From NCBI RefSeq assembly GCF_006345805.1, contig NC_042999.1, positions 145,762,001 through 145,826,000 of the forward strand: 64,000 bases of DNA, read 5' to 3'. Each line of letters starts with the position of its first letter. The first letter of the stretch is position 1. Below are positions 1-64,000 of this stretch, piece after piece. The DNA is from Octopus sinensis (taxonomy: Eukaryota). Both the position numbers and the translations under genes were made by a program. A model generated the notes under the pieces. It was given only the letters and a program-made list of their open reading frames with translations. It was not told the DNA's origin and searched no databases.

Positions 1-499
1 AATATTTAATGAAACTAGGAATCTACGAAACTATAAATGAAATACAATTTATTTTCTCGTAAAATAATTAAAAGAAAAGCAATTAATGTCTGCGTAAACT
101 TTAAATTTGTTTCATCTTTGTTAGTTTTCTGCAAGATCTCACTGCTAAATACTGCCTTGTAATTAAATTATCTTCAGCCTCAAGTCGTTCTGTGGTTTGA
201 GGTTGAATACCAATAATCGTCTATCGCATCCATATCCGAAGTATTCTTACTCCTTATCTCACCACCAGTACTACACACAATGATTAATTATACCTACAGG
301 TAATGAACTTCATGTTTTAGCCACATCTTAAAGATTGTAAGTAGTTGAAAACAGAGAGTAGAATAAACGTTTGCTTTCTAAACTACTTAATGTTAAGTTC
401 AGGTTCACCTTAGGTTTGGACTAGATAATAATGTCTCTCCAGTATGTTTCCCTGACGAAATCTAAGCCAATGACGAATCCGGAAGAAAATATCAAAATA

Positions 500-960
500 T
501 ATACCAGTGATACTGGCTTCAAATTTTGGCGCAAGACCAGCAATTTCGAGTTACAACGATATCAGTGTTCAGCTGGTACTTATTTTATCGTCTTCGAAAT
601 AATGAAAGGCAATGTCGACCTCGGGATAATTTGAACTCAGAACGTAAAGTCAGACGAAATGCTGGTAAGCATTTTGCCCGGCGTGCTAACGATTCTGCCA
701 TTCGCATCAGGGATATTGATTTCTGTCAATAATATTACTTATATATAAGCTGGCAGAATCATTAGCAAAAGGAACGAAATGTTGGTTAGCAGCATTTCAT
801 CCGTTTTCACTTTCTGAGTTCAAATTCCACCAAGGCTGACTTCGTCTTTCATCCTTTCGGGGTCATTAAAATAAGTACTAGTTGAGTACTGGGGTCGCTG
901 TAATATTTTTATGCCTTCCTCGAAATTCTTGGATGTGTACCAAAATTTGAAATCAATATT
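500..960. mobile_element. Two head-to-head SINE family B copies
   Basis: Minus copy ~520-700 and plus copy ~745-955. Confidence 0.7.
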
Positions 961-1293
961 AGCTTCAAATTTTGGAACAACTGGTACTTATTTTATCGAC
1001 CCTACCTTATTTCTATCAGTAATATTAATAGTATGTTAGGCGGCAGACTGGCAAGATCGTTAGAGCACAAAGACAAAAAGCTTAGCGGTATTTCGTCAGT
1101 CTCATTTGGGTGGAAATATTCCCAAAATATGTAAAATTTATATCATTTGTATAAATTACATGTTATTTGTAAAAATTTAATTTTTTCCTTTCTGTTGAAC
1201 AATAGGGCAGCCATTACAAACACACAAAACACATACATATACATACGATTTCATTGAGTTGCCTTTTTATGTATTTTTCTGATTTAATTTCAG

Positions 1294-1380
1294 TCTGGTG
1301 ATTGTCAGATATCCCAAGGTGAAAATGTGGAAGAAAACTGGGGAGGTGGAGGCGGTGGTGGTGGAACGTTTATTTTTATG
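1294..1380 (+). CDS. ALK: ALK/LTK-like receptor tyrosine kinase, internal exon A (start of glycine-rich region)
   Basis: Acceptor tttcag|TCT, donor ATG|gtaag; 87 nt, phase 0-0; SGDCQISQGENVEENWGGGGGGGGTFIFM resembles ALK WAGGGGGGGGATYVFK. Confidence 0.88.
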
Positions 1381-1441
1381 GTAAGATGTATATATATCTT
1401 AACCCCTCTGCATATATATATATATATATTTGTGTGTGTGT

Positions 1442-1484
1442 GTATCTGTGTGCGCGCGCGTGTGTGTGTTTGTATGTTTGTATG

Positions 1485-1538
<54 letters not shown>

Positions 1539-1629
1539 TTAATGCACATCAACATAGATAAATATTTGTATCTGTGTGCGCGCGCGCGTGTGTGTATGTA
1601 TGTTTGTATGTATGTTTGTATGTATATAC

Positions 1630-1675
<46 letters not shown>

Positions 1676-1759
1676 TTAATGCACATCAACATAGATAAAT
1701 ATTTGTATCTGTGTGCGCGCGCGCGCGTGTGTATGTATGTTTGTATGTATGTTTGTATG

Positions 1760-1825
<66 letters not shown>

Positions 1826-1855
1826 TTAAAGCACATCAACATAGATAAATATTTT
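1442..1855 (+). repeat. Three-copy tandem repeat of a microsatellite-containing ~130-150-bp unit
   Basis: Unit starts gtatctgtgtgcgcgcgcg at 1442, 1568 and 1705; each ends gcacatcaacatagataaatattt. Confidence 0.85.
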
Positions 1856-2029
1856 TTAAAATATGAATATGTATAAATGAACATAAAAATACATGTAGAT
1901 AGAATCAATGTAGGATATATATGGAAATAATGGTGCGAAAAAGAGAATTAGTAAAAATATTTTCGTCGTAAACTTAAGAGCGATTAAGAGTTCCAGTTAA
2001 AATATCCATAAAATCCAATCTGTTCTTTT

Positions 2030-2329
2030 ATGCTTTTATTTGTTTCAGTCGTTTGACTGCGGCCATGCTGGGGCACCGCCTTTAATCGAGCAAATCGACC
2101 CCAGGTCTTATTCTTTGTAAGCTTAGTACTTATTGTATCGGTCTGTTTTGCCGAACCGCTATGTTTCTGGGATGTAAACACACCACCATTGGTTGTCAAG
2201 CAATGTAGGAGGGTCAAATACGGACGTACAAACGCACACACGCATACATACATACATACATACATACATACATACATACATACATACATACATACATACA
2301 TACAACATATATATATACATACAACATAT

Positions 2330-2371
<42 letters not shown>

Positions 2372-2501
2372 CGACAGGCTTCTTTCAGTTTCCGTCTACC
2401 AGATCCACTCACAAGGCTGTGGTTGGTTTGAGGCTATAGTAGAAGACACTTACCCAGAACCATGTAGTTGGTAAGCAAGCTACTTACTACGCAGCCACTC
2501 C
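2030..2501 (-). mobile_element. SINE family A
   Basis: Reverse complement of family A with a small internal deletion. Confidence 0.85.
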
Positions 2502-3064
2502 ACCGCCTCTTCTTTTTTAAATATATAAATGGTGTATAATACTATTTACATAGGCAAAACCAATACAAAACAAAAAAAAACATTGAATTTGAAGAATCTT
2601 TTAACTAAAACTCTTAACCGTTCTTACTTCTGAGTGGAAAGTAATTCGGGGAGAGTGTAACAGCAGGTGTTCCTCAGAGAAGAAACCCCCTAGAGTATCA
2701 GGAGTTAAAGGCTGAAACACTTTCCTTAAGGGTAGTTTCTCCTCTAAGGACCACCTGCTGTCACGCTCTCTCCGAGTTTCTTTCCGCTTAGTACAAAAAG
2801 GTTTTTCTCCACTTCTCTATTTTACCAGTTCTCATTTGCTCACACTTTTATTCCATATATATATCCCACGGGGGTTCTATTTACATGTATTTTTATGTAT
2901 ATTTATATACCTATATATTTTTTAGAAACATTTTATATATGTCGATATGTATTAACTTGTGTATATATATGTGTGTGTGTTGTGTGTGTGTGTGGTGTGT
3001 GTGTGTGTGTTGTGTGTGTGTGTGCGTGTATATATATATATATCTTTATATATATATATATCTT

Positions 3065-3095
<31 letters not shown>

Positions 3096-3198
3096 TATAT
3101 ATGTATATTTATACGCATTTTAAGTCGAATATATAGCTGTATGAGAATGTATAAAGAGTTGGCTTCGTAATTTGAGTTTATATGTGCATATATATATG

Positions 3199-3273
<75 letters not shown>

Positions 3274-3819
3274 TGTGTGTGGCAAGAAGAAATTTGAGGG
3301 AATCCAGAGGTAGTATTCATCAGTTGTAACATATTATACTATTACTATATATTTGTTTTAAACAGTTCAGAGTACACTGAATTGATGGAAATAACGTTTG
3401 GGGTAATGTGACATCTTGGCAGAAACAGTTGTAAGAAACTGCTCTTATTTCTCTATTCTGGGAATTACTAGTACTTTACACATGTATTTATATACATGTA
3501 TTTACACATGTATTTACACATGTATTTATTATCTGAACTGTTTAAAATAAATAAATAGACATAATATAATGTCTAACAGCTGGAGAATACTACCTCTGGA
3601 TTCCTTCCATTTTCTTCTTGCCATATAAATTAAGGGTAAAACCAATTATTACTCTCGCCTAATTATTATACTCACTAGGGTAATTGGCACGCAGTAACCA
3701 ACACTTGTGTATTAATTAGGTAGTCTACCAGCAGTATATTGGATCGACTATATCCCTTAGTTGGTTGGATTCACAACCTCTAACTCTCTTTGAATCATAT
3801 ATTTATGTATATATTTATG

Positions 3820-4088
3820 TGAGTGCTTCGCTGTGTCTGCGTTTGTCCCCATCCCACCCCACCCCAACATCACTTGGCATCCGCTGTTCTTGTGTTTACG
3901 TCTCTGTACTCTAGCAGTTTGGCATAAGAGACGGATAAAATAAGTACTAGGCTTGCAAAAAATAGGCCCAAGGGTCGATTTCTTCGACTAAAAACCCTTT
4001 CAGGCGGTACTCCAGCATCGCCGCAGTCAAATGACTGATCCAGTGAAAGAATATATATATATATGTGTGTGTGTGTTGTGTGTCGTGT

Positions 4089-4134
<46 letters not shown>

Positions 4135-4248
4135 CGTGTGCTGCGGGGCACCTTGGGCAAGTGTCTTCTACTATAACCTCGGGCCGACCAAAGCCTTGTG
4201 AGTGGATTTGGTAGACGGAAACTGAAGGAAGCCCGTCGTATATATATG

Positions 4249-4281
<33 letters not shown>

Positions 4282-4452
4282 TTGTTCCCCAACATCGCTT
4301 GACAACCGATGCTGGTGTGTTTGCGTCCCTGTAACATAGCGGTTCGGCAAAACAGACCGAAAGAATAAGTCCTGGGCTCGATTTGCTCGGACAAAAGGCG
4401 GTGCTCCAGCATGGCCACAGTCAAATGACCGAAACAAGTAAAAAGAGTAAAA
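3820..4452 (+). mobile_element. Two tandem partial SINE family A copies
   Basis: 3' half at ~3820-4050 and a 5'-truncated copy at ~4137-4452. Confidence 0.8.
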
Positions 4453-5150
4453 AAGTGAGTTTGCGTGTATATGTGTGTGTGTGTATGTTCATATATTTGA
4501 TGTGGTTATGGAACAATGCATCAAAAGAAAGAGACATCGTAGTGTTGTGTGTGCGGGAGTGAGTGAGTGAGTTTAGATGAATAAATATTAGCAGGAAGGG
4601 TTGAAGGTGGAAGTTGAGAGATATTTTGGGATGGTTTGAATGAATCATAAAAATGGAAATGAATAAGCATTGTTTATCAGACAGTGGAGACGAGAATTCG
4701 TTATTTTAATAAAGAACATAAATAGATCAATTTATTAACTTTTTGAACATGATATATCAAATATGCATCCCTTTTAATTTCTAGTCAATTAAAATTTGAA
4801 TGTGTTTTATCGATTTCTATCAAAACAAAATAATTTAATCAATATTATTGGATACACCAGATACTGTAAGGAACTATGATGTTCTTCCTGGACGGGTTTT
4901 CTGTTTTTATCTTTCCATTCAGTGTTTGCTGTGTGTGAGTGTGTGTGTGTGTGAGTGTGTTTGTTGGTTTGTGGGTGGGGGGCACCACCTTGAAGAACTC
5001 TTGGTAAAATGAATCGACCACAGTACTTATTTTTTAAAAGCTTGGTACCCCTTGTTGCCGAACCTCTGGCTTACGGAACTATAAACAAACCAGCACAGGT
5101 TGTCAAGACCTGGTGAGGGACAAACACAGACACAGACAGACAGACAGACA

Positions 5151-5194
<44 letters not shown>

Positions 5195-5219
5195 TATACG
5201 AAGAGAAGTAAAACAAAAA

Positions 5220-5922
5220 TTGGATGTTACATTTATATATCTACGAAGAGAAGTCAAAAATGTTCCGCACTTCACTATAACATATCTTTATTATTGCTAT
5301 ATTGCCTTCTGCGCATGCCTGTTTATAGTTAGTATTCTTGTGGTCACGTTATCAAAGTTTGAGTCTGATCGCACCATTTTCCTCTCTGGTTTTACCGTGT
5401 AAATATGGCCGCTCCACTAGCAATGTGCATCAATGAAGATCAATGAGCAGTGATCCAAATACTCTGGTCCAAAGGTGTGTCAGATGCTGAAATTCATCGA
5501 AGGTTTTTAGCACAATACCGGAACAGAGCACTAACACGTAGAAGTGGGTCGAGCAGTTTAAAAGTGGCCGGGCAAGCCTGAGGCATGAAGAGGGGCTGTA
5601 CTCCCACCAACCTGCTCCACTGACGAGAAGATTCAGCAAGCTCGAGAGACAGTAATGGTGAACTGGTTTACCATTACCATTTCCCAAGTCACTGCTCTTT
5701 GTTCTTCTCTGGTGTACATTGCCTGTGAAGGGGCCATGCTTACACTGTAAAGCCAGAAAGAAAAATGGGGCAATCAGGCTGAACTTCGATCACGTAAACG
5801 CAATAGTACCAACTATAAGCACGCATGCTTAGAAGGTAGTGTGTCAATAATGAAGATATGTTATGGCCAAAGTGCGAAAAAGTTTTGACTTCTCTTCGTA
5901 GGTATATCAATGTTAGATCCAA
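5220..5922. mobile_element. Mariner-derived fold-back MITE
   Basis: TA-CGAAGAGAAGTCAAAA termini at 5242 and 5900. Decayed mariner N-terminus from ATG 5405 (AVIQILWSKGVSDAEIHRR..WVEQFKSGR.SL.HE); right ~235 bp is an inverted copy of the left end. Confidence 0.8.
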
Positions 5923-6379
5923 CGATCAAAATGTAGGAAGAAAGTGGGCTTTAAGCAATCTGTAGGATATATATAAAAAAAACTTTCAGGAACAACAGTA
6001 GTTTATTAAAACGGAAGGTTGTGGAATTTTTTCGTATCGAAGCACGATAGGCTGATGAAAATTAATTTATATTTCATGGTAGGCAGCCAAGGTTGTCAGG
6101 TATGCGAATGAAAATCCAAGAGTTAAGGAATGGAGTAGATAAGCTCCGATTACAAATATTTTATAGCAAGCGGAACCTCGGAAGTGGTATATATCCAAGC
6201 GAGGTGAATACCGCAGGTTACTCGTCTGGTAACTTAGTGGTTTGGCAAAAGAGACCGATAGAATAAGTACTAGGCTTACAATGAATAAGTCCTGGGGTCG
6301 ATTTGCTCGTCTAAAGGCGGTGCTCTATCATGGCCGCAGTCAAAATGACTGAAACAAGTAAAAGAATAAAAGAATGCAT

Positions 6380-6449
<70 letters not shown>

Positions 6450-6474
6450 TTATATACATACATACATATATATA

Positions 6475-6505
<31 letters not shown>

Positions 6506-6613
6506 GTGTGTGTGTATATATATATATATATGTTGATAGAAATGGCAAGACAAGAGAATGAAATAGACATCGATATTAGGTAAATAGAGGGATTTATCTG
6601 TAAATATAATATA

Positions 6614-6712
6614 TGACAATTATTCGGTGGCCACGACAAAACTCCGAGTTTCGGATGTCGGGCGGAAACCCACGCCAGCATCTCTTCAGTTATGGCTACC
6701 GAATAATTGTCA
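6614..6712 (-). ncRNA. Putative type I hammerhead ribozyme with long stem I
   Basis: Minus strand: UGACAAUUAUUCGGUAGCCAUAA-CUGAAGA-GAUGcuGGCG..CGCCcgaCAUCC-GAAA-CUC g GAG-UU/UUGUcgUGGCCACCGAAUAAUUGUCA. Intact core, GUU triplet, 15-bp closing helix; one extra C in stem II. Confidence 0.7.
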
Positions 6713-6726
6713 CTTATGCATATATA

Positions 6727-6893
6727 TACAACGGGCTTCTTTTAGTTTCAGTCTACCAAATCCACTCACAAGGCTTTGGTCGGCCCGAGGCTATAGTAGA
6801 AGACACTTGCCTAAGGTGTCACGCAGTGGGACTGAACCCAGATCCATGTGGTTGGTAAGCAAGCTACTTACCACACAGCCACTTCTGCGTGCC
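6727..6893 (-). mobile_element. SINE family A, 5' half
   Basis: Reverse complement of 10080-10245. Confidence 0.8.
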
Positions 6894-7960
6894 CTATGAA
6901 AAATAATATGGGCAGGCGTGTATGTGTATTGCATGTAGTTTTTTTTTGTTTTCAATAAAATGCTTTAAGCTAATTGGAGCTAGAGACTATTATCTAAAGA
7001 ATTGTTTTGTAGTCAAGTTTACATATCCATTAGACTTCGTTAATATGGCATAAATAAGCAAACCAGCCTAAATTTATCAGAAACATAAAACGCGAATGTA
7101 TGAATTGCAATTGAACAACATCATCATCTATCAATTTGGTATAAAATCAATATATGTCAGTTTAATATGTTGATATTGCCATAAAAAGTAAAATATATAG
7201 AGAGTCAAATAAAAATACACAATGATAATAATATAAACAGTATGTTAACTCCACCATCCTCTGCTGCTTCCCAATTCTATCGATGGCGGAAGAACTCAAA
7301 ACCACTAAGGTATAAGCAATCAGTGCGTTGGTTTTACCTGAGATTAAATAGATTTGACATGGCAAGAAGTCCATAAAGGGGCGCAGAAATTGGTGCAGGA
7401 AATGGATGTTCATTGGGGGTGTGAATGAAACCGAAAATTATTGGGGTCGTTTGCCAAGATCGGTTAGGCTTTGTTAACTACAGAATCAAGAGAAGCAATA
7501 CCAATGCCAGTAGCAAGAGAGGTATCTTTGTACAGAGGATGGGAAGAAAAACTCGGTGTATAAATCTCGCAGTGATTGCTTGACACAAACAGTTGTTACA
7601 CGGGGGACTATCATCTTGGAGAAAACTCTAGATTCTTGACCAGGATAAGTTAATGTTACTTCTATGCTCTGTGGATGAGCGTTTTCCAGCCTCAAGTACC
7701 CTTTAAACGTAGGGTAAAACTGTTTCATCTTTAAGTAATGTGATGCATCTTGAACCATAATTTGATCGGATGTTCCAGAGCACTGAGAAATAGAAGATAG
7801 AAGTTAATCTCCGGTAAAGTCAGTACGGAAATTGTCAAGTGGACAGTTCAGCAGAAATATAAGACTATCAAGAAACAGATGACGCAAAAAATTGTTTCAC
7901 ATTCTTCCGATGTTTATTTATGCTTTTTTCAACTATATATACACAAGTAAATAAATATGT

Positions 7961-7998
<38 letters not shown>

Positions 7999-8703
7999 AA
8001 AAACACACACACACAAACACACGCACATACGCACACACACACACACACACCACACACACACACACACACACACTTCTTCTACTTATCTTTTCCTTTTCTC
8101 TTAAGGCCTTGACTTTTCATTTCACTTTCCTAAGCTTAAGTCTTAGACTTTCAAATATTGTTTTAGAATTCATTATTCTTTATTATGAATTCATTATTTT
8201 TTATTATTATTACGATTTTGTCTTGTTACTTCATATAAACTATATTTAATTTACTTACCTTTATCATAGTACTGTTTGATTTATAGACATGGGTTTATAC
8301 TACTTTATTTAGCATCAGCGATCTTTTAAATTCATATTATATTGACCTAAACAACCAGCTATCTACCTTAATTTATTCAAATTAGTTTACTTTTTTTTTA
8401 ATTGTCCTCTGAGTTCACCTTAATTTTAAATATCAAATTGATTTTTTCTCAACAAACATTACAACTAAGCCTTTGTATTAATTCTAAAATGTCGCTTCTT
8501 CCTTGATATCCTCACGCGTCTTGAAAAGATTATGTTAATATAAACTTTTGGATATATCAGATATCTGAGTCGATTCACTATGGACTGATATGTATATTGT
8601 AACACTAAATGATTACACCCAAAAATGCTTTCGTAATGGAAACGTGTGTTGGCTTTTTGTATTATGTAATCTTATATTAAAGATGCGTTATTAATTTTAG
8701 TCT

Positions 8704-8757
<54 letters not shown>

Positions 8758-8904
8758 ATATATTTATATATATTGTTGTATTCGGGATGGTATTTTTTTT
8801 GTGACAAAAACAACGAACAATGACCATTCTGAAATACAACAATGTCAGTTTCAACACACGATTTCAGATAAGGTAACTTGTAACACAAATTGATAACTGT
8901 ATAA

Positions 8905-9260
8905 CAAAATTGGGACAAGAACGCAAAACATCCAGACAGACGATACGAAGAAAATAAGGATGAATCATTCGGAGTTTTCTATCCTCAGTCGAGTTCCAGA
9001 TTATCGTTGCAATTTCGGCTAGTTATACTCGAAATTGCTCCAATCTGGCCAGCCCTAAGGAAAAGATAAGCTAAGAAAATTAGATTCCTTAGAAGAAAGC
9101 AGCGTGTATACGAAAACAAGGACGGAAAAAACAGAGAAATGTTACATAAATCCAAAGGCAATTAACAGGACATAATAACAGGTGTCTTTCGACTAAGGAC
9201 GAATTAAATTAAGCTGGTGTGTGTGAAAGTAAAGCTTTACGACAAGGACATAGGACTTAA
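8905..9260 (-). mobile_element. Non-coding interspersed repeat, probably a Penelope-like 3' end
   Basis: Collinear similarity with 47035-47385 (ggacaagaacg..atttcggct..ggccagccct..tagattcc..gtgtctt.cgact); terminus also found at 42213-42255. Confidence 0.5.
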
Positions 9261-9683
9261 CGGGCACAGGGAGGAATATAGATGTTGCACGGAAGGTAGT
9301 CGAACCAAGACAGAAAGGTCAGATCTGGCTGAACACCGGACACGTGGGGAGAGAACAGAGAGAGAGGTCGAGGCAGAGGGATAGAAGAATTAAGGAGGGG
9401 CGCGAAAACAATGAAAGAGACACAGTGAAGTGAAAGAGGAGAGAAAGTGAGCCTGAAGAGAAGGCCAGGAAATGTGAGAGAGGGGAAACGAAAGAACGAA
9501 GAGTGGAATGAGCGAAGTGTGAAAGGGCTGATAGAAAGAAGGAAAGAATGAAAGACTACAAAGAATAATAGAGACGTACAAAATTTATATATACATATAT
9601 ACACATACACACACATATATATATATATGTTTATATGTATATATACATATATATATGTGTATATATACTTATATATACCCCCC

Positions 9684-9756
<73 letters not shown>

Positions 9757-9764
<8 letters not shown>

Positions 9765-10034
9765 ATAAAGGATCGTAGCTATGGACAAAATAATGCGAAA
9801 AAAATGCAAGGTAAAACACAAGACAGCAAATATGTGAATTAATGTATTCAATATTTCGGAGTTATGACCCCAATTTCAGGAAATTGCCGATTGTCAATTT
9901 CTTGAAATTGGGGTATAACCCCGAAATATTGAATACAAGGTAAGTCTACATTAATTCACATGTTTGCTGTTTTGTGTTTTACCTTGCATTTTTTCGCATT
10001 GTTTTTGCTTTACCCACGATCCTTTATACAATAT
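9757..10034. repeat. ~280-bp imperfect palindrome
   Basis: Arms tatattgtataaaggatcgt...ggaaattg and caatttct...acgatcctttatacaatata around an 8-nt centre. Confidence 0.85.
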
Positions 10035-10079
10035 ACTCTACACAATGCTTCATAGCAATTATTTCATTATATATATATA

Positions 10080-10249
10080 GGCGCAGGAGTGGCTGTGTGG
10101 TAAGTAGCTTGCTTACCAACCAAATGGTTCCGGGTTCAGTCCCACTGCGTGGCACCTTGGGCAAGTGTCTTCTACTATACCCTCGGGCCGACCAAAGCCT
10201 TGTGAGTGGATTTTGTAGGCGGAAACTGAAAGAAGCCTGTCGTATATAG

Positions 10250-10301
<52 letters not shown>

Positions 10302-10519
10302 TGTGTCTGTGTTTTTCCCCCTCCAACATCGCTTGACAATCGATGCTGGTGTGTTTACGTCCCCGTCACTTAGCGGTTCGGCAAAAGAGACCGATAGAAT
10401 AAGTACTGGGCTTACAAAGAATAAGTCCCGGGGTTGAGTTGCTCGATGAAAGGCGGTGCTCCAGCATCGCCGCAGTCAAATGACTGAAACAAGTAAAAGA
10501 GTAAAAGAGTAAAAGAGTA
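10080..10519 (+). mobile_element. tRNA-derived SINE family A, full-length
   Basis: A box gtggctgtgtggt, B box ggttcagtccc, CORE-like ccttgggcaagt, internal (TA)n(TG)n, tail (gtaaaaga)n; more than 10 related copies in the window. Confidence 0.88.
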
Positions 10520-10535
10520 TACATACATATATATA

Positions 10536-11800
10536 CAGGCACGCAGGAAGTAAATAGACACCTTTAATTTTCAAAATCTTTTATTTAATACGCAAAGCGA
10601 ACAATTGAAATGTAATCGATAGGTAGGACTACATACTTTAGCATTTAGTTGACTTTCCCTTTACAGTTTTTAATTCAGAAACTCTTTTTGGCATTAAACT
10701 GATGAGCCTTGTGATTGTCTCTTTCTGCCCACTTTTCATGCAACAATCGAAACTATTCATCTTTAGATTTAGGTTTCTGTTGAGTTTTTCATATAGCTCT
10801 ATCTAGTATGCTCCAAAGATTTTCAATTGAGTTCATGTCAGGAGATTGGCTTGGCCAAGGAAGCCTTTTGATCCCATTTTCACTCAGCCATTGTTGATTC
10901 CTTTTCACTGTGTGGCATGGAGCCCCATCTTCCATGAATAAAAACTCATTTTTCATTATGTTATCGCGTGAATACATCAGAAGTAGTCCTTGCTTAAGTA
11001 TTTCGATGTATTTTTCAGAGTTTATGGTTCCAACACATTTGATCAGCTCAGAGTGACCATTGCTGGTGACAGCTCCCCATACCATCACAGAGATACCACC
11101 ATGTTTCACAGCTGGTTGGAGTCATTTCAAGTCAAATTCTTGACTGGGAAACCTCCAGACCCAAACAAGTCCACTGTCTGAAAATAATGCAAATCTGGAT
11201 TCATCTGAGAAAATCACTCTATCTCAAAATGAACTGGATTTTTCTGACATCTCCTTAGCCCATTTCTTTCTTTTCGTGATACTAATTGGTTGAAGGAGAG
11301 GTTTTCTTCTAGCTGCTCATCCATAATACCCAAACTTGTGCTCGTATGTAACACACTTTCTTGGACTAATTTCTGGCTGTTTTGCAATGTTTGAAGCCTT
11401 TGAACGGGGTTCGTTTTCCACAATTCTCTTCAAGCAGCGAAGCTTCATTTCCGAGGGCCCAGGTCGGCCGGGACGAGAATCTGTTGATTCTTTTCCTTGG
11501 CTTTTGAATTGCACTATAATTCTATTAACAGTAGCAAGAAGAATTTGAAGATTTTTGGCAATTTTTCGTTGACTAAGAGCAGCCTCAGATTGCCCAGCAA
11601 TACGACCTCTTTGGGAATCTGACAGTTCTGGTGAACTTTTTGTGTGTTGCATTGTTACTATTCGCAAATGTTTAATATAATGACACCTGGAATGAAAAAG
11701 AATAATTACATTATAAATTCTACACCACTGAAAGCATATTAAGATGCTTAGATCATAAATTTTGAAAATTAAATATGTCTATTTACTTCCTCCATATCTG
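10536..11800 (-). mobile_element. Tc1-family DNA transposon (DD34E), full-length but decayed
   Basis: Imperfect ~45-bp TIRs (cag....aggaagtaaatagaca..tttaattttcaaaat) flanked by TA. Minus-strand transposase fragments: HTH (ELSDSQRGRIAG..SQRKIAK..RPGRP), FSDES, FMEDGAPCH, SPDMNSIENLW; 34 residues between D and E; frameshifts and stops. Confidence 0.92.
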
Positions 11801-11853
<53 letters not shown>

Positions 11854-11980
11854 TTACAAAAATAAGGGCAAAAGAAAAATTCTAATGCCAAATATGCCGA
11901 AAAAAAGACAAAATTGTCAATAACCATTATAATTTTTGCGTCTCGAAACAAACCGATAGAAATTTCTAAAAAATCCGTCA

Positions 11981-12041
11981 TTACCGTATTGGTCCCAATT
12001 TCGGGGTTAATTCATAAGAATTTCCCCCTCTTCAGCGATAA
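11981..12041 (-). ncRNA. Type I hammerhead ribozyme, canonical core
   Basis: Minus strand: UUAUCG-CUGAAGA-GGGG(gaAAUUCuuauGAAUUaa)CCCC-GAAA-UUGG ga CCAA-UA/CGGUAA. All three stems pair, core intact, AUA triplet. Confidence 0.85.
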
Positions 12042-12132
12042 ATACGTGAGATATAAGTGAAATACTTACTCATACCCATATATATATATGATATATATAT
12101 ATATATATATATATGTATGCACACCTAAATAT

Positions 12133-12216
<84 letters not shown>

Positions 12217-12601
12217 CATATATATGTATATATATATGTCTGTACATGAATCAGAAGTATATGAATGTTCACTGGGTTTGTAAAAGAGATCAAAGCTAGA
12301 GGAAACCAAAATAACGAATGGACAACTCACTTTCAAACATATACTGCATTGTATCTGCCCCCTTTATGCTCCCTCGAAATTGTATGAAACTTACAGCATT
12401 ATCCTTTTTCCTAGGCTTGGATTTTGTGTTCCAAATGTTATTAGGATCATCCAGTAGTTTTCAATTCTATAAGTAACACACAATCAAACAAACACACAGA
12501 CATTGACTTTTATATAATAGATATATCTGTGTGCATATGAATATATATGTACTTTTGCAAACATACATACGCACACATACATACACTTAATTCATATACA
12601 C

Positions 12602-12672
<71 letters not shown>

Positions 12673-12701
12673 CATCCATCCATCCATCCATCCATCCATC
12701 C

Positions 12702-12767
<66 letters not shown>

Positions 12768-13056
12768 TAAGCTTTCTTTCCATTGCTATATATACACAGT
12801 TAGTCAAAAGTCACTCGAGAGTAAATCAAAATTCCATAAATACTATCTGTAATTGTGTATTGATTCGAACGGAAAAATGTGTCGCTCAAGAAGGACTTCC
12901 GTTAGAAAACGTTTCATGATGCTTCATATTTAGATGCTCTTATTGAATTCATTCAGTTGTTAAACATAAATAAATCTTGGATCTAAGTGGTTTTGATGTA
13001 CTGCCAGGTGACTTTTGACCAACCCTGTATAGAGAAACATACGCACACACAGATAT

Positions 13057-13104
<48 letters not shown>

Positions 13105-13625
13105 CGCATATATTTATATATATATATGCATATATATATATACATACATACCCCCCACATATATATGCATATGTATGTATGTCATTATTCAGTTTTATTT
13201 CAAGGGTTCTTGCATATAAAGACCCTGTTTTTTTATCAAGATCCAAGACTCCTTCATTGGAATTTCAGCATCAATAATAGGATATTTTTGTTTACTTGTG
13301 TACGTTTGTATGTATGTATGTATGTATGTATGTATGTATGTATGTATGTATGTATGTATGTATGTATGTATGTATGTATGTATGTATGTATGTATATATG
13401 TATGTATGTATGTGTTTATGTATGCATGTATTGCATTTTCGAATTGTCGAAATTAGTGTGGGTTACATGTAATATGTTGTAATATCTCGTAACCATTATT
13501 CATAATCATGATTTTTCTGAACCATATATATATATTTGTGTGTGTGTGTGTATTTATATGTGTATGTGTGTGTGCGTGTGCATATATATATGGTTATATT
13601 TTTCTTACGAAAGATATATATATAT

Positions 13626-13661
<36 letters not shown>

Positions 13662-13701
13662 ATTTCTCTTTTTCTTCTCTTGGCATTACAACACTTCCAA
13701 G

Positions 13702-13858
13702 GTGGATGATGACACGAATGAAACCATTCCATTGATAATAGCTGGTGGCGGCGGTGGCATTGGTGTTGGTCCCTTCCAGAAAGATCCGTCTGTCTTATAT
13801 TCGGATATCGACTTTACTATTAATGGAACAAACGGAAATATGTCCATTTCCGGTGCTG
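13702..13858 (+). CDS. ALK: ALK/LTK-like RTK, internal exon B (glycine-rich domain)
   Basis: Pyrimidine tract then ccaag|GTG; donor GCTG|gtatgt; 157 nt, phase 0-1; VDDDTNETIPLIIAGGGGGIGVGPFQKDPSVLYSDIDFTINGTNGNMSISGA resembles ALK PVPLIIAAGGGG...LNGNSGAAG. Confidence 0.88.
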
Positions 13859-15699
13859 GTATGTTTGTTTAGCTATATAAATCTTCCTTCTGTTGTTTCT
13901 TTTTGTTTTATTTCTCTGCTTTTAATCTGCGATAAAGTTAATTGCTTTCTATGTTCTAAGCAACTTTAAAATGTTATGTAAAAATTGACTTCGGTATCCA
14001 TAAGAGATTCTTCATAGGTCGTTGCCTAGCTCTCACCATTTAATGGATCTAAAACGGATGAGACAAAAATCTTCTGGTGCAAACGCTTGTCAATCACACA
14101 TGTGGTTAGGCTCTGTAGATATGTGTTATCTAATCGCAATGTATTAATGAAATTTGAACGCTAATGGATTATCATGCTAATCGACAACATCTACATTACC
14201 TTTGAATGCTCGGGCGCATCCACCATATGTTATAAAGCAATTTATCCCCTTCTCCCCCTCTCTTTAGAGATAACATGCCTCTGCATGATATAAAAATAGT
14301 AATCTTTTTGCTCATCAAAAGTGTTATCACGCTTGCTTATTACATGTTCTATCTGTGACTGTACCTGCTAATGGTGAGAACTATATAACTTCGATAAACT
14401 AGCGAAAACATAAGTTAGTGTTAAAATATTTAATGCAGAGCGTCGAAATATTAATTTGAAATACTTTTGCGGCGACGAAAACTATTAGCTTCATGATTAA
14501 TGTTGTTTTACTATTTCATCGACAGGTCATGTTTCGGTTTCATTATATCTCCTCAATGAAACATTTTATTCACCATACTTGCTGAAGTAGTAATATGACA
14601 ACTAATAATGATATATAAAATAATATACATTAATAAGTAGCAAAATTAATCGTAGTTGTTCTTTCTAAATCAATTACGGCTTAAACGACTTTCTTTGTAT
14701 TAATTCAAATGTTCTTTCATTAATTATCATCAGTACTGTAACTTTTGATTTGTTGTTTTCTTTCAAATTTTCGGTTTTCCTCCCGGCTCTAATGTAAATT
14801 AATTAAAAATCATATTTACCGTATTTAATAAGCTATTTCTCTTATGAAAATACACTACATTAAAGGCTTAATTATAGGTGCGCAGTTTGAAAGATATTTA
14901 AGAAAAAATCTACTTTTAATTTATTTTCTTGTTAAAACAGTAAATAGATAACATTTAATCTGATGCATTTAACCTAATGTCTATTTTAGATCCCACTAAT
15001 TAAACGTAAATGAATATGATTTCATCTATTATGTATCAGGCAACCTGTTAGATCCTTATTTGTGCATTCATATTAACCAAAGTTCTGCTAAACGATGATC
15101 ATTAAAATTGATATTCTAATTTTCTTCAATTAGCTGTATTCCCTTTATTCTGCATATAACTGCTCTAAACAACAGGGTTAGCAACAGTGCTGTATAATCG
15201 ATGCGTTTTATAAGATTGCATTGTGGAAAAGATTCGCACTCTATGTATCAAGAAGAATTTCTAGGTACGCGGAAGGGAAAGCCTGAGTAAGGCAAAGCGT
15301 TATCATGAATGACGGAATGATATTAAGCGTTGTTTATGACTGACAATAGTTGTGACATATGTGAAATGAAATTATTGTAATTAAGGATAAAATCAAAGAC
15401 AGAATCACGTATATCTAAAGTCATATTCCACATAACTGCTCAATCTATGCAAACATAAACCATCCATATGATATAAGATTTTCCCTAAGGAGGCACAGCT
15501 TAATTACATAGTAATGATTTTGATAAATGCAATTTTGTGAGAAAAGAGTTGATAGTATAAAGATAATTGTAGCATAATTTATGGAAAGAGTTGATGTTGC
15601 ATTTGATATTCTTTTACAGAATATCCTCCCAGCCTTCCATCTCTCCATCTCTCTCTCACTCCCTCCATCCATTTATGCATCCATCCATACATACATGAT

Positions 15700-16345
15700 A
15701 AACAAGAGGGATAAAGGTACAACCAAACTTGCACGTTGTGATGCAAGATGTCTGTTCTGCTATACTGATATGGAAAATATCACCCACATGATCGACAGCT
15801 GTCTCAAAATATCTACATAATACTGCCTGCCATGAGGCATGAAATATTTTCAAAGACTATTTACAATGCTATCTGTAGGACGGATTTCTCTGAAGTATAC
15901 GTTAAAAGTATATCAGAACCAGTATGTATTCACACCTTTAAAAACAAGGAACACCGCTGGATCACTCCAGTGAAAACAGCAGTTCGTTACCAACATAACA
16001 GACCTGATATTGCTCTGTGGGACTGGGAACAAAATTATGCATTGCTGTAGAGGTCAGCTGCCCAGCAGATATGAATGTACCATCAAAAGTCCAGGAAAAA
16101 GAGAATATTTATGGCTAAATAATGCAGAACGTGCAGCTCTTGTACCCTGACTATAAGTTATCATTTGTACCTATAATCATAGGTAAATTAAGTTATGTAG
16201 CAACAAATTTACACAAAATACTAGAAATACTAGGTTTTCTGAAGAAAGAGCAAAAGAAGGTGACGCGGATTCTCCAAGTCCAATCTATTATTGGCAAAAG
16301 GAAGATTCGTAAGACATTCCAAAAATTCTCCGAGATCCCTTAAGT
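15700..16345 (+). mobile_element. Divergent RLE-type LINE 3' fragment
   Basis: RCLFC..ENITHMIDSC zinc knuckle, MRHE, HNRPDIALWD, EVSCPAD, FVPIIIG; frameshifted. Confidence 0.75.
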
Positions 16346-18509
16346 GAATAGATGCCCACGCTTGAGTGTATGCATCGACTGCTCAATCAACACACCAACT
16401 CAACCACATATCTACAAACCCCGAGAACTCACTTCACTTGAAAAGTCTTATCGTTCTGTGAGCGACTGGCTTGAACTCTCTTGAGAAAAACTTAAATAAA
16501 ACTCAAAGACAAAAAATGATGGTTGCAACTCATTTTCGTGCGACGCCACTGAAACATGAACAGCATGGATGCAGCTTTTCATTCTGCCAGGGACCTAAAG
16601 TCCTTTGCACAGCTGTGGTGGTGATGGGTGCCACTTGTTGCAGGTTTCATTAAAGCTGAGAATCCACACCAACATATAAAAACATATATGCATATGTGCA
16701 TGCGCGCACACGTGTGTGTAATCTTCAGAGAATGCAGTGACTGGGCGGAGCGTTAGAATATCGGACAAAATGTTTTGCGGTTATATATATTGCTACCTCT
16801 TACGTTCTAAATTCAGATTCAATCTAAGTTACCTATGCTTTTCATCTGAGTCGATAAAATATTTAGCAGTCGAGTACAGGTGAGAGCAGCTCACATTTTA
16901 AAACGAAAAATGATTTCTCCGACTCTTCTCAGTTTTTTCCCCTCTACTTTGCAAAATCCTAATCCTCGTGGTCGCATACGTGGGAGCCCCAAGATATTTT
17001 CGAAAGAAGAAAAACTCAAATTATAGGTGGTGGTCCGACATGTCAGTCTGAAAGTGAAGCGTGAAACAAAAATTCTTACCATACGGATTGTAAGGATAAT
17101 GGTAGGAAAACTGAGAAGGGGAAGAAACAACTCGGATTCTGGTGAGGTGAACTTTGCCTTCGTTTCATTCTATACCGAATGAAAACAAAAAACATTGTGT
17201 ATCGATAAATGTCGATACAAGCAACCATGTGTTCCTTTCTCATTGCCTTTCAATATAATATTGTACTAAAACATGAAGTTACTGTTGTTTTGTCTCAGGT
17301 TAGCTCTGATTAAACTTTTAAAATATTCTAGCCTAAAATATTCCCCCTTTCAATCGGATATTTTTCGTCTGTGATTACATTGACCCACGTTTTTAGTTTT
17401 GAAGACAGTCAAGTGTGATTTAAGAGATACTTGCCTGCTATTTCTCGCATGTCGAGTGGTCACATAAAAATTGACAGTGCCGATTAATACGATGCAATTA
17501 CATATGCAATAATAGGAACGCAGTTAATATTAATTATGATAGAATACTTAGATGAAAGTCATTCCGTTCTATGTAAAAGTTCATTAAAATGCAAACATTT
17601 CCCCCGAGTAAAGAATATTTCCCGGCAAACAAATATATTAGACTCTGATATCTTCATCCTATTCTCTATTAAAAGTTTTTTTTCCGATAAAGGGGTTTCG
17701 TAAAATGGTTAGCACTAAGGACAGCGGAATACTTCGGTACGTAAATAATTACATGAGATTTAATGTTGTTTACCGTTGTTCAACCGATATAGGTATTGAT
17801 TCTGTATTTATTTAATAAGCATCAGAACTACTTAACAAACGTCCAAACTGATGATTTCCCTTACCGCATTTCATTTGCGATTATTTCAAAGTAAAGTAAA
17901 TTGCTATTTTCTAAACTGGTTACTTAATGTTTTTAACTTAAGGGAAAGATTTATCATACACAGAACATTAAGGAAGCCGAAGATGAATATAGGACAATTG
18001 ATTGCATCAAAAGTTAGTGAAAGCAAGTAACTGTACTGATTAAGTAAAAAGATTTAAGATTAGAATAGAAGAAACAACATGTTGTGAGGCTGATCTCTTT
18101 CTCAGCAACATTAGCGGCATGAGAGGAAATAGCTTCTCTGTATACTTACACTTGCAGTTGATTTTCCCGTTGAACTCTTGCTCCGTACAACTTGGCACTA
18201 GCAAAATAATAGTTTCTAGCAAAGCCTCAAGTTTATATAATATTTTGAAGAGTTTTTACTCATGGGATGGATAATACCTTGTGAAATTCAACGTAAAGTA
18301 AATAAACTAAAGCGTATAATGAAGGCCCAAAAGTTTTGAGTTAAAAGCAAAAATATCTGGTTGTTTTAGTCACAGTGAGTCAATGCTAAGCTCGAAAAAA
18401 CTAATATCATTGTCTTTATTTTCTTCTTGTCGACATTTTATTTCTTATTTAATCGACCCCAAAAGGAGATAGCGCTTTAGGATACCATTGTAGAAGAGCG
18501 CTAGAATGT

Positions 18510-18549
<40 letters not shown>

Positions 18550-18959
18550 GCACTCCGTCGGTTGCGGCAAAGAGGGTTCCAGTTGATCCGATCAACGGAA
18601 CAGCCAGCTCATAAAATTAACATACAAGTGGCTGATCACTCCACAGACACGTGTACCCTTCATGTAGTTCTCAAGAAGAATCAGCGTGACACAGAGTGTG
18701 ACAAGGCTGGTCATTTGAAATACAGGTACAACAGATACAGAAAGAAAGAGCGAGAGAAGTTGTAGTGAAAGAATACAGCAGGGTTCGCCATCACCCCCTG
18801 CCGGAGCCGAGTGGAACTCTTTAGGTGTTTTCGCTCAATAAACGCACACAACGCCCGGTCTGGGAATCGAGACCGCGTTTCTACGACCGCGAAACCGCTG
18901 CTCTAGTCACTGAGCCATTGCGACTCCACAACCACACACACACACATGTATGTGTGTAT

Positions 18960-19008
<49 letters not shown>

Positions 19009-19374
19009 TGTATAACTGTGTTTGTCGCGCCACCATCACTTGATAACCGAAGTTGTTGTGTCTACGTCCTCGTAATCTAGCGGTTTGGCAAAACAGACCA
19101 ATAGAATAAATACTAGGCTTACAAAGAGTAAGTCCCGGGGTCGCTTTGTTCGACTAAAGATAGTGCTCCAGCATGGCCGCAGTCAAATGACTGAAGCAAG
19201 TAACAGAAATATATTTGAATCTGTTTGTCTGTCTGCCTGTCTGCATGCCTGTCTATATATAGTAAATACATGACGCTCGTATATAACATGTGTGTATATA
19301 TATTATATATACATATATATTCATGGAAGTGTACAGTATTATTTACCAGGTTGCTACTATATATGTTTGTGTGT

Positions 19375-19423
<49 letters not shown>

Positions 19424-21472
19424 GTCTGTTGCTTTTTTATGTATACAATTTATTTATAATTATCAACATGTAAAGGGTAAAGACCCCCTTCGGTCATGAA
19501 TGACCATGGGATTGCACCTAGAAAGTTACCCTCCTAGACACAAGTCCGGGCACGGTTGTTTATGGAAGACCAGCAGTCGCCCATGCATACCAGCCTCCCC
19601 TCTCCACGCCACCAGTGTTATCCAAGGGAAAGACAAAGGTCGATACAGCTTGGCACCAGTGACGTCGCAACTCATTTCTACAGCTGAGTGAACTGGAGCA
19701 ACGTGAATAAATAATATAAATAATTACATACTAAATCAATATAACTATCTTGGTATGAACAAATCCTTAAAAATTTAAATAAAAATCAAAATTATTGCAA
19801 ATGGGAGCGATAGGAGCGATGGTTTTCCTTGCAAATGCTATACAGTCACAAACTGTCTGTCGATAGTCAACTGGAAAAGATGTTTTCCTGGGACTAAAAC
19901 AACAGTAACATCGTCGTTTATTGGACTGCCACATTCTGTTGGCATATATACTTTACTATTATAAAAAATTATAGTGCACAAAAATCTATTTAATACATAT
20001 ATCTATGCTGAAAATAATATATTTATAGCTAAATATTATATTATCTGCATTGATCTTTGTGCAGTTTGTAATTTATTTTGGTTGGGTTCAGAGCTAGTGT
20101 GAGCCTTACTTTCTTGCTTCTTTCTGTTAGCCAAATGTGGTGCATGTGACTGCACCAAGATTGTTAGTGCATGATTTTGTTAGTTTTACTATATATTCTA
20201 TATGTGTTGTGAACGATGTGAAGGAGTTTTTCGTAACTCCTAGTATTTTTGTCTTCTCTGTATTGTTTGTTCCTCATAAGGGCCGGTTCCCGGTTTCCTT
20301 GGCATATAGGTTCCCCACATGGACGGGATGCCGGTCCGTCGCAGGTGATCTACAAGATGCAGGAGGAAAGAGTGAGAGAAAGTTGTGGCGAAAGAGTTAG
20401 CCGGAGCCGCGTGGAGCTTAGGTGTTTCGCTCATAAACACAAACATCGCCCGGTCTGCTCTAACCACTAGGCCATGTGCCTCCACCTTCTCTGTATATGT
20501 TTATGTGTGTATGTATATATGAGTGTGTTTGATATATTTCTATTGTGTGATATTTGTTATTCTCTAATGTTACATGTAAAGAAGGAAAAACGGTAGATTT
20601 GGAAGTTTGTAGATGATTTAAGGCGGATTAAAGTAGTTTTGCAGCTGTGTATGTGACTGACTTGGAGTTGAAACTCTCTCTACATATTATGGAAGTGTGG
20701 CAAGGTGGTGGAGATGTAAATTGGGAAAATTACCTTTAGAATACTCTTGAATACTCTTTAAGTTTCGTTATAAAGAAGATAGGCTTGGTAACTTGGCTGT
20801 TTTGTAATATGGTGAAGGCAGAGCCAGGTCTCCTTTAGTAGATGTGGACAGCAGGAAACAAAGTGGGAAACGTTGTTAATGGTGGTATTAATTGAAGTTG
20901 TATGAGTGGGAGATTGTCCTTGTTGAATCTGTCATGTGTTAGTTACTTTATGGTTCGTAACGGAAATTGAACTATTATGACAATAGCGAAGACTGTGACA
21001 ACGGTGGTTATGATGATGATGAGGATGATGTTGATGATGATATTGGTGGTGGTGCAGGTGGTGATAGTGATGATGGTGATAATGATAATGATGATGGTGG
21101 TGATGGTGATGATGATGCTACTGCTGTTGTTGCCGCTGATGATGTTGATGGTAACAACAACGACGACGACGACAATGATGCATGGTGAAAATAAAGTTCA
21201 TGCTTTGATTCCAAAACAGAAGTCTAATGTGTGTTAATGGTAAACCCCAAAGTCTTGGTATTCTGCTTTGTAAATCAAACTTTATTTACAAACAGAAACT
21301 TCAAGAGTCTATTACGCCAGATTCATTGGGGGAAACAGTCTATAATACACTGACTATTTTATGAGTAACAATTAGTCTTCGGAGTATTTCATTAATAACT
21401 TTTTCATTTCTTATCGCCCATTCCCTTGATTAGATGTATGTGTATCTTTCTGTGTTGGCCTCTCTCTCTCTG

Positions 21473-21510
<38 letters not shown>

Positions 21511-21812
21511 ATAAGAGTAATGAATATAAAAATACATTACGCAGGATATATCGTAAACAATTCAAATTTATTTACGAATATATCAGTGGCCAGAACAAGC
21601 AATCGAAAAATCTTTTGTAAAAGAAGGGCGTATAATTGTGAATAAATCACAGTTATAACGGAGAGAATTATAAAAACCCTTACATGTCTAGAAATAGCAG
21701 TCAAAACCGCTATAAAGCCACTACAACCACTCATATTATATCTCCTCAACTATAAAAGATATCGGCGAGTGACGACATAAAAATTCAAAATTTAAATAAC
21801 AATAAATTGTTA

Positions 21813-21875
21813 GTCCTTTATTGCGATTTCGAAGTTAGGAACCAAAAGTGGATCCATTCTTCTCATCAGGAGAAC
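21813..21875 (-). ncRNA. Putative type I hammerhead ribozyme (minimal stem III)
   Basis: Minus strand: GUUCUC-CUGAUGA-GAAG...CUUC-GAAA-U cgca A-UA/AAGGAC. Core intact; stem I has a C.A mismatch next to the core. Confidence 0.65.
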
Positions 21876-22089
21876 ATTCCTCTGCATAGAAATTAACATA
21901 AAAACATACCTTGGGGCTTAACATGTGTCCCGATTGGCAAGAATAATGTCAACGTCTAACTACACAATTCAAATTCTGAATACAAGTGTCATGCACGTAT
22001 CGCTGTAAACAGTATGAAAAATGTGAACGCTTCTTCCAACAACATAGAGAATTTAAAATAAACAGGAGAAAATTTTATAGAGTGTTAAG

Positions 22090-23170
22090 CAAAAAACGAT
22101 ATGAATAGATGACATGCAAACATCAGCGATTCAGTCATGCTGGGAAAGAATACGGAGCAAACAAAAAATCACATCCAAAATGCTCAGTGGATAAATAGGG
22201 GAAAATAAAAGAATAACAAAATAGCAACACAGATATGACCCACCATCACAGGGCAAGAGATCACGGGCATACTGAGGGGTACTTGCAACTGGGAAACTCC
22301 AAGGATAGAAAAGGTCCCCACCTTCTGAGACAACTCATCAATACTCATACCCACATGTCGGAAGCATTTAATTTATTAATATGCAAGCCAGAATCAACGC
22401 CAAACTGGATGCTGGAAGGATAAACTACCCTAATTCCCAAAAACAAAGACGCCGTACAACCACAAAATTCTAGGCCAATAACAAGCTCTGAACTAAAAGC
22501 TGAAACAGAAGGAGTGATTCTCACTGCACAAGACCAATGTCTAACTGCCAACAAATATAAAAGGAAAATAATGAAAATAAGTCTTAACACCAAATGCGAA
22601 ATGTGCAACCAGCACTATTATCTCTGGCTGTCCAGTCCTTGCCAAATCTGAATATATATACAGATATGACTGAGTAAGTAGTTATATTTAGCGGACAATA
22701 TGCTATGAATACAACATTAAAAACTGACAATAAATGATATAAACTTGTGCCAAACAAGGTACAAGACAACGACCAGGGCACAATCATCTGCGATATGCCT
22801 GCTCAAACCGACAAAGAAATAAAATTAATCAGCCAGTCAAGGATTAAAAAAAAATCTCTACTTACTGATAGACATTGCAGTCCCTTCTGACCGAAATATT
22901 GTCCAAACAGAAGTGGAGAAATAGTCAAAATACAAAGACCTCGAAATTGAAGTAATTAGGATGTGGGGCAAGTAGATGAAAACAATATCAGTAATAATTA
23001 GAGCACTGGGCATGATAAAAAAAAGCATATCAATAAAACATAGAAGCTATACCTGGATCCTCAATATTACACACTATCCAAAAAATAGCCCCATTAGGAA
23101 CAGCCCACATCCGATGCAGGATACTATCGATTCAATAATACAACCTGAGCAAAACTACACACAAACATAA
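22090..23170 (+). mobile_element. RLE-type LINE relic with the RT domain deleted
   Basis: PNWMLEG*TTLIPK..PQNSRPIT joined directly to SSELKAETEGVILTAQDQ; then zinc-knuckle and endonuclease remnants and SKYKDLEIEVIRMW. Confidence 0.8.
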
Positions 23171-24006
23171 GACAAATCTATATAGCAAATATCCAATGAA
23201 ATGAACCACCACTACCAGGCCGGAGGGCTCGGAGTTACTTCATAATTTTGGCAGATGAAGTTCATCAAAAATTTGCAGTAATGGAAGCAATGCTCCATCT
23301 TTGGGTGTTTATTTTACCTCTGCGTTTTCAGATGAATTCTGCTTGGTTATCCTTATGATCGATCTACGTGCCTAAATTTGAAATTTCAACTGCTTTTCTC
23401 TGTACAAAAGCCATATTGAATATTTAGCGATATTTAATTACATAAAATTAGAGGCATTTAGATCATTTAACTAATGCTCTCCCAAGTGAGCTATTTCGAT
23501 GCTTACCTTCTCCTAAATTAAAATCGTGCCGATACCTTTCATTTATTTAAGATCGATAAAATAATTCTCAGTAACATCGATCGTTAAATCATTTCGCCAT
23601 TTGAAATATTTTAATAATAGTTGCAGTTGTTGTTATTGGTGCTGTTGTTACTGTCCTTGTTGCTGTTTAAGCATTAATCTTCTAATCGAGTTGAGCCTAC
23701 CGCGTGTTATTCAATCACAATATATTCATGACTACACTATGTCCTTCCTTTTTACTATGGAACAGAGTAATTTTAGTGAGCTTTCTTCTTTACCCTTAGC
23801 ATGTCTCGCGACAGCTGATCTTGTTTGCTCTCAGCGACCTCATTATGATACCTACGTCGAACTGGAGTGGAGATACGAGTTAACGATATAATGTTCATCA
23901 TTAAAGCCATTACATTTCTGAGTATTGCCCAAAAGACAAACAAAAACTGAATCAATAACATCTCAGTAAATGTCACTCTCAGATAAATTTTAAAATTTCT
24001 CTTCAG

Positions 24007-24183
24007 GTGCTGGTGGTGGTTGGAGTGGTGAGACATACTCGCCACTTGCAGGAATGTCTTTATTAAATGGCAGCATTGGAGGAACAGGATGCCCCGGACC
24101 AAACGGACGTCACCATGCCGCCGGTGGATTTGGAGGAGGAGGCGGAGCTTGTCGTGGAGGAGGTGGTGGTGGAGGCTACAAAG
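24007..24183 (+). CDS. ALK: ALK/LTK-like RTK, internal exon C (glycine-rich domain)
   Basis: ttcag|GT ... AAAG|gtacgt; 177 nt, phase 1-1; (G)AGGGWSGETYSPLAGMSLLNGSIGGTGCPGPNGRHHAAGGFGGGGGACRGGGGGGGYK contains the ALK signature GGFGGGGGxCxxGGGGGGYxG. Confidence 0.93.
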
Positions 24184-26438
24184 GTACGTTCCTGTTTGTT
24201 GTCAACTTAAGCGTGACTAACTGAATGTTTGTATTGCTTTTTTATGTAACTGTTTTAGAGGAAAAGATGTTTCGGTAAATCGAAACCAAAACGCAGTTTC
24301 ATTCCCATCTGAAAAACAAATTCATTTCAATCCTGTTCCTAATAACTTTAGGACGTTGGATAGTAGGCTTAATCTGTCTCTTAGTTTAACTCTCCCACTT
24401 AGATCTGACAGTCTCTATTGTAATAGACTCTGTTGCAAGCAATCCTAACAGGTGTCCATTTTAAGGACAACTCTTGATTTCATCCCCCAAATCTTGGAAA
24501 GCCAGGTAAATGTTATGGATACTATTCTTTCTCCTATGATAAAATCATTAAAACAAATTGGGAACGTACGAATGCCTTAAAATATTTCATTTTACTTTCG
24601 GCCAGACTATAAGGCCTTGTGTGTATAGGTATTAGGAACAAATATTCGTAATATTTAGGTACAAACCACTGAATTCATATAAGCTATAGGTTTCATCTCT
24701 AAGTTTGTGAATGTAATTTAATTAATTACATATATGTATGTAGCCATTTTAATCAACTGTACATTTCCCCTATTAATTTGTCTCTCTGTACCACTGTGAT
24801 TACTCAATATTTAGGTCGTCTGACATTTTTCGGTGTTATTTCTCTGTTCAAACTCCAGCGCAGAGTGGTTGTCTTCTTCATTGCTGTAGTCTCGGTCGCA
24901 ATCGCATTTCAGTTATTTTATTTGTATTGGTCGATATAAAAATGGTGAAGTAAAATTTCTGTTGCTTGAAATTGCATATAACCTAAAATAAAATGGTTCT
25001 CTCTCATAACCAAAGAAACAATCTACTAGAACATCCAAAGAGTTCGTTTCATTCATAAACTTTTTCAATAATTTCTACAAAAACTCAAACCATGTACGCA
25101 GGTTATTCAAATCATTCGCACAGATATTTCCCTTCTCCCATGAAATATACTCATAACTCCCAAATCCCCGTTTCCTTTACTGATATTTATGTTGGAGCTA
25201 TGAAGACAAAACTTCTGCATAGAACACCAGAAGGAAGTAACTAAATCGAAAGTGGCTATATATATTGAATATCTGGTAACTAACTGATATAAGTAGTTGT
25301 CCAACTACTTGCAAATTCACTTGCCTCAAACATCACAGTCTCACATTTAAGCTGTTTACCAATAACATCCCTTCTAGCTTTATAGAATCCGTCCACCGGT
25401 CATTTGGCATGACAGTTTGTTAGTAGCGCTCCTAATTAGTCAATTATAACGATTTATTTTTGATTTGTCACCACATACACTCGCTAGGCTCTCAATTCCT
25501 AAGTTATTTTGATGCCACTTGCGTATATTTCCCCAGTAAGTCCAGCCCAATAAAATAACATATGATAATATCAATTCCTGAAATGCCAAACTTTATACAC
25601 TGTAGTTAACTGATTTTCTTTCTGGAGAAAAATCAACGTCCTTATATATATATATATATATATATAAATATATGTTGATTCGCTAGCTTCTGCACGCATT
25701 TTTTTTCTCGCCTTGTTTCTCTCCGTCTTTCTTTTCTGTGTATCGTTCTGTTGAAGAGCGTAGGCTCGTAACGTAAAAGACTTGTTTTATTTATATTCCT
25801 GAGCGCCATGCTAATACAATTGTTTGTTTGTATTCCACCTGCCTTCGTCTTTTGTTTATTTTCATAAAGCTTCCCGTTATATATATATATATATATTCTA
25901 TTACTAACCTATCATTCTAAATTACAACGTCTCAGAAAGGAAGCAGTCAAGACTACCTCTATTATACCATTCAATCTATCGCTTCTGTTAGAGAACAGCA
26001 TTACAGTTAAAATCAAATTTCACACACTAGTAGTCAATCGTCATTTTGAAATTCAATGCAAGTAAAATTAGCGTCCTTCCAATTGGAAAAGCCATATCTG
26101 TGCCTGGAACGAGACCCTGCTCTGTTAAGTTGTCCACCTATAGCTTTCCTGCATCCTCCATCTCTGGGATCGGAATTTCCTGTCAAAGTTTTCTGTGCCT
26201 TCGCTAGCTAACTTCGAGTTACATTTTATCAATTCTAAGGGATCTCAGATTTTGGTTGTTTCTCCCTTTTTTCGCTATATTGAAGTCATGCTGTTGTGTC
26301 TAAACACATACGCACACACACACACACACACACACATACACACACGCACAAGCACACGCACGTACACATACACACAAGCACGGGCGTACACTCACTCACA
26401 CACACGCGCGCGCTCACACACACACACATACGTACACA

Positions 26439-26472
<34 letters not shown>

Positions 26473-26699
26473 GAGAGTAGTATCCTTTGCTTCTCTTCAA
26501 CATTTTGCACTCAGCTGTTATATGATGTTTAAATATCCATCGTCAGATTTTCACAGCTTCGATGAGAAGAAATTGGAAATTCTTCTCTAACAGAAACATG
26601 GCGTCTTAGACTCCATCAAGCGAAGAGAGGAGGGAGGAAAGTACGCGTGACGCACAGACACACACACATAAATACACACGCGCGCGCATATACACATAT

Positions 26700-26865
26700 A
26701 TACGACGGGTTTCTTTTCAATTTCCGTCTACCAAATCTACTCATAAATCTTTGGTCGGCTCGAGGCTATAGAAGACACTTGGTCAAAGTGCCTCACAGTG
26801 GGACTGAACCCGGAACCATGTGGTTGGGAAGCAATCTTCTTACCACACAGCCACGCCTGTGCCTA
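26700..26865 (-). mobile_element. SINE family A, 5' half
   Basis: Reverse complement of the family A head. Confidence 0.75.
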
Positions 26866-28716
26866 TACGTCTATATATATCACAGAATTTTAACACCAGA
26901 GGATGGAATGGAATGAACAGACTTTATTACAAATCATTTGAATTGTTTCAGCACATAATTGATGAATGTTACATACAGATTATAGCCTTAATATACAATT
27001 AATAGTAATTGTTGATCAATTGGAATAAAGGCCACGAAGGTAATACTGTGTAGCTAAAATCAAGTCTGTAAACTGACAGAAGTTTGTACTAAGGAAATTA
27101 CCATATTTCACTGATTTCCTTTGAAATGGAAAGGTAACAGACAAAAGAGATAAGTAATCGTTAAAGTTTATCTTTTTATGAAATAACTATTTTTGACTTT
27201 TAGTTTATTTTCCTAACAGTCGAGACAAGGATATGGTTAAGGATGGAATGAATATGGGGTTTCTATATTTTTTATTTTTTCATTTCCGTTAATTTATTTT
27301 TGGTATCTTTTCTCATTGTATTTCGTGTTTTTGTCAATGGAATACTAAAAATAGCATCATTGTGTTGGTATAAAATAAAGAGAAACTAAAGATTATCTTG
27401 CAGTTCTTTGGACCATATTCATCTGAAGACGCGTATGTACTCAACTATTGTCGAATCATATTAATCCAGTAATGTGTATAACATGTAACATTCAGTAATT
27501 ATCAGCTGATAATAATGTGATTAAATAATTGTAGTGATTTGTAAAAGAAGCCTGTTCTTTCCATCTTGTGTTAAAATTCTTTTGTATATACTCTACTGAC
27601 ACTTGCATATTTCCATATGTATATTCAGTAAAAACGAGTCCTACTGCATAATATCTGGTAGTTGATATCCGAAGAGGAACATTAGAGAGCACATTATAAG
27701 GTTATTATAAGGTTATCATATATATGTCGAGAGTTACTGAGAAAATTAATAGACCTAGATATTTAAATGTGCCATATAGTTTATTTCATATACACGATCG
27801 CAATTCGCTAGTGAATCTAGGTTATGGTTTATTGCCTCTTGTTTCTTCATTTGACCAACAATTATTTATTTGTTAGATTCCGCAAAAGACATTGCAAAAT
27901 ATATATTCCATAGAAACCTTTATATATTAACTGTTATTATTTCTTATGGTCTTAAACAGCAATACAGCTTCTGATATTCCTTTTGCTATATAATATAACC
28001 CTTGTACATGAAAGTAATAGACAAGAAATTATAATTTCGAAACTCCATTTATACCGCTGTAATTCGCTGGAAATCCGCTTAATATACCGTTACTTTATCG
28101 ATTTCGGACAAACTCTATCTTCTTTACAAAGGAACAAATCAAAAGTCATATGCTATAAATGTTATCAAAAGAGAATCTTAGCATTTCACGTGAGCAGGTA
28201 TTTAAAATAAAAACAACATTTTATTGAAGTGGTAGCTTTATATTGCTAAATCTCATCTTAGGTTCGGTTGTGATAAGCTAATTTCATTATTCTAAAGGAA
28301 AATATAATGACATCTAGGCACACTAATTCACTTTCTGAATGTTACGTTAAATTTCTTGTAGCCACAGACACGGTAGAGATATGATTCTGCGCTAGCCGAT
28401 GCATTAAATATTTATACCCCAAAACTGTCAATGTACCGTGTTCGTGCACAAGATTGTTCATTACAGCTCTGTGAACATGACAATAAATAGATAGGGTGAG
28501 ATAAGAACTGCTCACTACTGAAATCAGTAGGAGCATTATATTCTTGTTGAATGTTTCTTCAGTGCAGCATTGAATCAATATGGAATCTTTCCGGCGCATG
28601 GCTTTTCCAAGTGTTCCTGAAATAAGCAGAACGAATTGGATTTAATTCTCTCTTTCTCTCTCCGTCTCTCCCAAATCCCCAACCCCTCCCTCTCTCCCCC
28701 TTTCCCCTCTCTCCCC

Positions 28717-28765
<49 letters not shown>

Positions 28766-28790
28766 AGAAATTAGAATGACAAAACAATAA

Positions 28791-29836
28791 AAAATTATGT
28801 CATGAGCTTCATTAGCTTACAGTTGTTTCTGCTATAGGATGATACGCGCTCATATTTGACTGCTTCTGTACCACTCGGTAGCTTCAACGGTATTTCGAAC
28901 ATGAAGTGCAATTTTATTGAGATAAATAGAAATAATAGGTTATATAAATCTATTCATTATCAAATAAATAAATTATATAAATTATATAAATAAATAAATA
29001 AATTTATGCATATAATGTATTATCTCTCTATTTTAATACCTATGCACATTTCTTATGAGAGAATCACTGAAACAAATCAAGCGGATCGAACTGTCACAAT
29101 AATACTGGTGACATATATAGTACACTTTTTGGCTCTCAGGTTATCTTTTGTTATTCCTTCAAATGTCACCTAAAAATGATTTTAAACTACAGTGATGATA
29201 TTGCTCCTAAAACTATTATAATTTTTTACCGATTCATACATATTCACGTTGATTAAACGAAAAAAACTTTCAGCTTAAGTGTTAAACATTGGATATAATA
29301 TCTAACTTAGTCGAACTTCAGGGTGTTCTACTACGAAAACGTTTAAATGCATAGTAGGAGCTATATAATGGATCAACTTATGTGAAATTTGGACATGCAA
29401 TTTTCTTTCATCTCAGCAAAATATTGAATCACATAGGGTGATGCTGGGACATTTGGGAAGACCTCATTCATACCACAGAAAGAAAATGTGAAATATTTAA
29501 CGCATGTTACTACGCTGTATACCTAGAGGTTTTTCATTTGGTTATTTTATATCAAATAGTTTGTGTGTTGTATTATATGTGTGTATATATTCTTTTATTC
29601 TTTTTACATGTATGTTTTTATATAATTTATATATGTTTTATATAATTTATATAATTTATTTATTTGATAATGAATAGATTTATATAACCTATTATTTCTA
29701 TTTATCTCAATAAAATTGCACTTCATGTTCGAAATACCGTTGAAGCTACCGAGTGGTACAGAAGCAGTCAAATATGAGCGCGTATCATCCTATATCAGAA
29801 ACAACTGTAAGCTAATGAAGCTCATGACATAATTTT
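28791..29836. repeat. Near-perfect ~200-bp inverted repeat with ~645-bp spacer
   Basis: 28791-28990 is the reverse complement of ~29637-29836; one mismatch seen. Confidence 0.9.
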
Positions 29837-29892
29837 AAGTTGGATTGTAGATGTATCGATGTATGTTTGTATCTCTTTATCTCTCTCTCCCA

Positions 29893-29936
<44 letters not shown>

Positions 29937-30111
29937 ATGTGTGTATATATATGTATATATATATGTATATATATGTGTATATATGCATACATATATATGT
30001 ACATATATAAGTGTGTATATATATATATGTATATATAAGGAGAGAGAAAAAGAGACATTCATATATATATATAGATACATATTAATCCATATATATGTAT
30101 ATATATATATA

Positions 30112-30276
30112 GGCGCAGGAGTGGCTGTGTGGTAAGTAGCTTGCTTACCAACCACATGGTTCCGGGTTCAGTCCCACTGCGTGGCATCTTGGGCAAGTGT
30201 CTTCTGCTATAGCCCCGGGCCGACCAATGCCTTGTGAGTGGATTTGGTAGACGGAAACTGAAAGAAGCCTGTCGTA

Positions 30277-30351
<75 letters not shown>

Positions 30352-30553
30352 TTGTGTGTCTGTGTTTGTCCCCCTAGCATTGCTTGACAACCGATGCTGG
30401 TGTGTTTACGTCCCCGTCACTTAGCGGTTCGGCAAAAGAGACCGATAAAATAAGTACTGGGCTTACAAAGAATAAGTCCCGGGGTCGATTTGCTCGACTA
30501 AAGGCGGTGCTCCAGCATGGCCGCAGTCAAATGACTGAAACAAGTAAAAGAAT
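30112..30553 (+). mobile_element. SINE family A, full-length
   Basis: Nearly identical to 10080-10519. Confidence 0.88.
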
Positions 30554-30574
30554 ATATAAGTATATATATATATA

Positions 30575-31866
30575 CTAGCAGCATAGCCCGGCGTTGCCCG
30601 GGTATGTAAGAGCCCCTAGTAGGCAACGACTAATCCCAATCTAGTCCTTTCCCTCTAGGGAACGAAGGTGCGTGTGTAGGTTGCAATGTCTTCTCTTCAC
30701 TCCCAAATAACTATCAAACAGCTATCGATAATTCAACCCAACCAATTCCTACCAGGAAGAAATTACATTCGAGACTTTACCCCCAACACCGCCACTTCTA
30801 CTAATAGCTGCTGCAACCGCAAGTTATTTGAATACTTTTTTTGTTTACACTTTCTTTATAACTACCACCCCAAACGTTTTACCTTAAATTTTTGATGTAC
30901 CCTAAGGGTCCTCGGACGCTACTTGCAAACTCTTGGTTTATTATAAAACACTTTTGTCGTGTGCATCAAAAAACCTTTTCCTTCCGTTTGTTCAGTTTGA
31001 TCACTTTTGACTTTTTCGTTGTTGTCACTCACATTGCTGCCCGCTTTTTGGCCGTTTTTGTACATTTTTATACAAAAAAAGTATTCGAATAACTTGCGGC
31101 TGCAGCATCTATTAGCAGAAGTGGCGGTGTTGGGGGTAAAGTCTCGAATGTAATTTCTTCCTGGTAGGAATTGGTTGGATCGAATTATCGATAGCTAAAA
31201 AGGTCAAGTTGCGTCCCCTAGACAGTCTGGTTTGTGTTTAATACACAAATTTGTTTGCTATGTGTGCCACATATGATTAAATTAACCGATTTTTTCCAAT
31301 AATGTATCCTATTGGAATAAAAAGGGCTATGTAGCTCCTTGGAGCAGACATGATGCTCGTTGTGAATAAAAAAAAAAATTCCTGCCAATCTGTGAAAGAT
31401 ATTGTCGAAAATATGTCATCTTGAATTTGAACGCGATTTCCCAAAATGGCATGATTTTATCGATTGTTTCTGATGGTAAGGTATTGCATGGAAAACTAAC
31501 GTCAGAATTGAGTTTCTTAGGGTAACATTAAGCTTCACCATGAGTTTGGTGAAAATCGATTGCAAGTTGTGAAAACTACCATAGATAATGCGTTGCATAA
31601 AAAAAGCTTAGATTCTCGAGTTGCGTCCCCTAGACAGTCTGTGGTTCGTGTTTCTGATTCTCGACCCCATGTCGAATTTATCAATTTTTTTCAGAACTGG
31701 GGGAACTTTTCAAAATTTTCGCTGCGTTAGTTTTGAATTATGACATTGGGCTATGTGTGTGTCAAGTTTCATCAGAATCGGTTGAAAGCCGTGGTCAGAG
31801 TGAGGGTACGAGAAAACAGACACACAGAAACACGCACAGACAAACTGCCGTTTATATATAGAGAGA
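30575..31866 (-). mobile_element. Non-autonomous Helitron
   Basis: Minus strand starts a|TCTCTCTATATATAAACGGCAG and ends with hairpin CCCGGgcaacgCCGGG then CTAG|t. A/T insertion site, no TSD. Confidence 0.8.
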
Positions 31867-32179
31867 TATTGACTTATTCACATACGTGCCCACACACACA
31901 AATAATTCATTATTTGATATAAAATAATTAGGTAATGCACATATTCAATTCTGTATATAGACTGTTTTAAATATTATAGAATAGAAATATGGATTCAACA
32001 AAACAGAAGTAATTTAATTTCACTTTTATAACAATATTTGGAGCAAACAAATTTAATAATAGAATATAGGTTATATACAAAATATCTGAACGCAGGAGAG
32101 AGTAACCTTGTTCTTGAAGGGCAATTATTGAATGTAGCATCATACAGATTTTGTCCATTAGAGAATGAAGTGGCAAAAA

Positions 32180-32288
32180 ATGTGTATTATAGAGTATTAT
32201 AAAAGTATTATAGAGTATTATAGAGTATTATAATGTGTATTATAGAGTATTATAAAAGTATTATAGAGTATTATAGAGTATTATAAAA
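32180..32288. repeat. Short tandem repeat (tattatagag/tattataaaag)
   Basis: About 10 units of 10-11 bp. Confidence 0.8.
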
Positions 32289-32939
32289 GAAATCGGTCAC
32301 CCGATTCTTCGTTAACCTCGTGAAACCAGCGAGTGGCAACTCGAAACTGCTGCTCCGAACTACAAACTAGCTGAGTCGTTGAAGCGTGGGAGAAAATATT
32401 CCATGGTATTTGTTCCAACTAACTTTAAACAGTGTTCACATTTTGCCGTGGTCAATATTGCTTTTCATCCCTTCGAGGCCGATAAAGAAGTTTTAGTTCA
32501 GTGTGATAGACTAGCGGAATTCAAAAACATTAGACTGAATGTATTGTGGCTTAGTTGCGAATCTTTTTGTTCTCAGGTCAGATTCCGCTATTATCTACAT
32601 GGGCTGTAGACTTAGACCGTCGCCCGGCTTAACACCACCACCTGTTACCTTAGGTGGCTTTAGCGAGAAGCCACTTTGTTGCAAATACTCGGATTAGGTT
32701 TCTGCTTTCAGGATACTTTCCTCACGTCCTCTCACCTGCCTCGGAGGAGATGTTATGGTTCATGGTCGGGCTTCACACACTATACATTTCAAATGAGGCC
32801 AGATTAATGTGGACCCCTTCTTCATAGAGGTAAAAACTGGTTTGCACTTCTTCCTACATAAAGTAAAGTTACAGAAACACCATTGGTAATTCAAAACAAA
32901 GGAAACCTGAGTGAAAAAGTTCTTCTCTTCAGTGAAACA

Positions 32940-33125
32940 TATGATGTGGAAGCTACAAGAGAGGGAGAAAAGAAGGCGCCCTAAATATATCTATAGAAGG
33001 AATACTGAAGCAGAGCTGAAAAATAGGGATCCAACTGAAGGGATGCAGAACAGACAACCCAGAGCCGAGAACAGTGAAGAAATTCCGTTGATGGTCTGTG
33101 ATCCTTAAACATAGAAATAAATGGA
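32940..33125 (+). mobile_element. RTE-like LINE 3' remnant
   Basis: WKLQEREKRRRPKYIYRRNTEAELK resembles the RTE C-terminal WxPxGxRxRGRPxxTW motif. Confidence 0.45.
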
Positions 33126-33538
33126 ATAAAAGCAAGGTTAAATTCGATGGATTTGAATTCAGAGTACAAACGACTAGAACCAACAGTACCATTATACTCT
33201 CTCTGAAAATTTGACACCGCAGCAATTTACCGCTTCTACTTATATATACTTGATGAAAGGTAAAAATAGAACGAGATGTGTGTTTTCGTGGAAGCCAATA
33301 TCATGATAGAAATTAAGCGTAGTATTGTACCAATATCAGGAATTATCGGGATTTGTTTTACATAGTTGAATACCTTTATCGGGCTAGTTATACGCAGGTC
33401 ATTTTACACTTTATCATTCGTACTTCGAAATCGATGAAATGGATTGTAGACTTTCTTGGATTAAGTGAAATATGATATTCCCACATACAGAATTTCTGAT
33501 TGTTTTTTTCTTTTGCCAAATACTATTATCAGTGTTAT

Positions 33539-33750
33539 TAAGGCAGCGGGCTGGCAGAATCGTTGCTGCGCTGAAAAAATGCTTAGCGGCATTTCGTGCG
33601 TCTCTATGTTCTGAGTTCAAATTCCGCTAAGGTCGACTTTGCCTTTCATCCTTTCGGGGTCAATAAAATAATTACCAGTTGAACACTGCGGTCCATGTAA
33701 TCGACTTATGCCCTCCCCAAAACCTGCTGGCCTCAAGCCAAGTTTTGAGA
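33539..33750 (+). mobile_element. SINE family B
   Basis: Family B head and central domain. Confidence 0.75.
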
Positions 33751-33904
33751 CCTTTATTATCACTGTTACTTTCTTTTACTCGCCATCTTTGACGCAATCA
33801 TTTGTCCCAGCGCCCATCTTCAGAGATGTTGAAATATAATTCAAAGCTTCGGGAGGGGAAGAAGCGAGGGTAGCAGAGAATTACCTCCATATGACATAAC
33901 ACAA

Positions 33905-34410
33905 ACATCTAAATAGACAGGGTTTTTCTAAGGATGTGGGCAATACTTGTCTGCACAATCTTTTGGATTTCCTTGAGACATAGTTCTCCAGGGATGTTAT
34001 CTAAATATTTCTGGCATCTCTTTATATTATATCTATGGCGCCTACAATAACATGAAACGTTTTTGCTTTAAGGTACCACATCTTTTGATTTCCAGGTCCT
34101 AGTATTTACTAAGTTTGTCAAAATCCTTTACAGATATATTTATTAACAATAGGAACACTTACATCTACTAGTCTGCAAGTATTTTCTTCTTCATCTTTAA
34201 TAAATATGTCTGGTCGGTTAGCCTTGACGTTCTGTTAGTGTTGACGGGAAAATGCCAGAACATGGTAGCAGTTTTACCTTCAACGACTGGCTCAGGATGA
34301 TGTTCATACCAGTAAGCAGGAGTGCTGATTTTGAAGTGTTTAAATATTTTTCAATGTAGATACTATCCTGCCCTAACGTGGCGACTTTGGTATTCCTTTG
34401 GTGTCAGCAA
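33905..34410 (-). mobile_element. Older RLE-type LINE 3' fragment
   Basis: Minus-strand translation KEYQSRHVRAG*YLH*..WYEHHPEPV..ANRPDIFI..KLSKY*DL..EIQKIVQTSIAHILRKTLSI with many lesions. Confidence 0.8.
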
Positions 34411-34547
34411 TATTATTATTATTATTATTGCTATTCTTCTTCTTCTTCTTCTTCTTCTTCTTCTTCTTCTTCTCTTCTTCTTCTCTTCTTCTTCTTCTTC
34501 TTTCTTCTTCTTCTTCTTTCTTCTTCTTCTTCTTATTATTATTATTA

Positions 34548-34585
<38 letters not shown>

Positions 34586-34587
<2 letters not shown>

Positions 34588-37020
34588 TAGTTTTATTTTT
34601 ATAGCGTGCTTTCACTTCACTACTGAGCGCAGCTCTGTGTGCCTTAGGTATGTGCTGTGATTTGTTGTGATGCTCTGATGGTTATTGTATGGAAAGTGTT
34701 CTGCGTAGGATGTGTGCAGTGCCTAGTAGTGCAATTTTCTGTATGTTATATGTGTTTGTAAGTCCTGGTGTTTTTGTTATGTATTTGTCTGAATATTTTT
34801 TTATCATACCTAATGCACCTACTATGATAGGAATTGTTTCTGTTTTTAGATTCCACATTCTGGTTACCTCTATTTCCAGGTCTTTGTATTTTGAAAGTTT
34901 CTCCATTTCTTTTAGAGAAACGTTGTCATCTGCCGGTATTGATACATCAATTAGAAAGCATTTTTATCGTCATGATCTCTGACAATTATATCTGGTCTGT
35001 TGGCCTTAATTTCTCTATCTGTGTGTATCGGCATATCCCAGAGTATGGTTGCTTTCTCGTTTTCTGTGACCTTTTCTGGTGTGTGCCTATATCATTTTTT
35101 TTCTGTTGTTATTCCATAATGTTGGCATAGCTTCCAGTGTATGTATGTCCCAACTCTGTCATGTCTGTGAATATATTCCTTCTTAGCCAGGACTGGGCAG
35201 CCAGAGATAATATGATTTATTGTTTCTTGTTCATCTCCACATATTCTGCAGTTACTTGTTATATTTCTTTTCATTACATGTTTTTGGTAATTTCTGGTGG
35301 GGAGGCTTTGGTCTTGTGCTGCAATTAAAAATCCCTCTGTCTCTGCTTTGCGTCCTGAGCTTCTCAACCATTGCTAGGATTTTTCTTTGTCTATTTCCTT
35401 TGCGTTTAGTTTAGTCCAGTATTTACCATGAAGGAGCTTTTCTTGCCATCGATTTCTCATGGTTCGTTGCTGTTCTATTTTTAGTTTGGGTTTCATTTGT
35501 TTTATACTTTTGTTGTTTCTTCATCTTCTTCTTCTTCGTATTTATTAGGTGGTATGATTTCTTTTTTGTATTTGTCAGCTTCCTTAAATACTGAAAACAG
35601 TTTTTTGTTTTGCTCGTGTTTTGCCGCTATTTGTATCAGTTTTCCTTCCTTCTGAAGTAGATATTTTTGCAGTCCTATGGTGGTTATTTTATAGTAGTTT
35701 TCCAGCTGTATAAGGCCTCTACCACCTTCTATACGTTGTATATATAGTCTTTCTATGTCAGATTTTGGGTGATGCATCCTAGATCCTGTCATTATTTTTC
35801 TTGTTTTCCTATCTATTTTGGTCAGTTCATTTCGTGTCCAGTTAAGGATATTGTAGCTGTAACTTATAACTGGGACAGCTAAAGTGTTAATAGCTGTTCT
35901 TAGCATTGAGCGCTGTTTTTAGTATTGATCTAACTCGTCTATGATATTCTTTTTTTATTTTCTCTTTCATTTGTGTGTGTTGTGTCTTATCTAGTTCATG
36001 GAGTCCTAAGTATTTGTAAGTTTGGCTTTGGTCTAGCTCTTTTATTTCATTGGTTTTATCTAGGGTGATGTTGCTACTCTTAACTAGTTTTCCTCTTTTC
36101 AGGGTTACTTTGGCGCATTTTTCTAATCCAAATTTCATATCTATTTCTTTGGTAAATCCATGAACTGTCTTTAATAGCATTTCCAGCTGTTTGTCATTTG
36201 CAGCGTATGGTTTTAGGTCATCCATATATAAAAGGTGGCTGATCGTTTTGCCGTAAAATTTATATCCGCATCCAGTTCTATTTAGCAAATCAGATAGAGG
36301 TGACAGTGCCAAGCAGAAAAGGAGTGGAGAGAGCGTGTCTCCCTGGAATATTCCTCTTCTAATGGGGATGGCTTTGGTTTTCATGAGTCCCTCTTTTGTT
36401 TGGAGCTGTAGTACTGTTTGTCATTTATTCATAGAATGCCCTATGAATTTTATAATTATTGGTGCTACTTTGTTAATGGCTAGTGTTTCGAGGATCCATG
36501 TGTGGGGGATGCTATCAAACGCCTTTTTGTAGTCGATCCAGGCCATACTGAAGCCTTTCTTCTTTCTGTGGCTGTCTTCAGTTATGGCTTTATTAATCAT
36601 TAGTTGATCTTTACAGCCATATGAGCCTTTGCGGCATCATTTCTGCTCTTCTGGAAACAGGTTGTTTTCGTCCAGGTGCTTGTTCAACCTTTGCGATATC
36701 ATTGCGGTAAATGCCTTGTACATTGTAGGGAGGCAGGTTATTGGTCTGTAGTTTTCTGGTTTTGCTGTCTCATTTGATTTGGGAATTAAGATGGTTTTCC
36801 CCTTCGTGAGCCATTCAGGCATTGTCTCTGGCTCTGCTAGTGTGTTGTTAAAGTTTTCAGCCAGCTTTTAGGGCATTCCTGTTAGATATTTCAACCAGAA
36901 GTTGGGGATCTTGTCATGCCCAGGTGCCTTCCAGTTGCTTAGTCTTTGCAGTGCCTGGGTGACCTCTTCAGTTGTTATGGGGGTCCAAAGTTGCTCAGAT
37001 GCTTATTTTGTTGTTTTAAT
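34586..37020 (-). mobile_element. 5'-truncated non-LTR retrotransposon, RLE type (R4/Dong-like)
   Basis: RT motifs (PENYRPIT, IDYKKAFDS, GIFQGDTLSPLLF, LLYMDDLK, FGLEKC), zinc knuckle CRICG..ETINHIISGC, RHD, RPD endonuclease, C-terminal KLSKYKDL..AHILRRTLS; few frameshifts; 3' end runs into (AAT)n. Confidence 0.92.
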
Positions 37021-37039
37021 ACTCATTTTTTTTGGTTCT

Positions 37040-37071
<32 letters not shown>

Positions 37072-37076
37072 TTCTT

Positions 37077-37168
<92 letters not shown>

Positions 37169-38076
37169 CATCCGGCAGCTTTATTTACTGTTTCCTAAAT
37201 AGCAACTGAATAACTTTTCAATAGCAAAATTTAACGACATTATCGCATGAATAATTATCAGAATATCATTGTTGAACCGATAACGGTGCCTACTCTGGAA
37301 CACAATAACTCTGCTATCAGCTTATAAATGCATCAAGGTTTCCTATTGCTTTTGGAAATAAAAGGTTCCATTGAAAAGTACTGATTCCTCGTGCAGTTAA
37401 GTTGGTAAGAGGTAATGATGTTTCTACACCAGTCACTTACTGGTGTAAAGGAGGTTGTCTTTACTCCAGCAGAAATTGAACGTTGAACATCAACGACATT
37501 CTACAATATTACTGCCAGTTTCAGAAGTGAAGTGGATCGTTTACAATATCTACCCTATATAGCTGGTTGGGATAGGATTAAAAGAAAGATTTTGTTGGAT
37601 GTACGTCTATCATGGTGTGAGTTAACATGAGAACACAATCTCATAATTGCATGATGATAAATCACGTATCGTTATTTACAGTAATGAGCTATTACTTCTT
37701 GTACAACCTGGAAACAATTACATGGACTCGGTATTTCATTTTCGATGCTCCCCCCACTGCGGTAACAACTCAGTGTCATTGATAACACATAAGCTGATGT
37801 TATTTTTGGATGTTTATCCAGTGACCTTAGTGACTAGGCCGTTCTCTTTTCCACGGCCCTGTTATGGAGTTTGTTTATTTACACATACGACGGGAGATTT
37901 AAACTAGAGTCAATTACGTTTCTGTTTTTGTCATTGATAGAATTAGAGAAAGAAGTAGAGAGAGAGGTTAATTTCTTTCTAGCTTTCCCTCTCTCTTAAA
38001 CAAATGCATGCGCGCGCACATTTTCGCATACAACACATACACACATGTGTACATAAAAAATTCAGTTGTCATCGAA

Positions 38077-39879
38077 TTAGTAAATTTAAGATAGCTATTA
38101 GTTCCATATCAATTTCAAATTGTAACTTAATTGACACATGAATATAAATCTCGCAGCTGCGTTTGACAATATTTCGATAAACTCTATAACACGCGACACG
38201 ATAAAACTATCTTGATCGCTTGGGATGTATTTAGGAAGTATGTATCGAACACTCATCAAACCATTTGTTACTGTTTAAGGAAGCGATCTTGTAGAATCAT
38301 TGCACGCCGGACAAAATGCTTAGCGGTATTTCATCTGCCTCTACGTTCTGAGTTCAAATTCCGCCGAGGTTGACTTTGCCTTTCATCCTTTCGGGGTCGA
38401 TAAATTAAGCACCAGTTACGCACTGGGGTCGATATAATCGACTTAATCCGATTGTCTGTCCTTGTTTGTCCTCTCTGTGTTTAGCCCATTATGGGTAGTA
38501 AAGAAATAGGTATTTCGTCCGTCTTTACGTTCTGAGTTCAAATTCCCCTGAGAACAATTTTGCCTTTCATCCCTTCCGGGTGATGAAATGAATACCAGTT
38601 GAGCATCGATGTCGACGCAATCGACTTGCTCCCTCCCACAGAATGCTGTATGTAACATTTTGCCTGTAGCAAAAATGGTTATTATTTACTTCCCAACTGT
38701 CTAATTATGCAAAAAGCAGCAACGATTTATAAACATTTAAAATTCTTTTTATATACATTTCCTTATTTGTAAAAACAAATTTGTACAAGACAGCGTACGA
38801 AAATATGAAAGTAGAATACAAAGAAATATTGAGTAGGAGGCACACATGAAGAGAGGAAGTGAAGAGAGAGAAGGGAGAGAGAGAAAGTAGCCCTGGAGAT
38901 AAAAAGAGAAATAGGAAGATATAGATACATATAGAGAAAGAAGGAGAAAACAAGAGGCGGAGAACGCTGATGATTTTGCGATGGTTTATTTACTTTTCAT
39001 CATTATTTCCTATAGCAGATTTCAAATAACTATTGTTTTTTCTGAAGCATTTTTTTTACGTACAATTCATGTGTTAAGCTTCGGCTCAGTAATTTTCAAT
39101 CGATTCGTATATCCGATAGAAACACTGAAACGCTAAATAGGATGTCAATAAAAGAGAGAAAAGAAAACATACTTTCTGTACAAATTGGAATTGCTGACAT
39201 TTGAAATATCGAAGTCTGAAGACTGTTTTGAACTAAAACTGCTAAATATAGCAATTCGACTGCAGTTTATGGATTATGTATTTATAAGCATACAATTTAT
39301 AGCAGTTACTCAAAGAAATCTAAGTTAGATTTATATATATCCAACTATTACTAGTCTTAGTTTTAAATATGCTGGTGTCATTGACATATATATTTCATTT
39401 ACACAAATAATTCATTCAAAGTCCTCATTGAGTGAAAATCTAATGTACTTTACAGTGAATTTAGTATCCATAATGTCTCCGTCGCATTTAATTAGAATGC
39501 TACTTGGATAAAAAGAGGATTCAAATTGAAATGATAGCGGAAAGCTTTAGGCTGATTTCGCTGTCAATGACGATTGGATCAAAATAAACTTCAGTGTTAC
39601 ACAACTTCACAATGTGCTACTGCAATTTGTGCTACTGCAATTTTCAAAACTGTGGCTATAAATGTTATACATATCGTGTGGTAAGGATGTCATAGACATA
39701 GACACAGGCAATATTTTGTTCGTTTGTACATGATTTAGTAAATTTAAGATAGCTATTAGTTCCATATCAATTTCAAATTGTAACTTAATTGACACATGAA
39801 TATAAATCTCGCAGCTGCGCTTGACAATATTTCGATAAACTCTATAACACGCGACACGATAAAACTATCTTGATCGCTT
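38077..39879 (+). repeat. 145-bp direct duplication (38077-38221 and 39735-39879)
   Basis: Identical except one substitution (gcgtttg vs gcgcttg). Confidence 0.9.
38277..38640 (+). mobile_element. SINE family B
   Basis: Same body as 52512-52845. Confidence 0.8.
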
Positions 39880-40859
39880 TTTCTCACATCAGCTAATCAC
39901 TTGAGTGTTGAAACTAATTACATATTTCTATTTTCAGTAACAGGATATTAATACAATATTACTCTGTAATTTACTAACGACGTATACTTAATGGGATGAC
40001 AAGCTTCATTCATTCATCCATCTGCAAACAAATATTGGTAGATATACAGGTATGGCGAAGGGAAACTGAATAATATATTCAACGAAACACTTCGTTGTAA
40101 TTAACTATTTGGGTGGCTTCCACAGTGAATTTTAGGTATGGCCCGAGTATCACTCCTAAAATATTACTCTCTTCTGTTTCACTTAATCCATAAACGATTT
40201 TTATTGCCAATTAAATATTGCCTGAATCCATCCTGATTCATAAACAAATATTTTTTTATCGGTTAATTTGTGGAATTAAAGAAAGGGATAACATTGATGT
40301 ATGTTTAGAGATACTGGCAGTATTGCACTGACGTGGTGTAGTACACTATTAGTTTCTACCTACCTATATTTCCAAATGTCACGCATTCACCAATCTGAAT
40401 TACACAGGCAAACACACGCACGCTCACCCCCCCCCCACACACACACATGGCTAGAATGAAAACAAACTATAGAACACATACCAAACACAGTGCTGCAACA
40501 ATGTTATTGAGTGGAGTTTTAGAGAATTTTTGATGAATTCGATTGAAGACAGTGTCCTTTGTGTATCGGTCTCAAATGCTTCCAAAGTATTTAAAGACAT
40601 ACGGAAGGTCCTCTTCTCAGGCCAGAGGAAAGAAAGCTAGGCGATTTGAGAACTAGTCTCAATCTTGATAAGCGTTCATAGTTTTCTAACAAAATGTAAT
40701 CTACTGTAGTATAGGCTTATGAATTAGGAATACAGACACCAATGTTTGGATCGAAACAAGTAAGAAATAACGAAATGCTCAAGGAAAGTCGTATTACAGC
40801 TGAAGCAGAAGTGCAAGGCACAAGCACCATGGAGTGTATGATGAATCGTTTTTTCCCAT

Positions 40860-41790
40860 AATCACCATCACCCAAAAGATTATAGCAGCAGCCCAAAATT
40901 CGACATCGGTGAAATAAACATATGCGGTAAACATTGCAGTGGCAAGAAGTGACCGACAGAAGAATACATTTTTGTGCTGTTCATGAGGCAATGCCAAACT
41001 GCCATCAAGTTCTGGTCCTCTTCAATTTCTCAAGAATATACACATTCATGCGGTAAAAGAAGCACAATTTTTTCAAAGATACCTTCGGAAATACAATTCA
41101 GCATTTTAGGTAAAAATCAATGTGAGCTAACAAGAGCAAGACAGACATATCATTCTGTAAAGCTGATTGAGTTCAGGGTTAGTGGTACCGCTTAATGTGT
41201 TAATCTCTAGCAATTTTTGAAGAGTGTAACAAAATTGTGATGAGGCATGTAAAACGAAGATGCACTAATGTCAATAGCGGATTGCAGCTGTACATAGAAA
41301 ATTACAGAAAGCACTTCATCAAATGCACATGCATGTAAAAAATGTCAAATGTGCACTGGAAGTGAGAAGCGATACTGGGAATCACAGAAATCATCATCAA
41401 TTATCATCCACACACACCATATTACAGAATCTTAATGCAAGTACAAGCAAGTGTCAATGATGAAATTGCAATCGTAATCGTTGCTGAATAGCAATAACTA
41501 CGTGACTGTTTTGTAAAAAAGTGAGGAAATTTGGAGAGAACACGAGAAAGTGTCAGCGTCAATGAATCTGCTGACGAGTAATTCTAGCACAGAAAAATAT
41601 GGCTGTAAAGAGACATCAACAGGACACCATTGGACATACCTCCAGTAAAAAGGAAGTTGCTACAAGTCAATAGACATGGTCAATTCCCTGGATCAAGATT
41701 TAAATTCACCAACTGAATTTCTGAACATCCGCGAACCAGTAAGGAACCACACCATACAATTTGAATATAATTTGTGACTCTGATTCCCAG
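40860..41790 (+). pseudogene. Helitron RepHel relic
   Basis: Degraded peptides DIGEINICGKHCSGKK*..CCS*GNAKLP, RKYNSAF, VQG*WYRL, NDEIAIVIV, and Pif1-like YKSID..PTEFLN. Confidence 0.65.
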
Positions 41791-41849
41791 AAACCGTGAA
41801 TACATATTGTATATATATAGTGAAGAATGGAAACCTCTGTATACACTTG

Positions 41850-42255
41850 TGATAGGTATATAACACTACTCTACATTTCCACATACAACCCCAGAAACAA
41901 AGAAGCATTCAGCACAATAATGCAAAATCTACCAATACTACACAAGGACCTAAAACTAAAAAGAATTTTGTGACATTAAAATTGTCAAAAGCAACAAACA
42001 ACCTAAGTCATTAAAGAAACTACTAACTAATGCAAAATTATTCCCCTCCACAACAAGCCCCAAAGTAAAAAAATGTAGTTGCCCCAACTGTGATGCATCC
42101 CCAACCTTATGGAAGGGTCAGAATACTATTTTAAACAAAGGCAACACTTTACAATTAAATGAAATTTCCCTTGTACATCTGAAGATCCGATCTACATAAT
42201 CAGATGCTCGGGCATCGTCTGTCTGGATGTTTTGCGTTCTTGTCCCATTTTGTGA
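41850..42255 (+). mobile_element. Penelope-like element ORF relic (linker and start of GIY-YIG)
   Basis: YISTYNP..KQPKSLKKLLTNAKL..KCSCPNC..FPCTSEDPIYIIRCS; ends in a ~42-bp terminus shared with 8905-8945. Confidence 0.65.
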
Positions 42256-42749
42256 GTAGATTTTGTACACACAAGAAGACTGTCGTATACATATGTATAT
42301 TTGTTTGTTTGTATCTGTGTTTGGACCCCAACCATTCCTTGACAAACGATGTTGGCGTGTTTACGTTCCCATAACTTAGCAATTATGGGAACTGCGGGAA
42401 TCAGTGCTAGGCTTACAAAGAGTAAATCCTGTGGTCAATTTGTTCGACTTAAGGCAGTGGTCCAGCATGGCCGCAGTCACACGACGGAAACAAGTAAAAC
42501 AATTGTAAACTATTCCATTTTAATCCCGAGCAATATATATGTAAATATGTAAATATATGAATGTATATATGCATATATATATTATTTATATTATATTATA
42601 TTATATATATATATATGTAAATATATGAATGTATATATGCATATATATATATATATTATTTATATTATATTATATCATATTATATATATATATATATATA
42701 TATGAAAAAACAAGTCAAGAGAGAAAATGCTAAAATAATTTTATAAAGA

Positions 42750-42798
42750 ACATTTCAGTACCGGTTTCAGTCATTTTGAGACCTTTTCAACTGTAACG
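42750..42798 (-). ncRNA. Putative minimal type I hammerhead, U3-A8 core variant
   Basis: Minus strand: CGUUaCAG-UUGAAAA-GGUC ucaaaau GACU-GAAAC cg GUA/CUGaAAUG; palindromic stem III ACCGGU. Confidence 0.55.
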
Positions 42799-43072
42799 AT
42801 TAAATAATTAAATTTAGAAAAATTAAAAGAAAAGTTTTTTTAAAAGAATATTTGTATAGTGTTCAAATATAAGTGGCATTTTCCTTGTTTCTGCCTTTCT
42901 CTGTCTCTCTTGTTTGCACTTGTGGGTTCGAAGAGGTCGTTGTGAATTCTTGGTAGGGAAGAAGAAGAAGGAGAAGAAGGATGAGGAGAAGGGGGTGGAA
43001 TTTGGGAGTGCCTTGATTGTTGTATTTTGAGTGGTCAGTGGCGGCTAGCAATTGCTGTTCAATTCATGAGAA

Positions 43073-43459
43073 TCTCTCTCTATATAAACGGCAGTTTGTC
43101 TGTGCGTGTTTCTGTGTGTCTGTTTTCTCGTACCCTCACCCTGACCACGGCTTTCAACCGATTCTGATGAAACTTGACACACACATAGCCCAATGTCATA
43201 ATTCAAAACTAACGCAGCGAAAATTTTGAAAAGTTCCCCCAGTTCTGAAAAAAATCGATAAATTCGACATGGGGTCGAGAATAAAAAAAAACAAACCACA
43301 GACTGTCTAGGGGACGCAACTCAACCTTTTTTTACTCTCAAAAAAAATTTACCATCATTTTTTTTTCCATTTTTTTGCTATTTTTTGGCTATAACTCTCT
43401 AAAAATGCTTTATAGTTATTTCCCTTACAAACCTGAGCAACGCCGGGCGATACTGCTAG
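43073..43459 (+). mobile_element. Short non-autonomous Helitron, same family as 30575-31866
   Basis: a|TC start, first ~250 bp closely match the reverse complement of 31620-31866; 3' hairpin and CTAG|t. Confidence 0.8.
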
Positions 43460-43778
43460 TATTTCTATAAAAAGGTTTGTTTATAGAATTTGCGTAGGTG
43501 TTATACTAAAAAACATTAGTGATAAAGTTAGGAAGTAGAGGGGGGAGAAGAAGAAGTTTGAATGTTTGCATATATGTACATGTCTACAGAGATGGTTTAC
43601 AAACGAAGGAAAAGACCATTGAACACATACACACATTACCTAATAAACGCATTGGTAACAGTTTGTGATTTACTCTGTAAATTTTAACGTAAACGGCATA
43701 TTTATTCGGGCGTGATTTTAGCTGCATATTCACACTCGCCCAGTCGCCCAGCCCACATGCATCAGTTATATGAGTATG

Positions 43779-43847
<69 letters not shown>

Positions 43848-44287
43848 TGTGTGTGCGTGCGTGCGTGTATATGTGTGTGTGTAAGTGTGTACGTGCTTAT
43901 GTGTACCACGATAACATTTACTTCTGAAATTAATTTCCGTGAAAAATGTAAATTGAAACTCTCTACAATATCATTGAAGTGTAACCCGATACATTGAAAT
44001 ACGAGAAACAAAGGAGGAACAAAACAAATTATGACATCTACCCGAAGGAATTTTGAACTGAAATTCATTAAATAAACATCAATTCTATGATTAATCTTAC
44101 GTATACATTAACTTGCTCTTTAACAAACAATATTAAAGGTTTCTATCGTCTGAATGTCTGAGTGTCCATTAGTCTTCCTGCGCAAAATAGCTTCTATCGT
44201 TTCACTAAAATTTGCTATTATCCTTAAACTCATTCCAATAGAAGTAAAATTTAGGACAAAAAGTCAAAAAGTAAAATAGAAATTTAG

Positions 44288-44805
44288 TGGTACCTTGGGC
44301 AAGTATCTTCTACTATAACCTCGGGCCAACCAAAGCCTTGTGAGTGGATTTGGTAGACAAAAACTGAAGGGCGAAATGCGTAGTCGTATTTCGTCTGCCG
44401 TTACGTTCTGAGTTCAAATTCCGCCGAGGTCGACTTTGCCTTTCATCCTTTCGGGGTCGATTAAGTAAGTACCAGTTACGCACTGGGATCGATATAATCG
44501 ACTTAATCCGTTTGTCTGTCCTTGTTTGTCGCCTCTGTGTTTAGCCCCTTGTGGGTAGTAAAGAAAAAAAAATATATATGTATGTATGTGTGTGTCTGTA
44601 TGTATGTGTTTGTGTGTCTGTGTTTGTCCTCCACCGATGCTGGTGTATTTACGTCCCCGTAACTTTGTGGTTCGGCAAAAGAGACCGATCGAATAAGTAC
44701 TAGCCTTATAAAGAATAAGTTCAGGGATCGGTTTATTCGACTAAAGGCTGTGCTCCAGCATGGCCGCAGTCAATGACTGAAACAAATGAAAGAGTAAAAG
44801 AGTAT
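44288..44805 (+). mobile_element. SINE family A interrupted by SINE family B (44369-44565)
   Basis: Family A 5' part to 44368, then family B body, then family A 3' half from ~44590. Confidence 0.8.
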
Positions 44806-46344
44806 TGCGTAAGTAGTGTTCAACAACAGTTCTGTCTTTGTAGTGGATCAGCATGCGTACTTCTAGTATAAAAAGTCAATACATCATGTCAAAGGCATAG
44901 CAACGCATTGACCGGTGGATTGGATATGAGATATTGAAGCTGCCCGTTATTTTAGTTCCCTTCTCTGTATATTCGTGTATCACAAGGACTTCACTAGCAA
45001 CTAAACTTATGAGTTTGGGATGTTGATTGAATGCTTTTGTTGTGGTTATTGTGTAGCCTCGATTATTTTTTGATTGAGCAAATTTACGATGAAAGGTATT
45101 CACCTCTTTAAAAATCCGTCCTATTTATATTTTATATTTCTGACATCGTATTGACTTGAGCTGTTCACACAAACCGAGACTTGAGCAATTCACACAACGG
45201 AGCTATAATGTTGGACTAAATTCCAGTATGTCTTACTCTTATTCGTTACACAGAGGACAAAGATTAAGTAGCCGAAAGCAAATGACGCAGCGAGTTATAA
45301 AAAATTCGACAACGAGGTAGCAAGAATGACCACCAAATTCAAAGGCGAAGACGAACAAAAGCTCAACTTGCTGGGGCTGCCTGCTGGAGCCTAGCAGCCG
45401 GTATTTAAAGGGAAAATTAACAAGACAGTCAGTCGCCCGCTGACACTCGATAACGCTACATCGAAGAGGCCAAGGAACAGAAGAAAGAAGGCATGCATCC
45501 AACACCAGAGCTGAAGACACCTCCGAAAGAGGAGGGGGCACTTCAAAACGGTAGGGCTAGGGGCCGAAACCGGACGTGGTTCCTCCTGATGATGTCTTGA
45601 GCTAACTGGATCCTATTGAGAAGCTGTTGTGGTAGCAGACCACGAAACACGGTTCAAATTCCTCAACGCACTTGTTTCAAATTCACTGGCAAATGCGTTG
45701 TCTGCATTATTTTTCCGGATTTATTCAATTATATTGATTCATTCGACGGTATGCTTCCCCGGTAGGTATAAAGTGGTCTTGTGCTAAGGTTTAAATCAAT
45801 ATCGTCCACGTTGGAAACAAACAACATGCGAAATGTCTTCTTTACTGAGGTATTAAGGAAGGTAAAAAATCAAGATTATACATAACATTATAATTTTTTG
45901 ACTAATTAGCTTCCTTTAGGAATAAAAATGTCCATCCATCCACCCATCCATCCAAATTTTTAGTAGGTGTAAACACACGGACAGGTTTCTTTTATCGAAT
46001 TGGTAGACACAACCCGCTCCGGATTGAGTTGCTGTCTCGAAGACTTTGGCATATTTCTGATATTTTGTTCTATGCCAGTTCTATTTAACGAACCTTCTGC
46101 AATCATGGCGCACGAGGATCTTAGTTTTCTTGATTTCGTTTCTTTTTTCTCGTTCCATTTTTTTCACCAACTGTCTTTCCGTTTTTTCCACGTATTTTTC
46201 TTATTTTCTCACCGGCCAGCGACCTTAGAACCTAAAATATATAAAAAATAGAATTGCTTGGAGATGCAAAAATGTTCGTTTCCATGTTTTTGTTTTTATG
46301 TTTTCGTTTCTCATTGTGTTCAACATTTTGTTGATGTCCTGTAC

Positions 46345-46391
<47 letters not shown>

Positions 46392-46410
46392 TGTGTGTGT
46401 GTATGTGTGT

Positions 46411-46441
<31 letters not shown>

Positions 46442-47034
46442 CGTGCGTGTGTGTATGTAAGTATGTATGTACATATAGATATTCAGCTTTAGAGATGGAA
46501 ATATATTCAATATTTGAAATTGTTGGATCCGTAGAACTTGGGAGGAGAGAATGGTCTCAGTATTTAGTTACAGCATACGGTTGTAATTTTTATCTGAAAG
46601 GAGCAAGATTGAAGAATTACGACTTGCGCTTAACACCGTGCTCTCTCTTTCCTTCACTACAACGATGAGCAAGCGCCCCAAAATTTGGAGTTTCCAGGAA
46701 TTCTATGGAGCCACGCCTTCCATAACCATTTTCTACACATTGAGAATTTTCACCGGAATATATTTGGTTTACCTTCTTTTACATTTCTCTTTATTTATAC
46801 AACACGGCCTGGTATAATTACTATTATATAAATTTAATAAAATTGGCTGTTGTTTGTTAAAATACGTCAACATTGATTAAATCAAAGAAGAACTACTTTT
46901 TCGTTTCTTTCTTCCTCTTAAAAACGTTCTCTCTCTCTCTCCCTCTCTCTTCCTCTCTCTCTCTCCCTCTCTCTTCCTCTCGAACACACGCGTGTATATA
47001 TATATATATATATATTAAGGTATGTAGAAAAATA

Positions 47035-47385
47035 CAACATGGACAAGAACGTATAACTCATAGAAGACGATACAATAAACATGGACAGGACATTCGAACC
47101 CCTCAGTCTTCAGTCAAGAACCGGATCATCGTAGTAATTTCGGCTGATTAATCTTGAGATTACTAGATCACGGCCAGCCCTCCAAGAAAAACTAAGCAAC
47201 GAGCATTAGAAAAACTAAGCTGGAAGCGTAGATTCCTGGAAGAAGGATCGAATGCATACGAACACCAGGACAGCAAAAGGGACAGATATAAAAAAAAACA
47301 AAAAACAATAATGGAATACAGAAACATGAAATACAGAAGCATTAACGGTGAAAACAACAAGTGTCTTACGACTGATAACAAGCAA
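47035..47385 (-). mobile_element. Second copy of the 8905-9260 repeat family
   Basis: Same ordered motifs; flanked by TA repeats. Confidence 0.5.
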
Positions 47386-47428
47386 TATATATATACCTTA
47401 TTTAAAGCAGCAGAAAATTCAAAAAAAC

Positions 47429-47466
47429 CTGTTACTCTGAGTTTCATGTTCCCGTTCGTCGGACAG
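47429..47466 (-). ncRNA. Putative minimal type I hammerhead (U4C core change)
   Basis: Minus strand: CUGU-CCGACGA-ACG ggaa CAU-GAAA-CUC a GAG-UA/ACAG; one mismatch in stem II. Confidence 0.5.
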
Positions 47467-47598
47467 TTTTTGCTAGAATAGAACCGATATGTTAATTCTA
47501 TCCAGACTAGTATGAACGCTACACCTTTAAAAATGGACTTGTTTGATTGGTCCTTTACAAATAACGGTCAATATTCGAGGGATAAACAAAAATGAGCT

Positions 47599-47643
<45 letters not shown>

Positions 47644-48545
47644 GAAATTCGAGGAAAAAACCTTACATCGAATCTTTGGTTAAAATACATATTGTCATTA
47701 ATAAAGGAAATATAATTAATACATGGATATTGAAATTAAAATGTTAAAATGCATTAAAATATTAAAATTAAAATTTTAAAATGCATTAACATATCCATAT
47801 TAAACTATACATATATAGTACTGTTTCGTAATATTTTAATGCATTTTAACATTTGAAACCAATATTCAATTGTAATAAACTTGATACAAGAACGAGAAGG
47901 ATAAACACTTAAATTATGGGTACAGGCCATTCGACTGCCTTCTACATAGTCTCTGTATATCCAAATTCACTTAGGCACAGGTAAACTGTTTTCAAATCCC
48001 ATACCTTTCTGCAAAAGTAACTGGGTGGATTTCCTGTTTCTAATTAAAAGTATGGCTTTATCATCACACAGGCCTGTTGAAGAATGTCAATGAAAACGTC
48101 CTTCATACTCACGTTAAGTGCCTGAGTAAAACAGCCGTTTCATCACTGTTGATCGGGTTCAATACTTAACCTGAGACGATCGCCTGGCATCATCCCTTTA
48201 AACAAAAATACAGGATTTTTCTCTAATAGGCAAAGTTTTAGACACGATTGAAAAGACTGAAGTCAGGTATTGTCTCCGCTGGCGTTATGACCTCAGGTAA
48301 AATGTTTTGTGATATTTATTGAGGGATTATTTTTTACATTCTAAGTTCAAATCACATCGATATCGCTTTTTCCTTTCTTCCGTCTGGGGTTGAATAATAC
48401 CAATCAAATACTGGGTCAATATAATTACATGACCTCAACCCCAATTTCCTTAGCATTGCATATTTGTAGGAAATTATTATGAAAAACTATTTGCATTGGT
48501 TTCGTCAACAAATAGTGTTCATTTGTGACATTTTTTTCTCTACAG

Positions 48546-48635
48546 GCGGTAATGGTGGCAGCTCTTCAGGAAGCAACGGGCAGGATGGTTCTTCTTATAT
48601 TAACCGCGCATCTACAGTATACGTTTTTGAACCAA
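48546..48635 (+). CDS. ALK: ALK/LTK-like RTK, internal exon D (end of glycine-rich domain)
   Basis: tttctctacag|GC ... CCAA|gtaagt; 90 nt, phase 1-1; (G)GNGGSSSGSNGQDGSSYINRASTVYVFEP resembles ALK GNA...DGEDGVSFISP. Confidence 0.88.
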
Positions 48636-48946
48636 GTAAGTATCTAAGAATCTTACGTTATTCTAGTCAAATATAATCATTTACTTTTCCACTGAAGCAA
48701 TCTTAGTCATATCCAAGGTTTATATAAACTCATATTATTTACATTTTTATGTATCGAATCCGATTGCGTCGCTATGTCACACCAGAAATCTATGATCACT
48801 ATCAATTCACATTTCTTTTAATCTAAAATATCCTAACCAAGGGAGAGATGGTCGAGTACATTTCTTTCTATTATTACACTTTCAGAATCGGCTACGCTGT
48901 GTTGGATAACTGCTCACAGTTATCATGAATAAATAAGGTGTTTATA

Positions 48947-49021
<75 letters not shown>

Positions 49022-49023
<2 letters not shown>

Positions 49024-49237
49024 TTCTTTACTACCCACAAGGGGCTAAACATAGAGGGGACAAACAAGGACAGACAAAGGGATTAAGTCGATTACATCGA
49101 CCCCAGTGCGTAACTGGTACTTAATTTATCGACCCCGAAAGGATGAAAGGCAAAGTCGACCTCGGCGGAATTTGAACTCGGAACGTAACGACAGACGAAA
49201 TACTGCTACGAATTTCGCCCAGCGTGCTAACGTTTCT
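49022..49237 (-). mobile_element. SINE family B
   Basis: Reverse complement of 44369-44565. Confidence 0.8.
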
Positions 49238-49291
49238 ACACACACATATATATATACATATATTTATATCATAAAATACATTTTGTAAAGG

Positions 49292-49329
49292 TTAGTACCG
49301 GTTTTAGTCTTTTCGACTTTTATAACTAA
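49292..49329 (-). other. Degenerate hammerhead-like motif related to 42750-42798
   Basis: Minus strand: UUAG-UUAUAAA-AGUC gaaaa GACU-AAAAC cg GUA/CUAA. Stems kept, core mutated. Confidence 0.35.
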
Positions 49330-49706
49330 GAGTAAAGCAAGGAAAACAATTACATAGAAGAAAACATTTAAATTAAATGTTTTGTAAATATTTTCATAGT
49401 CTTCAAATAGGTAGGACATTTTCCTTTTTTTGTCTGTCACGCTCTCTTTTTCTTTGTGAAGGCTAGGTAGGCAGTAGCAGATCTGAAAAAATAGTGTTGA
49501 TGGCTCGCTACCCATGAACTTATTTAGAACAGTTCCTGTATTTCAAAGGACCAGCCTTGACACACACTGTGTCACGCTGAATCTTCCAGAGAACTACATT
49601 AAGGGTACACGTGTGTGTGGAGTGCTCAGCACGTTAATTTCTTGAGCAGGTTGTTCTGGTGTTCGGATCAACTGGAAACCTCGTCGTCGTAATCGACGGA
49701 TTGCCA

Positions 49707-49751
<45 letters not shown>

Positions 49752-49771
49752 TATATATGTATGTATATACT

Positions 49772-49885
49772 CAGACATGCAGGAAGTAATAGTCAGTTTT
49801 AATTTTCAAAATCTTTTATTTGATATTAATTGGTTGAAGGAGAGGTTTTCATCTAGCTGCTCGTCCATAATACCCAAGTTTATGC
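49772..49885 (-). mobile_element. Internally deleted fragment of the same Tc1 family
   Basis: First ~50 bp match the TIR at 10536-10590, then the sequence jumps to match 11258-11340. Confidence 0.75.
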
Positions 49886-50152
49886 AGATATGTACAGTTA
49901 ATCAGAGCCGGGTAGGGTTCGTTATTTGTTTTCTCTTTACCTACGTGAGTTGTTGAGTATTGCTGTCTGGGAGATATCTTATGGTAGTATTTTAACTGCT
50001 ATTTCTACATTTCGGTATGTGGTAAAGCAAATTTTGCTGAGCCCTAATTATAATTATGCTCATAATTATACAATTTTATATATATATATCAATTTGAATA
50101 TAAAATTAGAGTGAGAGAAAGAGAGAGAGGGATATATATATATATATATATA

Positions 50153-50222
<70 letters not shown>

Positions 50223-50846
50223 ATAAGTTAAGTATATCAGCTTGGGTTTGTACATATAAACAGAAAGAAAACAAAGACCTTTAAACTTCTCTGTATCATG
50301 ATCTGAAATAAAGATTTTTTCCACCCGCATGACAGAAGCTCGCTTTATCCGAAGTTTATTTCCTTCCATTACGGGCTGCATATTTTGGTGAACTACATCT
50401 ACCAGCATTATGATGGATGTCTGGACTCCCAGAAATAACTTTCTTACTTATAACACCTTACTTATTCTCCTTTCTTGTTCTTATTAAAAGTTCTTGTTAC
50501 CACTTTTAGCCCTACGCAAAAAATCCCAGATTTTATTTCATTTGCTTTGTGGGAAGGACTGTTTCAACGAAGTCGCGTCTTGTCCTTACCTTTGAAACGC
50601 GGAGTAGACGAAACAAGGACAACTGAAGGGGAATATTCTTTGTGTTTATGTCTCGTACTCTGTTTTTTCGTTGTTTGAAAAAAAAGTTCGTTTCCATGTT
50701 TTTGTTTTATGTTTTCGTTTCTCATTGTGTTCAACGTTTTTTTTTTTGTGTCCTGTACCCTTATATGCATGCATATATACATACAGATGTAGGTATGTAC
50801 ATATATGTATGTATATATGCATATGTTTATATATTATTTATGTTAT

Positions 50847-50905
<59 letters not shown>

Positions 50906-50908
<3 letters not shown>

Positions 50909-50952
50909 ATATCTGAAGACTCCACTAGAGTGGACGCAAGCGTTAATATGTG
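50906..50952 (+). other. Degenerate hammerhead-like motif (sense strand)
   Basis: UAUAUAU-CUGAAGA-cUCCAC uaga GUGGAc-GCAA-gcg-UUA/AUAUGUG; GAAA box reads GCAA and stem II closes with C.C. Confidence 0.4.
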
Positions 50953-51739
50953 ATTTATTAAAAACATGTGACATATTAATAAATATCTGTAAATATAAAA
51001 CCATCCAGATTTCTGAGTACCTTATTTCTTCTAATATATAATACCTGTACATCATCTCCAAACTTTCTAATATATATGTATGTATATGCATGTATGTATT
51101 GACCTATACATACTTTTGCCATTCGTACTAAATATAAAATTATAAATGCAATGTTTTTTGGTGCACATCATTGCTTTCGATCTTTGTTAGAAGCAGCACT
51201 TCTGGAGTGATTTCATAACGATCGTCTACTCACTTTCTTTCAAGCAAGATTTTAAAGCTCCTGTTAAAATCACTATACCAGTTCCCTAATTTTCTTGTAA
51301 TTTCACGATGCACACTGCATGCAAGCATCAACTGTTTTTGCAACTACTATTTTCCAATTCCATTTGCTTCATTACCACGACACAGCATTCTCATGTCAGC
51401 TTTATTTTGAAATATATTTTCCAGATTTCTGTCCTTACAGAGATATATGTCTTGTGAATGGAAAAATCATCAATAAGCCTCATTCCTTAAAATGCTAACT
51501 TCTCTAACCCTGCCAATTTTTGCCTTATTGTTTGCACCGTGGAAATAATTGCAAATAACCAATTCCTTTCTTCTTTCCAATTTTATTTTTAGGAAAATCG
51601 CCTCTTAGATTGATTGCCTTTCTATAGTTTCAATTCTGTTTCCCTTCCCAATCTTTTGGGACGGAAGTGTGTGTATGTGTGTGTTTGGCTACATGGGTAT
51701 ACATATATTAAAAGAAAGTTTCATTTTCGTTGGTTCTAG

Positions 51740-51892
51740 ACTTGCACAGTGGAGATGGTGAAGTAGAAATTTACGAATATTTTCCTTGTGCTTGTGAGGA
51801 ATACTGCATCGTCGAAGACAGTGTGAACCGTACCTATACCTGCAAGTGTCAGAATGATAAAACTTTGATGCCTGATAAACATACCTGTTCAG
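51740..51892 (+). CDS. ALK: ALK/LTK-like RTK, internal exon E (EGF-like domain)
   Basis: ttctag|AC ... TCAG|gtaag; 153 nt, phase 1-1; (N)LHSGDGEVEIYEYFPCACEEYCIVEDSVNRTYTCKCQNDKTLMPDKHTCS has six Cys and resembles ALK GHGEVNI..C..C....C...CFC....L..D..SC. Confidence 0.9.
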
Positions 51893-52511
51893 GTAAGAGC
51901 TATGCAATACCTTTTGGATTTCTAGTGAGAAATTGCGAAGAATATTTGTGGCGAAGAAATTGTAGAAACAATTAGGTGACGAAATAAATGCTTTTTATAC
52001 GTTTTCAGCTGAAATTCTATCGCGTTTGACTGCCTTTTATTCCTCCGAGGCCGATAAATTACTCGTAATCTTTCACGTCATTCGAACTATAGCTAGAATT
52101 GTGGCCTTGAGAAAATATAAAAAATTTATCTGTGTGGCACAAGAGCAGTGACTGAGCAAACATAAGATGGAAAGAAATGGAATAAATGAAATAAACTCTA
52201 AGTTGAACGATTAAAGAATTTAATCAGGTTCATCAAGGTTTTCTGTTTATATTCTGTTGAAAGCGGTTTTCTCAATACTCAAAATTAATACCAGTTGTGT
52301 GCTCGGAGACATGCAACTGAAATTACTTTTTCCAGTATAAATTAATTTGATACCATACAATTTCACATTCAATATGAGAATAATTCAATTCAAGCTGGAA
52401 TGGTTCCATTCATAATGGAATAATATATAACATGCTTTTTGGAAATAAATAATATATAAATTGAAAATGAATGGAACAATATAACGCAAAATCCTGTTTA
52501 TTATGAATGAT

Positions 52512-52845
52512 AAAGGCGCCGAGCTAGCTGAATCGTTAGCACGCCGGGCTAAATGCTTAGTGGTATTTCGTCTGCCGGTACGTCCTGAGTTCAAATTCCG
52601 CCGAGGTCGACTTTGCCTTTCATCCTTTCGGGGTTGATAAATTAAGTACCAGTTACGCACTGGGGCCGATGTAATCGACTTAATCCGTTTGTCTGTCCAT
52701 GTTTCTCCCCTCTGTGTGTAGCTCCTTGTGGGCAGTAAAGAAATAGGTATTTCGTCCGCCTTCATGTACTGGTTCAAATTCCGGCGAAGTGCACTTTGCC
52801 TTTCAACCTTTAGGGGTCGATGAAGTAAATATATGTTACGCACTG
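52512..52845 (+). mobile_element. SINE family B
   Basis: A-box-like agctagctgaatcg, B box gagttcaaattcc, central gcctttcatcctttcggggt.gataaattaagtaccag; internal partial repeat. Confidence 0.8.
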
Positions 52846-54024
52846 CCTTACAGTATTTCGATTCGTTTCTCTATATTTCAATTACAAATCTCACAGGCAT
52901 TTTAACATTGCTTTCCTTATAGGAGAATCAATAAACTAAGACTCATGAAAAAAAAGGACTAAAGATGGTATAGTGGCCGAATCGTTAGCACTTCGGACAA
53001 AATGCCCAGAGGCTTTTTTTTCGGTTTTTATGGGTTAGGGGTTCAAAGCCTCTCACAGTCAACTTTGCCTTTCATCCCTTGGAGGCTGATAAAAAAATAT
53101 CAGTTAAGATCTTGGCTCAATGTGATCGTCTTGTCCCTTCCCCTCAACATTGCTGTCTCCCTACAACAAACCAGCGTTCCGTTCATGGGGAACGTTGTGG
53201 TCTCGGTCACTTAAACTCTATGGAAACTGGATAACCTGCTTTATGAATCATAGGGATCAAGAAAATAATATGTAAATAAAAGGGCTGGACATTTACGTCA
53301 TCACTTGACAAATTGCTGAAAATCCAGTCTACCCATTGTATACTTATAGATATTACAAGGTTTTAGAACACTTCACTAGTTTACTTTTAGACAAGGTAGA
53401 CTAATACGAATGTTCGAATTCGCTTCTTATCTTTTCGTGCTCTAGTGTGAGAAAAACTGCATAGAATGGTATATAAACGTATGATGTTAACAGACAGCTC
53501 GGCAGTCGCAAAACAGGAATCTTAGCGATTTAGATATTGTGAAAATTATTCGTATTTTATTGATCCAGGTTATAGAGATAATTGCACGTATTTTATCGAT
53601 CAAGAAGAGACGTGAAACTAAATTGATTCCGATGTGACTTAAACCAGAATACTATGGATTTGCGCTATTTAACCGACAAATGCTATTGCAAGCGCTCTCT
53701 CTTTGGCGCTAATTCAACATTTTAGTTGTTGTAACAAACTTAAAGGATATCAAATGACATCGTAATAGTTAAAAAAGCTCCATTAACTTTGTAAAGTATC
53801 TGACGATAAATTGACTTCGAGGAAATATTGCCTTTGATAAATCATATCGCATTTTTCAATGACTAGGCAAATGAATTTTACTCACAGCGGAATTATGACT
53901 AATAGCTTTCCCGAGTTCAATTATTTGAGATTGGTATAATTAAGCTTCATTTTCATTTTTTTGCCTCAAATTTTCTTCTCAGTATTTTTGCTTTCAAAAC
54001 TAAATTATCAGGAAATATGTCTTA

Positions 54025-54222
54025 TATCGGTCATTGAACTGCGTTCATGCTGGGGTACCGCCATGAAGTGCTTCATCGAATAAATCTACCTGAGTTATTT
54101 ATAAGTTTGGTATTTATTCTATCAATCTTTCATAGCTGATCTGCTACGTTAGAGTGACGTAAAAAGACCAACATGGGTTGTCATGCTGTGGTTGGAGACT
54201 TACACACACAACCTCACATACA

Positions 54223-54264
<42 letters not shown>

Positions 54265-54500
54265 CATATGTGTGTATATGTATGTATATATATATATATA
54301 TGTGTGTATGTGTATGTGTGTGTGTGTGTGTGTACACTTCACGCTTCTTCCAGTTTCCGTCTACCAGTCTAGAAAATCTACTCGAGATTTTGGTCGGTCC
54401 GGAATTATAGTGGAAGGCAATTTCCCACGATACCGCGCTGTGGGATTGAAACCAAACCCACATGGTTGAGAAACAAAATTCTTACCACATAGCCACAACT
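54025..54500 (-). mobile_element. Old SINE family A copy
   Basis: Diverged reverse complement with internal microsatellite. Confidence 0.7.
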
Positions 54501-54629
54501 GTGAAATGTATAATTAAAAAGGTCGACATAAAGTCAATGAAAGGGTATTTACTTTAAAATGACAAAGAACAATTTCTCATGTGTCTGATGTTCATATATT
54601 TATATATATATATATATTCATTATATTCT

Positions 54630-54805
54630 TTTCTACTCTAGGCACAAGGCCCGATATTTTGGGCGGTGGGTACTTAATTATCGACCCCGAAAGGATAGAA
54701 AGCAAAGTCGACCTCAGTGGAATTTGAACTCACAACGTAAAGATAGACGAAATACTACTAAGCATTTCGGCCGGCGTGCTAACGTTTCTGCCAGCTCGCC
54801 GCCTT
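54630..54805 (-). mobile_element. SINE family B
   Basis: Reverse complement of the family B head. Confidence 0.75.
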
Positions 54806-55582
54806 ATAATATGCGTTATATTAATATTCATTATATTTAATGTAGCCAGAGAAGGTTCCACATGGAAACGATGTGAATTAATCTGTTTGAATCGCCAGCG
54901 ATGTCAAGTTAATATATTAAAATCTCTCCAACTAGTAAAAGGTTATGAACGTAGGACATAGACGTGTGTAGCTTTGTCTTCACATTGGGGTCTGCCAGCT
55001 ACCACATGAATGTTTCATTTGAAAAAAAAAAGACTGGATGTTAGGGTTAATTTTCTACAGCACTATTTTAAACAAACACAAAACGCATGCACACACACAC
55101 GCACGAACACACACACACACACACACATACACACACATACACACACACATTCCATTGTAATTCTGATGGAACGTTAATACAAATCAATAAAAGCAATAAG
55201 AAAGATATTCAAATGTTACCTTAGGAATGTTAATTAGTCCTGGTATTTGTGGAAAAATGAAAAATACACCATTTCCAAAAAATTAAGACAAGACAAAACC
55301 ACATCTTGTCTGATTGAATTGAAATGTCAGATATGTCAATCCGTTTGTTTGACATGTCGGATATGTTTTTTGCAAGTTTATACAGTATATATATATATAC
55401 ACAAGCGTTCATAGACACAGCAATAACATATATGTATGGGTGTATGTATGTATGTGTTGTATGTGTGTGTATTCGTCGTTTTGTATACACACACGCACAC
55501 ACATTCACACACACAATATATATATATATACATACATATAAAAGTACATACACACACACACACACAACACACACACACACAG

Positions 55583-55630
<48 letters not shown>

Positions 55631-56276
55631 GCATACAGATAATTCTATCGACCATGTGTATAGCTGTATATTCCTAATTTGAGACAATAAGGTTCGTAAG
55701 TGAAATTTAGCGGCTATTCAATCAGTTTGGGCTACAACCAAGAACCCGTCTGTCATTGGTTCGAAGTAAACGTAGTTAACATTGTTTGGCCCAGAATCAT
55801 CCTTTATCAAATATCAATTATGATGAAAGTCATTTCAATTGCAACCATCATCGTCCCGTTTTTTTGTAGACATGAAACTTCATTGCCGAATACATCATTT
55901 AAGATGCTTGCGTACGATTGACTGAAGGGGTGGGGGAATTTGGCTATTATTTTTCAAAATACGAGCAACAATATAAAACCTTCGTTGAACACCCTAGCCA
56001 GATGTTATACTTTGACATTACTTTATATAGGGGAAAATACTATTAGACAGCGATACATCAGGTAAAAATAATACTATTGCCCCATAGACTTTCCATTTAA
56101 TTACTTCGGTGATTGGTTGTTATAAGACAGTGTAAGATATAAATTACATAGGGTGTGTATGATAGGAGGTAAAACTAACGGCTGGAAGTGTTTCGGTTAC
56201 ATATACAGATATACTTTGATAAATTCCACTATAATATAAATTAAACTTACATATGTGTATTATATTTTCTTTTCAG

Positions 56277-56381
56277 CGGCAGTTTCCCTAACACCACAAA
56301 AAGAAGACGAGAGTAATAAACAATTAATCATGGTACTTGGAAGCCTGGCTTCTGTCATCGTTATCATTATTTCATGTTGCG
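56277..56381 (+). CDS. ALK: ALK/LTK-like RTK, internal exon F (juxtamembrane and transmembrane helix)
   Basis: ttttcttttcag|CG ... TGCG|gtaagt; 105 nt, phase 1-1; (A)AVSLTPQKEDESNKQLIMVLGSLASVIVIIISCC, hydrophobic stretch in frame with exon E. Confidence 0.85.
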
Positions 56382-56481
56382 GTAAGTCAATTCTAAAAAT
56401 ATCGTTAGGCCTTTGATTCTTTCGGTTGGGTTTTACATACTAAAGAATGTGTATATACATAAATGTATGTATGTAACATCA

Positions 56482-56518
<37 letters not shown>

Positions 56519-56544
56519 TATATTTCTCTCTCTGTCAATATTCA

Positions 56545-56610
<66 letters not shown>

Positions 56611-56688
56611 GCCATCTCTCTCTCTCTCACTCTCTCTCTCTATCTATCTGTCTATCTGTCTGTCTATCTATCTATCTATCTATCTATA

Positions 56689-56752
<64 letters not shown>

Positions 56753-58427
56753 GGTAAATGATCAATAAGTGAGTAGGAAAGTAAACAATGAAAAATCACT
56801 GGATTGTATGCTATTATGTATTAAGTTAAGCATCTGAAATTTCTTCTTTCAAATCATTACAAGTTTGCTTTTCATCTTTCCTTTGTGTTGACATTTTATA
56901 TATACTGCTCAAATACTTTGGAATAGTTTCCCCGACGTTTCATCCTCCTTTTGAATTAGATGGATATCACCAACAAATGTAAAGAACACATTTTGGTTAA
57001 TGTATTTTTGCCATTTAATGGTTTCTTATTGGCTGAGTGCAAATGCCCTTTATATGCAGAAAGTTCGAGTTTCAGGTTCCCAAAACCAGATTTGAAACAA
57101 CATCGCGTTCTGGGGCTCCATGAACCTACTTCTCACTCTCAGACCTTTTCATTGTTCTGTTGGTTAATATTGAATTCTAGCAATGTCAAATGACAAGCAA
57201 TTTCGGAAGTATAAAATAAGGATTGAAATTATTCTTAGTATGTGACTACTTTTATATTAATCGGTACGAAGATTTGATTAATTCTTATTTTTCCATCCTG
57301 GATCAGTCGAAATGTATAATCCAACGGTTGAATTATATGTAAGAATCAAATTAAATATAGATGGCGGATATGTATTTATTACATGATTTTCAGTTACAGC
57401 AATTTGTTACCTTCTTTAATAATCTGCAATGGAATCCCTCTAATATGAAATTTAATTTTTATAATGCCGAAAGTAAGTAAATTTAGCACTGAGTTCAGAA
57501 CAAGTTGCAAAATTCAATCAACTAAAATATATTTTACCACTGGCACAGAAAATATGACATCAGTTCTTCGAACTCTAAACTACTGACACAAACTCACAAG
57601 CCGCTATAGAAAAGAGTAAAAGAGTGCATCTCTCATCCTATGATATTAATACCAATCTTATCATAATTCTGCTTGTTTCACCGTTGCTTAGCCCGTCCAT
57701 AACGCTTTCACGTAATTAGTTGAAAGAGAGGGAGAAAATAGAGAGGGACAAAGGGAATAGGGGGAGATAGGAGGTAGTGTTGAGTGAAATGTGTAATTTT
57801 TTAAATTAAGTTTTTTCCTCCGTTACTTAGCCCGTCTGTAACGCTTTCATGAAATTAGTTGAAGAGAAACGCGAAGAGTGAGAGAAAAAGAGGGAGCAAG
57901 AAAAAGAAGAGAGAAAAAGGGGGTAAGGCGAAGAGTGAGAGAGAAAGATGGAGAGTGCCGTCTATTAAGTCTGTTGCTTCTGCACGTGTGAAACTTCATT
58001 TCTTCTCGCTCACTACCAGTCATTTGATACCCATCATAATTAACGTTACATGACACACACAAACACATATTTATTACTTCTGTTTTTCTTTCTTTCTTCT
58101 GCCATTTTTCTTTTCCTGTTTACTCCGTATACAAAATTTTAAGCTCGATGCGTCAAAGCGTCTTCTTTCTTAAGTATCAGAGCAAACCGAACCAATTACT
58201 ACATTTTGTTTTCTATATTGTTATTCCCGTCATTAATTTCACACACACACACACACACACAAACTTGCAAGTATATATGTGTATTATATATACGTACATG
58301 CAATTTGCCGTTCTGTCTGGGTCTACGTTTATACCACTTGACACCCAGTAGGATTGGTTAATGGTCTAACTATTCGACTTATAGAGAACAATAGAATAAC
58401 GTTTATTCAGACACAGTATATCTAAAG

Positions 58428-58748
58428 ACTCCGCCGGTTACGACGACGAGGGTCCCAGCTGATACGATCAACGGAACAGCTTGCTCGTGAAATTAACGTG
58501 CAAATGGCTGAGCATTCCACAGACACGTGTACCCTTAACGTAGTTCTCGGGGATAATCAGCGTGACACAGAGAGTGACAAGGCTGACCCTTTGAAATACA
58601 AGTACAACTCATTTTTGCCAGCTGAGTGGACTGGAGCAACGTGAAATAAAGTGTCTTGCTCAAGGACACAACGCGTCGCCGGGAATCGAACTCACAACCT
58701 TACGATCATGAGCCGAATGCCCTAACCACTAAGCCACGCGCCCTCACC
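58428..58748 (-). mobile_element. tRNA-derived SINE family C
   Basis: Minus strand gtggcttagtggttag (A box), gagttcgattccc (B box), gtgtccttgagcaagacactt (CORE-like). Relatives at 18551-18930, 19475-19710, 20260-20485, 49520-49705, 61360-61680. Confidence 0.8.
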
Positions 58749-59496
58749 ACAGTATATCTAGAATCATATTAGCTATATGTCATTCCTGTTTTATGATAGT
58801 ATGACGTACGATGAGGGGTTTTAAAATTTAATTTCTGACAGATCAAATGATTTCATAGATAATCCCTTGCTAGATCACGAATGCAACAATTTTTTTTTGA
58901 TTAACTTGTACTTGTTAGAGAAAAGTTAAAATCCGAATATTGTACCACTTAGTACATCAAATCCCTTTGTAATAATTCTCTCAGAAGTATTTTACCAAAA
59001 TTATGTTACCAAAAGAATGACTCTCACTCTCATGATAAGGGTATCATGTTGCCAAAGGCAGACAAGATTTGCAGTAATGTCAATAACAAGAAGCAATATG
59101 CAGGTAGACTTGCGGAAATAACATGAAATTACATGAAAAATTGCTTCAAATATTCGATTACAAGCTACCTGATGTCAGGGCGCAGAGGACGAAGTAAAGC
59201 TGAAATATGAGGAATGACCTATCATCTCGTATTCTTGTAAAACTGGAAGTAATGTGCGGATCATTACAACAAGCTGACCTTTTCTAAATCACTTTATTAT
59301 CTGGATGTTTATTGCCAGCACCGATCCCTTCATACCTCCAAGCTCTAGATCTAAATGAAAGGCAGGCTCTGTGTTAAGAGATGGATAAGCAATAACGTAC
59401 AGCTGTTTCAGACGTATTATTTTTATGAACAGAAGTGTTACATCAAGCAAAAAATCGCCAAACCCACCAGGACCTAAGATGCATCTCTCTCTCTTT

Positions 59497-59577
<81 letters not shown>

Positions 59578-59647
59578 TGTATGTATGTATGTATGTACGT
59601 ATATATATGAAGGGAGAGTGAGAGAAAGAGAAAGAAAGAGAAAGAGA

Positions 59648-59695
<48 letters not shown>

Positions 59696-60187
59696 GCATG
59701 TGTGCGTTTGCATTCTGTGCGTACATTAAATATTAAATATTAAATAGATGAATTTCGAAATAACTACATTTAATACAACAGATAAATAAATGTTAGGCTT
59801 GGTGTCACTTCATACAATGGCGTGCTATTATGTTTCATTTATCTTGACAACTGAACCGATTACACAAGTTCATTTTATAGGAAAATGCAATCTAGCATAG
59901 ACAGAAACTCCAAAAGCTGAGTATATACATACTAATATTATTTTTATGCTTTTATAATGATAATTTGCTTTAATTTTATGACTAATTGCAAAACGCTCTT
60001 TTTCTGATACGTAATTTTATATAGTTAGCGGAAGAGTTTTCATTATATTTCATCCAAATATTTATTTCCCTTATCAAATATTTAGAAAGAAAATTAGAAA
60101 AAAACCTCTACCTCCCTACCTACCTACCTACCTACCTACCTACCTACCTACCTACCTACCTACCTACATACATACGTACCTACCTAC

Positions 60188-60311
<124 letters not shown>

Positions 60312-62031
60312 TTATCTAATACAATGCAGACATACATATATACAACTATGAACATATGCACATACATTTTTATACGTATGTGTGTGTGTGTGTATTATAT
60401 GCCTATACATACATACAAACACACACAATGAAAGAGAGAGAGAGAGAGAAGGACAGACAGACATAGAGAGAGAGAAAGAAAGAGAAACAGAGATGGCTGA
60501 GAGAGCACACAGAAAAGATTATTCGGAAGGCCTTCACGACGATACGAAGACGATTTGATAAAAACAAAAGAAGGCTAAGATGGAGAAGAAGGGCTCAGTC
60601 AAAAGAAAGAAACAAAAAGAAAACACTTAAACGTATTGTAACCAGCTGTGTATAGCAACAACCGATAGCCTGATCGATACAGGTGATACAAGTTATATAT
60701 ATATATATATATATATATATAGATGTATGACCAGCAAGGTGAAGCGGCTGACCTCCCCTGTTCGAAGGTTGTAATGGACGCAGGTTCGTGTGTCATATAG
60801 CTAGCTAGAGGCGATGGCCTCTTGGAGCTAATCAGCGACAGCTTTAGTCTTATATTTATAGACTACCATATTAGTATGGTGATAACTATATATATATATA
60901 TATATAGATATATATATATATTATATATATATATATATAGATATATTACCACTACTACACGAACCTGAAGTTTGCATAGTTTAATGCATGAAAGTACTAA
61001 TTCAATCAAAATGGACATTTATTATTCTATCATTTCATTATATTATATTATCTTATATTATATTATTATAAGATTGTAATTAAAACATGAAAATCAAAGT
61101 TGGAATTCATTTGAGTAATATATTCTGCTATACCCAATCATACAACCCGTCTATGTATGTATGTATGTATGTATGTATGTATGTATGTATGTATGTATGT
61201 ATGTATGTATGTATGTAGTATGGTATGTATGTATGTATCTATCTATCTCTCTCTCTCTATATATATACGTAATATACACTTATATTATATATATATATAT
61301 ATAATATATATATCTATAATATGTGTGTGTGTGTGTGTGTGAGTGTATATATATATATATATGGCTCAGTGGTTTGAGCGTCAGGCTCACAATCATGAAG
61401 TAGTGAGTTCGATCCCAGGACCAAGCTGTATGTTTGTTCTTGGCAAGACCCTCTATTCAGGCTGCTCCATTCACTAAGCTGTAGTAATGAGTTGCGACAT
61501 GACTGGTGCCAGGCTGTATCGGCCTTTTCCTTGGATGACATTGGTGACATGGAGAGGAGAGGCTGGTAGGTACGGACGACCGCTGGTCTTCCATAAACAA
61601 CCTTACCCAGAGTTGTACTTTGGAGGGGAACTTTCTAGGTGCAATCTCATAGTTATTCCTGGCCGAAGGAGATCCTCGTCTCGTATAAGAAATGTTATGT
61701 ACCTTGCCACAGAACATAGATTTTATTACTTACACAAGAATTGGATTAACAACGGAAAGGTCACCAAAAAAAAAAAAAAAAGAAATGCTAAAATCGGTTT
61801 TAGAGTAAGTTTTCTTTGTAATCCAGAAGAACTTCTTCGAATAGCCTTTAGCTTTTACTTCTATTTTATATGCAAAACAGTAATATGATCTCCTGCTGCT
61901 CCATGTCAATTCTTGACGTAATGTTTTCAACGATGTATCTTCGTTTCAATTTTAACTGTGAGTTGTTTTCATACACGGAATATATGCAAATGTGAAGAGT
62001 TTCAGAGAGTCGGTGATAAAAAAGAAAGAAA

Positions 62032-62090
<59 letters not shown>

Positions 62091-63933
62091 AGTGAGGGAA
62101 AGTTAAGAGTTTGTTTTTATGTTACATTTTCCTCCATATTATTCAACGTGCATAACTTTCTTTAAAAGAAAAGCCGCTAGAAAGTACAGCTGCAAAAACT
62201 GTTCCGAATAAGAAGGAATCTAAAGAATGCGTTTAGTGAATCTTTGAATATGCATTTATCCATTTATTCATTCTGTTGATACGTCTATTTGCTCCACTAG
62301 AAATAGTACCCACATCCCTCTCAAATTGCACCCAACATCATAAAAAAAGAAGGATGCATTGGGTGATATAGTTCTAGATATATTTCTATCTAAAAGATTA
62401 GGTTTGTCATGGTGAGAATGTCTTTCAACTTAGGCCTGATGAACAAAGCTTATCCTGGGGTAAACAATAACAGCAACAACAACGATGATGATAACAATAA
62501 TAATATTCGTACCAACGGTTTTCTGTTCACTAACCAAATTAATTAAATCTGTCATAAAACTTATTTGCAACTGGGCCATTTAGCTGATATGAATGTAGGT
62601 GCTAACACTTAATCTGGTCAACCATGAAATTTCCATTAATTAAAGTTGCACCATTTGTGATAAACTTCGCTCTTGGTTCACTCTGAGTCAAGAAAGGCAG
62701 AGAATACAATCCCAAGAATTTGAATTAATTGAAAAAATAAATTACTATCAATTCGATAACATTGCATTTAGCATTTTTGTTTCATCGTCTTCTTTTGTCA
62801 TTCCATAGTCTACTGTGTGTTAAGGCGACGTTTGCATCCTGTGATGTTGGAGAACTGTGCAGTCTCGAAAACCACACCCAATCATATCAACCGCATTGTA
62901 ATGCAGATCAACGAATCGTACACAGCGTTGAGTTTTTCCAACCCGGATATGGAGATCAACCAAATCCCACGGGCACAAATAAAATGTATCCGGTAATTAT
63001 AAATTTTCTATTATATAAGAAAGCAACAGATTAAATCAAATTGAATACTGGAAATATTATTGTTCTAAGAGCGGAATAGTGATAAGGTAAAAGGACTCTA
63101 CGCTTCCTCTATCCTTATGTCTGAGAGTGCTGTTGCACGAGGTTGTGTCCAGTAGAATCATGCAGTAAAATGTATGCATAAGTGTATATACATATACATA
63201 TAACTTAGATATGTTTCGGCCAGAAATTGGCCCAGGTCATATCTAACCTCGGATAAATTCTGAATGTAATGCTGAGGTCGTTTGGGCAATGCTGGTGGTA
63301 TATGCTGCACATTGTGTGAAATGTGTAACGGTCACTGCGGCGCAGGAGAGAATAAAGGCCTAATGTTTTAAGGCGGTTTCAATAATTAAGACCAGACATG
63401 CATTTTATCTTTGTACTGAACTCTCTCTGGATGACTCAGATTTTTGTAGCCGTACAATGTAGAAGAAGAGGTGAACGATGGTATTTGTACTCTGTACCGG
63501 AAAGTTCTTAGGCCCCAAGAGTTTATTCTGTGAGTCATATCGATTTTATTATCGATGTAGGCACTCCAACTGAAAATATTGTCAACAATCACTCCTGAGG
63601 TCCTGATAATAATTTTCCCTCATTTAACCACATGTTTTTGTCCGCCCATTGACTTAAGGCATGTGGATCAAACTGGAGTTCAGTTCGGTTTTATATAAAA
63701 CAGATGTTTGATATAAATGAACAAGCTGTTTGCGTTTTCACAAAGTTCGAAAAAGGAACGAAAGAGCTAATAATAATGAAGAAATAAAATATTATTTTTC
63801 CAAAATCCTAACTACACATTTTCTCAATATTCAATTTCTGTACATCACACTTAACACTCTATACATACATACATACATACATACATACATACATACATAC
63901 ATACATACATACATACATACGTACGTACGTACG

Positions 63934-63965
<32 letters not shown>

Positions 63966-64000
63966 TATGTATATATATATATACATAGATATATATACAC

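What the first reader, a model, noticed from the sequence alone, without database searches (positions are those of the whole stretch)
6614..50952. Multiple distinct hammerhead ribozymes in the introns of one RTK gene, with an apparent antisense bias
Seen: five well-formed type I hammerhead folds (6614, 11981, 21813, 42750, 47429) with different stem sequences. Each lies in a short non-coding insert bordered by (TA)n, and all are on the minus strand, antisense to the ALK-like pre-mRNA. The sense-strand look-alikes found (50906, 25751, 8610-8655, 45587-45655) have broken cores or unpaired stems. Known: Penelope-like elements and non-LTR retrozymes carry type I, often minimal dimer-forming, hammerheads. 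Inference: several ribozyme-bearing mobile RNA families target TA microsatellites, and selection removes or disables copies that would cut the host pre-mRNA. The sample is small and the scan was manual.
Basis: partly seen in the sequence, partly recalled or inferred. Interest (0 to 1): 0.85.

Follow-up and report, generated by a model that had tools for sequence, protein, structure and literature searches.

The report
Penelope-like retroelement hammerheads in octopus introns
The five hammerhead-ribozyme motifs are real and are the tail ends of five different repeated jumping-gene families sitting in introns of an ALK-like receptor gene, a known kind of element, and their all-antisense orientation is likely a small-sample effect because intact sense-strand copies turned up once more introns were examined.

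Summary
The motifs are real (4 of 5 pass a strict descriptor; 0.06 per shuffle). All are on the minus strand inside a plus-strand ALK/LTK-like gene, in a genome inferred to be an octopod's.

Each is a truncated copy of a separate dispersed repeat family whose 3' end abuts (TA)n:
- 42759: Neptune-type Penelope-like element (GIY-YIG ORF upstream in longer copies).
- 6640 and 47433: Hydra-like elements.
- 11987: piece of a 467-nt ORF-less head-to-tail unit (retrozyme-like).
- 21819: a similar tandem unit.

Only three of five are intact; 21819 and 47433 carry damaging changes from their family consensus.

The antisense bias did not replicate. In 705 kb of gene body outside the window (10 genes), canonical intact copies were 5 sense : 6 antisense, all copies 27:30, and two intact sense copies lie in this same gene. 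A mild lean remains (8:14 with variant cores and extra loci; lone copies 2:9, p=0.065, post hoc).

Lone Penelope hammerheads are reported to cut poorly, so strong selection is not expected. The scan noted a similar element in another genome (e1-7788743). Verdict: new members of a known kind; orientation selection unproven.

The parts
6531..6713 (-). 5'-truncated 3' end of a Hydra-like Penelope-like element (family F2), with an inverted 5' segment (~6690-6713) that joins at stem I
   Evidence: 1543 first-look candidates in G000; longer copies L159/L160 carry an endonuclease C-terminus upstream; fold z -6.8 comes from the inversion
6640..6689 (-). Type I hammerhead: CUGAAGA core, bulged C in helix II, palindromic helix III, GUU triplet; core intact
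11853..12078 (-). 226-nt piece of a 467-nt ORF-less head-to-tail unit (family F1, retrozyme-like), TA tracts at both ends
   Evidence: 2106 candidates, the 40 scored loci 97-99% identical; 182 exact 34-mer matches, 0 for the reversed control; dimer L158 and unit junction in 11 of 30 loci
11987..12035 (-). Best-formed hammerhead: CUGAAGA, GGGG/CCCC stem II, near-palindromic helix III, AUA triplet
21511..21996 (-). Older repeat (family F4), tandem copies about 500-570 nt apart in L062/L064, no ORF seen; (TA)11 at 3' end only
   Evidence: 221 candidates, 78-88% identity
21819..21869 (-). Hammerhead, degenerate in this copy (first stem I pair and helix III palindrome broken)
42703..43079 (-). 5'-truncated 3' end of a Neptune-type Penelope-like element (family F3); (TA)11 at 3' end
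   Evidence: 741 candidates, 98-99%; L047/L054 carry CX4CxxC linker and GIY-YIG (PF01541 over cut-off) about 800 nt upstream on the same strand
42759..42790 (-). Minimal hammerhead with U3-A8 covariant core and ACCGGU palindromic helix III; identical to family majority
   Evidence: U3-A8 variant described in PMC4209133
47397..47817 (-). 5'-truncated 3' end of a Hydra-like Penelope-like element (family F5), internal (TA)17 at 47603-47636
   Evidence: 3142 candidates; L078 has CxxC..E..CxH endonuclease end about 1.2 kb upstream
47433..47462 (-). Hammerhead with U4C core (shared by most sampled family copies) and a stem II mismatch private to this copy
25730..25805 (+). Broken sense copy of an abundant minimal-hammerhead family (F6) whose consensus core is CUGUNGA
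45564..45679 (+). Sense look-alike, stem I unpaired; one other copy in the same gene, antisense and also broken; hammerhead status doubtful
50888..50970 (+). Sense look-alike next to (TA)23, GCAA instead of GAAA; no second copy in the DNA held
13702..13860 (+). Exon of ALK/LTK-like receptor tyrosine kinase (glycine-rich domain)
   Evidence: tblastn P0001/P0002; splice sites
24006..24185 (+). Exon, glycine-rich domain
   Evidence: two probable-RNA contigs begin their match at 24006
48545..48637 (+). Exon, glycine-rich domain (approximate bounds)
51739..51891 (+). Exon, EGF-like domain (approximate bounds)
56273..56380 (+). Exon, transmembrane region (approximate bounds)
62808..62993 (+). Exon, juxtamembrane region; kinase exons follow beyond the window

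Best explanation
The five motifs are hammerheads carried in the 3' ends of five separate dispersed repeat families (three tied to Penelope-like endonuclease ORFs, two ORF-less tandem units) that were likely pasted into TA microsatellites by Penelope-like reverse transcriptase-endonuclease, are probably inert as lone intronic copies, and likely all face antisense by chance. Shown: family membership, fixed 3' ends at (TA)n, variable 5' truncation, frequent 5' inversions, upstream ORFs for three families, a 467-nt closed unit for 11987, and intact sense-strand intronic copies elsewhere. Inferred: the GIY-YIG enzyme nicks AT-rich DNA and copies the RNA from near its 3' end, stopping early or switching template; the ORF-less units borrow that machinery; in tandem precursor RNA two palindromic helix III arms pair so the ribozyme cuts as a dimer, whereas a single copy cuts little.
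For: Family searches. Most copies of four families have a TA (or CA) tract shortly 3' of the ribozyme, at family-specific distances: F3 14 of 14 within 57-101 nt, F5 10 of 11 at 39-41 nt; F4 is weaker, 6 of 11. Nine divergent inverted pairs among 100 listed F1 places. Neptune ORF. Hydra-like ends: against the description in PMC8557442. F1 unit. Helix III gives no monomer hairpin but duplexes of -7.4 to -12.3 kcal/mol for four copies, -2.3 for the damaged one. Orientation outside the window: 5:6 canonical, 27:30 all; 7:9 and 8:14 with extra loci. Literature passages: single minimal PLE hammerhead showed no detectable cleavage (PMC4209133); an Anolis PLE hammerhead needed protein (PMC11167929); introns cut by a hammerhead still spliced (PMC2995048 citing Dye 2006 and Fong 2009).
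Against: Intact copies do lean antisense in every tally: 5:10 with variant cores outside the window (p=0.30), 5:13 with the window (p=0.096), lone copies 2:9 (p=0.065), while broken copies are even. Samples are small; the 95% interval for the antisense share is 0.41-0.83. No full-length RT was recovered for any family; the Hydra assignment rests on short degenerate C-termini with no Pfam match. F4's non-autonomy rests on two loci. The 11987 ribozyme has a 5-bp helix III and might cut as a monomer; nothing was assayed.
Confidence: 0.72

Rival explanations
1. Same elements, but intact sense copies cut the host pre-mRNA often enough that selection removes or disables them, giving a real, moderate antisense excess among intact lone copies.
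For: Window 0 sense: 3 antisense intact; lone intact copies outside 2:9, p=0.065; broken copies 22:20; SINEs in the same introns lean the other way, 158 same-strand: 111 opposite; Xenopus retrozymes are depleted in introns (bioRxiv 10.64898/2026.07.22.740005, passages).
Against: Canonical intact 5:6 and 7:9. Four of the nine lone antisense copies have non-canonical cores (A6U, U4C) that may not cut. Intact sense copies sit in this gene (genome ~145,729,250 and ~145,900,560), and in a dynein intron the sense F1 copy keeps its core while its antisense partner lost it (L157). No difference in degeneracy. The lone-copy subset was chosen after the fact.
Confidence: 0.2
2. A strand bias exists but is ribozyme-independent: cryptic polyadenylation or splice signals in the AT-rich 3' ends, or strand preference at insertion.
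For: General expectation for retroelements in introns (recalled, not tested); the elements are AT-rich (F1 unit 32% GC).
Against: All family copies regardless of core are 27:30 outside the window and 31:35 overall; SINE controls show no antisense excess.
Confidence: 0.05
3. The host has domesticated the antisense ribozymes to process an antisense transcript that regulates the ALK-like gene.
For: Three intact copies on one strand in 36 kb.
Against: Each is an ordinary member of a high-copy family; two of five are decaying; family copy density in the window (14 per 100 kb) equals the rest of the gene (13 per 100 kb).
Confidence: 0.02
4. Chance folds in AT-rich, microsatellite-rich DNA.
For: Three of the five folds (21819, 42759, 47433) are no more stable than shuffles; relaxed descriptors give many chance hits.
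Against: 4 strict hits against 0.06 per shuffle; cores conserved across dispersed copies and placed at element ends.
Confidence: 0.01

Closest known systems
Minimal and type I hammerheads in pLTRs of metazoan Penelope-like elements (Cervera and De la Pena 2014, PMC4209133)
   Same: Palindromic short helix III, U3-A8 covariant core, bulged bases at helix II, many sequence families per genome, mostly single truncated copies, opposite-strand pairs 100-700 bp apart.
   Different: Octopus is not named in the parts read (supplements not seen); family-wide U4C and A6U cores here were not seen in those parts; no activity tested here.
Neptune-clade PLEs (as described in PMC8557442)
   Same: Family 42759: C-terminal GIY-YIG with two cysteines between GIY and YIG, upstream CX4CxxC linker, TA target, hammerhead near the 3' end.
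   Different: RT core not recovered, so no tree; Nematis not formally excluded.
Hydra-clade PLEs (Craig et al. 2021, PMC8557442 section 11)
   Same: Families 6640 and 47433: endonuclease end with CxxC and CxH around the conserved E/N, (TA)n insertion, canonical hammerheads.
   Different: Only degenerate C-terminal 60-110 aa seen; lack of CCHH shown only in the related ORF L085; RWK/DKT motifs and CxCX5C linker not seen.
Non-LTR retrozymes (Cervera and De la Pena 2020, PMC7229834; Li et al. 2026 preprint)
   Same: Family 11987: ORF-less, 32% GC, head-to-tail unit with one type I hammerhead per unit.
   Different: Unit is 467 nt, above the ~300 bp typical monomer; copies are mostly dispersed, 5'-truncated or inverted and end at (TA)n like PLEs rather than forming long arrays; circular RNA not shown.

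Membership tests
Type I hammerhead ribozyme | CUGANGA/GAAA/UH core (or U3-A8) joined by three helices, open at helix I | tested here: met
   Intact for 6640, 11987, 42759; family majority intact but window copy damaged for 21819 and 47433
Type I hammerhead ribozyme | Match to an Rfam hammerhead model | tested here: inconclusive
   None among the 150 of 237 matches shown at E<=10; 87 lower-scoring rows not seen
Type I hammerhead ribozyme | Self-cleavage | not testable with these tools
   Needs in vitro assay; only contigs were available
Penelope-like element (EN+) | C-terminal GIY-YIG endonuclease upstream of the hammerhead on the same strand | tested here: met
   F3: PF01541 over cut-off in L047, L054. 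F2, F5: degenerate C-termini similar to ORF L085 (blastp E 4e-8 for L160, 0.006 for L078, five-sequence database), no Pfam hit for L078 or L085
Penelope-like element (EN+) | Telomerase-like RT core in one ORF with the endonuclease | not tested
   Only sequence I read as RT thumb was within the 1.5-kb flanks; no full-length copy fetched
Penelope-like element (EN+) | 5' truncation, partial tandems and inverted 5' segments | tested here: met
Neptune clade (F3) | CX2-5CxxC linker plus two cysteines inside GIY-YIG | tested here: met
   CGRPNCGIC and LIYTLTCSGCQEQYIG in L054; motif definition
Hydra clade (F2, F5) | No CCHH; CxxC and CxH flanking E and N; (TA)n target | tested here: inconclusive
   CNLC..E..CRH in L078, degenerate in L159/L160, no internal cysteines in L085; linker and RT motifs not seen
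Non-LTR retrozyme (F1) | Short ORF-less low-GC tandem unit with a type I hammerhead in each unit | tested here: met
   467 nt, GC 0.317, longest open frame 90 aa, dimer L158 (first copy's core has U4C), junction in 11 of 30 loci
Non-LTR retrozyme (F1) | Expressed as circular RNA | not testable with these tools
   Circular fold z -2.1 against 40 shuffles is only suggestive
ALK/LTK receptor kinase (host gene) | Glycine-rich domain, EGF-like, transmembrane, tyrosine kinase in order | tested here: met
   P0001: PF12810 E 3.8e-5 (24.2 bits, just under cut-off 24.5), EGF-like, PF07714; exons collinear on +

The most novel reading that the evidence does not exclude
Intact lone hammerheads from Penelope-like elements cut nascent pre-mRNA in vivo and are purged from the sense strand of octopus introns, leaving a genome-wide strand footprint that would show which of thousands of natural ribozyme variants, including U4C and A6U cores, are active in cells.
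Probability: 0.2. Interest if true: 0.65.

Novelty: new member of a known kind. Interest (0 to 1): 0.3.

Why it matters
As it stands it adds cephalopod examples of known elements: Neptune-type and Hydra-like Penelope-like retroelements, and a young 467-nt retrozyme-like unit that inserts with PLE hallmarks, which fits the proposal that animal retrozymes are non-autonomous PLE derivatives. If a strand bias limited to intact cores were shown genome-wide, it would be population-scale evidence that these poorly cleaving ribozymes are active in vivo, an open question for PLE biology. I found no paper testing orientation (searches, term look-up), and the test is cheap on an annotated genome.

Tried and rejected
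- Rfam scan: displayed rows dominated by microsatellite/miRNA noise.
- Relaxed one-deviation descriptors: too many chance hits; replaced by family profiles.
- ORF beside L016 first looked like F1's parent, but it ends in a different hammerhead (L085:2345-2418); rejected.
- L157 was first tallied as a lone antisense F1 copy; inspection showed an inverted pair with the intact core on the sense strand, and the tallies were redone.
- Orienting family loci by nearby exons: 150 of 159 candidate ORFs scanned, only 3 host exons found (L019, L024, L079).
- Base skew and microsatellite strand as proxies for gene direction: too weak.
- Sequencing runs: no RNA holder listed. Contigs from three probable-RNA runs did not cover the 21819 hammerhead bin, which is no evidence either way.
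- Homolog search of ORF L085 gave one mis-named Octopus protein.
- About 770 kb of a planned ~960 kb of gene body could be fetched, which limits power.
- Dropped from the orientation table: self-palindromic overlaps, and seeds F17, F18, F20-F25 (singletons or doubtful hammerheads).
Full report
Observation. The five sites hold type I hammerhead folds on the minus strand. A first strict descriptor found three, all minus. A refined one passed four of five in the window, against a mean of 0.06 (max 1) in 100 shuffles of 500-nt blocks; I set its thresholds after seeing the sequence. Rfam listed no hammerhead family among the 150 of 237 rows shown. Compared with family majorities, 11987 and 42759 are essentially consensus and 6640 differs mainly in stem I. 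21819 has lost its first stem I pair and its helix III palindrome, and 47433 has a mismatch in a 3-bp stem II. Under one rule applied to all copies, three of five are intact.

Host gene. A window exon retrieved P0001 (unnamed) and P0002 (Argonauta hians). P0001 has ALK/LTK glycine-rich, EGF-like and tyrosine kinase matches. Exons map collinearly on + from G000:C3:145,655,183 to 145,907,064, so the whole window is intragenic; 6640 and 11987 lie between mapped exons 82 kb apart. The organism is inferred to be an octopod from named homologs.

Families. Each motif belongs to its own dispersed family: 2106, 1543, 741, 221 and 3142 first-look candidates, 40 scored each. A 34-mer of the 11987 family has 182 exact matches, 89 forward and 93 reverse, none for the reversed control. 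Copies share 3' ends next to (TA)n, vary in 5' truncation and often carry an inverted 5' segment. Nine divergent inverted pairs are among the 100 places listed. PMC8557442 (passages and section 11) describes these as hallmarks of Penelope-like elements (PLEs).

Parents. For 42759, copies L047 and L054 continue upstream into an ORF with a CX4CxxC linker and a GIY-YIG domain over the Pfam cut-off, which is Neptune-type. For 6640 (L159, L160) and 47433 (L078), upstream ORF ends resemble ORF L085 and show CxxC..E..CxH, degenerate in the 6640 family, as described for the Hydra clade; these had no Pfam match, so the clade is inferred. For 11987, L158 is a head-to-tail dimer of a 467-nt unit, 32% GC, longest open frame 90 aa, and 11 of 30 loci carry the unit junction: a retrozyme-like non-autonomous element. 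For 21819, two loci show tandem hammerheads 496 and 869 nt apart, the latter with what I read as a ~300-nt insertion, and no ORF; non-autonomy is inferred.

Mechanism. Helix III of each copy gives no stable hairpin alone, but pairs with a second copy at -7.4 to -12.3 kcal/mol for four copies and -2.3 for 21819. PMC4209133 (parts 1-2 of 4 read; supplements not seen) reports no detectable cleavage by a single minimal PLE hammerhead and low cleavage by dimers, and describes the U3-A8 core. PMC11167929 (passages) reports AT-rich nicking, a hammerhead needing protein, and no requirement for cleavage in insertion in vitro. PMC2995048 (passages) cites work in which hammerhead-cut introns still splice, while a faster ribozyme blocks splicing (originals not read). 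I infer that lone intronic copies are mostly inert.

Orientation test. I took the rest of this gene (187 kb) and 518 kb from four myosin and five dynein genes. Their strands were set by collinear Pfam exon matches, not annotation. Family profiles found 66 copies in 769 kb. Window: intact 0 sense: 3 antisense, broken 4:2. Outside (57 copies): canonical intact 5:6 (p=1.0), with U4C/A6U variants 5:10 (p=0.30), broken 22:20, all 27:30. Two canonical sense copies lie in this same gene. Sense and antisense copies are equally degenerate (23 vs 27 copies of eight families, p=0.73).

Extra loci. Exons near three family loci and one dynein interval added L019 and L024 (antisense F1), two inverted pairs, and L157, where the sense copy keeps its core and the antisense one does not. 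Totals become 7:9 canonical and 8:14 with variants (95% interval for antisense share 0.41-0.83). Lone copies alone are 2:9 (p=0.065), a subset chosen after the fact. Three SINE families lean sense, 158:111 (the direction of one family is assumed). Strong exclusion of sense copies is therefore refuted, and a mild bias is neither shown nor excluded. Caveats: small n, my own intactness rule, possible nested genes, and axonemal dyneins may be weakly expressed.

Literature on orientation. Two full-text searches found nothing relevant. A 2026 preprint (10.64898/2026.07.22.740005; part 1 of 5 and passages; supplements closed) reports intron depletion of Xenopus retrozymes, and its main text has no occurrence of 'orientation' or 'antisense'. 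PMC7229834 (passages) gave the retrozyme definition and does not mention octopus. PMC6238598 (passages) added nothing. An earlier scan note, e1-7788743, reached a similar reading in another genome; it was not checked and is not counted as support.

Verdict. Real motifs, new members of a known kind; the orientation claim is unproven and weaker than first read. Confidence in the identity of the elements is about 0.9, and in the joint statement including 'bias mostly chance' 0.72. Interest 0.3.

Noticed in passing
window 25730-25805 and 12 other copies in the genes fetched (family F6): An abundant minimal-hammerhead family whose consensus core is CUGUNGA (A6 to U) with conserved stems; activity unknown.
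   Followed up: partly
L160:~545-1020 (minus-oriented); myosin introns on C2 and C27 (family F14): A hammerhead-like motif with core CUGAUGC(G/A) inside a 476-nt, 95% self-inverted insertion; both intronic copies are sense.
   Followed up: partly
window 34682-36867 (-): Fragmented non-LTR retrotransposon (RVT_1 and zf-RVT matches) flanked by (TTC)n/(TTA)n tracts.
   Followed up: partly
window 10789-11778 (-): Tc1/mariner-like transposase remnant (DDE_3, HTH) ending just beside the TA tract that holds the 11987 element.
   Followed up: partly
window 28779-28990 and 29637-29848; 30720-30847 and 31069-31196; 31651-31867 and 43072-43288: Long inverted repeat pairs, 95-98% complementary; possibly MITEs or inverted retroelement ends.
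   Followed up: no
window 6715-6900, 2029-2230, 49040-49236 and many copies: Three SINE-like families lean to the sense strand in the 769 kb of genes (158:111, pooled p=0.005).
   Followed up: partly
G000 small contigs such as C2502, C7512, C8320, C8595, C8702, C9002, C12600: Myosin and dynein genes with tiny introns, unlike the chromosome-scale contigs; suggests a second, compact eukaryote co-assembled in G000.
   Followed up: no
L085:320-1741 and 2345-2418: A 474-aa open Hydra-like PLE ORF end followed by its own canonical hammerhead; nearest database protein is mis-named 'myb-like'.
   Followed up: partly
window 6690-6713: The 5' inversion of the 6640 element joins at hammerhead stem I through a short ATAA microhomology, making a ~22-bp hairpin around the ribozyme; a template switch at the RNA stem is possible.
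   Followed up: partly
window 8610-8655 (+): Look-alike with ACAC/GUGU arms and two core changes; no second copy in about 1 Mb held, status unresolved.
   Followed up: partly
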